A DNA stretch of 64,000 nt from Strigamia acuminata (taxonomy: Eukaryota): positions 9,052,001 through 9,116,000 of the forward strand of contig OX442314.1 of the NCBI GenBank assembly GCA_949358305.1, written 5' to 3'. The notes beneath the pieces are model-generated. The model was not told the origin of the DNA. It saw nothing but the letters and a program-made list of their open reading frames with translations, and ran no database searches. Positions 1 through 64,000 of the stretch are shown one piece after another (the stretch's first letter is position 1; the number at the start of each line of letters is the position of its first letter). Both the position numbers and the translations under genes were made by a program.

Positions 1-360
1 CAGTGAAGCACGAAGCTTCGTTTCAATTGTCGCCATTTTTAAATCGGGCTAGAGCCGGGCAAAGACAGTTTGCGTTTGCAGTTGCGTGTTTAGTTTCGTT
101 TCGTTAAACGTGAGTGAGCGAGCGAGTGAACGAGCGAATGAGCCAAGTGTTTTGTGGTATCATTTGTCAATTATTCCCGCCCAATTATGCACGTATTGTA
201 TCCGTAAGCGCGCGCGCAGAAAAAATTTGTTTGTTTGGTTATTGTTGCTAACAGAAAATGAAGCTCAATTTAATAACCCATTTGTTTTTTTTTTTTTTGT
301 TTTTTTTTTTTTCTTTTTCTTTTGATTTTATCTATCGCGTTTTTTTCTTTTTCAGAGACC

Positions 361-1043
361 ATGATGACAGGAACATGGAAGGTGAAAGGGGAAGGGGAGA
401 CATCGTCCATCTCGGCGCCCGTTCTCCGTGCGACGCGGACTAGAACCACATCGCCGTCGTCGACTGCCGCTATCGCGTCGGTACCGCTCGATCCCGCTTT
501 GTCCAAGCGTCCAGGCAGGCAGAAAAGGAGTAAACTGACGCTGATCAAGAGGGTACGCGCCACGTCTTGGGTTTTATTTATTTGCTTATTCTCTTTTTTT
601 TTTTTCTCCCTTTCCCTTTCCAGTCGCGAAGAGAGACATCATTGCCGCCGCCGTCTTCACCTTCGGTGCTGCGGGAAGAGAGATTGGCAACAAGGGTCGA
701 GGCGGTGATAACAGAAAAAATGGAGAATGTGGTGAAGAATGTGGTGAAGAATGTGGCGGAGAATGTGGCGGAGAATGTGGTGGAGAAGGTTATGGCGAAG
801 CGAATGGAGAAGGTGTTGGCGGAGCAACTGGACAAAGTGGTTGCGGAGCGAATGGAGAAAGCGGCGAGATGGCGGGAAAAGAAGACGAAGACGTTGTGCG
901 TGTTGAAGTCGGTGGGGAAGAAGCTAGAGGCGGTGCAGGCGGAGGTGAAGGAAATGGAGATGGACATGGTGGACATGATGGAGGAGGAAGATGGCTGTGG
1001 TTACGAAGGACTCGATGATAACGGCGATGAAAAGGAGTGGTAG
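361..1043 (+). CDS. Two-exon orphan gene (361-552, 624-1043), ~203 aa, basic Ser/Thr-rich N-terminus, coiled-coil with (E/K)NV(V/A) repeats, acidic tail
   Basis: GT..AG phase-0 intron 553-623 with polypyrimidine tract joins ORF 322..708 frame to ORF 567..1043 frame in frame; AATAAA-like signals ~1117-1133; same architecture as gene at 5895-6488. Confidence 0.6.
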
Positions 1044-2600
1044 GGAGAAGGGGTGATGGGCCTTGAAGACGATGGTTACGATGTGACCGACAGTGACCAC
1101 AACCAAGATTCTATCAAATAAATAGATAAATAAATTGACAAGTGTACTCATAATTGTTGTATAGATTCCTTCGATCGAATAAACATTGTTTTAATATAGT
1201 TGTCACGGTTCATACTTTGGCGAAAGCATGTCTGGCGATGGCAAGGGGCGCACGAGTGGCTACTCGCATGCCGTCCCCTGGGACATGCAGACTCGCTCTC
1301 GGACCTCAGGACTCATATTGTCGCCTGGCTCGCGTAGACAGCGTAGACAGCGATGGGGCAAGAAGTCTGGGAGATAGATAAAGTTAAAATCTGAAACTGC
1401 AAATTTTTCACAAAACAATTTGTTTCAATCGGTCCCAACGACGATAATCTAATTAACAGTTGGAGCGCAAACCACGAAACCGATTCGACGATTGTGGGAT
1501 TAAACTTTCATTGTCTTCCATGGGTATTTTTTATTCCACAGGGTGTCCCACGCGCGCGTGTCTACTCCTTTCTCTTTTCTTCGTCCGGGGACCCATTTCC
1601 AATCGAACTTTTTTTTTGTCCGGCGCCCAAAAGCCCGGACAGATCCACGAAATCCGCAGCAAAATCACGAGCTTGGGGTCGGCGTATAGGTCGCACAGCA
1701 TCTCCCGAGGATTAAATATATAAACAATTAAACTAGTGTTTTTGCACAATTATTTGGAACAAACAATCGCTATAACCAAACAATACCAACGCTGTGGAAG
1801 CGTACGGGAGCGCGTATCTGAACATCCCGGCACCAATGTACCACCATGAACGCGACACCCTTAACGATACGTGCGTTTAAATGTGACCCAATGCGCGATA
1901 AGACACGTGACGCATCATTTTCACCACGTATTGTGACATTTACGAAATTTACGGTATTTACGGGATGAGTGAAGGAATCTAATCAACTCGATCTTATTTT
2001 GGAACAAGTTATTGGGGGCTGCCAATGCTGGCTGCCCGTATTCTGCGTGGCGAGAAGATAGGACCCCGTCCTTTTTGCGCGCCAATACCCTCGGAATGTT
2101 TGTGGTGGAGTGGTCCCTACTCTGAAGTAAGCGTGTCTGGTCTCGATCGACCTAGAGGCGCTTGCAAATCCACCGAACGCAATGACACAAACTCACGTCG
2201 AAAGCGATGGCGCGAGACGCCGGAAAGACAAAATTAAAATATGAAACGACGGATATTTTGCAAAACTCTTATTCTAGTCGGTCACTGCGAAGGTAATCTT
2301 AGTGACGACCGAAGTACGGGGGTAGATTTTATTCTGTTTTGTGTCTGTCTGGTACCGATCACCCACCCATCACCCACCCATCTCCGATCATCGGGCACCT
2401 ATGAGCGATAAACGCTCCCCTCCACGCTTGGCATGTCGCGCCTCGACAGTTCGCGGATCGAACCTGAATTCGAATCCGAATTTTGCGTTCTCTTTATCGT
2501 TTCAACGTTACGAGGGTTTCTTTTTATCAAAAACAATTACATTTTCAATTCTCGTCGGTAATTAACTGCGTTCCGGGCACTTTGCGGACGTTTATCCACG

Positions 2601-2900
2601 TTGACAAACATCATCGTCGACGCCCAATTCGAAAACCCGTGTCACACTCACCCGCATCGCATCACGCGCGTCATCGCGTGTAGGAACGCGCGTATCGAAA
2701 ACAACGTTGTGGGAGCTTGGATTTATTTTGGAACAATTTGTCGGGGCTGTCGGCGCGCATCGGTCGCCAACTGCCCCGTGTTCTCCGACGAACCCACTTT
2801 GGAGTGTTTTTTGACGAACCAGGGAGTGTTCGTGGCGGAGCAGAACAACCGTATCAAATCGATTCAGGAAATTGTGACCGAAACCCTCGGATCTCCATGA
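2601..2900 (+). CDS. Small Cys/His-containing orphan ORF (start uncertain)
   Basis: 99-aa frame without ATG; degraded paralogous segments near 1990-2100 and 4561-4768 keep a YFGT motif (YFGTxCxGC at 4561). Confidence 0.3.
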   Translation: MTNIIVDAQFENPCHTHPHRITRVIACRNARIENNVVGAWIYFGTICRGCRRASVANCPVFSDEPTLECFLTNQGVFVAEQNNRIKSIQEIVTETLGSP

Positions 2901-3161
2901 TGGCTCGAAGCGAACGAATTCAAAGTGTCTGCAAACTCGTCGAACGCGATTATACAAACTCACATCGTCTACGATGGTGCAACGTGTACTGCGAGTTGAA
3001 ATTAAAATGGTAAACCGATCGGGGCGTTCGCGATCTTCGACTCAGACGGCACCCAATTCGATAATCTAATTAATCGTTGGGGCACTCGTCGTGGAATTAG
3101 TTCCACTGTCGATAAATCGATTTATATATTTCAAGGATTTTTATTTAACTCCGCGCGAGCG
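2854..3161 (+). repeat. ~300-bp near-identical direct repeat, copy 1 (copy 2 at 4722-5029)
   Basis: Sequences match at offset 1868; identical peptide in ORF track (SMMARSERIQSVCKLVERDY...). Confidence 0.9.
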
Positions 3162-3294
3162 CCTGTGTGATGTAATTTCTCACAACCGCCACGCCATCTG
3201 ACGTAACCCGTGTCTCATTTGCATCCAAATCAAGTTCAGACACGATACAAGACTGTTTTCCGCGTCTCGTTGGCGTTCCTCGCAACATTGAACC

Positions 3295-3838
3295 ATGTTC
3301 CAGGTAATTCCAGAAACAGATACGAATTGTTTCGTATAATTTTTAATCTAAAACTTCTCTTATTCAGCCGAAACCGCTTGAACCCACGAACGAACATCCC
3401 TTGCTCAAGGTGAAGATAGGGAATCTCGCGCGTAATGCCCTGGTAATCGAGTGGTCGCGCTTCTGCGCCATCGACGAACGTTTATTCGAAGAAACGGGCT
3501 ACCCTCGGGACAGTATCCGCGAACTAGACGACGACGACGATAGACACCGGTACCTAAAAAACATCGTTGGTGACCATTTCCAAATAATTGGACAGATCAA
3601 GATGAACGTCGAGTGGGTGAATCGAGGCACCGAAACCAACTTCATCGTCGTGACGAAAGAAAGAACTCTCGTCTTGGGGATGCGTTTCCTTTGGGACTCG
3701 AATATGTCTTGCGCGCGGTTTGATCGATTCTTCAAAGACCGTAAACTTGGCGTCACCATCCCATTCGAGTATGGATTTGTTCCATGGACAAATTTGTACT
3801 TTGTCGAATATCCAGATAAAATGTACAAGTGTCAATAA
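3295..3838 (+). CDS. Two-exon retropepsin-fold-like protein lacking catalytic D(T/S)G (exons 3295-3303, 3368-3838)
   Basis: ATG TTC CAG|gtaatt...tattcag| splices in frame; pattern LKVKIG..ALVIEWSRFCAIDE..IIGQIKMNV..FIVV..LVLGMRFL parallels the retropepsin consensus; AATAAA overlaps stop. Confidence 0.5.
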
Positions 3839-4151
3839 ATGGCAATCCTATGTGTGAATGGGGTAAAAAATGTGGGAAAAAAATGTTATACAAATAAATA
3901 ACTGTCGTTTTCGCGTAACTTTTTCGGCGTTATTCCACCATATAATCGTCGCTTCAATGTATCGTTGTTTCATCGTTTCGTTTTATTCCGTTTTATTTGT
4001 TTATTTGTTTTTATTTTTATTTTTATTTATTTATTTATTTTATTTTATTTTTTTTTTTTTTTTATAACATTCTGCAAACTGTAAAAACTGTAAAAACTTT
4101 AAATATAGATATTTCAGTGAACAGCGAGTTTGTTTTTATTTTAGACTAGAT

Positions 4152-4227
4152 GGGATACCTGGGTCGAAACGAATTAGGTCGAAACGGGATTTCGACTTTA
4201 GTCATTTCGACCTTAGTATGGAATCCC
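4152..4227. repeat. Small imperfect palindrome (MITE-like remnant)
   Basis: GGGATAC...GAATCCC ends with internal GGTCGAAA x2 facing TTTCGAC x2. Confidence 0.4.
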
Positions 4228-4560
4228 GGGTGCTCATAGTATTCGAAAATTAAGTAAAGTAAAGTAAAGTTTAGTCATCTTCTTTGGATATTTTTTTTAC
4301 TCCGTTTGGCGTCTTGCGCGCGCGCTTGTTTGCTCCCTTCTCCCTTCTCCGCCTCGAATTTCGTCCCCGGTCGGTCGTTTTCACCCGACACCCAAAAGTC
4401 CAATCCCGACGAACGGATCCACGAATTCCGTCGTGAAATCGCGAACACGTCGTCAACGCACAGGCCACGCGCGTATCACGAGGAACAAATAAATAAACAA
4501 TTAAATGGGTGTTTTTGCACAATTATTTGAAATAAACACGCTTTATAGGTGTGTCTGTCT

Positions 4561-4768
4561 GTGGGCTTATTTTGGAACAAGTTGTTGGGGCTGCCGACAC
4601 TCGTCGGTGCCAGCTGCCCCGCATTCACCGTAGGTGAGGCGCTCGTTGCCGCAATGGTCGCCGCAATGGTCGCCGGAATGTTCGTGGTGGAGCAGAACAC
4701 CCGTGGGTGGGAAATACCGTTTCAAATCGATTCAGGAAATTTCGACCGAAACCCTCGGATCTCCATGA
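4561..4768 (+). pseudogene. Frameshifted paralog of ORF 2601-2900
   Basis: WAYFGTSCWGCRHSSV / ASCPAF / GMFVVEQN / KSIQEISTETLGSP* spread over different frames. Confidence 0.4.
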
Positions 4769-5029
4769 TGGCTCGAAGCGAACGAATTCAAAGTGTATGC
4801 AAACTCGTCGAACGCGATTATACAAACTCGCATCGTCTACGATGGTGCAACGTGTACTGCGAGTTGAAATTAAAATGGTAAACCGATCGGGGCGTTCGCG
4901 ATCTTCGACTCAGACGGCACCCAATTCGATAATCTAATTAATCGTTGGGGCACTCGTCGTGGAATTAGTTCCACTGTCGATAAATCGATTTATATATTTC
5001 AAGGACTTTTATTCAACTCCGCTCGAGCG
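4722..5029 (+). repeat. ~300-bp direct repeat, copy 2
   Basis: Matches 2854-3161. Confidence 0.9.
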
Positions 5030-5894
5030 TTTGTGCGCAGGACTTTGTACCTGGTCACGTGGCCTGTAATGTAATTTCCCAGAACCGCCACGCCACCCGA
5101 CGTAAGCCGTGCCCTTCGATGGACGCCAAAGTGTCCATTCGATGCGGATTTTTGCGTTTCCCGCGTAAAAGGTGTCCTATAAATTCCGAAACCAAGTTAA
5201 TCTTGATTTACTTGTCTACGTGGATCTCCCCATATATTTGTTTTCCAATTTCAATGTGGGAAAGTTTGTCGGTTGCAATTTTTCTCGCGCGCACGGCAAT
5301 CACGAAAAAATCTCCGACGGTAACGCACTCTGACGGTAATTGTTTTAAATTAAAAAAAAAAAAATTAGATAGATAGATAGATAGATAGATAGGATAAAAA
5401 TTAAAACAAAATAAAGAAGGGTTGAATTTCTCGGACCATCATCATTGTCGCCCAGCAGTCAGTCAGTCTCTTTCTTTCCTTTTTTCTGCACAAAGCAAAC
5501 GTAAGATCGCGGAAGCGAGACTCGAACCCAGAGTCCACGGCTCCATGCGGCAGGTAGTCCTGCCCACTCGACCACTCTGGGTCGATTATAAATTGTGCTA
5601 AAATATAGAAAAGAAGAGAAACAGATAAATAAATAAAATAAATAAAATAAAGACGTATATTTAATCACCCGATGAGATGTTTTTTTTACAATGAGAAACA
5701 AAATATACGCAATATAAACAAACAATACGAGACAATGAGATGGGGATTGTTGTTTTTATCCCATAAGAGTTGTGTCACATCTTTGACAATTGAAAAAAAA
5801 AAAAAATAAATGAATAAATAAAATTAAAAACAAAAACAAAAACTAAATCAATCAAACAAACAAACAAACGAGAGTGGGAATAAACCGTCTCCTC

Positions 5895-6488
5895 TTATAA
5901 TTCCATCGAAAGATCGGAACCACCAATTGCCTCTTCAGCGCCTTCGTCATCATCATCGTCGTCAACGACATCCTCTATCCAACCCATCGTTCCCTCCATC
6001 GCCTTCCACCATTTTTCCTCTGCTTCTTCAAATGTTTTCTCAAATTCCTCCATCGTCGCCTTCACCATTTTCTTGAGTCTTTGTTCCGTCCTGTCTATCA
6101 ACTCCTCAATTCTCTCCTCTAGTCCCTCCATCATTTTTTCGACCCTTTCCTCCGTCGCCGCCATTGTCGTCTCCTGGACCTTCGTCTGTCTTCGACCGAG
6201 CGACTGGAGAAAGAGAGAAAAGAACGAATAAAAATAAAAAAAAAAATAAAAAAAAAAAAAGGTCAAATAAAAAAGACAAAAGAGTAAATATCGGAATGGG
6301 ACACATACCCCCTTGATCTTCGTGGGATCATTAGTTTTTCGCTCGCGTGCATCATGCACGGAACTACTGGCGGCGCTCAAGTTTGGCGTGTGGCTCCACG
6401 CCTCCATGAAGTCGATGCGTTCCAAAAGGACGACGGGTGACAGGTGCGACTTTGTGGACGGCTTTTCTCCTCTCTTTCCTTTTTCCAT
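5895..6488 (-). CDS. Two-exon orphan gene (6488-6309, 6203-5895), ~162 aa coiled-coil/acidic; paralog of 361-1043
   Basis: AAG GGG|GTATGT donor at 6308, ctccag acceptor at 6204, phase 0; junction IKG|SLGRR mirrors IKR|SRRE of the first gene; E/K/M-rich helix and poly-Asp tail. Confidence 0.6.
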   Translation of the reverse strand: MEKGKRGEKPSTKSHLSPVVLLERIDFMEAWSHTPNLSAASSSVHDARERKTNDPTKIKGVCVPFRYLLFCLFYLTFFFFYFFFYFYSFFSLFLQSLGRRQTKVQETTMAATEERVEKMMEGLEERIEELIDRTEQRLKKMVKATMEEFEKTFEEAEEKWWKAMEGTMGWIEDVVDDDDDDEGAEEAIGGSDLSMEL

Positions 6489-6660
6489 ATTTTCTTCGAT
6501 GTGAAAAAAAAGATAAAAATTAAAATCGCAACAAAAAGAACCAAAACGTGGGACGTCGAATAAAACATCCGCGCACATATTGTTCGCGCAAGTCTACGCG
6601 CGTACATGTACGTGTTGGACGTGGTACATTTGATGCCTACCGCGGAACAATGCGAGAAAA

Positions 6661-6778
6661 CACGAGAAAATACGAAGTTCTCGTATTTTCTCGGTTTTAC
6701 TTCCATTTGGTTAATTCTTACCTTTGGTTTCAATACAATTTATCTTATTTCAGAAGTCTGCGAGACACATATAAAAAG

Positions 6779-6809
<31 letters not shown>

Positions 6810-7005
6810 GTTTATTTCTAATTAAATGAGAAAAATCTTATATATAGGCTTAACCCACCATGCAATAAGAAACAGACGAAAAAATCTTCTTTTTATTCGT
6901 GTCTTGTAGTTTTCTGAAATGAGATAAATTGCATTGAAACGTAACATAAGAATTAATCAAATGAAAGCAAAACCGAGAAAAAGTGAGAATCTTGTATTTT
7001 CTCGT
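6661..7005. repeat. Diverged inverted repeat (arms ~6661-6787 and ~6879-7005), old MITE/foldback
   Basis: CGAGAAAATAC...TTTTCTCGGTTTT...TTAATTCTTA...AAAAGAAGATTTTT present on opposite strands. Confidence 0.7.
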
Positions 7006-7554
7006 TGTACGACAAAGTCGGTTCGCGTTACACGAGTTTTTCAAAGTACCGTGGCCCTGGTACACGATACCGTCTCGGTTTTAAAACGGCACCGCGGTCC
7101 CGACGCTCACCTGCCGCAAAAAGCAATGCAGTCCAGGGCCGCGAACCGCGTGTAAAAACGCCAACTGACGAGTGTTTACCGGGAAAATGGTTAATTTACC
7201 TCTAATCGTTCCACTTGTTCACTTGTTCACGACACGGGGTCCACACTACTGATGGCGAGCGCGCGAGTGATTCGACGCGGCATCTGGCGACAACCATGGA
7301 ATCCCGCGCGTGATGCGACGTTGTTTGTTTATTTTTGTCTATTTTATTTATTTATTTGTTTATTTATATATTTATGTTTATTTGTTTATTCATCTATTTG
7401 TTTCACGATGCTTTCAAATTTTTATTTTTTTGTAACTCCGCTCACCAAGCAGCGTCGTTATCGAAATCCGCCATACCTGACCGCTGATTCCGCGCCGCCA
7501 CGTGCTTCGCTGCTGAGCAAGTTGAAAGTATTTATGCCGTTTATCTATTTATCA

Positions 7555-7587
<33 letters not shown>

Positions 7588-7850
7588 CCAATCAACCAAT
7601 TGACAACGACAACAATTGTTTCAACAATCCGACCATTCGTCCGCTTGTGTCTAAACGAGTGGAAGCGTGGAGAGGCGCGGAATTCGTCGCCATATTCTCG
7701 CTTGCCAGAAATGAAAAGAGAATAATTCGGTTTATCATTGTTTGATTGATCTGTGGTTTTATTCACCTTCCTTTCCTTTTCATTGATTGTGTTTTGCTGT
7801 TCAATTCTCGTTTGTATTTAATTTACGGTAATCTAATTTTTACATTTCAG

Positions 7851-8729
7851 ATGGAGAACGGAAAGAACGTCATCTGGGGTGAAGTGCGCCCGGGCACGAG
7901 GTGAGAGTGGTTGGTCGATCGATTGGTTTTATTTATTCGACACATTTTATTTTATTTCATTTTATTTTTATTTTATTTTTAAGGGGCCCATCGCGATTGT
8001 CGTTTGGGAAAAAGAACGTGAATAACCCCATCATTTGGGGTGAAATGCGCCCGGGCACGAGGTGAGAGTGGTTGGTCGATCGATTGGTTTTATTTATTCG
8101 ACACATTTTATTTTATTTCATTTTATTTTTATTTTATTTTTAAGGGGCCCATCGCGATTGTCGTTTGGGAAAAAGAACGTGAATAACCCCATCATTTGGG
8201 GTGAAATGCGCCCGGGCACAAGGTGAGAGTGATTGGTCGATCGATTGGTTTTATTTATTTGACACTTTTTATTTCATTCTATTTTATTTTTATTTTATTT
8301 TTAAGGGGTTCGTCGCGATCGCCACCTTCGACGAGGTCGCCGCAGACCATCTATGTGCGGCCCGGGGAATTTGGTAATAACATATTCTTCGGCCGAGGCG
8401 CTATGTGCCAGAGTGAGTAAAGCAATTTATGGTCGATTCGTCGGTCGCGATTTGATTAATCATTTTTTTTTTTTTCCATAGTAACTTACCATGGTTGCCA
8501 CCTATGCGTGCCAATAATTTCCAATGCAACAGGCGCCACGCGCGGGATCGCCCAACACCACCGACGCATGGGTGGTCGGATATCCCAAGATCCACCCGAA
8601 ACTATGTGTTTCAATTCTGCACAACTTGCTACCAGTTTGGTGGTTGCAACCCGTTCGTCACCAGTTACCAGTCACCAGTCACCCGCGACCGCCACCAGTT
8701 CGTCGCGCTATATCTACCTGTCCAGTTAG
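7851..8729 (+). CDS. Putative multi-exon orphan gene with tandemly duplicated 78-nt exons
   Basis: Exons 7851-7900, 7984-8061, 8145-8222, 8306-8412, 8482-8729 splice to an open frame with GTGAG donors; 161-bp intron+exon unit repeated about three times. Confidence 0.4.
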
Positions 8730-9057
8730 TTAATTAATTATTCTTTTTATCATTCTTTTTTTTTTTTTTGTTTGTTTGTTTGTTTGTTTGTTTGTTTGTT
8801 TGTTTGTTTGTTTGATATATATATATATACATATATTTTTTTTTCTTCCTCTTAGTGGGACATCGTTATCAAACGTAGCGCCATCGGCGTAATTTTTCAT
8901 TTTTTATTGTATTTTGTTCGTTTGTGGTTATAATTTAAATAAAAATTGAATTTGAGATAAGTGGCCACGATTGATTGGGTTTATTTGATCGCAAAAAAAA
9001 AAAAAATTTAATTCGAATGAATCTATCGGTGTTAAAACGACACGACCGGTTTGTTAG

Positions 9058-9441
9058 TTAGCCGATTGGTGAACAATTTGCGAAACACGCGCGACACGTG
9101 GGGGCGTATTTCTCGGCACCCCCTATCACCACGACGTCTTCTTCGCCCGACGTCCGCTTCGTGAACGCGGCTTCCCCTCGACACCGGTAGCACGTTGCCT
9201 TCAGCTTCACGATGTGCTCTGATTTCGGGAGCAAATCGCAGACTTGACCGAACGGGTTCAACTTGAAATCCCCATCGAGGGCCGCGATTACCACAGTCTT
9301 TCCTTTCTCTGCCATTTCTTGACAGAATTGTACCAAGTCCTCGAAAAACTGGCCCTCGTCAATCCCGATAATCCCGAAATTTTCGGATTGTCTTCGGGCT
9401 TCCGCGAGGTTTTCGACGGCGCGCGCCGCTCTCGATTTCCG
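9058..9441 (-). CDS. TK1: Thymidine kinase (TK1/type II), C-terminal part; 5' end lost in gap
   Basis: IIGIDEGQFF (Walker B), VVIAALDGDF..PF, KLKATCYRC, IGGAEKYAPTCRACF lasso/zinc motifs; frame open up to the gap. Confidence 0.92.
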   Translation of the reverse strand, partial: RKSRAARAVENLAEARRQSENFGIIGIDEGQFFEDLVQFCQEMAEKGKTVVIAALDGDFKLNPFGQVCDLLPKSEHIVKLKATCYRCRGEAAFTKRTSGEEDVVVIGGAEKYAPTCRACFANCSPIG

Positions 9442-9641
9442 NNNNNNNNNNNNNNNNNNNNNNNNNNNNNNNNNNNNNNNNNNNNNNNNNNNNNNNNNNN
9501 NNNNNNNNNNNNNNNNNNNNNNNNNNNNNNNNNNNNNNNNNNNNNNNNNNNNNNNNNNNNNNNNNNNNNNNNNNNNNNNNNNNNNNNNNNNNNNNNNNNN
9601 NNNNNNNNNNNNNNNNNNNNNNNNNNNNNNNNNNNNNNNNN
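9442..9641. other. Assembly gap (200 N)
   Basis: Run of N. Confidence 1.
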
Positions 9642-10008
9642 CGGGCGTTGAGTTTGGAGGTGATCGACGAGCCCGTGGTTGGAATGGATGGAATTCACGT
9701 GATTGTACAGGACGGAAATGGGGATGTGGAACGAGTGAATGTTCACAATATCGATCAGAATATTTCGGTTCATGATAAGCTGGGTTATGGGTGCAAGATT
9801 GCTATTCGTAACCCTTATTTCAAAATTACAACGGATGGGAAGCAAGCGATTCGTGTGGATGATGTTGAAAGTGTTGTTTTTGATGCCGGTCCAGATATGA
9901 GTCGTTGTCGCTACTGTGGAAAGACCGGTTCAGTATCGAAGTGTGGCAGATGTGACAGAGCCGCTTACTGCAGTAAACGATGCCAGGCGAATGATTGGAA
10001 GATTTTAA
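9642..10008 (+). pseudogene. MYND zinc-finger gene fragment, truncated at TTAA by the transposon end
   Basis: CRYC...KCGRC..AYCSKRCQANDWKIL lacks the final HxxxC ligands; sequence switches to repeat at 10009. Confidence 0.8.
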
Positions 10009-10869
10009 CCTTCGGAAGCGAGTGCACCCGCAAAATCCGCACTTTGGGAGTGACTATTCCTCGGATTCCGGCCGGACCAAACTCTTCCGGAAAATGTCCG
10101 GGGGAATGCTGAGAGTGCCGATAGACGACATTCGATTTTATGTCGTGGATTTTTGTGCGGTTTGCGCCGTGTTTATTATTCGTACGAGATTTGGTATTTT
10201 CGCAGGGTTGTTGTCGCGCGAGATTCATCGGGGTAAAGCGAGTTCATCAACGACCTCGCCGGTGAATGTTGCTAAAAATCTGTGCAAGTGTTGTCAAATA
10301 TTGCCGTGATTCGATGGAATTTTTGTCAGACATTGGGAAATTTTTTTTGACTTGTCCAACGCGCCAGTAAATCGAGCGTCCACACGCGCCCACATGCGTG
10401 AACAGTGCACTCGCCCTCCGCGCCCCGTCGGCGTAGGCGCCGGCCGTCCCCCCTTTCTCTCTCTCTCTCTCTCTTCCGCCCGGGAATCGCCCTTCCGCCC
10501 GTCACCGAATTTTGTCAATATCTGATAAATTTCCACAGAATTGCAGCGACATTGTACGGGATATTTCTGCCCGATTTGACGGACTTATGTAAAACATTGC
10601 TGAAATTCCGTGGAAATTTATAAAATATTGACAAAGGTTGGTGACCGACCCACGGCGCGTTGCGGCGCGGTCGGAGCACGCGACCCGATCCCCCCCTCCC
10701 CCCGTCCCCAAAAAACCACGCCTCGAGGAACCCCGAGGTTCGGTTTCCGACCGGGTCGCCTCTTGATCCGACTCGGGGCGCGTCACGGCGCGGTCGGAGG
10801 ACGGCCCTCGTCCCCAAAAACCACACTCCGGGTCACGTGGTCTCGCACTCGACTTTTTCAGTTTTCCCG

Positions 10870-11625
10870 TTTTCGGCCCGTTACGGCCAAGGACCGTAAC
10901 GGGTCGAAAACGGGCCGCAACGGGTCGAAAACGGCCGCAACGGGTCGAAAACGGCCCGCACGGGCCGTTAACGGGCCGCCGACGGTCCCGTCACAATCCC
11001 GTAACGGCTCGCACGGGCCGTTAACGGGCCGCCGACGGTCCCGTCACGATCCCGTAACGGCTCGCACGGGCCGTTAACGGGCCGCCGACGGTTCCGTAAC
11101 TATCCCGTAACGGCCCGCACGGGCCGTTAACGGGCCGCCGACGGTCCCGTCACGACCCCGTAACGGCCCGTACGACCTCATGCGGGCCGTTAACGGCCCG
11201 TTAACGGCGTAAAACCAAAAACAGGATTCGAGATTAATGTCTATGAATGTTGTACGCGTTTTCATGTACGTGTTGTCGGTTGTTGATTTTTTCGATTTAC
11301 ACCGTCACGGCCCGTTAACGGCCCGTTAACGGCCCGTTAACGGCCCGTCAACGGCCCGCATGGGGTCGTACGGGCCGTTAACGGGCCGCCGACGGTCCCG
11401 TCACGATCCCGTAACGGCCCGCACGGGCCGTTAACGGGCCGCCGACGGTCCCGTCACGGTCCCGTAACGGCCTTCGTTCCCGGACTTCGGCTCGCCGACG
11501 GCCCGTGCGACCTCATGCGGGCCGCTAACGGGCCGTCAACGGGCCGTTAACGGGCCGTCAACGGGCCGTTAACGGCCCGTTTTCGACCCGCTACGGCCCG
11601 TCACGGCCTGTTGGCCGTGCGACCC
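10870..11625. repeat. GTTAAC palindromic satellite block 1 (1 core)
   Basis: 10-11-bp subunits ACGG(C/G)CCGTTA in ~53-bp higher-order unit; core at 11209. Confidence 0.95.
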
Positions 11626-12319
11626 GAAAACGGGAAAACTGAAAGAGTCGAGTGCGAGACCACGTGACTCGGAGTGTGGTTTTTGGGGACGAGGGCCGTC
11701 CTCCGGCCGCGCCGCGACGCGCCGCGGGTCGGACAAGAAACGACCCGGTCGGAAACCGAACCTCAGTGTCCAATCGGGCAGAAATTGTGCGGAAGTTTAA
11801 CCAAAAATGGCCAAAAGTCGGTGCAAGTTTTGCACGCAACAAACGTCCGATGTGACAGTGCCCATGCGGATTGGACGTGCATGTGGGCGCGTGTGGGAGC
11901 TCGATTTACTGGCGCGTTGGACGAGTTTTAAAAAAATTCTCCAAAATCTGACAAAACTTGCAACGATTTTTAACGACATTTAATTGATTTCCACAGATTT
12001 TAAGAACACTGTTTTACAGAAGCCCGTCCAATCGGGCAGAAATGTCTCGCAAAATATTGCTGAAATTCCGTGGAAATTTATCAAAAATCGTTGCCAGTTT
12101 TGTCAGATTTTGGAGAATTTTTTTAGAACTCGTCCAACGCGCCAGTAAATCACGCGCCCACGTGCGTGGACGATGCGCACGTCCAACCCGCCAAGGCTCG
12201 CCCCTACGACCGTCGGCGGGAGCCCCGGCCGTCCTCTCTCTCCCTCTCGGCCGCCAATGCTCGCCCCTCCGCCCGGGACTCGCCCCGCCGCCAGTCACCG
12301 ACTTTTGGCAATTTCCTTG

Positions 12320-14230
12320 CAAACAGCAACGATAATGATGTATTTATTGATAATTGTTTTTGCATCGGACATGTGTTTAATTTTAGTGGTTCCTCGACTC
12401 AGTTTGTGCGGTTCTTGCGCGTCGTGCGCACGTTCAACACGCGCCCACGCGAGTATATCGCGTGGACTCTCGTCTCTCTCGTCAGTCTCGATGTTTTGTA
12501 TGATTTTATTTTGCTAATTGTTTTGAGCGCGTGCAATTTCAATTGTTGCACCACACACGCATTTTCTATTGTACACCAGTGTTCCTATGTCGAATAAATT
12601 AGACTTGTTTTTAATTTCTCTGTCGCCATTGTTTGAATTCACTGCGCTGCACGAGAGCTTCAATTTATGAGTTGGACCGCTTTTTATACAAATTATGTGG
12701 GAATTTTGCTCGATTCATGCGCGGTTCTTTCTTAAGCGTCGGGCAAGTTTTGTCAGATATTGCAAAAAGTACATCGCGCGTGCACGGGCGTGCGTGGACG
12801 GTGCCCGCGTCCAACGCTCATCGGCGTCCAACTCCTTGTCTACAAAGAAGGTCGGGGTTTCGGGCATATCCTTTGCCACGACCGCGTCTTGGTTCTCGCC
12901 TTCGGTGGTCATCTCCAAGGCGGGAATCAGCCCGGATTTCAACGGGGTGCTGTCGGTCAGAAAGGGAACGGTCGGTGTTGTTGGGGAGATGTTGGAGCAG
13001 TACTAAACGTCATGTTTTGTTCACGTGAAAATGAAATGTGCGTTTAAAAAGCCTATCGTGCTGCCGGGACGTTTATTAATTTTCCCAGTTTGACATAAGC
13101 GAGCGCGCACATGGCGACGGCAATGTCTTTTGTCACCTTTAAATTCCTTTTTGGTTTCAACTATGTAAGTTACCTTGTTTTATTAAAATAACTGTTAGTT
13201 TTGTATATTTGCTAGTTGGTTCATGTTTGGTGCGTTAGATATAAACACCAAACCACCGTATTTATGTTTTCTGAGACGTACGACGCGAGTCGCGCTCGTA
13301 CGCCGACTTCGACACATCGGTAAACCGCCAGCGTGCACCATTTTTCTCGTGCTCACTCAGACGTGCGCATTACACGCGATATTGCGCACGAACGCGCACA
13401 CCGCCTCCGCGACACACATCACACACCCGTTTAAACGAGTCTCGGCGCCTATTTGACCCCAGTGTTTACTTTTTAAAATTGTGGTGTGTTTTCAAAGTTC
13501 TTAATTTGTTCAAAAACAAACAAAATGGATATCTGTTGATTTTTAAATGATTTTGTCGATTTAGTTTTTTGCTGGTTTTTAATCGATTTGTCTGTATTTT
13601 TAATCAATTCGAATGATTGACACCATTCTGTGCTTTACTCGTATTCAAGATGGCGTCGCAAACTCAAGGTCGAATTCCGCTGAATTCATTTATTGCGACT
13701 GTTTGCGCTCCATACGTGCGAAAAGGATTATGGGAATAATCCTCAATGCAGGCCATTTTGGTGTTAAATGAGCGAGGAAGGCAGGACATAAGGAAAATTG
13801 GTGAAATGTAAAAAAAAATGCTAAACAATCAACATTTAAATAAAGATCAATATTTCTGGCTCGAAATGCATATATCGGCAATTTCGGGATATTTTCGGGA
13901 CGAAATTGACTCGTTCGGAACACAGGGGAGGGACTCCCACATTCCCCATGCGTCGGCGCGTGTGTTTACGAAATACCAAATCCAGGTTTTCATACAACCC
14001 CACGTTATTTTCGGGTCAAGAGTTTTTTTATGCGCTGCCGCGCGCAATCCCCGGGTTGATGAGTTTCGCGGAATCCGACGAGCGAGTGCGATCGTGTCAT
14101 ACCGCTTCTTCTCGTGGCAAAGTAGACACCTTAATTAAACTGGCTGTTGGCTTTTTTTTTTAAACAAAGTACGAGTCTTTAAGTTGAACGGTTGTTGAGA
14201 TACACGTAGTAATGTGGACTCGCGACGCGT
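12320..14230. other. Complex cargo segment inside array, duplicated at 37175-39085
   Basis: Identical ORF set at offset 24855; diverged inverted partial copy at ~34130-34540. Confidence 0.85.
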
Positions 14231-14509
14231 TGCAACGTGGTCGGAGAACGGCCCACTTCCCTCCCCCCGACCAGGTTGTCTTTCTCTCTCTTGTCCGACC
14301 CACGGCGCGTCGCGGCGCGGCCGGAGGACGTCTCTTTCCCCTCCCCCAGTCCCAAAAACCACACCTTGAGGAACCCCGAGGTTCGGTTTCCGACCGGGCC
14401 GTTTCTCGCCCGACCCACGACGCGCCGCGGCGCGGCCGGAGGACGGCCCTCGTCCCCAAAAACCACACTCCGGGTCACGTGGTCTCGCACTCGACTTTTT
14501 CAGTTTTCC

Positions 14510-16350
14510 CGTTTTCGGCCCGTTACGGCCAAGGACCGTAACGGGTCGAAAACGGGCCGCAACGGGTCGAAAACGGCCGCAACGGGTCGAAAACGGCCCG
14601 CACGGGCCGTTAACGGGCCGCCGACGGTCCCGTCACAATCCCGTAACGGCTCGCACGGGCCGTTAACGGGCCGCCGACGGTCCCGTCACGATCCCGTAAC
14701 GGCTCGCACGGGCCGTTAACGGGCCGCCGACGGTTCCGTAACTATCCCGTAACGGCCCGCACGGGCCGTTAACGGGCCGCCGACGGTCCCGTCACGACCC
14801 CGTAACGGCCCGTACGACCTCATGCGGGCCGTTAACGGGCCGTTAACGGGCCGTTAACGGCCCGTTAACGGCGTAAAACCAAAAACAGGATTCGAGATTA
14901 ATGTCTATGAATGTTGTACGCGTTTTCATGTACGTGTTGTCGGTTGTTGATTTTTTCGATTTACACCGTCACGGCCCGTTAACGGCCCGTTAACGGCCCG
15001 TTAACGGCCCGTCAACGGCCCGCATGGGGTCGCACGGGCCGTTAACGGGCCGCTGACGGTCCCGTCACGATCCCGTCACGGCCTTCGTTCCCGGACTTCG
15101 GCTCGCCGACGGCCCGTACGACCTCACGCGGGCCGTTAACGGGCCGTTAACGGCCCGTTAACGGCCCGTTAACGGCGTAAAACCAAAAACAGGATTCGAG
15201 ATTAATGTCTATGAATGTTGTACGCGTTTTCATGTACGTGTTGTCGGTTGTTGATTTTTTCGATTCACGCCGTAACGGCCCGTTAACGGCCCGTTAACGG
15301 CCCGTCAACGGCCCGTCAACGGCCCGCAACGGCCCGCACGGGCCGTTAACGGGCCGTCGACGATCCCGTCACGATCCCGCAACGGCCCGCACGGGCCGTT
15401 AACGGGCCGCTGACGGTCCCGTCACGATCCCGCAACGGCCCGCACGGGCCGTTAACGGGCCGTCGACGATCCCGTCACGATCCCGCAACGGCCCGCACGG
15501 GCCGTTAACGGGCCGCTGACGGTCCCGTCACGATCCCGCAACGGCCCGCACGGGCCGTTAACGGGCCGTCGACGGTCCCGTCACGATCCCGCAACGGCCC
15601 GCACGGGCCGTTAACGGCCCGTTAACGGCCCGTTAACGGCCCGTTAACGGGGCAAAACCGAAAACAGGATTCGAGATTAATGTCTATGAATGTTGTACGC
15701 GTTTTCACGTACGTGTTGTCGGTTGTTGATTTTTTCGATTCACGCCGTAACGGCCCGTTAACGGCCCGTTAACGGCCCGTCAACGGCCCGTCAACGGCCC
15801 GCAACGGCCCGCACGGGCCGTTAACGGGCCGTCGACGATCCCGTCACGATCCCGCAACGGCCCGCACGGGCCGTTAACGGGCCGCTGACGGTCCCGTCAC
15901 GATCCCGTCACGGCCTTCGTTCCCGGACTTCGGCTCGCCGACGGCCCGTACGACCTCACGCGGGCCGTTAACGGGCCGTTAACGGGCCGTTAACGGCCCG
16001 TTAACGGCCCGTTAACGGCGTAAAACCAAAAACAGGATTCGAGATTAATGTCTATGAATGTTGTACGCGTTTTCACGTACGTGTTGTCGGTTGTTGATTT
16101 TTTCGATTTACGCCGTTAACGGCCCGTTAACGGCCCGTTAACGGCCCGTCAACGGCCCGCATGGAGTCGTACGGGCCGTTAACGGGCCGCCGACGGTCCC
16201 GTCACGGTCCCGTCACGGCGCGTGCGGGCCGTTAACGGGCCGCCAACGGTCCCGTCACGATCCCGTCACGGCCCGTGCGGGCCGTTAACGGGCCGCCGAC
16301 GGTCCCGTCACGATCCCGTAACGGCCCGTTACGGCCAAGGGCCGTAACGG
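14510..16350. repeat. Satellite block 2 (4 cores)
   Basis: Cores at ~14873, 15177, 15651, 16020. Confidence 0.95.
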
Positions 16351-18209
16351 GATAACTGAGAGAGTCGGGTGCGAGACCACGTGACCCGGAGTGTGGTTTT
16401 TGGGGGCGAGGGCCGTCCTCCGACCGCGCCGTGACGCGCCCCGGGTCGGATCAAGAGGCGACCCGGTCGGAAACCGAACCTCGGGGTTCCTCGGGGCGTG
16501 GTTTTTTGGGGACGGGGGGAGGGGGGGATTGGGTCGCGTGCTCCGACCGCGCCGCAACGCGCCGTGGGTCGGTCACCAACCTTTGTCAATATTTTATAAA
16601 TTTCCACGGAATTTCAACAATGTTTTACATAAGTCCGTCAAATCGGGCAGAAATATCCCGTACAATGTCGCTGCAATTCTGTGGAAATTTATCAGATATT
16701 GACAAAATTCGGTGACGGGCGGAAGGGCGATTCCCGGGCGGAAGAGAGAGAGAGAGAGAGAAAGGGGGGACGGCCGGCGCCTACGCCGACGGGGCGCGGA
16801 GGGCGAGTGCACTGTTCACGCATGTGGGCGCGTGTGGACGCTCGATTTACTGGCGCGTTGGACAAGTCAAAAAAAATTTCCCAATGTCTGACAAAAATTC
16901 CATCGAATCACGGCAATATTTGACAACACTTGCACAGATTTTTAGCAACATTCACCGGCGAGGTCGTTGATGAACTCGCTTTACCCCGATGAATCTCGCG
17001 CGACAACAACCCTGCGAAAATACCAAATCTCGTACGAATAATAAACACGGCGCAAACCGCACAAAAATCCACGACATAAAATCGAATGTCGTCTATCGGC
17101 ACTCTCAGCATTCCCCCGGACATTTTCCGGAAGAGTTTGGTCCGGCCGGAATCCGAGGAATAGTCACTCCCAAAGTGCGGATTTTGCGGGTGCACTCGCT
17201 TCCGAAGGATAGGCAAAGCAGGCGTGCGGACGCGACGCCCGGACGCGGCCGGACGGGGACCAGTCGGCGCTTAACCTTGGGGTATGTGTGCGGATTTTGT
17301 CGGGGGCGAAAGGGTCCCGCTTTTTAACATTACGGCGGCCTATACGTTGTTTCGTTGATCGCGACTGTGATGCGGAATTTGCGGATGTTGTTTTGGCCGA
17401 GTAGTTCGTGCGACCGAGCGCGTTTTGTTCGTTGCTTTTCGGTGTTCGGTGGGTTTTGTGACCGGTCAAGGGTTTCGCTAAAACGTGGTTTTTGTGACGG
17501 GAGGGAGGGGGGATCGGTTCATGTGCTCCGAACGCGCCGCGACGCGCCGTGACTTGGGCCAAAAACGACCCGGTCGGAAACCGGGTCCCGGGCTTCGTCG
17601 AGGCGTGGTTTTTGAGAACGGGGGGAGGGGGGGATCGGGTCGCGTGCTCCGAAAGCGCCGCGACGCGCCGTGACTTGGGCCAAAAACGACCCGGTCGGAA
17701 ACCGGGTCCCGGGCTTCGTCGAGGCGTGGTCCCGATCGGGACAAACTCTTCCGGAAAATGTCCGGTGGAATGTTGAGAGTGTCGATGGACGACGTTCGAG
17801 TTTATATCGTAAGTAAGTAAGTATCTGACAAAACTTGCACAGAATTTTGTCAACATTTGATAAATTTCCACAGAATTTAACGTTGTTTTGCTAAAACCTG
17901 CGGAAACGTGTCTAGTCGGGCAGAAACGTCTCGTAAAATGTTGCTGAAATTCCGTGGAAATTTGTCAAAAATTGACAAAAGTTGGTGACCGACCCACATC
18001 GCGTTGCGGCGCGGTTGGAGCACGCGACCCGATCCCCCCCTCCCCCCGTCCCCAAAAAACCACGCCTCGAGGAACCCCGAGGTTCGGTTTCCGACCGGGT
18101 CGCCTCTTGATCCGACCCGGGGCGCGTCACGGCGCGGTCGGAGGACGGCCCTCGTCCCCAAAAACCACACTCCGGGTCACGTGGTCTCGCACTCGACTTT
18201 TTCAGTTTT

Positions 18210-19075
18210 CCCGTTTTCGGCCCGTTACGGCCAAGGACCGTAACGGGTCGAAAACGGCCGCAACGGGTCGAAAACGGCCGCAACGGGTCGAAAACGGCCC
18301 GCACGGGCCGTTAACGGGCCGCCGACGGTCCCGTCACAATCCCGTAACGGCTCGCACGGGCCGTTAACGGGCCGCCGACGGTCCCGTCACGATCCCGTAA
18401 CGGCTCGCACGGGCCGTTAACGGGCCGCCGACGGTTCCGTAACTATCCCGTAACGGCCCGCACGGGCCGTTAACGGGCCGCCGACGGTCCCGTCACGACC
18501 CCGTAACGGCCCGTACGACCTCATGCGGGCCGTTAACGGGCCGTTAACGGGCCGTTAACGGCCCGTTAACGGCGTAAAACCAAAAACAGGATTCGAGATT
18601 AATGTCTATGAATGTTGTATGCGTTTTCATGTACGTGTTGTCGGTTGTTGATTTTTTCGATTTACACCGTCACGGCCCGTTAACGGCCCGTTAACGGCCC
18701 GTTAACGGCCCGTCAACGGCCCGCATGGGGTCGCACGGGCCGTTAACGGGCCGCCGACGGTCCCGTCACGATCCCGTAACGGCCCGCACGGGCCGTTAAC
18801 GGGCCGCCGACGGTCCCGTCACGATTCCGTAACGGCTCGCACGGGCCGTTAACGGGCCGCCGACGGTCCCGTCACGATCCCGTAACGGCTCGCACGGGCC
18901 GTTAACGGGCCGCCGACGGTCCCGTCACGGTCCCGTAACGGCCTTCGTTCCCGGACTTCGGCTCGCCGACGGCCCGTGCGACCTCATGCGGGCCGCTAAC
19001 GGGCCGTCAACGGGCCGTTAACGGCCCGTTTTCGACCCGCTACGGCCCGTCACGGCCTGTTGGCCGTGCGACCCG
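18210..19075. repeat. Satellite block 3 (1 core)
   Basis: Core at ~18574. Confidence 0.95.
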
Positions 19076-19469
19076 TGACTCGGAGTGTGGTTTTTGGGGA
19101 CGAGGGCCGTCCTCCGGCCGCGCCGCGACGCGCCGCGGGTCGGACAAGAAACGACCCGGTCGGAAACCGAACCTCAGTGTCCAATCGGGCAGAAATTGTG
19201 CGGAAGTTTAACCAAAAATGGCCAAAAGTCGGTGCAAGTTTTGCACGCAACAAACGTCCGATGTGACAGTGCCCATGCGGGTTGGACGTGCATGTGGGCG
19301 CGTGTGGGCGCTCGATTTACCGGCCCGTTGGACGAGTTAAACCAAAATTTCCCAATATCTTGCATAAATTTAAAGAAGATTTGACAGATTTCCAGATTTT
19401 AAGCGATGTTTTACATAAGTCCGTCCCATTGCTGAAATTCCGTGAAAATTTGTCAAAAATTGACAAAAG

Positions 19470-21505
19470 TCTGTGCAAATTTTGTCAGAAATAGGAAACA
19501 AAAAATTTAAAATTCGTCCAACGCGCCAGTAAATCGAGCGCGCCCATGCGTGGACAGTGCGCCGGCGGGAGCCCCGGCCGTCCTCTCTCTCTCTCTCTCT
19601 CGGCCGCCAAGGCTCGCCCCTCCGCCCGTCGGCGGGAGCCCCGACCGTCCCCCCTCTCTCTTTCGGCCGCCAAAGGATCGCCCCTCCGCTCGTCACAGAT
19701 TTTTGTCAATATTTGATGAATTTCAACAGATTTTCAGCAATATTTTACAGGACATTTCTGCTCTTTTGGATACATTTTCAAAGGTTTTATTGCTAAAATT
19801 CTGGGGAAATTTATCAAAAATTGACAAAAAATCGATGCAAGTTTTGTCAGAAACTGATAAAATCTTCTTAAACTCGTCCAACGCGCCGGCGAGTGCACAT
19901 GCGGGGACAGTGGGCACGTCCAGCCCGCGTGCACACTGTCAGATCGGGCGGTTTCGGGCACAGTTTGATCCGGGCAAATATCTAGCAAAACTTGCACCGA
20001 TTTTTTGTCAATTTTAGACAAATTTCAGCGATATTTTACGAGACATTTCTGCTCGATTGGACACATTTCCAGGGGTTTTTTGTAAAACATTGATAAAATT
20101 CCGTGGAAATTTATCAAATATTGGCAAAATTCGGTGCTAATTTTGTCAAAAATTAGGAAAAAAAAATTTTCAAAACTTGTCCAACGTGCCGGTAAATCGA
20201 GCGCCCACATGCCTAGATAGTGCACGCCCAACCCGCCAAGGCTCGCCCCTCCGCCCGTTGGCGGGAGCCCCGGCCGTCCCCTCTCTCTCTCTTTCTCTCT
20301 CTCTCTCGGGCGCCCGGAGCTCGCCCCTCCGCCCGTCACCGACTTTTGACACAATTTTTGATGAAATTCAACGGAATTTTAGCAACGTTTTACAAAAAAC
20401 CTGTGGAAATGTGTCCAACCGGGCAGAAATGTGTCGTAAAATGTTGCCGAAATTCTGTGAAAATTTGTCACAAATTGCCAAAAGTCGGTGCAAATTTTGT
20501 CAGAAATAGGAAACAAAAAATTTAAAATTCGTCCAACGCGCCAGTAAATCGAGCGCGCCCATGCGTGGACAGTGCGCCGGCGGGAGCCCCGGCCGTCCTC
20601 TCTCTCTCTCTCTCTCGGCCGCCAAGGCTCGCCCCTCCGCCCGTCGGCGGGAGCCCCGACCGTCCCCCCTCTCTCTTTCGGCCGCCAAAGGATCGCCCCT
20701 CCGCTCGTCACAGATTTTTGTCAATATTTGATGAATTTCAACAGATTTTCAGCAATATTTTACAGGACATTTCTGCTCTTTTGGATACATTTTCAAAGGT
20801 TTTATTGCTAAAATTCTGGGGAAATTTATCAAATATTGACAAAAAATCGATGCAAGTTTTGTCAGAAATTGATAAAATCTTCTTAAACTCGTCCAACGCG
20901 CCGGCGAGTGCACATGCGGGGACAGTGGGCACGTCCAGCCCGCGTGCACACTGTCAGATCGGGCGGTTTCGGGCACAGTTTGATCCGGGCAAATATCTAG
21001 CAAAACTTGCACCGATTTTTTGTCAATTTTAGACAAATTTCAGCGATATTTTACGAGACATTTCTGCTCGATTGGACACATTTCCAGGGGTTTTTTGTAA
21101 AACATTGATAAAATTCCGTGGAAATTTATCAAATATTGGCAAAATTCGGTGCTAATTTTGTCAAAAATTAGGAAAAAAAAATTTTCAAAACTTGTCCAAC
21201 GTGCCGGTAAATCGAGCGCCCACATGCCTAGATAGTGCACGCCCAACCCGCCAAGGCTCGCCCCTCCGCCCGTTGGCGGGAGCCCCGGCCGTCCCCTCTC
21301 TCTCTCTTTCTCTCTCTCTCTCGGGCGCCCGGAGCTCGCCCCTCCGCCCGTCACCGACTTTTGACACAATTTTTGATGAAATTCAACGGAATTTTAGCAA
21401 CGTTTTACAAAAAACCTGTGGAAATGTGTCCAACCGGGCAGAAATGTGTCGTAAAATGTTGCCGAAATTCTGTGAAAATTTGTCACAAATTGCCAAAAGT
21501 CGGTG
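19470..21505 (+). repeat. 1015-bp tandem repeat, 2 copies
   Basis: Sequence and ORF track repeat at offset 1015. Confidence 0.95.
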
Positions 21506-21904
21506 CAAGTATTGCTAGATTTGGGCGCATCAAACTGTGCCGAGATCTGACAGTGTCCACGCGGTTTTGAAGCGCCCACTGTCGACGCACGTGGGCGCTC
21601 AATTTACCGGCGCGTTGGACGAGTTTTGAAAAAAGTTTTTTCCTAATTTCTGACAAAACTTGCACCGAATTTTGTCAATATGTGATAAATTTCCATGGAT
21701 TTTAAGCAATGTTTTACAGAAGTCCGTCCCATCGGGCAGAAACGTCTCGTAAAATGTCGCTGAAATTCCGTGAAAATCTGTCAAAAATTGACAAAAGTTG
21801 GTGACCGACCCGCGGCGCGTCACGGCGCGGTCGGAGGACGGCCCTCGTCCCCAAAAACCACACTCCGGGTCACGTGGTCTCGCACTCGACTTTTTCAGTT
21901 TTCC

Positions 21905-22800
21905 CGTTTTCGGCCCGTTACGGCCAAGGACCGTAACGGGTCGAAAACGGGCCGCAACGGGTCGAAAACGGCCGCAACGGGTCGAAAACGGCCGCAACGG
22001 GTCGAAAACGGCCCGCACGGGCCGTTAACGGGCCGCCGACGGTCCCGTCACAATCCCGTAACGGCTCGCACGGGCCGTTAACGGGCCGCCGACGGTCCCG
22101 TCACGATCCCGTAACGGCTCGCACGGGCCGTTAACGGGCCGCCGACGGTTCCGTAACTATCCCGTAACGGCCCGCACGGGCCGTTAACGGGCCGCCGACG
22201 GTCCCGTCACGACCCCGTAACGGCCCGTACGACCTCATGCGGGCCGTTAACGGGCCGTTAACGGGCCGTTAACGGGCCGTTAACGGCCCGTTAACGGCGT
22301 AAAACCAAAAACAGGATTCGAGATTAATGTCTATGAATGTTGTACGCGTTTTCATGTACGTGTTGTCGGTTGTTGATTTTTTCGATTTACACCGTCACGG
22401 CCCGTTAACGGCCCGTTAACGGCCCGTTAACGGCCCGTCAACGGCCCGCATGGGGTCGCACGGGCCGTTAACGGGCCGCCGACGGTCCCGTCACGATCCC
22501 GTAACGGCCCGCACGGGCCGTTAACGGGCCGCCGACGGTCCCGTCACGATTCCGTAACGGCTCGCACGGGCCGTTAACGGGCCGCCGACGGTCCCGTCAC
22601 GATCCCGTAACGGCTCGCACGGGCCGTTAACGGGCCGCCGACGGTCCCGTCACGGTCCCGTAACGGCCTTCGTTCCCGGACTTCGGCTCGCCGACGGCCC
22701 GTGCGACCTCATGCGGGCCGCTAACGGGCCGTCAACGGGCCGTTAACGGCCCGTTTTCGACCCGCTACGGCCCGTCACGGCCTGTTGGCCGTGCGACCCG
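21905..22800. repeat. Satellite block 4 (1 core)
   Basis: Core at ~22299; part of 3725-bp higher-order duplication. Confidence 0.95.
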
Positions 22801-23194
22801 TGACTCGGAGTGTGGTTTTTGGGGACGAGGGCCGTCCTCCGGCCGCGCCGCGACGCGCCGCGGGTCGGACAAGAAACGACCCGGTCGGAAACCGAACCTC
22901 AGTGTCCAATCGGGCAGAAATTGTGCGGAAGTTTAACCAAAAATGGCCAAAAGTCGGTGCAAGTTTTGCACGCAACAAACGTCCGATGTGACAGTGCCCA
23001 TGCGGGTTGGACGTGCATGTGGGCGCGTGTGGGCGCTCGATTTACCGGCCCGTTGGACGAGTTAAACCAAAATTTCCCAATATCTTGCATAAATTTAAAG
23101 AAGATTTGACAGATTTCCAGATTTTAAGCGATGTTTTACATAAGTCCGTCCCATTGCTGAAATTCCGTGAAAATTTGTCAAAAATTGACAAAAG

Positions 23195-26100
23195 TCTGTG
23201 CAAATTTTGTCAGAAATAGGAAACAAAAAATTTAAAATTCGTCCAACGCGCCAGTAAATCGAGCGCGCCCATGCGTGGACAGTGCGCCGGCGGGAGCCCC
23301 GGCCGTCCTCTCTCTCTCTCTCTCTCGGCCGCCAAGGCTCGCCCCTCCGCCCGTCGGCGGGAGCCCCGACCGTCCCCCCTCTCTCTTTCGGCCGCCAAAG
23401 GATCGCCCCTCCGCTCGTCACAGATTTTTGTCAATATTTGATGAATTTCAACAGATTTTCAGCAATATTTTACAGGACATTTCTGCTCTTTTGGATACAT
23501 TTTCAAAGGTTTTATTGCTAAAATTCTGGGGAAATTTATCAAAAATTGACAAAAAATCGATGCAAGTTTTGTCAGAAACTGATAAAATCTTCTTAAACTC
23601 GTCCAACGCGCCGGCGAGTGCACATGCGGGGACAGTGGGCACGTCCAGCCCGCGTGCACACTGTCAGATCGGGCGGTTTCGGGCACAGTTTGATCCGGGC
23701 AAATATCTAGCAAAACTTGCACCGATTTTTTGTCAATTTTAGACAAATTTCAGCGATATTTTACGAGACATTTCTGCTCGATTGGACACATTTCCAGGGG
23801 TTTTTTGTAAAACATTGATAAAATTCCGTGGAAATTTATCAAATATTGGCAAAATTCGGTGCTAATTTTGTCAAAAATTAGGAAAAAAAAATTTTCAAAA
23901 CTTGTCCAACGTGCCGGTAAATCGAGCGCCCACATGCCTAGATAGTGCACGCCCAACCCGCCAAGGCTCGCCCCTCCGCCCGTTGGCGGGAGCCCCGGCC
24001 GTCCCCTCTCTCTCTCTTTCTCTCTCTCTCTCGGGCGCCCGGAGCTCGCCCCTCCGCCCGTCACCGACTTTTGACACAATTTTTGATGAAATTCAACGGA
24101 ATTTTAGCAACGTTTTACAAAAAACCTGTGGAAATGTGTCCAACCGGGCAGAAATGTGTCGTAAAATGTTGCCGAAATTCTGTGAAAATTTGTCACAAAT
24201 TGCCAAAAGTCGGTGCAAATTTTGTCAGAAATAGGAAACAAAAAATTTAAAATTCGTCCAACGCGCCAGTAAATCGAGCGCGCCCATGCGTGGACAGTGC
24301 GCCGGCGGGAGCCCCGGCCGTCCTCTCTCTCTCTCTCTCTCGGCCGCCAAGGCTCGCCCCTCCGCCCGTCGGCGGGAGCCCCGACCGTCCCCCCTCTCTC
24401 TTTCGGCCGCCAAAGGATCGCCCCTCCGCTCGTCACAGATTTTTGTCAATATTTGATGAATTTCAACAGATTTTCAGCAATATTTTACAGGACATTTCTG
24501 CTCTTTTGGATACATTTTCAAAGGTTTTATTGCTAAAATTCTGGGGAAATTTATCAAATATTGACAAAAAATCGATGCAAGTTTTGTCAGAAATTGATAA
24601 AATCTTCTTAAACTCGTCCAACGCGCCGGCGAGTGCACATGCGGGGACAGTGGGCACGTCCAGCCCGCGTGCACACTGTCAGATCGGGCGGTTTCGGGCA
24701 CAGTTTGATCCGGGCAAATATCTAGCAAAACTTGCACCGATTTTTTGTCAATTTTAGACAAATTTCAGCGATATTTTACGAGACATTTCTGCTCGATTGG
24801 ACACATTTCCAGGGGTTTTTTGTAAAACATTGATAAAATTCCGTGGAAATTTATCAAATATTGGCAAAATTCGGTGCTAATTTTGTCAAAAATTAGGAAA
24901 AAAAAATTTTCAAAACTTGTCCAACGTGCCGGTAAATCGAGCGCCCACATGCCTAGATAGTGCACGCCCAACCCGCCAAGGCTCGCCCCTCCGCCCGTTG
25001 GCGGGAGCCCCGGCCGTCCCCTCTCTCTCTCTTTCTCTCTCTCTCTCGGGCGCCCGGAGCTCGCCCCTCCGCCCGTCACCGACTTTTGACACAATTTTTG
25101 ATGAAATTCAACGGAATTTTAGCAACGTTTTACAAAAAACCTGTGGAAATGTGTCCAACCGGGCAGAAATGTGTCGTAAAATGTTGCCGAAATTCTGTGA
25201 AAATTTGTCACAAATTGCCAAAAGTCGGTGCAAATTTTGTCAGAAATAGGAAACAAAAAATTTAAAATTCGTCCAACGCGCCAGTAAATCGAGCGCGCCC
25301 ATGCGTGGACAGTGCGCCGGCGGGAGCCCCGGCCGTCCTCTCTCTCTCTCTCTCTCGGCCGCCAAGGCTCGCCCCTCCGCCCGTCGGCGGGAGCCCCGAC
25401 CGTCCCCCCTCTCTCTTTCGGCCGCCAAAGGATCGCCCCTCCGCTCGTCACAGATTTTTGTCAATATTTGATGAATTTCAACAGATTTTCAGCAATATTT
25501 TACAGGACATTTCTGCTCTTTTGGATACATTTTCAAAGGTTTTATTGCTAAAATTCTGGGGAAATTTATCAAATATTGACAAAAAATCGATGCAAGTTTT
25601 GTCAGAAATTGATAAAATCTTCTTAAACTCGTCCAACGCGCCGGCGAGTGCACATGCGGGGACAGTGGGCACGTCCAGCCCGCGTGCACACTGTCAGATC
25701 GGGCGGTTTCGGGCACAGTTTGATCCGGGCAAATATCTAGCAAAACTTGCACCGATTTTTTGTCAATTTTAGACAAATTTCAGCAATATTTTACGAGACA
25801 TTTCTGCTCGATTGGACACATTTCCAGGGGTTTTTTGTAAAACATTGATAAAATTCCGTGGAAATTTATCAAATATTGGCAAAATTCGGTGCTAATTTTG
25901 TCAAAAATTAGGAAAAAAAAATTTTCAAAACTTGTCCAACGTGCCGGTAAATCGAGCGCCCACATGCCTAGATAGTGCACGCCCAACCCGCCAAGGCTCG
26001 CCCCTCCGCCCGTTGGCGGGAGCCCCGGCCGTCCCCTCTCTCTCTCTTTCTCTCTCTCTCTCGGGCGCCCGGAGCTCGCCCCTCCGCCCGTCACCGACTT

Positions 26101-26245
26101 TTGACACAATTTTTGATGAAATTCAACAGAATTTTAGCAACGTTTTACAAAAAACCTGTGGAAATGTGTCCAACCGGGCAGAAATGTGTCGTAAAATGTT
26201 GCCGAAATTCTGTGAAAATTTGTCACAAATTGCCAAAAGTCGGTG
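23195..26245 (+). repeat. 1015-bp tandem repeat, 3 copies
   Basis: ORFs recur at 23275, 24290, 25305. Confidence 0.95.
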
Positions 26246-26644
26246 CAAGTATTGCTAGATTTGGGCGCATCAAACTGTGCCGAGATCTGACAGTGTCCAC
26301 GCGGTTTTGAAGCGCCCACTGTCGACGCACGTGGGCGCTCAATTTACCGGCGCGTTGGACGAGTTTTGAAAAAAGTTTTTTCCTAATTTCTGACAAAACT
26401 TGCACCGAATTTTGTCAATATGTGATAAATTTCCATGGATTTTAAGCAATGTTTTACAGAAGTCCGTCCCATCGGGCAGAAACGTCTCGTAAAATGTCGC
26501 TGAAATTCCGTGAAAATCTGTCAAAAATTGACAAAAGTTGGTGACCGACCCGCGGCGCGTCACGGCGCGGTCGGAGGACGGCCCTCGTCCCCAAAAACCA
26601 CACTCCGGGTCACGTGGTCTCGCACTCGACTTTTTCAGTTTTCC

Positions 26645-29630
26645 CGTTTTCGGCCCGTTACGGCCAAGGACCGTAACGGGTCGAAAACGGGCCGCAACGG
26701 GTCGAAAACGGCCGCAACGGGTCGAAAACGGCCCGCACGGGCCGTTAACGGGCCGCCGACGGTCCCGTCACGATCCCGTAACGGCTCGCACGGGCCGTTA
26801 ACGGGCCGCCGACGGTCCCGTCACGATCCCGTAACGGCCCGCATGGAATCGTACGGGCCGTTAACGGGCCGCCGACGGTCCCGTCACGGTCCCGTCACGA
26901 TCCCGTAACGGCCCGTACAAGCCGTTAACGGGCCGCCGACGGTCCCGTCACGATCCCGTCACGGCCCGTGCGGGCCGTTAACGGGCTGCCGACGGTCCCG
27001 TCACGATCCCGTCACGGCTCGTGCGGGCCGTTAACGGGCCGCCGACGGTCCCGTCACGATCCCGTCACGGCCCGTGCGGGCCGTTAACGGGCTGCCGACG
27101 GTCCCGTCACGATCCCGTCAACGGCCCGCATGGAGTCGTACGGGCCGTTAACGGGCTGCCGACGGTCCCGTCACGATCCCGTCACGGCTCGTGCGGGCCG
27201 TTAACGGGCCGCCGACGGTCCCGTCACGATCCCGTCACGGCCCGTGCGGGCCGTTAACGGGCTGCCGACGGTCCCGTCACGATCCCGTCAACGGCCCGCA
27301 TGGAGTCGTACGGGCCGTTAACGGGCTGCCGACGGTCCCGTCACGATCCCGTCACGGCTCGTGCGGGCCGTTAACGGGCCGCCGACGGTCCCGTCACGAT
27401 CCCGTCACGGCCCGTGCGGGCCGTTAACGGGCTGCCGACGGTCCCGTCACGATCCCGTCAACGGCCCGCATGGAGTCGTACGGGCCGTTAACGGGCTGCC
27501 GACGGTCCCGTCACGATCCCGTCACGGCCTGTGCGGGCCGTTAACGGGCCGTTAACGGGCCGTTAACGGCCCGTTAACGGCGTAAAACCAAAAACAGGAT
27601 TCGAGATTAATGTCTATGAATGTTGTACGCGTTTTCACGTACGTGTTGTCGGTTGTTGATTTTTTCGATTTACGCCGTAACGGCCCGTTAACGGCCCGTT
27701 AACGGCCCGTCAACGGCCCGTCAACGGCCCGCAACGGCCCGCACGGGCCGTTAACGGGCCGTCGACGATCCCGTCACGATCCCGCAACGGCCCGCACGGG
27801 CCGTTAACGGGCCGCTGACGGTCCCGTCACGATCCCGTCACGGCCTTCGTTCCCGGACTTCGGCTCGCCGACGGCCCGTACGACCTCACGCGGGCCGTTA
27901 ACGGGCCGTTAACGGCCCGTTAACGGCCCGTTAACGGCGTAAAACCAAAAACAGGATTCGAGATTAATGTCTATGAATGTTGTACGCGTTTTCATGTACG
28001 TGTTGTCGGTTGTTGATTTTTTCGATTCACGCCGTAACGGCCCGTTAACGGCCCGTTAACGGCCCGTCAACGGCCCGTCAACGGCCCGCAACGGCCCGCA
28101 CGGGCCGTTAACGGGCCGTCGACGATCCCGTCACGATCCCGCAACGGCCCGCACGGGCCGTTAACGGGCCGCTGACGGTCCCGTCACGATCCCGCAACGG
28201 CCCGCACGGGCCGTTAACGGGCCGTCGACGATCCCGTCACGATCCCGCAACGGCCCGCACGGGCCGTTAACGGGCCGCTGACGGTCCCGTCACGATCCCG
28301 TCACGGCCTTCGTTCCCGGACTTCGGCTCGCCGACGGCCCGTACGACCTCACGCGGGCCGTTAACGGGCCGTTAACGGCCCGTTAACGGCCCGTTAACGG
28401 CGTAAAACCAAAAACAGGATTCGAGATTAATGTCTATGAATGTTGTACGCGTTTTCATGTACGTGTTGTCGGTTGTTGATTTTTTCGATTCACGCCGTAA
28501 CGGCCCGTTAACGGCCCGTTAACGGCCCGTCAACGGCCCGTCAACGGCCCGCAACGGCCCGCACGGGCCGTTAACGGGCCGTCGACGATCCCGTCACGAT
28601 CCCGCAACGGCCCGCACGGGCCGTTAACGGGCCGCTGACGGTCCCGTCACGATCCCGCAACGGCCCGCACGGGCCGTTAACGGGCCGTCGACGATCCCGT
28701 CACGATCCCGCAACGGCCCGCACGGGCCGTTAACGGGCCGCTGACGGTCCCGTCACGATCCCGCAACGGCCCGCACGGGCCGTTAACGGGCCGTCGACGG
28801 TCCCGTCACGATCCCGCAACGGCCCGCACGGGCCGTTAACGGCCCGTTAACGGCCCGTTAACGGCCCGTTAACGGGGCAAAACCGAAAACAGGATTCGAG
28901 ATTAATGTCTATGAATGTTGTACGCGTTTTCATGTACGTGTTGTCGGTTGTTGATTTTTTCGATTCACGCCGTAACGGCCCGTTAACGGCCCGTTAACGG
29001 CCCGTCAACGGCCCGTCAACGGCCCGCAACGGCCCGCACGGGCCGTTAACGGGCCGTCGACGATCCCGTCACGATCCCGCAACGGCCCGCACGGGCCGTT
29101 AACGGGCCGCCGACGGTCCCGTCACGGTCCCGTCACGGCGCGTGCGGGCCGTTAACGGGCCGCCGACAGTCCCGTCACGATCCCGTCACGGCCTTCGTTC
29201 CCGGACTTCGGCTCGCCGACGGCCCGTACGACCTCACGCGGGCCGTTAACGGGCCGTTAACGGGCCGTTAACGGCCCGTTAACGGCCCGTTAACGGCGTA
29301 AAACCAAAAACAGGATTCGAGATTAATGTCTATGAATGTTGTACGCGTTTTCACGTACGTGTTGTCGGTTGTTGATTTTTTCGATTTACGCCGTTAACGG
29401 CCCGTTAACGGCCCGTTAACGGCCCGTCAACGGCCCGCATGGAGTCGTACGGGCCGTTAACGGGCCGCCGACGGTCCCGTCACGGTCCCGTCACGGCGCG
29501 TGCGGGCCGTTAACGGGCCGCCAACGGTCCCGTCACGATCCCGTCACGGCCCGTGCGGGCCGTTAACGGGCCGCCGACGGTCCCGTCACGATCCCGTAAC
29601 GGCCCGTTACGGCCAAGGGCCGTAACGGGA
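26645..29630. repeat. Satellite block 5 (5 cores; includes 170-bp sub-repeat)
   Basis: Cores at ~27582, 27939, 28402, 28876, 29298; ORFs recur at 27021/27191/27361. Confidence 0.95.
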
Positions 29631-31499
29631 TAACTGAGAGAGTCGGGTGCGAGACCACGTGACCCGGAGTGTGGTTTTTGGGGGCGAGGGCCGTCCTCCG
29701 ACCGCGCCGTGACGCGCCCCGGGTCGGATCAAGAGGCGACCCGGTCGGAAACCGAACCTCGGGGTTCCTCGGGGCGTGGTTTTTTGGGGACGGGGGGAGG
29801 GGGGGATTGGGTCGCGTGCTCCGACCGCGCCGCAACGCGCCGTGGGTCGGTCACCAACCTTTGTCAATATTTTATAAATTTCCACGGAATTTCAACAATG
29901 TTTTACATAAGTCCGTCAAATCGGGCAGAAATATCCCGTACAATGTCGCTGCAATTCTGTGGAAATTTATCAGATATTGACAAAATTCGGTGACGGGCGG
30001 AAGGGCGATTCCCGGGCGGAAGAGAGAGAGAGAGAGAGAAAGGGGGGACGGCCGGCGCCTACGCCGACGGGGCGCGGAGGGCGAGTGCACTGTTCACGCA
30101 TGTGGGCGCGTGTGGACGCTCGATTTACTGGCGCGTTGGACAAGTCAAAAAAAATTTCCCAATGTCTGACAAAAATTCCATCGAATCACGGCAATATTTG
30201 ACAACACTTGCACAGATTTTTAGCAACATTCACCGGCGAGGTCGTTGATGAACTCGCTTTACCCCGATGAATCTCGCGCGACAACAACCCTGCGAAAATA
30301 CCAAATCTCGTACGAATAATAAACACGGCGCAAACCGCACAAAAATCCACGACATAAAATCGAATGTCGTCTATCGGCACTCTCAGCATTCCCCCGGACA
30401 TTTTCCGGAAGAGTTTGGTCCGGCCGGAATCCGAGGAATAGTCACTCCCAAAGTGCGGATTTTGCGGGTGCACTCGCTTCCGAAGGATAGGCAAAGCAGG
30501 CGTGCGGACGCGACGCCCGGACGCGGCCGGACGGGGACCAGTCGGCGCTTAACCTTGGGGTATGTGTGCGGATTTTGTCGGGGGCGAAAGGGTCCCGCTT
30601 TTTAACATTACGGCGGCCTATACGTTGTTTCGTTGATCGCGACTGTGATGCGGAATTTGCGGATGTTGTTTTGGCCGAGTAGTTCGTGCGACCGAGCGCG
30701 TTTTGTTCGTTGCTTTTCGGTGTTCGGTGGGTTTTGTGACCGGTCAAGGGTTTCGCTAAAACGTGGTTTTTGTGACGGGAGGGAGGGGGGATCGGTTCAT
30801 GTGCTCCGAACGCGCCGCGACGCGCCGTGACTTGGGCCAAAAACGACCCGGTCGGAAACCGGGTCCCGGGCTTCGTCGAGGCGTGGTTTTTGAGAACGGG
30901 GGGAGGGGGGGATCGGGTCGCGTGCTCCGAAAGCGCCGCGACGCGCCGTGACTTGGGCCAAAAACGACCCGGTCGGAAACCGGGTCCCGGGCTTCGTCGA
31001 GGCGTGGTCCCGATCGGGACAAACTCTTCCGGAAAATGTCCGGTGGAATGTTGAGAGTGTCGATGGACGACGTTCGAGTTTATATCGTAAGTAAGTAAGT
31101 ATCTGACAAAACTTGCACAGAATTTTGTCAACATTTGATAAATTTCCACAGAATTTAACGTTGTTTTGCTAAAACCTGCGGAAACGTGTCTAGTCGGGCA
31201 GAAACGTCTCGTAAAATGTTGCTGAAATTCCGTGGAAATTTGTCAAAAATTGACAAAAGTTGGTGACCGACCCACATCGCGTTGCGGCGCGGTCGGAGCA
31301 CGCGACCCGATCCCCCCCCCCCCCCCTCCCCCCGTCCCCAAAAAACCACGCCTCGAGGAACCCCGAGGTTCGGTTTCCGACCGGGTCGCCTCTTGATCCG
31401 ACTCGGGGCGCGTCACGGCGCGGTCGGAGGACGGCCCTCGCCCCCAAAAACCACACTCCGGGTCACGTGGTCTCGCACTCGACTTTTTCAGTTTTCCCG

Positions 31500-32310
31500 T
31501 TTTCGGCCCGTTACGGCCAAGGACCGTAACGGGTCGAAAACGGGCCGCAACGGGTCGAAAACGGCCGCAACGGGTCGAAAACGGCCCGCACGGGCCGTTA
31601 ACGGGCCGCCGACGGTCCCGTCACAATCCCGTAACGGCTCGCACGGGCCGTTAACGGGCCGCCGACGGTCCCGTCACGATCCCGTAACGGCTCGCACGGG
31701 CCGTTAACGGGCCGCCGACGGTTCCGTAACTATCCCGTAACGGCCCGCACGGGCCGTTAACGGGCCGCCGACGATCCCGTCACGACCCCGTAACGGCCCG
31801 TACGACCTCATGCGGGCCGTTAACGGGCCGTTAACGGGCCGTTAACGGCCCGTTAACGGCGTAAAACCAAAAACAGGATTCGAGATTAATGTCTATGAAT
31901 GTTGTACGCGTTTTCATGTACGTGTTGTCGGTTGTTGATTTTTTCGATTTACACCGTCACGGCCCGTTAACGGCCCGTTAACGGCCCGTTAACGGCCCGT
32001 TACGATCCCGTAACGGCCCGCACGGGCCGTTAACGGGCCGCCGACGGTCCCGTCACGATCCCGTAACGGCCCGCACGGGCCGTTAACGGGCCGCCGACGG
32101 TCCCGTCACGGTCCCGTAACGGCTCGCACGGGCCGTTAACGGGCCGCCGACGGTCCCGTCACGGTCCCGTAACGGCCTTCGTTCCCGGACTTCGGCTCGC
32201 CGACGGCCCGTGCGACCTCATGCGGGCCGCTAACGGGCCGTCAACGGGCCGTTAACGGCCCGTTTTCGACCCGCTACGGCCCGTCACGGCCTGTTGGCCG
32301 TGCGACCCGT
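31500..32310. repeat. Satellite block 6 (1 core)
   Basis: Core at ~31861. Confidence 0.95.
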
Positions 32311-35300
32311 GACTCGGAGTGTGGTTTTTGGGGACGAGGGCCGTCCTCCGGCCGCGCCGCGACGCGCCGCGGGTCGGACAAGAAACGACCCGGTCGGAAA
32401 CCGAACCTCAGTGTCCAATCGGGCAGAAATTGTGCGAAAGTTTAACCAAAAATGGCCAAAAGTCGGTGCAAGTTTTGCACGCAACAAACGTCCGATGTGA
32501 CAGTGCCCATGCGGGTTGGACGTGCATGTGGGCGCGTGTGGGCGCTCGATTTACCGGCCCGTTGGACGAGTTAAACCAAAATTTCCCAATATCTTGCATA
32601 AATTTAAAGAAGATTTGACAGATTTCCAGATTTTAAGCGATGTTTTACATAAGTCCGTCCCATTGCTGAAATTCCGTGAAAATTTGTCAAAAATTGACAA
32701 AAGTCTGTGCAAATTTAGTCAGAAATAGGAAACAAAAAATTTAAAATTCGTCCAACGCGCCAGTAAATCGAGCGCGCCCATGGACAGTGCGCCGGCGGGA
32801 GCCCCGGCCGTCCTCTCTCTCTCTCTCTCTCGGCCGCCAAGGCTCGCCCCTCCGCCCGTCGGCGGGAGCCCCGACCGTCCCCCCTCTCTCTTTCGGCCGC
32901 CAAAGGATCGCCCCTCCGCTCGTCACAGATTTTTGTCAATATTTGATGAATTTCAACAGATTTTCAGCAATATTTTACAGGACATTTCTGCTCTTTTGGA
33001 TACATTTTCAAAGGTTTTATTGCTAAAATTCTGGGGAAATTTATCAAATATTGACAAAAAATCGATGCAAGTTTTGTCAGAAATTGATAAAATCTTCTTA
33101 AACTCGTCCAACGCGCCGGCGAGTGCACATGCGGGGACAGTGGGCACGTCCAGCCCGCGTGCACACTGTCAGATCGGGCGGTTTCGGGCACAGTTTGATC
33201 CGGGCAAATATCTAGCAAAACTTGCACCGATTTTTTGTCAATTTTAGACAAATTTCAGCGATATTTTACGAGACATTTCTGCTCGATTGGACACATTTCC
33301 AGGGGTTTTTTGTAAAACATTGATAAAATTCCGTGGAAATTTATCAAATATTGGCAAAATTCGGTGCTAATTTTGTCAAAAATTAGGAAAAAAAAAATTT
33401 TCAAAACTTGTCCAACGTGCCGGTAAATCGAGCGCCCACATGCCTAGATAGTGCACGCCCAACCCGCCAAGGCTCGCCCCTCCGCCCGTCGGCGGGAGCC
33501 CCGGCCGTCCCCTCTCTCTCTCTTTCTCTCTCTCTCTCGGGCGCCCGGAGCTCGCCCCTCCGCCCGTCACCGACTTTTGACACAATTTTTGATGAAATTC
33601 AACGGAATTTTAGCAACGTTTTACAAAAAACCTGTGGAAATGTGTCCAACCGGGCAGAAATGTGTCGTAAAATGTTGCCGAAATTCTGTGAAAATTTGTC
33701 ACAAATTGCCAAAAGTCGGTGCAAGTATTGCTAGATTTGGGCGCATCAAACTGTGCCGAGATCTGACAGTGTCCACGCGGTTTTGAAGCGCCCACTGTCG
33801 ACGCACGTGGGCGCTCAATTTACCGGCGCGTTGGACGAGTTTTGAAAAAAGTTTTTTCCTAATTTCTGACAAAACTTGCACCGAATTTTGTCAATATGTG
33901 ATAAATTTCCATGGATTTTAAGCAATGTTTTACAGAAGTCCGTCCCATCGGGCAGAAATGTCTCGTAAAATGTCGCTGAAATTCTGTGGAAATTTGTTAA
34001 AAAATTCCCACAAGTCGGTGCAACTTTTGCACGCATCAAACTGTGCCCCGAGAGTCCACGCGTGTGCCCGATCTGACAGTGTCCACGCGGGTTGGACGTG
34101 CGCATGTGGGCGCGCGATTTACTGGCCTCCAACTCATCAATTAAAGCTCTCATGCAGCGCAACGAATCATCTGAAGAGCGCTAGTGAATTCAAAAAATGG
34201 CGACAGAAAAATTAAAAACACGTCTAATTTATTCGACTCAAGAACACGAACTAAATTGTCCAGATACTAGTCTACAATAGAAAATGCGGGAGTGCAACAA
34301 TTGAAATTGCACGCGCTCAAAACAATTAGCAAAATAAAATCATATAAAACATCGAGACTGACGTAACTAGAATCACACGATCGTCGACGAGAGTCCACGC
34401 ATGTGCGTGCGCGATGTACTCGTGTGGCCACGTGTTAAACGTGGGCACGACGCGCAAGAACCGTACACACCGAGTCAAGGAACCACTAAAAAGACAAAAC
34501 GAATTAAACACATGTCTAATGCAAAAACAATTAACAATAAAACTGTGCCCGAAACCGCCCGATCTGACAATGTCCACGCGGGTTGGACGTGTAAAACATC
34601 GCTTAAAATCTGTGGAAATCAGTCAAATGTTCTTAAAAATCGGTGCAAGTTATGCAAAATATTGGGAAAATTTTGTTTAACTCGTCCAACGCGCCGGTAA
34701 ATCGAGCGCCCACACGTGCCCACATGCGTGAACAGTGCACTCGCCCTCTCGCCCCGTCGGCGTAGGCGCCGGCCGTCCGCCCTCTCTCTCTCTCTCTCTC
34801 TTCCGCTCGGGAATCGCCCTTCCGCCCGTCACCGAATTTTGTCAATATCTGATAAATTTCTACAGAATTGCAGCAACATTATACGGGATATTTCTGCCCT
34901 TTTGGATGGGGCTTCTGTAAAACATTGCTTAAAATCTGTGTAAATTTATTAAATGTCGTTAAAAATCGTTGCAAGTTTTGTCAGATTTTGGAGAATTTTT
35001 TTAGAACTCGTCCAACGCGCCAGTAAATCACGCGCCCACGTGCGTGGACAGTGCGCCCCGCGTGGACACTGTCAGGTCGGGCACACTCGTGGACTCTCGG
35101 GGCACACGGTTTGATGCGTCCAAAAAAATTGCACCGACTTTTGACAATTTGTGATAAATTTCCAAGTAATTTCAGCAATATTTTGCGAGACATTTCTGCC
35201 CGATTGGATACATTTCCACAGGTTTTTGTAAAACATTGCTAAAATTCGGTGGAAATCTATCAAATGTTGCCACAATTCGGTGCAAGTTTTGCGAGATTTG

Positions 35301-35699
35301 CTCGCATCAAACTGTGCCCGAAAATGCCCGACTTGACAGTGTCCACGCGGGTTGGACGCGCCCAGCACTGTCCAAGCACGTGGGCGCGTGTGGGCGCTCG
35401 ATTTATCGGCGCGTTGGACTAGTTTTAAAAAAATTTTCCCAATTTCTGACAAAATTCGCACCGAATTTTTGCAATTTTTGATAAATTAACACAGAATTTC
35501 AGCAATGTTTTAAACAAGTCCGTCCAATCGGGCAGAAATGTCTCGTAAAATGTTGCTGAAATTCCGTGAAAATCTGTCAAAAATTGACAAAAGTTGGTGA
35601 CCGACCCGCGGCGCGTCACGGCGCGGTCGGAGGACGGCCCTCGTCCCCAAAAACCACACTCCGGGTCACGTGGTCTCGCACTCGACTTTTTCAGTTTTC

Positions 35700-36480
35700 C
35701 CGTTTTCGGCCCGTTACGGCCAAGGACCGTAACGGGTCGAAAACGGGCCGCAACGGGTCGAAAACGGCCGCAACGGGTCGAAAACGGCCCGCACGGGCCG
35801 TTAACGGGCCGCCGACGGTCCCGTCACAATCCCGTAACGGCTCGCACGGGCCGTTAACGGGCCGCCGACGGTCCCGTCACGATCCCGTAACGGCTCGCAC
35901 GGGCCGTTAACGGGCCGCCGACGGTTCCGTAACTATCCCGTAACGGCCCGCACGGGCCGTTAACGGGCCGCCGACGGTCCCGTCACGACCCCGTAACGGC
36001 CCGTACGACCTCATGCGGGCCGTTAACGGGCCGTTAACGGGCCGTTAACGGCCCGTTAACGGCGTAAAACCAAAAACAGGATTCGAGATTAATGTCTATG
36101 AATGTTGTACGCGTTTTCATGTACGTGTTGTCGGTTGTTGATTTTTTCGATTTACACCGTCACGGCCCGTTAACGGCCCGTTAACGGCCCGTTAACGGCC
36201 CGTCAACGGCCCGCATGGGGTCGTACGGGCCGTTAACGGGCCGCCGACGGTCCCGTCACGATCCCGTAACGGCCCGCACGGGCCGTTAACGGGCCGCCGA
36301 CGGTCCCGTCACGGTCCCGTAACGGCCTTCGTTCCCGGACTTCGGCTCGCCGACGGCCCGTGCGACCTCATGCGGGCCGCTAACGGGCCGTCAACGGGCC
36401 GTTAACGGGCCGTCAACGGGCCGTTAACGGCCCGTTTTCGACCCGCTACGGCCCGTCACGGCCTGTTGGCCGTGCGACCC
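35700..36480. repeat. Satellite block 7 (1 core)
   Basis: Core at ~36064. Confidence 0.95.
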
Positions 36481-39364
36481 GAAAACGGGAAAACTGAAAG
36501 AGTCGAGTGCGAGACCACGTGACTCGGAGTGTGGTTTTTGGGGACGAGGGCCGTCCTCCGGCCGCGCCGCGACGCGCCGCGGGTCGGACAAGAAACGACC
36601 CGGTCGGAAACCGAACCTCAGTGTCCAATCGGGCAGAAATTGTGCGGAAGTTTAACCAAAAATGGCCAAAAGTCGGTGCAAGTTTTGCACGCAACAAACG
36701 TCCGATGTGACAGTGCCCATGCGGATTGGACGTGCATGTGGGCGCGTGTGGGAGCTCGATTTACTGGCGCGTTGGACGAGTTTTAAAAAAATTCTCCAAA
36801 ATCTGACAAAACTTGCAACGATTTTTAACGACATTTAATTGATTTCCACAGATTTTAAGAACACTGTTTTACAGAAGCCCGTCCAATCGGGCAGAAATGT
36901 CTCGCAAAATATTGCTGAAATTCCGTGGAAATTTATCAAAAATCGTTGCCAGTTTTGTCAGATTTTGGAGAATTTTTTTAGAACTCGTCCAACGCGCCAG
37001 TAAATCACGCGCCCACGTGCGTGGACGATGCGCACGTCCAACCCGCCAAGGCTCGCCCCTACGACCGTCGGCGGGAGCCCCGGCCGTCCTCTCTCTCCCT
37101 CTCGGCCGCCAATGCTCGCCCCTCCGCCCGGGACTCGCCCCGCCGCCAGTCACCGACTTTTGGCAATTTCCTTGCAAACAGCAACGATAATGATGTATTT
37201 ATTGATAATTGTTTTTGCATCGGACATGTGTTTAATTTTAGTGGTTCCTCGACTCAGTTTGTGCGGTTCTTGCGCGTCGTGCGCACGTTCAACACGCGCC
37301 CACGCGAGTATATCGCGTGGACTCTCGTCTCTCTCGTCAGTCTCGATGTTTTGTATGATTTTATTTTGCTAATTGTTTTGAGCGCGTGCAATTTCAATTG
37401 TTGCACCACACACGCATTTTCTATTGTACACCAGTGTTCCTATGTCGAATAAATTAGACTTGTTTTTAATTTCTCTGTCGCCATTGTTTGAATTCACTGC
37501 GCTGCACGAGAGCTTCAATTTATGAGTTGGACCGCTTTTTATACAAATTATGTGGGAATTTTGCTCGATTCATGCGCGGTTCTTTCTTAAGCGTCGGGCA
37601 AGTTTTGTCAGATATTGCAAAAAGTACATCGCGCGTGCACGGGCGTGCGTGGACGGTGCCCGCGTCCAACGCTCATCGGCGTCCAACTCCTTGTCTACAA
37701 AGAAGGTCGGGGTTTCGGGCATATCCTTTGCCACGACCGCGTCTTGGTTCTCGCCTTCGGTGGTCATCTCCAAGGCGGGAATCAGCCCGGATTTCAACGG
37801 GGTGCTGTCGGTCAGAAAGGGAACGGTCGGTGTTGTTGGGGAGATGTTGGAGCAGTACTAAACGTCATGTTTTGTTCACGTGAAAATGAAATGTGCGTTT
37901 AAAAAGCCTATCGTGCTGCCGGGACGTTTATTAATTTTCCCAGTTTGACATAAGCGAGCGCGCACATGGCGACGGCAATGTCTTTTGTCACCTTTAAATT
38001 CCTTTTTGGTTTCAACTATGTAAGTTACCTTGTTTTATTAAAATAACTGTTAGTTTTGTATATTTGCTAGTTGGTTCATGTTTGGTGCGTTAGATATAAA
38101 CACCAAACCACCGTATTTATGTTTTCTGAGACGTACGACGCGAGTCGCGCTCGTACGCCGACTTCGACACATCGGTAAACCGCCAGCGTGCACCATTTTT
38201 CTCGTGCTCACTCAGACGTGCGCATTACACGCGATATTGCGCACGAACGCGCACACCGCCTCCGCGACACACATCACACACCCGTTTAAACGAGTCTCGG
38301 CGCCTATTTGACCCCAGTGTTTACTTTTTAAAATTGTGGTGTGTTTTCAAAGTTCTTAATTTGTTCAAAAACAAACAAAATGGATATCTGTTGATTTTTA
38401 AATGATTTTGTCGATTTAGTTTTTTGCTGGTTTTTAATCGATTTGTCTGTATTTTTAATCAATTCGAATGATTGACACCATTCTGTGCTTTACTCGTATT
38501 CAAGATGGCGTCGCAAACTCAAGGTCGAATTCCGCTGAATTCATTTATTGCGACTGTTTGCGCTCCATACGTGCGAAAAGGATTATGGGAATAATCCTCA
38601 ATGCAGGCCATTTTGGTGTTAAATGAGCGAGGAAGGCAGGACATAAGGAAAATTGGTGAAATGTAAAAAAAAATGCTAAACAATCAACATTTAAATAAAG
38701 ATCAATATTTCTGGCTCGAAATGCATATATCGGCAATTTCGGGATATTTTCGGGACGAAATTGACTCGTTCGGAACACAGGGGAGGGACTCCCACATTCC
38801 CCATGCGTCGGCGCGTGTGTTTACGAAATACCAAATCCAGGTTTTCATACAACCCCACGTTATTTTCGGGTCAAGAGTTTTTTTATGCGCTGCCGCGCGC
38901 AATCCCCGGGTTGATGAGTTTCGCGGAATCCGACGAGCGAGTGCGATCGTGTCATACCGCTTCTTCTCGTGGCAAAGTAGACACCTTAATTAAACTGGCT
39001 GTTGGCTTTTTTTTTTAAACAAAGTACGAGTCTTTAAGTTGAACGGTTGTTGAGATACACGTAGTAATGTGGACTCGCGACGCGTTGCAACGTGGTCGGA
39101 GAACGGCCCACTTCCCTCCCCCCGACCAGGTTGTCTTTCTCTCTCTTGTCCGACCCACGGCGCGTCGCGGCGCGGCCGGAGGACGTCTCTTTCCCCTCCC
39201 CCAGTCCCAAAAACCACACCTTGAGGAACCCCGAGGTTCGGTTTCCGACCGGGCCGTTTCTCGCCCGACCCACGACGCGCCGCGGCGCGGCCGGAGGACG
39301 GCCCTCGTCCCCAAAAACCACACTCCGGGTCACGTGGTCTCGCACTCGACTTTTTCAGTTTTCC

Positions 39365-39925
39365 CGTTTTCGGCCCGTTACGGCCAAGGACCGTAACGGG
39401 TCGAAAACGGGCCGCAACGGGTCGAAAACGGCCGCAACGGGTCGAAAACGACCCGCACGGGCCGTTAACGGGCCGCCGACGGTCCCGTCACGATCCCGTA
39501 ACGGCCCGCACGGGCCGTTAACGGGCCGCCGACGGGACCGTCACGATCCCGTAACGGCCTTCGTTCCCGGACTTCGGCTCGCCGACGGCCCGTACGACCT
39601 CATGCGGGCCGTTAACGGGCCGTTAACGACCCGTTAACGGCGTAAAACCAAAAACAGGATTCGAGATTAATGTCTATGAATGTTGTACGCGTTTTCATGT
39701 ACGTGTTGTCGGTTGTTGATTTTTTCGATTTACACCGTCACGGCCCGTTAACGGCCCGTTAACGGCCCGTTAACGGCCCGTCAACGGCCCGCATGGGGTC
39801 GTACGGGCCGTTAACGGGCCGCCGACGGTTCCGTCACGATCCCGTAACGGCCCGCACGGGCCGTTAACGGGCCGCCGACGGTCCCGTCACGATCCCGTAA
39901 CGGCCCGTCATGATCCCGTAACGGG
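39365..39925. repeat. Satellite block 8 (1 core)
   Basis: Core at ~39642. Confidence 0.95.
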
Positions 39926-40764
39926 AAAACTGAGAGAGTCGGGTGCGAGACCACGTGACCCGGAGTGTGGTTTTTGGGGGCGAGGGCCGTCCTCCGACCG
40001 CGCCGTGACGCGCCCCGGGTCGGATCAAGAGGCGACCCGGTCGGAAACCGAACTTCGGGGTTCCTCGAGGCGTGGTTTTTTGGGGACGGGGGGAGGGGGG
40101 GATCGGGTCGCGTGCTCCGACCGCGCCGCAACGCGCCGTGGGTCGGTCACCAACCTTTGTCAATATTTTATAAATTTCCACGGAATTTCAGCAATGTTTT
40201 ACATAAGTCCGTCAAATCGGGCAGAAATATCCCGTACAATGTCGCTGCAATTCTGTGGAAATTTATCAGATATTGACAAAATTCGGTGACGGGCGGAAGA
40301 GAGAGAGAGAGAGAGAGGGGGGACGGCCGGCGCCTACGCCGACGGGGCGGGAGGGCGAGTGCACTGTTCACGCATGTGGGCGCGTGTGGACGCTCGATTT
40401 ACTGGCGCGTTGGACAAGTCAAAAAAAATTTCCCAATGTCTGACAAAAATTCCATCGAATCACGGCAATATTTGACAACACTTGCACAGATTTTTAGCAA
40501 CATTCATCGGCGAGGTCGTTGATGAACTCGCTTTACCTCGATGAATCTCGCGCGACAACAACCCTGCGAAAATACCAAATCTCGTACGAATAATAAACAC
40601 GGCGCAAACCGCACAAAAACCCACGACATAAAATCGAATGTCGTCTATCGGCACTCTCAGCATTCCCCCGGACATTTTCCGGAAGAGTTTGGCCCTGCCG
40701 GAATCCGAAGAATAGTCACTCCCAAAGTGCGGATTTTGCGGGTGCACTCGCTTCCGAAGGTTAA

Positions 40765-41497
40765 CCATGCTGGAGACATCGGAAACTTCAATTTCCGGTT
40801 CCTCAGCCTGGTACCAATGGCGAAGATCCGACACATGAATAGGTTGGGAAATTTTCCCGTCTTGGTCCATCAGGAGCACGGTATTTGGTCCCAGGAGTCG
40901 ATGAATCATATAAACCCCTTCAGTTCGGTGTTGGAAACCCGAACTTATTTGTTTATCAGTTGATGACAAAACACGACTTTTGACGGTGACCCAGTCCCCA
41001 GGTTTAAACGTATGGGGCAGCCTTTTTCGGTCATACCAACGCTTATGGCGTAGATGTGCGGCATCCAGATTTTTCCTCGCCTCCTCACGGATGCGTAATA
41101 AGTATCGATGAAGAAAACGCGATTCATCTGGCGGTAAGGGTTCTCCGTCGTCAGTGTCAGAGTCGACATCTCCTGGAAAACGTGCTTCTTGTCCTGTGAC
41201 CATCATGTAAGGTGAAAATTTGAGTGAGGTCTGATAAGCAGTATTAATTGCTAAAATGAAAGAACCAATGTGCTTATCCCAACGCGTATGTTCGTCTATA
41301 TACGCGAGGATGCACGTTTTTAAAGATTGATTCAGTCTTTCCGCCAAGTTCCCTTGCGGATGATAGGCGGAAATATATTTATTTACCATTCCCATTTCGG
41401 CGCACTGTGCCTGGAACTTGGCAGAGCGAAAGGTTGGGGCGTTATCACTTATTATAGTTTTTGGATAAGCCCATCTATAAGTGAACTCTTTAAGTTG
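40765..41497 (-). pseudogene. pol: Element X integrase, C-terminal half
   Basis: Removing Y restores TVKQ|LKEFTYRWAYPKTIISDNAP...YHPQGNLAERLN (DDE core) and EGVY (GPY/F-like) module. Confidence 0.92.
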
Positions 41498-42169
41498 TGT
41501 TACGAATCAACTTAGATGTTTAATTGATTTGATCTGAATTTACGCGCAAGGTGATGTTAGCGCAAATCAGCGGGCAAAGTTCGTAGATTTACTCTGTTTG
41601 TGCCATCGTCATATGCGGATATCGGACGGTGAATAAACCTAACTCGCTGTAACACACATTATTTATATTCGACGGGCTCAATCTCACGTTGTGGGTCTTT
41701 ACGTTTAAAAAGAATGAGTATGCGCAGTGATATTCGTATGCGGGTGGGCATAGGATGTCACAGGCATGCGAAGGGATAAAAGGTGGGCAAAAAGAGGCGC
41801 TATTAAGTGTTAAATTAGAAGGGGCGCGTGTTAAAGCGCAAAATAAAGATTGACAAACTCAATTCAATCTAAGAGGTGTTAACTCGTTGAAAGAGGTATG
41901 AGAAGTGTGGATTATGGATAAAAGTAGCGACCAGGTAAACATGAGTCATGTGACCAGGTCGATTGGAGTGGGTGAGGGGGTGGAAGGTATAAAATAAGGT
42001 TAATTGTTGGAAATAATAAGATGCGCGCAATGAGGCTGCGCATATATTTAGAGATGATTCATCAATGTTAGATGAAAAGAAAGATTGGGAAAAAATAAGA
42101 AAACTTAAGATTGGGTCAGTCTAAGTTAGAAATGAATAAAAAAGAAGGGTGGGTAACCTGCCCGTGACA
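41498..42169 (-). repeat. Element Y 3' LTR
   Basis: Appears identical to 54848-55519. Confidence 0.97.
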
Positions 42170-42180
42170 TCCCTCCCCCC
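42170..42180 (-). other. Polypurine tract of Y
   Basis: GGGGGGAGGGA immediately before 3' LTR on minus strand. Confidence 0.9.
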
Positions 42181-43553
42181 TTAGGCTTTTATTATTCGAG
42201 ATTTATCGAAGAGAATAAAAGGATAAGAGACAAGGAAAGTCATACAATAATAATGCGCTATGCGCAAAAACTATACAAATTCTCAAAAAATAAATTAAAT
42301 AAATTAAACAACAAAAAAGAATGATGCGCGTCTGCGCAAAGACTTAACAACTTTGTCAAAAATAATGCACGTGGTGCAAAAACTTAACAACTTTGTCAAA
42401 ATAATAAACAAAAGTTAAACAATACCAAATTAAATATCAAAAATCAATTAGATTATTAGAGACAGAGAATTAATAAATCACCATGGCTTTTGAAAATAAA
42501 TTTAAACTAAGATTTTTGTAAAGTCACAATGGTAAATTTTAAATCATTCTACTCGAAATCACAAGACGAACAGGGACGACACAAGGAGGGCGAACACTAA
42601 ACCTAAAGGGGCCGACGATACCTAGGACGGACGAGAGTCTATACACTTTACCCAAACAATTTATAAAATAAAAATTTTAAACACTTTTACTTTTTTGTAT
42701 AAACAAACTTCTGCTTTCTGTATAAAAATCATCGAATAAACAATTTTAAATTAAACAAAAATAAAGAGCCGACACATGAGAATTATCAAGAATCAGGTTG
42801 GGATTTATTAATATCAAATTGGGTATTTATGTTATGGTAGGATGCGCGTAATTGCGCAAAACAAATACAAAATAAAGGTAAGGTACAAAATTATGCAACC
42901 TGCATAAGGTAAGTATGATTTCAGATTAATTAGGAACTTTTAAATGGATGCGCGAAACTTTGCGCAAGGATAATTTAGGTTATTAATTCTATGAATGAAA
43001 TGGAAAATAGAAACATATAAAATATTATAAAACATAACAAATACCCGCGCGCACAATACTACTCGTATTGCCACGGAATTAAATATGTTGATCAGAAAAT
43101 ATCACAAAATTAAATGAAGGGTCAAAAAAGTATCACAATAATCTTGATTAAATGCTAAATATCCATAGAAAAAACATTCATTAAATAAATGAAAACATTG
43201 AATACTGACTTGAATCATTCCAGAATAATTGCGCTAAAAATAACAATGGAAATAAAAATTAAACGAAATTAAATTCCTAAGCTTCGGAAGAAATTATCAT
43301 AATTAAATGAAGATAATTCTGGAATGATTATAGCACAAAAAAAATATCAAAATCATTAAACTAGAATAAATATTTCAATAATATGACTAGAAAATTATCG
43401 AAATCATAATTGCACTTAAATAAAATATAATTGTAGTACTAAAAATCTAATTGTCCGATTCTAAAGCACTAAAAACGTAAAAATAATTAAATAAAAATAT
43501 AAATTATCAGTGAGGATTATCACAATAGAAAACTTGCGCAAAAATAATAACAT

Positions 43554-43916
43554 TTATGATGAAACACTAATAATAATTATTTGTTCTTCAAATCGACACA
43601 TTACCGCTGCCCAAGCTCGTTCCATCAAGTCCTCCAACTCGAGAGATGTTTTACGGAGCGCCTCATCAATGGAATCGCATGGCGGAACGGAAAAATGATG
43701 AAGATTTAAAGATGATAAAGTTTTGTGGATACCATGTAGATATTGGAATGCAGGCCGGCCCAAACTCAACGCACAAATGCGGAGATGTTTTATTAGGGCA
43801 TTTACCAGAGATCCACGATCTGGCGGCGCATTTTGGACACAATTAGAGATGAAAATATGATGAAAACACAAAATAATGATGAATGGTAGGTTGAAGTGCG
43901 CACAAAGTCTTCGCAA
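43554..43916 (-). CDS. Possible small ORF4 of Y (120 aa, non-ATG start)
   Basis: Open frame in an otherwise AT-rich 3' region; no recognisable motif. Confidence 0.2.
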   Translation of the reverse strand: MRRLCAHFNLPFIIILCFHHIFISNCVQNAPPDRGSLVNALIKHLRICALSLGRPAFQYLHGIHKTLSSLNLHHFSVPPCDSIDEALRKTSLELEDLMERAWAAVMCRFEEQIIIISVSS

Positions 43917-44050
43917 ATCACCAGGATCCTCGTATCAAGTCCTTCAACTCAACGCCGAAGCGGAGGAATTTTACGAAACGCCCATTGATGTGATCTCCTG
44001 ACTTCAATTTGCAAAAAACTTGCGCACAAAGTCACGTTTAGGATTGTTGT

Positions 44051-46393
44051 TCACTCGAATTCCAAGGTTTGACGATGTTGAGGATCTCGGAAATAGATTA
44101 ACATATTAAATGCCACTTCTACCACAACACGTCGCGCATCTTGGAATGTACGTGCGCCCTGCCGATTTATTTCGAAAAGACAGTGAGCTAAAAAATATTC
44201 TCCATACCTTCGGTAGAGAAGATGCAACAGCGGATCAGCCTCCGAACGAAACATATGCAAGTCCGCAATGGCTAAAGATCGGAAAAGCTGTCGCTGAGCC
44301 CGAATCGACATATCAAATTGGAGACATCCTTGTTCTCCCTCAGCAAAATTACAACGAATCGTGGTGGGAGGCATCAAGCTTGGAAGAAGTTCCAAAGTTA
44401 TGAATGGTTGGGTTGCATCCCACTCACCTCGTCTTGTGCGGGGGGCAGGAGGCAGGAACACGTATCGATAGACAGTCGAACACCGTATTTCGCGCAATTC
44501 GGCTAAGCGGGTCCGTTCCCGTCGTCGTTTAAACTCATCCTCACTAGCCTCCTCCACTGCTCGTCTATCTGCCCAATGTCGCTCGCCGAGCCGTTCTATC
44601 TCCATCTCATATCTTCGCATATATTCCAGATTTCGTCGCTCGTCGCCTCCCCTTCTATCTACGTGATGTCGGTCGGCGAGTTGTTTCCTCTCCATTTCAT
44701 ACCTTCTTCGGTATTCCGGATTTTGTCGTTCGTCGCCTCCCTCACGTTGCTCACGTCGCCTTAGAACCTGGTGAAGCACTTGGGAGACCTCCTCATGCAT
44801 TACCCATATTAATAACTCCAGCGCATTTACGCGGTCGTAAAGGTCACATTGACTCAAGCGATGCTGAATCTGGTTGGACATGGTACGTATGCGTAGAAGC
44901 ATTTCGTTAAATACTTCTTGAAAATCGGCTTGTAGGATATTAAAATCACGGTCCATCATAAAATTTATCAAAGTTATCCAACCTCGACGCTCCATATAGA
45001 ATCTGGATGGTGAGGAATGCACATCTTGCGCATATACATTTACCTCATATCGGTTCAATAATTCGTAAATAACTTCAAACGTATGCACCGGTTTTGTGCT
45101 AATTCCAGACCTGTCTGTGAATAAATCACAATGAGTAGCTGACGTAGTTGTTGATGTACCATCGCCCAGCTGGGGTTGCGCTGATTCTAGATGCGACCCT
45201 GTCAAGTATAGTCGATCAGAAATAGTTACTGTGCTGTTAGAGGGTATAGTTGCGCTGGTGTTTCCCGGGGGTGCATTTGGTACAACTCGAAAATGAGATA
45301 TAAGGACAGGAATTTTGGATTTTTGCGAAGTCTCACGAGGTACAATCTTTACTGTTGCTCGCCTACTCAGTTCACCTGAGACTGGTCTTCTGGTTGGGGA
45401 TTGTGGCAAATTGACTGTACGCGGATCCCTTGCTTTCTTCTCAGGTCCTTGCGCATTTATAACTTGATCAGGAGGTGTCTCGATGATTACCTCATTGATT
45501 GATCCTAATAATGGCGGAGTAGTACTCAACTCGGATCCACAGTCTCGCACTGGCGGCGTGCTGGCCCGTTCCCGCTCAATCTCCTCGTTTTCCTGTTCTA
45601 TCCTTCCGTCTGATACTGCACTGTCGCATTCACAACATAAATTCAAAGTCAAATCCGGGGATGCAGGTGTCAGGCTAGGTTGCGCTTCAAACCGCGACGA
45701 GGCGCTTGCAAATAACGCATCATCGTCACCACTGCTCCAGCTATCATCAGATTCGACTGGCAAATCCGACAAATGCGCAACAGCCCGCGCAATAGCCTCT
45801 TGAACCTGGTGTACATTACCATCGAGGGTTTCCTGAAGAGATGAAATAACTTCTCGTCCCATTATTGCACGTGTCGACGACTGCTCACGATGTAATGGGT
45901 CCTCAGCCGGTGAATCAAGAAGTTGGGCGATGTTGGTACCAGGGTAAATCCATTGTCGAAGATTAATATGACTTGTCTGCGCCAATCGTCGCGCACGCTG
46001 CCAATACCAGCGGTGTACCGTCTCAAATCGCAGAATTGAAGCCGGACTTCCGTTGAGCGACCTAAACGGCGGAAACGTAACGCCGCCAATATTTATGTTG
46101 TCTTGCCTGCGTCGACGTAACACCCATCCAAAAATCTGTCTCATCCAAACCGCGAATAAATCCCTCGGCAAGTCGCCATTCCCGTTGCACGCTCGACAGG
46201 TGAGAGCGGCTCGCGGCGGGTCCTCCTCCATACCATGGCCTGAGCAGACCGGGCATATCTCGTGGCTCGGAAAACCCGTACCGAATGCTTCTACAAAGGG
46301 TTCCTCGTCCCGATTGGAAGCCATGTTGGTTTCAATATTCGTTGGGAATATAATGCGCCTAAGTTGGTGGAGGCAATGCTTATATAAATACAC
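44051..46393 (-). CDS. Element Y ORF3, 780 aa, unknown function, not Env-like
   Basis: Long open frame in env position; two CxxCxGxG motifs; duplicated 30-aa charged repeat; no evident signal peptide or TM anchor. Confidence 0.85.
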   Translation of the reverse strand: MYLYKHCLHQLRRIIFPTNIETNMASNRDEEPFVEAFGTGFPSHEICPVCSGHGMEEDPPRAALTCRACNGNGDLPRDLFAVWMRQIFGWVLRRRRQDNINIGGVTFPPFRSLNGSPASILRFETVHRWYWQRARRLAQTSHINLRQWIYPGTNIAQLLDSPAEDPLHREQSSTRAIMGREVISSLQETLDGNVHQVQEAIARAVAHLSDLPVESDDSWSSGDDDALFASASSRFEAQPSLTPASPDLTLNLCCECDSAVSDGRIEQENEEIERERASTPPVRDCGSELSTTPPLLGSINEVIIETPPDQVINAQGPEKKARDPRTVNLPQSPTRRPVSGELSRRATVKIVPRETSQKSKIPVLISHFRVVPNAPPGNTSATIPSNSTVTISDRLYLTGSHLESAQPQLGDGTSTTTSATHCDLFTDRSGISTKPVHTFEVIYELLNRYEVNVYAQDVHSSPSRFYMERRGWITLINFMMDRDFNILQADFQEVFNEMLLRIRTMSNQIQHRLSQCDLYDRVNALELLIWVMHEEVSQVLHQVLRRREQREGGDERQNPEYRRRYEMERKQLADRHHVDRRGGDERRNLEYMRRYEMEIERLGERHWADRRAVEEASEDEFKRRRERTRLAELREIRCSTVYRYVFLPPAPRTRRGEWDATQPFITLELLPSLMPPTTIRCNFAEGEQGCLQFDMSIRAQRQLFRSLAIADLHMFRSEADPLLHLLYRRYGEYFLAHCLFEINRQGARTFQDARRVVVEVAFNMLIYFRDPQHRQTLEFE

Positions 46394-47130
46394 AGAACAA
46401 ATAATACGCTTGACAAACGATACTCACAATTATCAAGCGCAACAACACGAACGCGCACAGAACGAAACAAACAACGAGGACTAAAGAATATTCCTAGGAA
46501 TGTAACGAGTCGTAAAACTTTGCTTCGAGAAGCTTCGATGAACGATTGAAAACTCGCACATGTAATAAAGTCGGGTTCGAGGTTAAACACTAACTAATTG
46601 CAATTGAAGGGCGACATTCCGTGTTGGAATTCGGAAGTTAACGAAGGTTGTCTTCGCTCAAAACTCTTGTTTTAAAGTGATTAAATAAGGATGGTGAGAT
46701 AAACAAGTAATAATTCAGAACACAGAATATTAATTTAAATAAAGTGCGCATAAATTATATTGATTGAATAATTTAAATGAATTGTGGAAATAGCCACGTG
46801 CTATTGTTTAGAGGTTAATTGGCGTCGCGCACTCTGGTGACACAAATAGTCCCTGATTGAAATGGACTTAGCCATTTTCGAGTGACCGAATATGAACATA
46901 AAATACATAACACAAAACATTAAATATAAAATATAAAGAAAACATAAAATAACATAAAACATAAAAATTAGGATGAATAAATTTAAAATAAAGGGAAAAA
47001 TAGTTTTTAAACAAAATAGGTAGTAAAGATAGATTTACACCGGATTACACTTGGTTTTTTTTTGTTTTTTTTGTTGTTTCGTTTGTGTTTTCCCTTTTTT
47101 TTTTTATTTAGCTTAAAAAATAGAAGAAAA

Positions 47131-50100
47131 TTACTTAAATGAAAGAAAATAGGCAGAAAAAATATCTAAAGTGTTGACAGCAAAAATTTCAACATGTTTA
47201 TCAATAATTTCAACGTCTTTTAAAGTTAAAAAGTTGGCCTCGGCAAAAAACCAATGTCGCAATTCCACGACATTATAAGGCTGGGTTTTTTGGCCGTTTT
47301 CATCCATTAGGATTACTGTATTGGGGCCCACCAATCTATGTATAATATATACACCTTCAGTCCGTTGGCGTAAACCTGCTGCGAATTGTTTATCGGCAGA
47401 TGAAGGTTGCCGATTGCGCAAAGTTACCCAGTCGCCAGGACGGAAGTCATGGGGGCGCCGTTTTAAATCGAACCATTTTTTGTGTCGAATTTGGGACTCG
47501 CGCAAGTTGTTAATCGCGCTTTCTCGCATTCTACGCATATGTTCGTGCAAGTTTTCAGCTTCCACGGGCGGCAACGGTTCTCCGTCATCCGTGTCGCTAT
47601 CCAGGTCGCCCGGAAATCGAGCTTCCTGGCCTGTTACCATTTTAAAGGGTGAATACTTTAAAGAAATTTGATACGCTGAATTAATCGCGAGCACGAAATA
47701 GCCAATGTTGACGTCCCATCTAGTATGGTCATCATCAATATATGCTAATATACAGTTCTTTAATGATTGGTTAAGCCTTTCCGCAATATTACCTTGCGGG
47801 TGGTATGCGGCGGTATATCTATTTATTGCGCCAAGTTGCTGGATTTGGCTACGAAATTCTGGTGAGCGAAAAGCAGGCGCATTATCGCTGATAATTATTT
47901 TGGGAAAACCCCATCTTTTGCAGAATTTCTGAATTTGTTTCACCGTAGTGGCTATATTTGAGTTTTCGGTTAGACGTACGTCTAACCATCGGCTAGCAGA
48001 GTCGACCATCACAAAGGCATAGCAATGTCCCTCTGTGGATCGAGGTTTCTTGCCGTAATAGTCGATGTAGATAGCGGAGAAAAGATGGCGCGATCTGGAC
48101 ATTATCATTTTTCCATATGGGAGCCTGTTAAGGGGTTTAGCTCTTTGACACGCTTCGCAAACCTGTATCCATGTTCGAATATCTTCGCGCATTTTTGGCC
48201 AAAATACGCGCGATTTAATGCGATGGAGTGTTCGTTCTTGCCCCATATGTCCAACTACGGGAGGATAGTGCATTGCGCGGAAATATCTTTCTCTGAGTTC
48301 AAATGGGAGATATATTTGGCGCCTCTTTCTAATTTCATTAATATGGACAGGAGGGAAGCGACATAACATCTCTTTATACATGCCGAAATCTTGCGCGTCA
48401 GCCACAATTTTAGCAGCTTCGTCCGGATCAAGTGGTAACATTTGGGCAGTTAAATAAAATATCAACTCACGCGACCAGGGATCCTGTCTTTGCGCAGCAA
48501 TGATTTCAGCAGCAGTAGGCAACAGCTCGAACGGAGGATGTTCGATTGGTGGATCGTGCTCCAATTCGGCTTGCTTCTCTGCTTCAGTCCTTGAATCTTC
48601 AATTACTGTCCTTTCTCGTCGCGGACGCAATCTCGACGGAGTTCTTTGCGCTGATGCTGGAGGCGCAGAATAATTCCTTGTTGGTGGTGACATGTCACGA
48701 ATGGGTCCAAAACTGTCCTCCGATGATGCAGAGTCAGAATCCGGGTCCGAAGTATATCCCTCTGGCCTTTGCTGTCCTGATGGTCCCGCCGCATCATCAT
48801 ACATTCTTGGTTCAGAAGGTTGACGCGGAGAAATGACAGGAAAATCAGTGATAGGAATTGAAGGAGTTGGGGAAGGAGTTGGTAAATCTGGAATTTCAGG
48901 AGAAGGTCTTGGAATGGGCCTTCGATGGCTATCGGATTGAATTATTGGTGCAGGAACTCCAGTTATGCGACGGAAATTTCGTCGTATTTTATCCACCAAA
49001 GTTCCAGGTGTCGGCAATTGTGATGGTGCCGAAGCAGTCTTTTTTCTAAAACTAGACGGATTTATTGGCGCAGGAATTCTGGTTGGAATAATTGCCGAAG
49101 GAGGAATGGAACTAGGAATAGGAGTGGATATTGGAGTTGCAGGAGGGGTAGGAATAGGTAAGGGTGGTGGAATTAAAACTGATTTAGATTTGGGTTTCAC
49201 CACATGGGAAGGAATAGCGGATTTACGTCGCACTGCCTTCAACTTTCCTACTTGCTGTGATTTCAATAACTTTGGAAATGTCCACTTTTTAATAGTTCCC
49301 GCATACCTGGGTGGTAGCCATGGTGGTGATTTAGGAATCAAAGATGGATCCTTTAATCTAGCCCGAGTTCGTGTGGCTATTGCTCGTTTAGCATGAGGAG
49401 ATAAAATTGGTATAATATCAATTTTACGTGGTCTTCCTCGTTTCTTTATCAGAATTGGGATTAAAGAGCGCTGTCGGCGGGTTCGTAAAGGCACTGAAAC
49501 ACGAACTGGTGATAAATTAGGAGTTCTCACTTGTGAGGTTGGTTGCGCAACTGGAATTGATGCATTTGGTGTTGCAGTTGGTTGCACAATTGGCGTTAGT
49601 GCAACTGGAGGGATTGTAACCGGCGGTGCCCTCGTTGGAGGAGTAGCTACGCCAGTAGAAGATGGAATTTGCGCACCCGAAGTCGGCGCATTTCCAGTCA
49701 CTTTCCCTTTACCAGTTGGTCGAGGAATAAGAGATTTTTTCTTATTTTTCTTCTTAGTCGGTGAAGATGCTGCAATGAGAGGCACTTTTTTAAATGTAGA
49801 TTTAAACAACTTTCGAAACTGCAAATTAATGTCTTTTGGCAATTCCTTGATGATATTAAGTGCCGGCCACTCGTTGCAATCATCAAAATAGGCAAGGTAA
49901 CATGCCTCGTCGACCTCCGGGCTATCATCCTCATCATCGACTTCAGGTGGGTCGACAGGAGCTCGACTTAGTGCATCCGCTACCTTATTTTTGCATCCTG
50001 AACAGTGCAAAAACGTGAATTTATAATCACTTAACGATAGCACCCAACGGGCCAAACGTCCAGTTGGTTCCCTTTGCTGAAATAACCACTTAAGAGATTG

Positions 50101-52827
50101 ATGGTCGCTCTCGAGGTAGAATGGCATCATCTCGAGGTATGCACGAAAGCGTTTGACACCCCAAACCGCGGCCAAACATTCGATTTCGGTTACTTTATAG
50201 TTCTTTTCAGCGCTGTTTAATGCGCGAGAGGCAAATGCGATTGGAATTCTCACACCTTCATCGTTAAGTTGCATTAAAGCAGCACCTAATCCAGAATAAC
50301 TAGCATCGGTCTGCAGTATAAATGGTTTTTTCCAACTGGGAAAACGTCTTTTCAGTGTTGGTATCGCAATCTGGTCTTTCAGATATTCGAACGCCAATTG
50401 CTGCGCATCTGTCCAAATCCAAGTTGCGTCCTTTTTAAGCAATGGTCGGAAAACTTCGCTAATTTTAGAAAAATTTGCAATGAATGATTGGTAATAACCT
50501 ACCATGCCCTTAAATCGTTGTAATTCGCGCAAATTGGTTGGCGCAGGATAATTTTGAATAGCAACCACTTTCTTTGGATTTGGTGTAATCTGGCCAGATT
50601 CCACGATGTGTCCCAAAACCTCGAGTCTTTTTTGACAAAGCTCAGTCTTGTTGGCGTTCATGGTGAATCCAGCGTTGAACAATTCCTCTAAAACGAGGCG
50701 CAAATGTTGCACGTGTTCCTCGAAAGTTCGGCTAAAAATAATCACGTCATCAATATACACAAATACAAATTTGTAAAGATATTTCGCAAGAGTCTTATTC
50801 ATCGCTCGTTGGAGGGTAGCGGGTCCGTTGATAGGTCCGAAAGGCATGCGCACATATTCGAATAAACCTCGATGTGTTATAAAAGCTAAATACCGTTCGT
50901 CACCTTTGCGCACGCCGATCTGATGGAAAGCTTCGCGTCCGTCGATTATCGAAAACCAATGCGCACCTCCCAAATATGCAAAGATGTTATCAATGTCCGG
51001 AAGGGGGTAAACGTCCGGAATTGTTTGCGCATTAATGGGGCGAAAATCCATAGCAGTTCTCCATTCACCTGTCTTCTTGGGTACGACGACTGGAGCAACA
51101 GCGCAATCACTTTGGGATCGCCGAATAATACCTTGCTGCAGCTTTTTGTCGATATATTTATCAATTATCGCCTTTTTCGCAGGGTTTACCGGGCGCACAG
51201 GGACATGAATTGGACGAAAATCCGGTTTCAGGTTCACCTCGTACTCGGTGTTATTACATAAACCAATTTCTTCGCGAAAGATTTGCGAAATGGGCTGCAA
51301 TGTTTTGATTAATAGTTTTATCTGTGGCACTGTCAATTGGTTCCACAACTGGTGGTAAATCCAATCTAAATCGGTCGGATCTCCACTAGGTTGGTACTGC
51401 AAAAAATTAATGTCATTAATGTTCATTTTAGAGTTATTCCCACCATTGTCAGGTTGCGCAATCGAAAAGATGTTGATTTTCGACTCCTTCTTGGCATTGA
51501 TGTCTTTAGCACGTTGCGCAACGAGTTGTTTGGCAATTGGACGAATAACATTGATTTTTCGTCGTAAACGTCGTAATCGTCGGAACTGACTCAAAGTTAA
51601 TTTACGTAAAATTGTCTTTTTTAAATTGGAGGAAATTTTAGAAGTTTCTTTCCTCTTTGGGGACCAAATATTCGACCATTTGCGTTGCGCACGATGTCGA
51701 ACTTGTTTAACTCGATACTGCGCATCGTCATGTGGATACTCGAATATTTCTTGTTGCAAGGGTCTATGCGCCAGGAGGAGGCAGTTAATTTCACTCACCG
51801 GATCCGGTTTCCTTAGTATTTTCGTCGGAACGATCTCACTAATGGCCGCCGGTGGGTTGGATGGATCCTGCGTTTCTTCCGGCGCAAATGGCAAAACCAG
51901 AATTGACTCTGACTTTTTTGCTTCTTCATAAGTCATGAATTTGCGAATCTCATTTGAGCCCACCATGCTCCACTGTTGTCTCGCATGGTCGATGTCGATT
52001 CCGGCCGCTGTGCAGAAATCACGTCCAAGGAGCATATCCATTTTGGCATCGGGTAAAACCATGCAAATGAATTTTATTATGCCTATTGGGGCGCGCAAAG
52101 CGAGCTGCATCGATTTGGTGGAATCCACTATGTCACCAGACGCGACCTGCACCCGCTCGTGGAGATTCACAAAGTCCAAACCCATTTTTTCGTGTAGTTG
52201 TTGGAACACGTCCTCACTCATTACACACGTTTGTGCGCCTGAGTCTAGAAGCGCAGTACAAGCTACATTAGCCCAGGAAATCTTTACGCAAGGTGCTTTC
52301 TTGCACAAACGATCCCCGCGCGTTATCTCAATGATGGGTTCTTGAGTTTCTTTAAGTTCCTCTGGCGTTAACATTACGAAAGATACCTTCATAGGAGAGA
52401 TCACTTCCTTTGGAGCCTCAGTCGTTGTTGCACTGGAAGTAGACTTAATTATTGGTAAAGTTTTAGTAATTTTACTCACTATTGTCACTTTCGGGTTTTT
52501 CTTCGAAATTACAGGTTGCAAATCTGTTAATTTCGGCAATTCGTCCTTTACAGCTTCAGGAACGGCAGTCTGCAGATCTGACGCCTTTGTAGCTGAGGTG
52601 ATGATGGAAGATGATGAAGAAATAACACTACTTACAGGTTTATACTCTGAAAGAGTAATAACAGTAGGAGATGTTGTTGAATTAACCTGTGAAGGATCGT
52701 CCTCTTTCAAGTTAATTAAAGGTGAAGCGCGTCGTTTGGATTTCAGACGTTTTGCGCGAAGGGCCGGTCGACTCATTTGCGGCCTGGTTCCACCGGCTTC
52801 CCGAACTTCAGGCCTTCGGAGTTTTCC
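47131..52827 (-). CDS. pol: Element Y Pol (protease, RT, RNase H, long linker, integrase)
   Basis: LLDSGA; YIDD; LQTDAS; HHCC (H..GHMG..CEAC); YIDY/SDNA/AER DDE. Confidence 0.97.
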   Translation of the reverse strand, partial: GKLRRPEVREAGGTRPQMSRPALRAKRLKSKRRASPLINLKEDDPSQVNSTTSPTVITLSEYKPVSSVISSSSSIITSATKASDLQTAVPEAVKDELPKLTDLQPVISKKNPKVTIVSKITKTLPIIKSTSSATTTEAPKEVISPMKVSFVMLTPEELKETQEPIIEITRGDRLCKKAPCVKISWANVACTALLDSGAQTCVMSEDVFQQLHEKMGLDFVNLHERVQVASGDIVDSTKSMQLALRAPIGIIKFICMVLPDAKMDMLLGRDFCTAAGIDIDHARQQWSMVGSNEIRKFMTYEEAKKSESILVLPFAPEETQDPSNPPAAISEIVPTKILRKPDPVSEINCLLLAHRPLQQEIFEYPHDDAQYRVKQVRHRAQRKWSNIWSPKRKETSKISSNLKKTILRKLTLSQFRRLRRLRRKINVIRPIAKQLVAQRAKDINAKKESKINIFSIAQPDNGGNNSKMNINDINFLQYQPSGDPTDLDWIYHQLWNQLTVPQIKLLIKTLQPISQIFREEIGLCNNTEYEVNLKPDFRPIHVPVRPVNPAKKAIIDKYIDKKLQQGIIRRSQSDCAVAPVVVPKKTGEWRTAMDFRPINAQTIPDVYPLPDIDNIFAYLGGAHWFSIIDGREAFHQIGVRKGDERYLAFITHRGLFEYVRMPFGPINGPATLQRAMNKTLAKYLYKFVFVYIDDVIIFSRTFEEHVQHLRLVLEELFNAGFTMNANKTELCQKRLEVLGHIVESGQITPNPKKVVAIQNYPAPTNLRELQRFKGMVGYYQSFIANFSKISEVFRPLLKKDATWIWTDAQQLAFEYLKDQIAIPTLKRRFPSWKKPFILQTDASYSGLGAALMQLNDEGVRIPIAFASRALNSAEKNYKVTEIECLAAVWGVKRFRAYLEMMPFYLESDHQSLKWLFQQREPTGRLARWVLSLSDYKFTFLHCSGCKNKVADALSRAPVDPPEVDDEDDSPEVDEACYLAYFDDCNEWPALNIIKELPKDINLQFRKLFKSTFKKVPLIAASSPTKKKNKKKSLIPRPTGKGKVTGNAPTSGAQIPSSTGVATPPTRAPPVTIPPVALTPIVQPTATPNASIPVAQPTSQVRTPNLSPVRVSVPLRTRRQRSLIPILIKKRGRPRKIDIIPILSPHAKRAIATRTRARLKDPSLIPKSPPWLPPRYAGTIKKWTFPKLLKSQQVGKLKAVRRKSAIPSHVVKPKSKSVLIPPPLPIPTPPATPISTPIPSSIPPSAIIPTRIPAPINPSSFRKKTASAPSQLPTPGTLVDKIRRNFRRITGVPAPIIQSDSHRRPIPRPSPEIPDLPTPSPTPSIPITDFPVISPRQPSEPRMYDDAAGPSGQQRPEGYTSDPDSDSASSEDSFGPIRDMSPPTRNYSAPPASAQRTPSRLRPRRERTVIEDSRTEAEKQAELEHDPPIEHPPFELLPTAAEIIAAQRQDPWSRELIFYLTAQMLPLDPDEAAKIVADAQDFGMYKEMLCRFPPVHINEIRKRRQIYLPFELRERYFRAMHYPPVVGHMGQERTLHRIKSRVFWPKMREDIRTWIQVCEACQRAKPLNRLPYGKMIMSRSRHLFSAIYIDYYGKKPRSTEGHCYAFVMVDSASRWLDVRLTENSNIATTVKQIQKFCKRWGFPKIIISDNAPAFRSPEFRSQIQQLGAINRYTAAYHPQGNIAERLNQSLKNCILAYIDDDHTRWDVNIGYFVLAINSAYQISLKYSPFKMVTGQEARFPGDLDSDTDDGEPLPPVEAENLHEHMRRMRESAINNLRESQIRHKKWFDLKRRPHDFRPGDWVTLRNRQPSSADKQFAAGLRQRTEGVYIIHRLVGPNTVILMDENGQKTQPYNVVELRHWFFAEANFLTLKDVEIIDKHVEIFAVNTLDIFSAYFLSFK

Positions 52828-54743
52828 GGTCTCCTAAATGGCTGGTAACATATGGGGCACAACGGATGCCAAGTTGCTGTATCTACCAAATACCACCAAT
52901 CCTTCGGTGTTTTCCTCCAGGCTGTGCCTTTCTCAGGACATTTGACAGTTAATGGTGGTTTTGGCGCTGGTGGAAACGTGACAATTGACGTAGAGCACAC
53001 ATGGTCCTTTGGGACGTCTGCTGGAGGTGTCAGAGTAGCTAAATTTATTTTAATTGTTGCCTTCTGAGCCGCCTCGGCGACTGTGCTCTTCTTAATTTCA
53101 GGTTCAGCATCCGTGTCGCTGCTACTACTACTCGTATCGGGTTCCTGCGCAGGTGGAGATTGTTCTGGTCTCGCCTGCACTGCAGCTAACTCGATTAAGA
53201 ATTGTTTTCGATACCTCGCAAAACGTTTGACGTCCTGGGACACGAGAGATTTGACATCATCGTCTCCTTTGGACTTCTCCGCAGCCTTGAGCACTGTGGG
53301 GCGTTGCGCATCACGCAGAGAGGGCATTCGTTGATCAGCCATACCCAGATCTTTGTATTCGTCTGCTCGAATGGTGTCCAGCTGTAGACGATTGTCGATG
53401 TCATTACCTCTTTGGATCGCCTCGTCCAGCGAGTTTACGTTCCATGCGCGCAAGAGATGAACAACTTCGGTTTGCATCATGTTCTGAGCTTTCTCCCATT
53501 GGAGCTCTGGGTCGGTATATCCTGCAACCTGAAGATAATATACAATCTCACTTAAAAATGACATCGTAGACTCTCCATTTCGTTGCTTTCGCTTGGATAG
53601 CTTCACATTGGCCGCTGCCGAATTCATGGCGAAAGCTCGTCGAAATAATATCTCAAAGTCCTCCCATGTTTTTGGTTTTGGTTTTAGTGATAACCACCAT
53701 CGCTGCGCTCTTCCACGCGTTGCTTGAATGACAAATACTTTTAAATATTCATCCACCGGGGCCTGCATAGAATACATGTGCGCGTACAAATGCGCAAGAA
53801 AAAGATTAATGTAATCAAGATCGGCTTTATCTGGATCAAACAAAGGTGGTTTTCCAGGCTTGAAACAATTTTTATCTTTACTTGCGTGTTGCGCTCTTAC
53901 TGACGGCAGTGACAACTTTGCCTTGGTGTCGGATCTATCCCGAGGATATCCCATCTTGGAGTATAGCATCGAGCTCATTAAATCTCGATTTGCTCGTGTT
54001 GAATGGTCCAAATGAGCAGATTCCTGTGATGGAGCCTGGGTATAGATCGTTGCCATCGTCGGCATTGGCGGCGTGGTTGTTGTGTAAACAATTTGCGCAG
54101 CCTGCGCGGACATTTTCGTCTGCTGGCCTCGATGTTCAACTTCCCGTTGCTGGTGCGGACATGCTGTGGGAAGTCCTAAATCATATGGTGCCGAGGTGCC
54201 TTTAACTCTTATGGAGCCATGCGAGGATCCACCGTCTAGAGACCGTGCGGTCCCTGTTCGTAGAGAGCGAGGGCCTTGTTGGAATATTTCGCGAATCTCA
54301 TTTACTAGACCTCGTGTTTGAGCATAGTATTGGTTGCGCAAGTCGGACATCAGCAAACCTTCCGTATTTAATGTGACGGGGTCTACTAATGCTCTAGGCT
54401 GAGTCGAATCGAAAAAAGATGGCGCCGCCAAAAAGTTAGCGGGTGTTGACGTGGCAAAATTTACTTGAGGTTGCGCTCGTGAATTTGCAACAGCCATTGT
54501 CATGATATGATTTGATGGGGCTGGCTGTTGTTGCGCAATACTCACAAGCGTTTCCTGTTGTTCGATACGACTTCTTCGTAATTGGTCGTGTTGCTGCCAC
54601 TCTCGAAATTCCCTTTCCTCTTCCCGGCGAACACCACTCCTCCGTTCGGACTGTTGCCATTCCTGCTCCATTTCTAACTCACTGAAATCAAATGGATCGC
54701 GCGTGACGGGACGAATTCCGTCACCTCCCAACTGTCTCGACAT
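52773..54743 (-). CDS. gag: Element Y Gag
   Basis: GRAQRWW...TWEDFEILFRRAF...RKQRNGES retrotransposon capsid signature; first ORF after PBS. Confidence 0.9.
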   Translation of the reverse strand: MSRQLGGDGIRPVTRDPFDFSELEMEQEWQQSERRSGVRREEEREFREWQQHDQLRRSRIEQQETLVSIAQQQPAPSNHIMTMAVANSRAQPQVNFATSTPANFLAAPSFFDSTQPRALVDPVTLNTEGLLMSDLRNQYYAQTRGLVNEIREIFQQGPRSLRTGTARSLDGGSSHGSIRVKGTSAPYDLGLPTACPHQQREVEHRGQQTKMSAQAAQIVYTTTTPPMPTMATIYTQAPSQESAHLDHSTRANRDLMSSMLYSKMGYPRDRSDTKAKLSLPSVRAQHASKDKNCFKPGKPPLFDPDKADLDYINLFLAHLYAHMYSMQAPVDEYLKVFVIQATRGRAQRWWLSLKPKPKTWEDFEILFRRAFAMNSAAANVKLSKRKQRNGESTMSFLSEIVYYLQVAGYTDPELQWEKAQNMMQTEVVHLLRAWNVNSLDEAIQRGNDIDNRLQLDTIRADEYKDLGMADQRMPSLRDAQRPTVLKAAEKSKGDDDVKSLVSQDVKRFARYRKQFLIELAAVQARPEQSPPAQEPDTSSSSSDTDAEPEIKKSTVAEAAQKATIKINLATLTPPADVPKDHVCSTSIVTFPPAPKPPLTVKCPEKGTAWRKTPKDWWYLVDTATWHPLCPICYQPFRRPENSEGLKFGKPVEPGRK

Positions 54744-54825
54744 GATGAAGAAAATGTGAAATGATTAAATAAATAACTCAAAAAACTAACCTTTTCGCGC
54801 GTTTAAGCCTTATAGGTGAGAGCGA

Positions 54826-54843
54826 ATCCTGTCAGGCTCGCCA
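54826..54843 (-). other. Primer binding site of Y (probably tRNA-Arg)
   Basis: TGGCGAGCCTGACAGGAT, 4 nt from LTR; resembles complement of the tRNA-Arg(ACG) 3' end from memory. Confidence 0.75.
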
Positions 54844-54847
54844 TGTT

Positions 54848-55519
54848 TGTTACGAATCAACTTAGATGTTTAATTGATTTGATCTGAATTTACGCGCAAG
54901 GTGATGTTAGCGCAAATCAGCGGGCAAAGTTCGTAGATTTACTCTGTTTGTGCCATCGTCATATGCGGATATCGGACGGTGAATAAACCTAACTCGCTGT
55001 AACACACATTATTTATATTCGACGGGCTCAATCTCACGTTGTGGGTCTTTACGTTTAAAAAGAATGAGTATGCGCAGTGATATTCGTATGCGGGTGGGCA
55101 TAGGATGTCACAGGCATGCGAAGGGATAAAAGGTGGGCAAAAAGAGGCGCTATTAAGTGTTAAATTAGAAGGGGCGCGTGTTAAAGCGCAAAATAAAGAT
55201 TGACAAACTCAATTCAATCTAAGAGGTGTTAACTCGTTGAAAGAGGTATGAGAAGTGTGGATTATGGATAAAAGTAGCGACCAGGTAAACATGAGTCATG
55301 TGACCAGGTCGATTGGAGTGGGTGAGGGGGTGGAAGGTATAAAATAAGGTTAATTGTTGGAAATAATAAGATGCGCGCAATGAGGCTGCGCATATATTTA
55401 GAGATGATTCATCAATGTTAGATGAAAAGAAAGATTGGGAAAAAATAAGAAAACTTAAGATTGGGTCAGTCTAAGTTAGAAATGAATAAAAAAGAAGGGT
55501 GGGTAACCTGCCCGTGACA
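54848..55519 (-). repeat. Element Y 5' LTR
   Basis: Direct repeat of 41498-42169 at offset 13350. Confidence 0.97.
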
Positions 55520-58500
55520 GTTGTTTCACTGTTGTAGAAACGTCTGCCTTTTCGGTGAGTCTCACGTCCACCCAGCGACTGGCTGCATCCACCATTACGA
55601 ACGCGTAGCAGTGTCCGCCAGTGGACTTCAACTTTTTCCCGAAGTAGTCGACGTAAATGGTCCGAAACAACCGTCTCGGTTTCGCGGTCTCCATCTCGCC
55701 ATACGGTAGCCTCCGCTCGACCTTCGCCCTTTGACAAGGTTCACAAACTTTAATCCAATTTGCTACATCTTTTTTCATCCCTGGCCAAAACACACGGGTT
55801 TTTAGACGCATCAGTGTTTTCTCGATCCCGAGATGGCCAGAGGTTGGTGGGAAATGTAAGCAATGAAAATACTTGTAACGAAGGGATTGAGGGAGGTAAA
55901 TACGACGCGTAGGAGCTCGTTGACCGATCTTAGTTGGTGGAAACTTGCAGAGCAGACCACGGTGTAACGCCATGTCCACTGCTCGTTTCTTAAGTTCTGC
56001 AGCTTCCATCTCACCTGGCGGCAGAGACCCTGAATTGAGATATAATATAAGTCCCTTAGACCATTCATCGGCTAGTTGGGCTTCTTTAACGGCTTTCTGT
56101 GTTGGGAGAATCTCAATTGTCGGATGATCCGCCGGAAGTGAGTAGAAACTCTCGTCAGACGAGTGCTCAGAGTGGTCAAGCAACTCCGCATCGATAGAGG
56201 GTGTTGGTGAAACCAAATCTCGCCGTGGTTGGGTCCTCGGTGACAAGTCCCGTGGAATCACAGGAATTTGAAACTCCTCGGAGTCCGTGTCTCCCGGCAG
56301 CTCCTCACTGTCCAACGACATTTCGCTGGCCTCCGAGCCCGTAGAGCGATCGAGGATGATAGGAGTTTTCTTTTTCGGTCTTCCGACCGGTCGCTTCTCC
56401 ACAACCTTTTTGGGTCGCCCCCGTTTTCTCTTCTCAGGAACGTCAATTGGCAAAGAAACTGCACCTGACTCTTCTTCCGAAGTTGGTGGAATAGGACGCG
56501 TTACGGGTAAAGATTTAGGCTGCGTCATGTCCCCGCTGGCCGGAGTCTTCCGCGGACGACCTCTTTTCCTTTTTACAGGAACGTCTTCCTTAGGCAAAGA
56601 CACCGCCACAGATTCTTCGTCCGACATTGGCAGAGTAGGCTGTGCTCCCGGCAAGGGTCCCGCCTGAGTCGGCCCCTTTGCAATGGGATTTTTCCGTGGA
56701 CGTCCCGGTCCTCTTTTTGGAGGGGGCTCGTCCTCCACCGGACATACGTCCACTGCCGTAGCCGACAAGGCGTTCAATCTCGCCAGGAACGCACGTTTCT
56801 GCTTACGCATTGTTACCGCTCTAACGATTTTACAGTTGGGTGATTTCCAATGAGTCACCTCATCTAACTCTTCCATTTTGGGTACTGGCCAGTCGTTGAA
56901 ATCATCGAAGTACACACAGTAGTACGTGTCATCCAACGCTGGACAGTCTTCGTCATCCAGCTCGATCGGCGGGTCAACTGGCGCCCGACTCAACGCATCG
57001 GCGACCCGATTCTTCGTACCACTACAGTGGAGAACTGTGAATCGGTATTCCGACAGCGAAAGAATCCATCGCGCCAACCGGCCCTTTGGCTCTCGCTGGG
57101 AAAACAGCCATACCAAGGACTTGTGATCACTCTCTAGATAGAAATCCATCAACTCGAGGTATGCTCTAAAGCGTTTGACGGCCCAGACGGCGGCCAGGCA
57201 CTCAATCTCCGTCGTATGGTAATTCTTCTCTGCACTGTTTAGGGCCCGCGATGCAAAGGCAATTGGGACGCGTACGCCGTCATTGTTGATCTGCATCAAC
57301 GCAGCCCCTAGACCAGAATAACTCGCATCGGTTTGTAAGATGTAAGGCTTACTCCAGTCCGGGAAATTCCTGTGCAAGGTAGATAACGACACTTGATTTT
57401 TGAGATACTCGAAAGCCGCCTGATGCGCCGCCGTCCAGTTCCATGGCGCATTCTTACGCATAAGAACTCGAAAGACCTCACAAGTCTTGGAATATCCTGG
57501 AAAGAACGACGAGTAGTACCCGATCATGCCCTTGAAGCGTTGTAATTCCTTCAAGTTAGTGGGGGCCGGGTACTTGCTGATCGCGTCGGTCTTCTTTGGG
57601 TTAGGACGGATAAGTCCCTCCTCGACAATATGTCCGAGCACCTCAAGACTTGTCTTGCACAACTCCGTTTTTCCCGCGTTCATTGTGAACCCCGCTTGGT
57701 CGAGCAAAGTGAGCACTTTTTGCAGGTGAGTCACATGCTCTTCGAAGGTCTTACTAAACACGATTATGTCGTCGATGTACACAAAGACAAACTTGTAGAG
57801 ATGCTCAGCTAGAGTCAAATTCATGGCCCTTTGTAAGGTGGCAGGGCCATTGATCGGACCGAAGGGCATACGCGTATACTCAAAGAGTCCCCTGTGGGTG
57901 ATAAACGCGAGATATCGTTCATCTCCAGGTCGGACCCCTATTTGGTGGAACGCTTCCCTTCCGTCGATGATGGAAAACCATTTTGCCCCACCCAGATATG
58001 CAAAGATGTTGTCGATATCTGGGAGGGGGTAAACATCAGGCAAAGTTTGGGAATTGATCGGCCTAAAATCCATTGCGCAGCGCCAGCGTCCGTCCTTTTT
58101 GGGGACAACTACGGGCGCCACGGCGCAGTCGCTTTTGGAGCGCTTGATTACTCCTTGCGCCAACTTTTGGTCGATATAGGCATCGATTATTTCCCTTTTT
58201 GCCGGATTCACCGGACGTACCGGGACATGAATAGGTCGGAAGTCAGGCTTCAGATTCACCTCAAACTGTGTGTTATTACAGAGCCCCAGTTCCTCACGAA
58301 AGATATGAGCAACTGGTTTCAACGCATCCATTAAGTGATTAATGCGTTTTGGCTCCAACTGATTACACAGCTGATCATACACCCAAGCGAGGTTGGTAGG
58401 ATCTCTGTTTGGGATGTATTGGACGAAATTAACATCATGCTGTCTTGGAGTACCTTCCGCCATTTGACAAGCAGAAGAGGTCTCCGCGTTGTCGACGACA

Positions 58501-59708
58501 TTTCTCTCTCCACTCGGAGAATCTGCAGTCTCAACCAACGTTCGTTTAGCCACCGCTTTAACTCTTGCTTTACGCAACTTAATGGCTCGACGCATCTGAC
58601 TCAAACACATGGCCTTTTTCCCAGGTTTACGCGTAACTCGCACGATGTGCTTACGTGCGGTTTTTTCACGTCTCTTAGGTGACCATATGAAGGTCCATTT
58701 TTGAGCGTCTTGCCCTCTCCGAGCAACAACCACTTTGACAATACAAGGATTGTCTTCGTGTGGAGGCTCAAATAACTCCACTTCAAAATTACGTTTGCCC
58801 AGCAAGACGCAGTTAGCTTCACTAATTGGTGGTTTTGTGACGACCACAGGTTTCTCCTCTGCCTTCTCCTCCTTTGCAGGAATCTCGGGGGTCAGTTCCC
58901 GCTCCTTTTGGCCGACAAGCTTGACGGGCACCGCCGTTTCCTCTGGCTTGGGGACCGGCGGATTTCGCAAAGCCGGAAGGTTGTACAGAGGGGGCCCCTT
59001 AACCGCAATTCCCTTCGGAAGGGAAGGTTGTTCCTTTGTTAAAGGGAATAAGATCACTGGATCAGATGCCCTAGCTTGCTCTTCCGTGAGGAAGGGATGC
59101 CTCGTGCCATCCCCTAAGAGGAACCAGTATTCGTTGGCGTGGTCTGTACAAAGACCAACTGCCTTGCAGAAATCCAGCCCCAAGAGGAGCTCCTGAGACC
59201 CCTCCTCTATGATGAGGCAAGTAAAGCAAACTACCGCCGTAGGAGCACGGACGGCTAGTTGTGCACAGCCAACCACTTTGGTAATATGATTGTCGGCTGT
59301 CCGGATGGTCTCGTCCAGTTTCACCATTTCTATGCCTATCTCTTTTGCGAGTTTTTCATACAATGCCATGGTCATTATGCACGTCTGTGCACCGCTGTCC
59401 ATCATTGCAATGAACTCGATATTGATCCAGGCGATTTTAACAAAGGCCGCGTCTCGCCGACAACGGTCCTTCAACCCGATTATCAATTTCGGCTCTTTGG
59501 AAGCCAAAAATTCGGGTGGTGACAACATAATGAAATTTGTCATTTTCGGCTTAGAAGCCGCTAACGCGGTGGTACTGGTCTTCTGCAACGCAGGGGGTAC
59601 CATCCAACCGCTTGTGCTATCTAAAGCTTCCAACGTCCGACTTATTTGGGTTTCGGGTCCGCTGCCTTTCCGTTGGATGGTTTGGACAGTGGACCCTGGT
59701 CGTTTCCC
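55520..59708 (-). CDS. pol: Element X Pol (interrupted in integrase)
   Basis: MMDSGA; YIDD; LQTDAS; four GRP AT-hook-like motifs; HHCC; first DDE Asp. Confidence 0.95.
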
Positions 59709-61711
59709 GGAAACTGCCAGGGCTTAAAGCAGTGGGGACATAATGCGATGCGTTTTTCAATATCACGCATGTACCATCTGTCCTTCCGATTGCGCACCCA
59801 CTCAGCTCCGGGTGGCAACGGTGTTATTGGGGGGTTAGCCGTATTGGCGAAGGTGTGGGCAACATGTCCACATTGTGCCGCCCCCACAGCCGGAGTAGGT
59901 TTATTCTCCGGAACCTTTACAGACGCGTTTATTTGCGGCTCTGGGGCTCTCGACGGTTCAACACTAACAACGGACTGTCCAGCAACACTCTGCAGGTCCT
60001 CACCCGTTGCCCCAACCAACTCAGCCAACGCAACCAATTTCCTTTTATCAAACTGGAAGCGACCAGGCGTAGGCTTTTCTGCTGTCTTTGTTTTGGCAGG
60101 CTCTACCACCTTTTTGGTCGCTTTAACAGCTTGCTTATCCTTATCCTTGGATTGAGGTCGAGGCACCGGACCTCTTCTCACTCCGCGCTCATCGAATTTA
60201 TACTGCTGAAGAGAACGCAACGCCAATTCGCTGTCAGCCTCTTGCCCCATCTCTATGGCCTGCGACATGAAGCGGACTCCGTACCGAGTCATTGCATCCG
60301 TTATCTGCGGTTGAAGGCGATGTTTCGCCATATTCCATTGTTGCCTATCCCCCCGAATACCTATCATCTCGAGGTAACGACTGATTTCACATAGAAACTC
60401 AGCCGTATCATCCCCTACTTCCTGCCAGGCATCCGTCAGGAAGACCGTTGCTTCGGCCTCCTTGAGGGAATAACGTTTCCGGAAACGCATAACAAATTCA
60501 TCCCATGTTTTTGGTTTATGGCGTAAGTGCAAGTACCAATTTAAGGGCTTCCCACACAGCGCCAACGGAATGAACAAGTCAATATACGCTTCATCCGGAA
60601 TGCGCGTCATGATATAATGGGCGCGCAATTTCGCTAGGAATCTTTCGACCGCATTATAGGATTGGTCATCCTCATCAAATATCGGCACATGTTCCGACCT
60701 CACATGCGACAAGTCATATTGATTATATCGCGTCTGCGGCCGCTGCCGGGGCGTCGGCGTTACCGCTGCTGCTTGGGCGTCCCGCGCCCGTTGCAAACGC
60801 GTATTTACCGAATCCCCCCGCGCAGCCGCTGCGCGATCAACACTTGCTGTATCCGGCAAGCTAACAGCTGTCGACTTTGAGCGTATAATACTCCTCATCA
60901 CCTCACTGTTACATTGTGAGGGCGTACCCATTCGAGACCCCGCGCGAGCTGTCACGTCCGATGGTCTCTCATTTGAAGGTAAACGAGGATTTACATCCCC
61001 TTGTAACCTTCCTACTACTGCTATTCCTTGCCTGTTCAACTCGCTAGGCGTCAGAATGCGTGAAGACTGAACACTTCCCCCAGGTTCCCTCTGACCGTCA
61101 GAACGAGGTCCATCACCAGGCAAAGGGTTATGAGGTCTTTGCTGAGCTGGTGGAATTACCTCCTCCTCGGGCTGTACAGCTAATGCCACGATTTCGGCCC
61201 TAATCACTTGTCTCACCCCCACCAGAGTCTCATCTCTATAATTTCCCAGTCGGTAGTCAACATGCTGACCAAACTGGTTTAATGCTCGGACCATACGCTC
61301 ATTCATGGCCAATTCCGCATTTTGCAAATACGGCAGCCATTCTGGAGGCCGTTGACCAGCCTCTTCTTCCTCCTCCTCGACGTTATCCTCAGGACTACTC
61401 CTTTGTTGAGGTGGCGCCGAAGGATTTGGTTGCACGGGCGTTAAAAGATCCGAAGCAGACGCGTCGACATGGGACTCACGCGTAGAAGGAGTAGTGTCCG
61501 GGCAGTAGGTACTATCCGTTGAAGTGGATTTATCTTCTACCTTTACTCGTGTGACATTCCCGTGTGGTCGCAAAAGGTACGGCGGCCCACCGCCTCTTGC
61601 CACGGGCAAGCCATACTCTGAGCGGGTTCTCGGAGGATGCGCATCAAGGGGACGCCGTGGAGTTTCATCACACAAGCGCTCCCCAACTCTACGCATCCAG
61701 CTAGGCCACAC
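59642..61711 (-). CDS. gag: Element X Gag
   Basis: GKPLNWY...KTWDEFVMRFRKRY...WQEVGD capsid signature; homologous to Y Gag. Confidence 0.9.
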   Translation of the reverse strand: MWPSWMRRVGERLCDETPRRPLDAHPPRTRSEYGLPVARGGGPPYLLRPHGNVTRVKVEDKSTSTDSTYCPDTTPSTRESHVDASASDLLTPVQPNPSAPPQQRSSPEDNVEEEEEEAGQRPPEWLPYLQNAELAMNERMVRALNQFGQHVDYRLGNYRDETLVGVRQVIRAEIVALAVQPEEEVIPPAQQRPHNPLPGDGPRSDGQREPGGSVQSSRILTPSELNRQGIAVVGRLQGDVNPRLPSNERPSDVTARAGSRMGTPSQCNSEVMRSIIRSKSTAVSLPDTASVDRAAAARGDSVNTRLQRARDAQAAAVTPTPRQRPQTRYNQYDLSHVRSEHVPIFDEDDQSYNAVERFLAKLRAHYIMTRIPDEAYIDLFIPLALCGKPLNWYLHLRHKPKTWDEFVMRFRKRYSLKEAEATVFLTDAWQEVGDDTAEFLCEISRYLEMIGIRGDRQQWNMAKHRLQPQITDAMTRYGVRFMSQAIEMGQEADSELALRSLQQYKFDERGVRRGPVPRPQSKDKDKQAVKATKKVVEPAKTKTAEKPTPGRFQFDKRKLVALAELVGATGEDLQSVAGQSVVSVEPSRAPEPQINASVKVPENKPTPAVGAAQCGHVAHTFANTANPPITPLPPGAEWVRNRKDRWYMRDIEKRIALCPHCFKPWQFPGNDQGPLSKPSNGKAADPKPK

Positions 61712-61908
61712 ACTCTTGGAGTTATCCTCTTTAGGATGCCCTCTTCTGCCATTGCGTCAACTCAAGCAATTTAGCAGCAAAACTCAAATGGATGATCCAC
61801 TCTAAAAAAGGCGAGTAACGATACCACTCGACCTTTGTTTTCCGAATAATGATTACTAGCCCACTGGAAACAGTTTATACGGCTAGCAATCGAAAAGCTA
61901 CGGGATAT

Positions 61909-61926
61909 TCCCGGGTTTCGGCACCA
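61909..61926 (-). other. Primer binding site of X (tRNA-Phe)
   Basis: Plus strand TCCCGGGTTTCGGCACCA equals the metazoan tRNA-Phe(GAA) 3' end with CCA; 2 nt from TGTGATGG LTR edge. Confidence 0.9.
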
Positions 61927-61928
61927 AG

Positions 61929-63060
61929 TGTGATGGATCGCGAGTCTAGGTGGTTTAGAAGCGTTTGAAAGACGCCGCGAAACAGTAAATTCACACACCC
62001 TGGTAGTTTCGTACCTGCCGTAAATCGAATGTGCGCAGGAAGTGGCAGCTAACACACTCTCAGATACTGTGCACCACACTAATATTTATTTGTGGCCGGG
62101 TATCCCGAGCTGTAAAACTCGGGGACAGAATGTCCGGTAGTCGCGTCTGAACCAAAACCCAACGCGTGACCCGCCAACAATCGTGTTTTCACACGAAGGC
62201 AAACGAATGCACGTCTCGTAGTGGCTCATAAGCAACCCCAAACTGTCGAGTTTGAACGAGGATGGGCGATTTACTCGTGCTTATACAACGCACGGGCCCT
62301 AAACCCAACTCTAAACCTGACTTAATGCTTAATTAAAGCTAAAGCCCGAATGGCAGGCGGCTAAACTAAGCTAAACGCACGCGCAAGCGAAATGAAAGAC
62401 ACAAACTTCGAACTTATGGCCAACAAATCCTGTTTGGCCTTGGATAACGCGTCACGGCGATAAAACATGAACAAAAAGGAGCAGAAAAACAAATGGTGAA
62501 CGAGTGGTGTAAAACCGTGAGTTAACACGCGAAATGAAATGAAAGCCTGAAACCGTGTTGCAGAATTCCAGGGCGAATGCAAAGCTACAAGTGAGCTTCG
62601 GAGTTAAACCTCAGCCATGAGCACCGGCTCCAAAGGAGCACCTACGCGTTCGGGATACTGAGATCAACTGAAGAAAAAGAGGAAAAATAGGGTGAGAGGT
62701 AAACTTGGACTCAACCAAGCTTGACCAATCACGGAAGAGTCAAGAGCCAATCACCACTGTCGGTGCATACTGATGAGTATGACTGATGACGACGCGTGAT
62801 GACCAGAATAGATATGCAAAGAAGTTTGCATCCAAATCATAAACGAAAGAGAAAAAACTAGGAGTAGATAAGAGAAAAGTGAGAGAATGAAGAGAAAGTT
62901 AGGAGTGAGTAAGGGATAAGATAGATAGAAAATGAGGAAAACTCACGAATGAACATAAACAATACAACAACACAAGGTAAAGACAAATTAAGGTTTAATA
63001 CAACACAAACACGGGTTAACAATGCGTAAACTATACGCGTAGGAAACACGGGCCGTGACA
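61929..63060 (-). repeat. Element X 5' LTR (1132 bp)
   Basis: Termini TGTCACGG (63060, minus) and TGTGATGG (61929, plus); adjacent PBS. Confidence 0.85.
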
Positions 63061-63344
63061 AAGAAATTTCAATAAATATCAAGAAATTTCAATAAATATC
63101 AAGAAATTTCAATAAATATCAAGAAATTTCAATAAATATCAAGAAATTTCAATAAATATCAAGAAATTTCAATAAATATCAAGAAATTTCAATAAATATC
63201 AAGAAATTTCAATAAATATCAAGAAATTTCAATAAATATCAAGAAATTTCAATAAATATCAAGAAATTTCAATAAATATCAAGAAATTTCAATAAATATC
63301 AAGAAATTTCAATAAATATCAAGAAATTTCAATAAATATCAAGA
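63061..63344. repeat. Perfect 20-bp minisatellite (AAGAAATTTCAATAAATATC)x14 + AAGA
   Basis: Direct reading; no variants seen. Confidence 0.99.
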
Positions 63345-64000
63345 TGTCACGGCCCGTGTTTCCTACGCGTACAGTTTACGCATTGTTAACCCGTGTTTGT
63401 TCCTATTAAACCTAATTTTGTCATCTTCTTACCTTTGTTGTTTTGTTTGTGTTTGATTCGTGAGTTTTCCTCATTTTCCTTCTATCTTATCTCTTACTCT
63501 CTCCTAACTTTCTCTTCATTCTCTCACTTTTCTCTTATCTACTCCTAGTTTTTCTTCTTTAGTTTATGATTTGGATGCAAACTTCTTTGCATATCTATTC
63601 TGGTCATCACGCGTCGTCATCAGTCATACTCATCAGTATGCACCGACAGTGGTGATTGGCTCTTGACTCTTCCGTGATTGGTCAGGCTTGGTTGAGTCCA
63701 AGTTTACCTCTCACCCTATTTTTCCTTTTTTGCTTCAGTTGATCTCAGTATCCCGAACGCGTAGGTGCTCCTTTGGAGCCAGTGCTCATGGCTGAGGTTT
63801 AACTCCGAAGCTCACTCGTGGCTTTGCTTTCGCCCTGGAATTCTGCAACACGGTTTCAGGCTTTCATTTCATTTCGCGTGTTAACTCACGGTTTTACACC
63901 ACTCGTTCACCATTTGTTTTCCTGCTCCTTTTTGTTCATGTTTTATCGCCGTGACGCGTTATCCAAGGCCAAACAGGATTTGTTGGCCATAAGTTTGAAG
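63345..64000 (+). mobile_element. Second X-family LTR in opposite orientation (runs off window)
   Basis: Starts TGTCACGGCCCGTG; diverged reverse complement of ~62405-63060. Confidence 0.9.

Follow-up and report, generated by a model that had tools for sequence, protein, structure and literature searches.

A probable patchwork of satellite-filled foldback units with piggyBac-type ends in the genome of Strigamia acuminata

Statements on published systems refer to the portions of the cited accounts that were available. In piggyBac-like elements ATAG and ATAA are rare targets (PMC5381638), and about 10% of the targets of Pokey differ from TTAA (PMC3849761). The array described here occupies 30.7 kb of the 64-kb stretch of DNA that was analysed (the window). 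It resembles both the piggyBac-like elements and MITEs (PMC5381638) and Pokey/mPok (PMC3849761) in its TTAA targets with rare ATAA and ATAG, in its terminal CC, and in its unlike ends with a common subterminal motif. Pokey likewise has a length-variable repetitive non-coding region and tandem insertions (PMC3849761). A difference is that the interior here is satellite, and no rRNA family was matched in Rfam, where the search gave 0 matches altogether. The accessible part of PMC5381638 gives a norm for piggyBac of 12-19 bp (14 +/- 2 bp) for the TIRs and 1.7-8.5 kb for the element. Unlike this norm, the arms here are identical over 591 bp and extend over about 1 kb in all, and the units measure 7.2, 10.2 and 13.2 kb without a transposase, so that both the arms between paired ends of one type (A-A) and the unit sizes fall outside it.

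In structure the array agrees with the foldback class (Galileo, Tetris), as it has long, modular, repetitive inverted arms and is non-coding. Galileo, Newton and Kepler have long internally repetitive inverted arms, non-coding copies and chimeras, formed by ectopic recombination, with mismatched arms and flanks (PMC2775673), and the array appears similar to them in these respects. Galileo belongs to the P superfamily and makes a 7-bp GTAGTAC duplication, its copies being described within insertions of <5 kb in the available part of the account (PMC2775673); the array ends are flanked by TTAA or ATAG and not by a duplication of the 7-bp GTAGTAC type. Tetris of Drosophila virilis is likewise non-autonomous, modular and rearranged, and its internal tandem repeats expand to kilobase arrays (PMC4079207). 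Unlike Tetris, the present array combines ends of the TTAA-CC type with several repeat tiers (11/53 bp, ~300 bp and 1,015 bp).

The TTAA target and a MITE interior turned into a tandem-repeat family are also shared with the Xmix/Xstir T2-MITEs and Kolobok/KolobokP (PMC6004289, PMC9587614), and the likeness to Kolobok extends to full-length elements of 7-14 kb and to multimers formed by unequal crossover (PMC6004289, PMC9587614). The termini of Kolobok and its T2-MITEs are, however, 5'-RR..YY-3' (PMC9587614), whereas those of the array are CC..GG, a high-depth contig ending at the terminal GG, and the array has no long terminal direct repeats. Teratorn is a large piggyBac-related unit with long inverted repeats and with internal TIRs (PMC6431247), and the cichlid centroids are ~15-kb units, rich in satellite and palindromes, with a decayed piggyBac region (PMC13652916). 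In contrast to both, the array holds no viral genes, transposase remnant or evidence of a centromere; the herpesvirus genes and transposase expected between the ends of a Teratorn were not found between its ends. Among viral contigs there were 0 matches for the end pattern and 0 for the satellite-spacer pattern, so that a virus-derived or Teratorn-like origin lacks support.

Foldbacks with internal satellites are known among transposons of the P and Mutator groups and among others without assignment, and Kolobok includes satellite carriers that target TTAA. No piggyBac-ended foldback satellite carrier was found in the literature as judged by titles and abstract openings, a scope outside which most subscription papers and Repbase lie. 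If a piggyBac transposase is the partner of the array, this would be a natural example in which piggyBac ends, perhaps symmetric ones, flank 7-13 kb of palindromic satellite, and in which ectopic recombination within a piggyBac family gives rise to rearrangements, which is of relevance to the origin of satellites and to vector design.

Architecture of the array

The features of the array and of its immediate flanks are as follows.

9442..9641, unstranded: scaffold gap of 200 N
9642..10004, plus strand: left flank, with a MYND-finger gene of which the 5' part is present (positions 1-33 of the 39 in profile PF01753, E 7e-8)
10005..10008, unstranded: TTAA targeted by the left end; CCTTCGGAAG follows at 10009
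10009..17208, unstranded: sub-element E1, 7.2 kb, with end A on both sides; 591 bp perfectly inverted, arms of ~1.13 kb at 90%
10009..10268, plus strand: end type A (CCTTCGGAAG...), high-copy and homogeneous; the 12-mer common with end C lies at 10031-10042
10875..11595, unstranded: first of 8 satellite blocks, palindromic 11/53-bp units whose core is GTTAAC, together with an AT-rich spacer of 91 bp
12340..14290, unstranded: cargo, unique, 1,951 bp, no recognisable protein; identical copy at 37195-39145 (100%)
near 14395, 18219, 21912, 26652, 31505, 35708 and 39250: starts of the other satellite blocks
17209..17270, unstranded: 62-bp spacer separating an A end from a C end, beginning with ATAG (a non-canonical target); copy at 30487-30548
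17271..17483, plus strand: TTAA with end type C (TTAA followed by CCTTGGGG); copy at 30549-30761
17275..30486, plus strand: sub-element E2, 13.2 kb, from C end to A end, without cargo
30553..40760, plus strand: sub-element E3, 10.2 kb, from C end to A end
40761..40764, unstranded: TTAA target of the right end, in a gypsy pol tail, preceded by an inverted CCTTCGGAAG copy that ends at 40760
40765..41497, minus strand: right flank, C-terminal part of a gypsy integrase, belonging to the gypsy with pol at 55476-59723 and split by a nested gypsy
41498-55519: nested gypsy, 14 kb, with identical 672-bp LTRs (41498-42169 and 54848-55519) and a GTTG duplication

A preliminary description of this DNA had pictured one element with two ends. 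The precise outer TTAA junctions that it reported are both present, with TTAA abutting CCTTCGGAAG at 10005-10008 and at 40761-40764, and its inverted arms of ~870 bp were recovered in the self-comparison of the window as an inverted match of 867 columns at 96.0% (10005-10871 with 40764-39920). The satellites, 1-kb repeats and cargo that it saw in the interior correspond to the 11/53-bp satellite, to repeats of 1,015 bp and to a 1,951-bp segment present twice. The outer ends of the two-ended picture thus stand, but the CCTTCGGAAG end occurs four times rather than twice (at 10009, 17208, 30486 and 40760), and there are pairs that match more closely than the outer arms do. The left A end is free of differences from the internal ends at 17208 and 30486 in its first 591 bp, and differs from each at 9 positions over 860 bp; against the outer right end, the same 860 bp contain 12 mismatches and 4 gap openings, 6 of the mismatches falling within the first 254 bp. 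The outer arms are therefore the least alike pair of A ends and not the matched pair that a single insertion would have. No match between the array and the remaining window was found in the self-comparison of the 64 kb.

The internal A ends are inverted and run into ATAG, and 62 bases past each of them begins a C end. By neighbour, two of the four A ends abut TTAA and two ATAG, the latter two representing one duplicated event. Ends A and C agree at only 6 of their first 7 bases and have a 12-mer in common, in opposite orientation, a length that was reached in 1 of 3000 shuffles. The published end rule of piggyBac, the terminal motif C[CAT][CAT][TGA][TAG][TGA] (PMC5381638, in the part available), is matched by end C at 6/6 and by end A at 5/6 positions, and both ends were taken to carry the motif. 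Positions 70-138 of end A recur as a 69-bp copy (90% identical) ~470 bp into each C end (17742-17810 and 31020-31088), which shows that sequence has been exchanged between the two end regions. A special hairpin structure of the ends was considered and found no support (fold z -0.7 and +0.4 against shuffles); among the four pieces folded, the satellite alone folds beyond shuffles (z -3.9). The 19 terminal bases gave 3 matches in metagenomes, the longest of 24 bp and without useful extension, and these were taken as chance.

From its sequence, the array can be read as E1, spacer, E2, spacer, E3. The module order in E1 is end-R-G-satellite-G'-R-cargo-G-satellite-G'-R'-end, where the R modules measure ~300 bp and occur in both orientations, and every satellite block of the array sits between inverted GC-rich G modules. 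E2 contains the 1,015-bp higher-order repeat units in tandem (19429-21514 and 23154-26254) and the longest satellite block of the array. Positions 36038-39450 of E3 are identical to 11183-14595 of E1, and the terminal ~480 bp of E3 carry private differences. Exact direct repeats of 3,413, 2,888 and 2,125 bp link E1, E2 and E3. The unit sizes are those of this one assembly, because the contigs of the sequencing runs discussed below are short-read contigs and among the pieces shown none spans a whole unit.

By the block rule of this analysis the satellite comprises 8 blocks and 9,446 bp in total. GTTAAC occurs 191 times in the array and 8 times outside it in the 64-kb window, where blastn gave no satellite match outside the array. 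The satellite holds 206 of the 304 TTAA sites. That this TTAA-rich satellite acts as a sink for self-insertion was rejected, since all 6 ends that the window contains lie outside it.

No transposase or other protein family was recognised in the array (0 credible Pfam matches in 18 read-through frames over 10009-21900 and 33600-35700), in agreement with the earlier report that a transposase is missing. The frames covered the non-redundant parts, and the remainder of the array is made up of copies of these; two weak Pfam matches had E values of 0.028 and 0.066. A partner transposase was found neither in these frames nor, outside the array, among 8 open frames and 10 proteins of the window. The cargo, of which a diverged inverted fragment lies at 34177-34541, was considered as a gene and rejected: its 95-aa frame (12718-13002, minus strand) was poorly recognised in the Atlas, at a score of 0.75, and no frame of the cargo gave a credible Pfam match.

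Target sites and abundance of the ends

On the left, the insertion cuts inside the MYND finger, at position 33 of the 39-position profile. The gene is one of a multi-copy family, of which several diverged paralogs are present in the runs. The fragment gave 0 matches among 220 candidates, and its nearest Atlas clusters are mostly fungal, which is noted as a lead only.

The left junction region is contained in three of five public runs (X1, X2 and X3; one organism, two studies), and its share in X4 and X5, from other organisms, is 0.00; the source sample of the window may itself be one of the runs. The comparison on the left side used 9642-10440. A MYND allele without the element shows 0 differences over 9907-10008 and then continues with 175 (X1) or 29 (X2) letters unlike the element. 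As these contigs are exact up to 10008 and unlike the element from there, the left allele exists without the insertion. The MYND paralogs in X3 also run past the junction point with letters unlike the element. On the right, contigs without the element align from exactly 40761, with a single TTAA, in 3/3 runs, and the letters upstream of 40761 are in all three runs neither those of the element nor those of the MYND flank. These uninterrupted gypsy contigs show the original sequence before the right TTAA, and their source may be further members of the gypsy family instead of the locus in the window.

At both outer junctions, therefore, a TTAA insertion is matched by an empty site with one TTAA, as expected for piggyBac. 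The two flanks do not, in contrast, come from one empty site, as they would for a single insertion: a MYND gene lies to the left and gypsy pol to the right, and their uninterrupted continuations differ. For the right flank, 8 of the 24 X1 records were compared and none of them had the 175-letter length of the MYND continuation in X1; motifs of the missing flank continuations do not occur next to the array in the window. Each outer TTAA comes from a locus of its own, and the two do not form a duplicated target. The mismatched flanks, together with the differing uninterrupted continuations, indicate that two independent insertions supplied the two outer ends.

The depth of the runs rises steeply at the terminal CC. 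In the bins of 9966-10046 it goes from 167 to 30,857 in X1, from 1,076 to 99,029 in X2 and from 433 to 23,198 in X3. Long unbranched terminal contigs have depths of 8,439 (X1, 1 difference) and 15,392 (X3, 0 differences), compared with ~20 (X1) and ~100 (X3) for the flank contigs. Contig depth is not itself a copy number; if the flank contigs are single-copy, the end is estimated at ~400 (X1) or ~150 (X3) copies. High-depth contigs (7,000 in X1, 14,516 in X3) stop exactly at 40760, the terminal G, which fixes the element end at CC/GG. Among the loose ends listed, other flanks after end A were ATAA in X1 and, in X3, TTAA (two contigs) and ATAG at a diverged junction, all observed flank targets keeping the central TA. 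The A-end/ATAG junction of the window was itself found in X2 and X3. The computed end depth running into TTAA is ~6,300 in X1 (supportive), ~2,700 in X3 (partial) and negative in X2 (uninformative).

Of the TTAA flanks at many loci and the empty sites that the preliminary description had proposed to look for, the runs show several further flanks (TTAA, ATAA and ATAG) and uninterrupted target sites. Its assignment to a piggyBac-type family is also borne out as far as the ends are concerned, which are real, very abundant and TTAA-directed; non-autonomous piggyBac is the assignment that fits best, Kolobok being excluded by the terminal CC. Judged from these sequence data, the array belongs to a foldback family that is real, non-autonomous and present in high copy, and whose ends are of the piggyBac type.

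Origin of the joined halves

The 30.7 kb had been taken for one unusually large element, which is not supported at this locus, given that the flanks come from two loci and that internal ends divide the array into units of 7-13 kb. We consider it probable that the array is a patchwork of three gene-less foldback units of 7-13 kb, with outer ends in two unrelated target sites, and that recombination within the genome joined it from separate copies of an abundant family, the probable mover of which is a piggyBac transposase with its gene elsewhere. Outer arms that differ, beside left and internal arms that are identical, are the criterion by which a chimera is recognised in Galileo (PMC2775673, in the part available), and the exact direct repeats of 3,413, 2,888 and 2,125 bp are candidate substrates for the recombination.

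Such a patchwork may have arisen from an autonomous piggyBac-type ancestor with two unlike ends (A and C, with the common subterminal 12-mer) that gave rise to non-coding derivatives. Their interiors would have grown by slippage and unequal exchange among the palindromic satellite and the ~300-bp modules, and one end may have been copied onto the opposite side to yield A-A foldbacks like E1. Copies would then have inserted at TTAA, rarely at ATAA or ATAG, by a transposase acting in trans, the MYND gene and the gypsy element being among the targets. Ectopic recombination between the near-identical interiors of separate copies could have joined a MYND-side half to a gypsy-side half, the DNA between them being removed or displaced, and unequal crossing-over may have duplicated the internal A-spacer-C junction. 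The piggyBac of T. ni normally does not move symmetric ends, according to the available part of 10.1101/2022.09.26.509586, and as it needs unlike ends, E1 may not move as an A-A unit. A bolder and rather unlikely version is that a piggyBac transposase accepting symmetric ends moves composite foldbacks of 7-30 kb, filled with satellite, at hundreds of sites, spreading the satellite and driving rearrangements. If so, the family would be a piggyBac counterpart of Galileo and the Ising TE, and its natural cargo would greatly exceed the sizes known from non-viral piggyBac elements.

The halves could also have been joined by the assembler and not in the genome. The family would then be real, and the assembly would have crossed from a MYND copy to a gypsy copy via near-identical interiors, with internal segments perhaps duplicated. 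Mis-joins are common near contig starts, and this contig begins merely 363 bp left of the left junction, beside the 200-N gap; kilobase repeats in the array are 100% identical in a family estimated at hundreds of copies, and neither outer junction is bridged by the short-read contig pieces shown. The longest exact repeat in the array is, however, 3.4 kb, which is below the typical length of long reads. X2 and X3 contain the internal A-end/ATAG junction, the adjoining nested gypsy is cleanly assembled, and the private variants of the right outer end together with the base precision of both junctions argue that each half is real. We therefore regard a mis-join as possible, if doubtful.

The reading as a patchwork also has to be weighed against a single large composite (A end, internal A-spacer-C junctions, A end) that is mobile as a whole and owes its mismatched flanks to aberrant one-ended or intramolecular transposition with deletion of adjacent DNA. 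This would fit the precise TTAA-CC junctions on both outer sides, and the internal A-spacer junction, being common to other samples and present in a diverged version, may belong permanently to a composite family; transposition of hybrid elements and with reversed ends (PMC2775673) and the internal TIRs of Teratorn (PMC6431247) are described in the available parts of the literature. Yet the outer arms are the pair of A ends with the least similarity, a second copy of such size was not seen, and published piggyBac-like elements measure 1.7-8.5 kb (PMC5381638, in the part available), which makes the composite improbable in our view. Still less credence is given to a mover other than piggyBac, either another TTAA-targeting transposase or, at present, mainly recombination in satellite arrays. 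Its case consists of the TTAA target common to Kolobok, of arms far longer than the 14 +/- 2 bp of piggyBac TIRs (PMC5381638) and of ends without a demonstrated link to a transposase. Against it, Kolobok ends begin with 5'-RR (PMC9587614) and those of the array with 5'-CC, and the exact uninterrupted alleles at both TTAA sites, together with several distinct flanks, point to recent cut-and-paste insertion. Spread by satellite recombination is further opposed by the 11 loose-end rows, in which no common high-depth continuation follows TTAA, unlike in a tandem array.

Neighbouring features of the window

Directly left of the scaffold gap lies the intron-free 3' part of a thymidine kinase gene (9058-9441, minus strand; PF00265, E 2e-38), whose relatives, among them animal, viral and unnamed proteins, reach no more than 63% identity. 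Positions 1-9000 of the window hold several short genes that contain introns, encode acidic or coiled-coil proteins and gave no credible Pfam match, a 161-bp tandem repeat (7870-8319) and a duplication (2723-3167 and 4567-5035, 85%).

To the right of the array, the nested gypsy sits in the integrase of the older gypsy and has an extra open frame of 790 aa (44051-46423, minus strand) without a Pfam match. The pol proteins of both gypsy elements contain long proline-rich stretches between RNase H and integrase, and a perfect 20-bp tandem array of 14 copies (63061-63344) is located upstream of the gag of the older gypsy.

What the first reader, a model, noticed from the sequence alone, without database searches (positions are those of the whole stretch)
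56365..56730. Four AT-hook motifs in a long linker between RNase H and integrase of element X
Seen: KRGPGRPRK, KRKRGRPRK, KRKRGRPKK and KRPVGRPKKK within a ~300-aa low-complexity insert. Known: the GRP core flanked by K/R binds AT-rich minor grooves; Gypsy targeting modules are usually C-terminal chromodomains. Inference: an N-terminal integrase tether that could steer integration to AT-rich DNA such as the 63061-63344 satellite.
Basis: partly seen in the sequence, partly recalled or inferred. Interest (0 to 1): 0.75.

Follow-up and report, generated by a model that had tools for sequence, protein, structure and literature searches.

The report
AT-hook arm on Gypsy retrotransposon integrase
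A jumping gene carries four short AT-hook motifs in an extra arm in front of its integrase, and it and a sister copy sit at the same position of an AT-rich tandem repeat, so the arm likely helps the element grip AT-rich DNA when it inserts, though binding and targeting are untested.

Summary
Confirmed. Four GRP(R/K) motifs lie in frame in the Pol of Gypsy element X, in a 302-aa spacer between RNase H and the first integrase helix (27-96 aa in tree neighbours). They pass Pfam's AT_hook cut-off as a fragment (19.3 vs 17.4 bits); two have the full RGRP core. Hooks 1-3 sit in ~47-aa tandem units, so they are not independent. Signs of selection are modest: hooks 2 and 3 differ by six synonymous codons and one Arg/Lys change (p=0.07). 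All three known clade members have hooks here (X 4, nested element Y 1, a centipede record 2); 0 of 120 RT-selected relatives do. Similar hooks occur at the integrase C-tail of 15 other Gypsy proteins, so this is a recurrent add-on. New here: X and an inverted sister LTR (95% identical) both abut the 85%-AT 20-mer array at the same four bases, AAGA (about 1 in 20 by chance). Against strict targeting: Y landed in coding DNA, only two junctions are known, and hooks can double as nuclear import signals. Best reading: a selected DNA-gripping integrase arm that biases insertion toward A/T tracts (0.45).

The parts
56691..56717 (-). AT-hook-like motif 1 (KRGPGRPRK; PGRP core)
56547..56573 (-). AT-hook 2 (KRKRGRPRK; RGRP core)
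56406..56432 (-). AT-hook 3 (KRKRGRPKK; RGRP core); duplicate of the hook-2 unit
56367..56396 (-). AT-hook-like motif 4 (KRPVGRPKKK; VGRP core)
56271..56351 (-). Acidic, Ser-rich block right after the hooks; similar blocks follow the hooks in Y and P0171
56079..56984 (-). 302-aa RNase H-to-integrase spacer, Pro-rich and poor in aromatic residues (predicted disordered from composition)
56901..56927 (-). Hydrophobic patch upstream of the hooks, shared with Y; candidate protease site between RT-RH and integrase (inferred)
55520..59723 (-). Pol of element X (protease, RT, RNase H, spacer, zinc finger, start of integrase core), interrupted by element Y
40765..41497 (-). Remainder of X's integrase beyond Y, cut off by a TTAA-ended inverted-repeat block
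59642..61756 (-). gag ORF of X; pol lies in the -1 frame
61929..63060 (-). 5' LTR of X (inner boundary inferred from a CA end and the primer-binding site at about 61909-61926; no second X LTR in the window)
63061..63344 (+). Perfect 20-mer array (a dimer of related 10-mers), 85% AT, beginning and ending with AAGA
63345..64000 (+). LTR of sister element Z, inverted relative to X, 95% identical, runs off the window
41498..55519 (-). Nested paralogous element Y with identical 672-bp LTRs and a 4-bp target duplication GTTG
49423..49446 (-). Single AT-hook (KKRGRPRK) in the 490-aa spacer of Y's Pol

Best explanation
Element X encodes four AT-hook motifs in a long insert between RNase H and integrase; the insert likely stays on the integrase as a disordered arm that would grip A/T tracts in the minor groove and bias, rather than dictate, insertion into AT-rich DNA such as the adjacent 20-mer array. 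Shown: the motifs, their position, their origin by tandem duplication, their presence in all three known clade members, and the two same-register LTR/array junctions. Inferred: (1) the viral-type protease cuts at the hydrophobic patch upstream of the hooks; (2) the hooks bind DNA, multivalently, on the 6- and 9-bp A/T tracts that repeat about every helical turn; (3) the same basic patches also serve nuclear import; (4) the acidic Ser block tunes binding; (5) the integrase core then cuts at the AAGA step between two tracts. It would work like the NLS-plus-two-AT-hook element of LEDGF/p75, but encoded by the element itself.
For: Pfam AT_hook above cut-off on the fragment. Hook 2 vs hook 3: 6 synonymous, 1 Arg/Lys and 2 identical of 9 codons, against 6, 10 and 9 of 25 codons in the rest of the unit; Fisher p=0.069, hand alignment. 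Of the 27 displayed pol differences among family copies 25 are synonymous, including the two that fall in hook cores. Hooks in the same spacer in 3 of 3 clade members although the X and Y spacers do not align better than shuffles (z=0.9). 0 of 120 RT-selected relatives and 0 of 150 representatives carry a linker hook. In 15 other Gypsy Pols hooks sit at the integrase C-tail, the place where chromoviruses carry their targeting chromodomain (PMC5053271, passage). X and Z both meet the array at AAGA in opposite orientation; with a 4-bp duplication as in Y this is one register out of 20. Y's own site is locally AT-rich: 68% over 20 bp a side, matched by 0.7% of windows of X pol (0.1-3.9% over four window sizes).
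Against: No binding or localisation data. Only two LTR/array junctions, no genome-wide count, and neither X's nor Z's other end is in the window, so their target duplication is assumed from Y. Y, with one hook, inserted into coding DNA, and Y-type LTR ends have diverse flanks (agreement about 0.5). Two of the four hooks lack the RGR core that enters the minor groove (PMC11354804, passage). AT-hooks can be weak, secondary binders (MeCP2; PMC5028900, abstract) or act as an NLS (HMGA2; PMC1874589, abstract). The selection test is not significant at 0.05, and only 40 of 668 differences were displayed. One contig in run X3 joins across 56303-56932 with the letters between unknown, which may be a copy or relative without this arm. 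The cleavage site is a guess. A shared register could also come from ordinary local sequence preference of the integrase core (known for Drosophila errantiviruses; PMC5408687, passages) acting on an abundant satellite.
Confidence: 0.45

Rival explanations
1. The hooks are selected as nuclear import signals and general DNA/chromatin glue for the integration complex and do not steer it; X and Z lie in the array because it is a large, tolerant target and the integrase core prefers that step.
For: Each motif is embedded in a K/R cluster; an HMGA2 hook is itself an NLS (PMC1874589 abstract); LEDGF hooks are described as non-specific DNA binders (PMC11354804 passage); hook number varies 1-4 in the clade; Y is outside the array; satellite arrays are invaded by many transposon types (10.64898/2026.09.17.752431 passages).
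Against: An NLS does not need the GRP core, yet G, R and P are kept through synonymous changes; Y's site is locally AT-rich; same-register junctions.
Confidence: 0.35
2. The hooks act on the element's own nucleic acid (AT-rich parts of the cDNA or RNA), helping to assemble or compact the pre-integration complex, not on the target.
For: Y has a 73%-AT stretch next to its 3' LTR and a 60%-AT LTR; some AT-hooks bind RNA (PMC4615771, listing only); a LEDGF hook peptide improves intasome solubility and activity (PMC11354804 passage).
Against: X's LTR is only 55% AT although X has most hooks; does not explain the array junctions.
Confidence: 0.12
3. The motifs are by-products of a Pro/Lys/Arg-rich linker that expanded by slippage, with no function.
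For: Hooks 1-3 lie in tandem units; the spacer is low in complexity and differs in length twofold between X and Y.
Against: 0 of 100,000 shuffles reach three motifs; cores kept while flanks change; hooks in all three clade members; the same motif recurs at integrase ends elsewhere.
Confidence: 0.08

Closest known systems
Ty3/Gypsy (Metaviridae) LTR retrotransposons; nearest named relative P0171 (UniRef T1IQ84, centipede Strigamia maritima)
   Same: gag, protease-RT-RNase H-integrase order, TG..CA LTRs, primer-binding site, 4-bp target duplication; P0171 shares the integrase N-terminus (46-55% identity) and has two hooks in the same spacer.
   Different: Spacer of 302 aa (X) and 490 aa (Y) against 27-96 aa in neighbours; all other relatives found are at most 45% identical in RT-RNase H.
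Chromoviruses (Gypsy with a chromodomain at the integrase C-terminus)
   Same: An accessory module on integrase that can steer integration (PMC5053271 passage).
   Different: No chromodomain in Y's complete Pol or in the surviving X integrase; the module is N-terminal and would read DNA, not a histone mark.
LEDGF/p75 tether of HIV-1 integrase
   Same: NLS plus paired AT-hooks linked to an integrase, holding it on chromatin (PMC2275779 passages).
   Different: LEDGF is a host protein with a PWWP reader and binds integrase in trans; here the hooks are in the element's own polyprotein.
HMGA proteins
   Same: Several hooks in a Pro-rich disordered chain; HMGA2 is enriched on AT-rich major satellite (PMC13192832 abstract). 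An acidic block after the hooks is also an HMGA feature (recalled, not from a call).
   Different: No sequence relationship tested beyond the motif; two of four hooks lack the RGR core; part of a Pol.
GRPR (AT-hook-like) motif of Tc1/mariner-type transposases
   Same: AT-hook motif in a transposon-encoded DDE recombinase (PMC13469147 passage).
   Different: Single motif between two helix-turn-helix units of a DNA transposase, not an array in a retrotransposon Pol.

Membership tests
Ty3/Gypsy LTR retrotransposon | Pol order protease-RT-RNase H-integrase | tested here: met
Ty3/Gypsy LTR retrotransposon | LTRs with TG..CA ends, primer-binding site, target-site duplication | tested here: met
   Complete for Y (identical LTRs, GTTG duplication); for X only the 5' LTR and primer site survive in the window
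AT-hook motif (PF02178) | GRP core flanked by Lys/Arg, score above Pfam cut-off | tested here: met
   19.3 bits vs 17.4 on the 136-aa fragment, three stretches; not reported on whole Pol
AT-hook motif (PF02178) | Central RGR that enters the minor groove | tested here: inconclusive
   Present in hooks 2 and 3, absent in 1 and 4 (definition from PMC11354804)
AT-hook motif (PF02178) | Selective binding of AT-rich DNA | not testable with these tools
   needs a binding assay
Chromovirus | Chromodomain at integrase C-terminus | tested here: not met
   No chromo family at E up to 10 in Y's complete Pol or X's downstream piece; X's extreme tail is cut off
Satellite-targeting (centrophilic) retrotransposon | Genome-wide enrichment of young insertions in the satellite | tested here: inconclusive
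   2 of 2 X-type LTR outer ends in the window abut the array; no genome is held, so no genome-wide count
Satellite-targeting (centrophilic) retrotransposon | The array is centromeric or a major satellite | not testable with these tools
   Only 284 bp of it are in the window; no other copy with up to 4 mismatches elsewhere in the window

The most novel reading that the evidence does not exclude
The X family is a satellite-homing Gypsy retrotransposon that carries its own HMGA-like reader: four hooks on the integrase N-terminus read the helically phased A/T tracts of the 20-mer and set the catalytic core on one fixed step (AAGA), and hook number tunes how strongly a family homes. AT-hooks at either end of integrase would then be a third, convergently evolved class of self-encoded Gypsy targeting module beside chromodomains and host-factor-binding motifs.
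Probability: 0.2. Interest if true: 0.8.

Novelty: new variant of a known kind. Interest (0 to 1): 0.5.

Why it matters
How retrotransposons find satellites and other gene-poor DNA is known for only a few elements. A DNA-reading arm encoded in Pol would be a simple, testable answer for an animal Gypsy lineage without a chromodomain, and the window supplies the reagents for a test: a four-hook and a one-hook paralogue and a candidate 20-bp target. The scattered occurrence of the same motif at both ends of unrelated Gypsy integrases suggests a recurrent module that my searches did not find described. If the hooks are only import signals the finding is a minor annotation.

Tried and rejected
AlphaFold model of the spacer and integrase N-half from a 3-row alignment: mean pLDDT 37.5 everywhere, also in folded domains, so it says nothing on disorder; no fold search run. 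ESM Atlas: best score 0.84, zinc-finger clusters only, no structure held. PDB sequence search: foamy-virus integrase and Ty3 match only the zinc finger and core, not the spacer. Representative search: best 150 hits 30-42% identical, many with several RT stretches, no close relative. No whole genome is held, so insertion sites could not be counted. No RNA holder listed. In one search no loose end at X's outer LTR end was among the 23 rows shown for runs X1-X3 (230 rows not shown); not used as evidence. The share of X-family ends that run into the array remains unmeasured. Rejected: that the X/array/Z arrangement is a fold-back artefact (arms are 95% identical, not 100%, and the array keeps one orientation); that X and Y form one clade with the other linker-hook carriers P0035 and P0044 (separate branches in the RT-RNase H tree, FastTree, midpoint root, no formal clade test); my recollection that Ginger transposases were reported with AT-hooks (0 occurrences of 'hook' in PMC2836005). 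Earlier scan notes held nothing on this genome or sequence.

Full report
Observation. The minus-strand ORF 55476-59723 is a Gypsy Pol with protease, RT, RNase H, zinc finger and the start of the integrase core. Four GRP(R/K) motifs lie in it at 56691-56717, 56547-56573, 56406-56432 and 56367-56396, exactly as reported. A six-frame scan of the window finds only one more such motif in a long ORF, in the Pol of the neighbouring element Y. None of 100,000 shuffles of the linker gave more than two. The excised fragment passes Pfam's AT_hook cut-off (19.3 vs 17.4 bits); the whole Pol does not report it. Hooks 2 and 3 have the RGR core that structural work places in the minor groove (PMC11354804, passages); hooks 1 and 4 do not.

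Anatomy. X runs from a 5' LTR at about 61929-63060 through gag (59642-61756) into pol in the -1 frame. Its integrase core is interrupted by element Y (41498-55519; identical 672-bp LTRs; GTTG duplicated on both sides) and the remainder (40765-41497) is cut off by a 31-kb block with terminal inverted repeats and TTAA ends. This copy of X is therefore dead and its 3' LTR is not in the window. Y is a paralogue (RT-RNase H 80% identical) with a complete Pol, no chromodomain and one hook. The insert can be placed: from the end of RNase H to the conserved QxxD helix that opens the integrase N-terminal region there are 302 aa in X and 490 in Y, against 27-96 aa in 11 tree neighbours where both anchors were found (of 17 examined; two more distant linker-hook carriers gave 191 or no value). 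A hydrophobic patch shared by X and Y lies upstream of the hooks; that the protease cuts there, leaving the arm on integrase, is inference (in yeast Ty3 the cut is just after RNase H; recalled). The X spacer is 15% Pro and 3% aromatic/Cys, basic around the hooks and acidic after them. The AlphaFold model was uninformative.

Selection. Hooks 1-3 lie in ~47-aa tandem units. Between units 2 and 3 the nine hook codons show six synonymous changes, one Arg/Lys change and two identities, while the other 25 codons show six, ten and nine (Fisher p=0.069; hand alignment). The family is held in three public runs from two studies, one of which may be the window's source. The hook region is covered in all three; 40 of 668 differences were displayed, 27 of them in pol, 25 synonymous, including both that fall in hook cores. 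A 3-base in-frame loss just after hook 4 is seen in all three runs, and one contig in X3 joins across the whole hook region with the letters between unknown. This is modest support for constraint, not proof.

Relatives. The closest relative found is P0171, a UniRef gene model from the centipede Strigamia maritima: 46-55% identical to X and Y over the integrase N-terminus, with two hooks in the same spacer. So 3 of 3 known clade members have hooks there (4, 1, 2), although the X and Y spacers align no better than shuffles (z=0.9; X/P0171 6.7, Y/P0171 9.6). The host is likely a related arthropod (inference). Outside the clade the feature is uncommon: 0 of 120 relatives picked by RT-RNase H carry a GRP[RKP][RK] motif anywhere, and 0 of 150 representatives carry one in the linker (spacing measurable in 101 of each; median RNase H-to-zinc-finger distance 104 and 81 aa, against 373 in X). 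But a query that contained the hooks pulled out 46 Gypsy Pols of which two have a hook in the same linker (P0035, P0044) and 15 have one to four at the integrase C-tail (this set is biased toward hooks and gives no frequency). In an RT-RNase H tree of 163 of 167 sequences, X+Y, P0035+P0044 and the tail carriers fall on separate branches (FastTree, midpoint root, P0171 lacks RT and is not in it). Four unchecked notes of this scan report hooks in the linker or tail of fungal chromoviruses; they are leads, not support. AT-hooks on Gypsy integrases thus look like a recurrent, convergent add-on.

Target. X's LTR ends directly at 63060 and the array starts with AAGA; the array ends with AAGA at 63344 and the LTR of a sister element Z starts at 63345 in the opposite orientation. 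X and Z LTRs are 95% identical (623 of 654) and the array keeps one orientation, so these are best read as two insertions. With a 4-bp duplication, as Y shows, both cut the same step of the 20-mer: 1 in 20 by chance if sites were uniform. The unit is a dimer of related 10-mers with 6- and 9-bp A/T tracts, about one per helical turn, the kind of substrate multi-hook proteins prefer (recalled). Against this: two junctions only, the far ends of X and Z are not in view, no genome is held, and local preference of the core alone can give fixed target words (PMC5408687, passages). Y, with one hook, inserted into X's coding DNA, though at a locally AT-rich spot (68% over 20 bp a side; 0.7% of X pol windows are as rich, 0.1-3.9% over four sizes; single event, comparison leaves out the downstream integrase piece).

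Mechanism. Most likely (0.45) the insert is a disordered N-terminal arm of integrase whose hooks hold the integration complex on A/T-tract DNA and bias site choice, with nuclear import as a second use. The nearest working model is the NLS plus two AT-hooks of LEDGF/p75, which hold HIV-1 integrase on chromatin (PMC2275779, passages), here built into the element. The main rival (0.35) is import and general affinity without steering: an HMGA2 hook is an NLS (PMC1874589, abstract) and MeCP2 hooks are secondary binders (PMC5028900, abstract). Binding of the element's own nucleic acid (0.12) and neutrality (0.08) are less likely.

What is known. Chromodomains at the integrase C-terminus steer chromoviruses (PMC5053271, passage); satellites are invaded by many transposon types and Tal1 targets CENH3 through its integrase C-terminus (10.64898/2026.09.17.752431, passages; no mention of 'hook'; its supplementary satellite lists, which could say whether this 20-mer is centromeric, were not seen). 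A GRPR motif is standard in Tc1/mariner-type transposases (PMC13469147, passage). I found no paper describing AT-hooks in a Gypsy Pol in seven full-text searches (judged from listings, plus passages of the papers named here); the library lacks most subscription journals, and the original AT-hook survey was not held.

Verdict. Observation confirmed; interpretation partly supported and strengthened by the same-register junctions, but untested. A new variant of a known kind (accessory tether on a Gypsy integrase). Interest 0.5; the satellite-homing reading has probability about 0.2 and would deserve 0.8.

Noticed in passing
window 10005-40764: A 31-kb block with 325-bp terminal inverted repeats (98% identical) and TTAA at both ends, filled with GC-rich 11/53-bp tandem repeats and internal duplications; looks like a giant non-coding piggyBac-type or fold-back element (label recalled). 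It cuts X's integrase on one side but abuts unrelated sequence on the other; four internal ORFs tested had no Pfam hit.
   Followed up: partly
window 44051-46423 (-): Element Y carries an extra 790-aa sense ORF between pol and the 3' LTR, with only a weak CxxCxGxG zinc-ribbon hit and a 30-aa tandem repeat; no envelope family hit.
   Followed up: partly
window 9061-9441 (-) and 9642-10004 (+): A thymidine kinase fragment (Pfam TK, E 2e-38) and a MYND-finger fragment face away from each other across a 200-N gap.
   Followed up: no
window 63053-63060, 55512-55519, 61909-61926, about 54826-54843: X and Y LTRs share their first 8 bases (TGTCACGG) but are otherwise unrelated, and their primer-binding sites differ; X's resembles a tRNA-Phe 3' end (recalled, not tested).
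   Followed up: no
window 42170-43600: Y's 3' non-coding region is 73% AT, against 51% for the window.
   Followed up: no
P0006, P0010, P0012, P0023-P0028, P0031, P0033, P0038, P0045, P0046, P0048: Fifteen unrelated Gypsy Pols end in one to four AT-hooks after the integrase core, a layout worth its own survey.
   Followed up: partly
window about 58590-58690 (-), Pol aa 345-390; same region in Y: Both X and Y also have a long, very basic insert between protease and RT, a second candidate nucleic-acid-binding or import segment.
   Followed up: no

Follow-up and report, generated by a model that had tools for sequence, protein, structure and literature searches.

Two long terminal repeats (LTRs) in a 64,000-nucleotide stretch of Strigamia acuminata DNA (hereafter the window; GCA_949358305.1, contig OX442314.1, positions 9,052,001 to 9,116,000, forward strand) abut a 20-bp minisatellite at the same step of its repeat unit, which raises the question whether a retrotransposon family prefers this repeat and enters it at one register. 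The case comprises two junctions (n = 2) at one locus, chosen after the fact out of a very large scan. The array (63061-63344, forward strand) is flawless, consisting of 14 identical 20-bp units (AAGAAATTTCAATAAATATC), with no unit variation, plus AAGA. The unit is 85% AT, has a dimeric make-up in which two 10-bp halves agree at 8 of 10 positions, and carries A-tracts spaced about 10 bp apart. A search of the 64-kb window for the unit, with up to 3 mismatches allowed, returned 14 matches, all inside the array, against a mean of 0.01 in shuffled sequence. On the left lies the 5' LTR of an element that we call X (61929-63060, reverse strand; 1132 bp, TG...CA), and on the right, in the opposite orientation, begins another X-family LTR, of which the initial 656 bp are in the window (63345-64000, forward strand); it is either a 5' LTR or a solo LTR and continues past the window end.

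The junctions are exact on both sides. AAGA directly follows position 63060 on the left, the TG start of the right LTR at 63345 directly follows AAGA, and the two LTRs thus stand head to head, with their TG (5') ends facing the array. The initial annotation had placed the right LTR and its preceding AAGA at these coordinates, correctly, and had also given the correct coordinate for the left LTR; it had, however, described the left LTR as ending at 63060, which in element orientation is the start of the element, the TG end. Its further claim that both AAGA 4-mers occupy one position of the 20-bp unit holds, since AAGA occurs once per circular unit (its reverse complement does not occur) and the array length modulo 20 is 4. 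The same AAGA register is therefore used in both orientations, by the two junctions of this single locus. If the array received two insertions, they would share a register by chance with a probability of 1/20. The presence of two X-family copies 284 bp apart, at a repeat otherwise absent from 64 kb, is a stronger oddity than the shared register.

The window holds most of X, and its predicted domains bear on the description of both LTRs as Gypsy LTRs. A primer-binding site (61909-61926, reverse strand) begins with TGG 2 bp past the LTR and, we presume, resembles the 3' end of tRNA-Phe. A gag-like open frame (59642-61756, reverse strand; 704 aa) has a weak Retrotrans_gag match (E 0.003), and pol (55524-59723, reverse strand) comprises protease, reverse transcriptase (RT), RNase H, a long spacer, an integrase zinc finger and the start of the integrase core, where it is interrupted by a second element, Y. 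The Pfam order protease-RT-RNase H-integrase is that of Ty3/Gypsy, the best homologues are 32-44% identical, and X is, as judged from these predicted domains, a Ty3/Gypsy element without a close relative. Searches of metagenome contigs gave 0 matches to the exact LTR-start pattern and 16 loci with pol relatives, 15 of them at 25-38% identity and one a short 64% match, with 0 carrying a 12-mer of the repeat; no pol relatives were found in viral contigs. In addition to the TG...CA LTR and the primer-binding site, X has an LTR boundary that agrees with contig breaks in sequencing runs: contigs of runs X1 and X3 break off after an overlap of 30 bases from 61929, as they should where an LTR ends and the assembly branches. 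The description as Gypsy is thus borne out by pol for the left LTR, whereas the right LTR is Gypsy only through its likeness to the LTR of X. At 61901-61942, run contigs match the primer-binding site and the last LTR bases of X and diverge on both sides; other families have this primer and LTR end in common with X.

Element Y (41498-55519, reverse strand), a related Gypsy element within the X integrase, provides the local reference for target-site duplication. Its paired LTRs are identical (672/672), and it is bounded by a 4-bp duplication, GTTG, at 41494-41497 and 55520-55523, as had been claimed; its target is not the 20-bp repeat. Identical 672-bp LTRs, a polypurine tract and open gag and pol mark Y as a Gypsy element that is full-length and very young; its pol is 52-62% identical to that of X. 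The first 8 LTR bases are common to X and Y; a further TGTCACGG, the 8-mer that opens both LTRs, occurs at 1201-1208 and, as self-BLAST gives no more likeness there, is probably due to chance. A third open frame of Y, after pol (44051-46423, reverse strand; 790 aa), has a zinc-knuckle-like CxxC...CxxC start and a weak DnaJ_CXXCXGXG match (E 0.019), with no env-like Pfam match.

The rest of the X integrase (40765-41497, reverse strand) ends at TTAA beside a piggyBac-like terminus (40764), and by self-BLAST the 3' LTR of X is absent from the window. The terminus belongs to a 30-kb block (10005-40764) in which GC-rich tandem repeats of complex structure (units of 11, 20 and 53 bp and larger) lie between inverted ends of ~780 bp, each beginning with TTAA then CCTT; the block resembles a piggyBac array of giant size and non-autonomous type. 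The sequences that flank it do not match each other, being gene-like to the left and X integrase to the right, which implies recombination or an assembly join within the block. To its left are a gene-like fragment (9642-10004) with a Cys-rich stretch, MYND-like by eye, that ends at the TTAA at 10005, and, beyond a 200-N gap (9442-9641), a thymidine kinase fragment that reaches the gap (9058-9441, reverse strand) and is 37-58% (about 50%) identical to sequences from scattered taxa, eukaryotes among them. No RNA genes were found in the window.

By the example of Y, the AAGA at 63061-63064 (forward strand), which adjoins the TG end of X, and the AAGA at 63341-63344 (forward strand), which adjoins the TG end of the right LTR, are candidate 4-bp copies of a target site, the length being taken from Y. 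Both are candidate duplications only, because the far ends of both elements, and with them the partner copies, lie outside the window by self-BLAST. On the assumption of a 4-bp duplication like that of Y, the junctions look like those of two oppositely oriented insertions that share a register. The array as a piece of the retrotransposon was ruled out: it lies outside the TG, and its orientation relative to the two copies differs.

The initial annotation had proposed that the two insertions were independent. One alternative is that a single insertion was followed by inverted duplication, gene conversion or assembly fold-back that produced the second LTR. Inverted near-identical arms flanking a perfect array are a typical spot for assembly errors, and among the contig pieces listed none spans the whole LTR-array-LTR structure. 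However, a mirror copy would carry the adjacent repeat in reverse, and the array is not reversed: the flank compared with its mirror image gives 16/40 matches, which rules out a fold-back artefact and speaks against the inverted duplication or misassembly that had been named as a refuting case. The two arms, moreover, agree at 627 of 650 aligned positions (96.5%; 23 substitutions, 11 gap columns, K2P 0.036), and part of the differences are alleles of the family. At at least 5 of the 23 substitutions (from 40 of 128 variant rows) the right-LTR letter is an allele of other individuals, and at 62485, 62625 and 62914 it is the majority letter in all three runs. Because these right-LTR alleles are common in other individuals, the right LTR is a family member in its own right and not a decayed copy of the X LTR. 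A copying event would also have required a rearrangement break precisely at the TG end and at AAGA. Insertions copied along with their satellite give same-strand copies, in a case described in passages of a preprint (bioRxiv 10.64898/2026.09.17.752431), and recombinational copying of one insertion is disfavoured here because the elements are opposed while the array keeps a single direction. Double insertion at the same site is ruled out by geometry, as it would leave a 4-bp spacer and not an array. We conclude that the two LTRs are likely independent insertions, in agreement with the initial annotation, and that derivation of one from the other is improbable.

The runs also bear on the abundance of the family and of the repeat. 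The data are three public contig sets (X1, X2 and X3) from one organism and two studies, one of them possibly the source of the window itself, with a share of words of 0.42-0.62. They show that the X family is multi-copy. The 20-bp repeat has tandem joints in each of the three runs; X1 and X2 also contain variant units, and in X3 there is a degenerate border with no LTR, from which it follows that the repeat exists outside this locus. The summed depth of the repeat relative to the internal depth of the element is 2, 20 and 14 in X1, X2 and X3, respectively, contig depth being distinct from copy number. The repeat is thus likely a small minisatellite family and not a large satellite. The joints listed, from which 109 loose ends are missing, include none that links the repeat with the 3' end of the LTR (61929) and none that changes strand at the LTR start; a strictly targeted family might show such joints, on contigs that would hold about 30+30 bases.

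These observations weigh on a second alternative, that the array grew after the insertions. In this account two elements landed in ordinary DNA at a distance of 24 bp, and slippage then amplified the AAGA-bounded spacer between them. The identity of all 14 units indicates recent homogenisation, as against LTRs that are 3.6% apart, and a spacer between inverted LTRs would plausibly be unstable. Amplification at this locus, however, does not account for the variant units and the non-LTR border in other individuals, nor for a repeat depth well above that of one locus in two of the three runs, and it leaves the shared AAGA to be explained. A change in unit number, for its part, fits independent insertion into an existing array equally, because it leaves the register unaffected. 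We give post-insertion growth of the array very little credence.

The main rival is that there is no family-wide targeting, that in an insertion-rich nest two copies landed in one AT-rich array, and that an ordinary weak local preference for sequence or bending, or else 1-in-20 luck, put both elements at AAGA. The nested Y and the piggyBac-like end within X attest to heavy local insertion. Passages of PMC5408687 treat weak target preferences as common for retroelements. The repeat-to-LTR-end joint is missing from the joints listed, as noted above, and the related Y, although its spacer is longer and carries one GRP motif, sits in the X integrase and not in the repeat. The rival, for its part, has to place two X-family copies no more than 284 bp apart in a repeat whose overall extent seems small. 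Under a rough uniform-insertion estimate that assumes a genome of 150 Mb (from the contig totals of X1 and X3), 25-60 LTR starts and 8 kb of repeat, the expected number of same-register pairs per genome is about 1e-9 to 1e-8, and a 50-fold regional concentration of insertions still gives only about 2e-5 per genome and family, figures in which the size of the scan is ignored. The repeat being a likely small target, few same-register pairs are expected under uniform insertion by this rough reckoning. We therefore regard an insertion nest with weak local preference as a serious but unlikely account of the locus.

We favour, at somewhat better than an even chance, the explanation that two Gypsy copies inserted independently, in opposed orientations, at one AAGA step, in a family that prefers this 20-bp repeat. 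In its favour, both junctions place exact TG termini beside the sole AAGA of the unit; against it stand the position of Y and the high local insertion density of a window that is a nest of insertions. The initial annotation had gone further and proposed site- and phase-specific integration into an AT-rich satellite; of this, the shared register stands, while specificity as a property of the family rests on two junctions at one locus, and the target is the small minisatellite family described above. A palindromic target as the sole cause was rejected, since AAGA is not the most palindromic register (3/5 flank matches, as compared with 4/5 in two other registers). A minisatellite-preferring Gypsy family is, we conclude, a credible but unproven candidate.

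The long spacer of X pol suggests a way in which such a preference could arise. The region between RNase H and the integrase zinc finger is 366 aa in X, compared with a median of 105 and a maximum of 332 in homologues (114 of 120 placeable for both domains), and it carries four GRP[RK] AT-hook-like motifs (56370-56710, reverse strand; pol aa 1007, 1055, 1102 and 1114). Such motifs occur in the spacer of 1 of 114 homologues and anywhere in the protein in 11 of 120. Pfam AT_hook scores the X spacer at E 0.15 and 12.5 bits, under the 17.4 cut-off. The spacer of Y is 554 aa, is proline-rich and contains the single AT-hook-like GRP motif mentioned above. No chromo match at E up to 5 was found in the truncated remainder of X or in the complete pol end of Y. 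AT-hooks bind the minor groove of AT tracts, and A-tracts phased at about 10 bp bend DNA. From motif content, the GRP motifs of the spacer are a candidate tether for AT-rich DNA; alternatively, they may be nuclear localisation signals.

In a mechanism for the preferred explanation, the spacer may remain on the integrase and draw it to AT-rich arrays. If the GRP motifs stay with it, they would attach to the AAATTT/AAATAT tracts and anchor the integration complex at the array. Bending of the DNA by A-tracts phased at 10 bp would give a local shape that favours one register, the AAGA step, and the integrase would make both junctions by a 4-bp staggered cut around AAGA. The strongest form of this proposal, in which the X family is sequence- and register-specific, homes to the 20-bp minisatellite, cuts at AAGA in either orientation and is steered by AT-hooks in its own pol that act as a self-encoded DNA tether, is possible but in our judgement doubtful. 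If correct, it would add a new way for an element to reach a safe-haven site and would offer a simple system in which to study the reading of DNA shape and sequence by an integrase; if there is no family preference, the locus is an ordinary insertion nest with a 1-in-20 coincidence. Literature searches returned no report of register-specific minisatellite targeting and none of AT-hooks encoded in Gypsy pol, in a coverage that was incomplete and in which absence is weak evidence.

Comparison with known systems places the candidate. The initial annotation had called specific integration rare for LTR elements; fixed-site insertion into a tandem repeat is indeed uncommon, yet it has been described. 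Passages of the report on Beon1, a Galadriel chromovirus (Ty3/Gypsy) of beet, report that it occupies a conserved 18S rDNA position in either orientation, with a conserved duplication (PMC3605345), so that there is precedent for Gypsy elements that enter a tandem repeat at a fixed position and in both orientations; the explanation preferred by the authors, in those passages, is a single old insertion that spread along with the rDNA. X resembles Beon1 in being a Gypsy element at a fixed position of a tandem repeat in both orientations, at two junctions only. It differs in that, by the same passages, Beon1 has a gene target, a 5 bp duplication and a chromodomain, whereas the target of X is a 20-bp non-coding unit, the part of X present has no chromodomain match and its specificity is putative.

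The Drosophila errantiviruses gypsy, ZAM and Idefix have, in the passages of PMC5408687 that treat them, short sequence-specific targets (TATA, CGCG, ATAT) that are palindromic and dispersed. Neither AAGA, the candidate of the X family, nor GTTG of Y matches these, and the candidate AAGA is non-palindromic and lies inside a tandem repeat. Centrophilic Tal1 enters tandem-repeat arrays via its integrase, according to parts of PMC12859917 and bioRxiv 10.64898/2026.09.17.752431, and in the latter the duplications of Athila are not widely shared in Geum. Tal1, Athila and CRM are like X in being LTR elements inside tandem-repeat arrays; as portrayed in these excerpts they differ in following CENH3 chromatin and large arrays, whereas here there is a 284-bp array, a shared register and no sign of a centromere. 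In Anoplius nigerrimus, several Gypsy copies in a 349-bp satellite have identical duplications, lie on one strand and are ascribed to host recombination, in the relevant part of the same preprint (bioRxiv 10.64898/2026.09.17.752431). The presence of several Gypsy copies in one satellite is a likeness, but the copies there are on the same strand, whereas the two X-family copies are opposed relative to the array.

A model for how the X spacer could act is offered by LEDGF, whose AT-hook motifs, in passages of PMC3185499, help tether lentiviral integration complexes to chromatin. LEDGF, as depicted there, is a host protein with no repeat or register specificity, whereas the motifs of X lie in its own pol and have a putative function. 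Targeted LTR elements, in the portions of the literature cited here, rely on host factors or chromatin (Ty1/Ty3/Ty5, Tal1) or on short palindromic motifs (errantiviruses), and the X family, if the proposal is true, would have a self-encoded tether unlike the chromatin and host-factor tethers of other targeted LTR elements.
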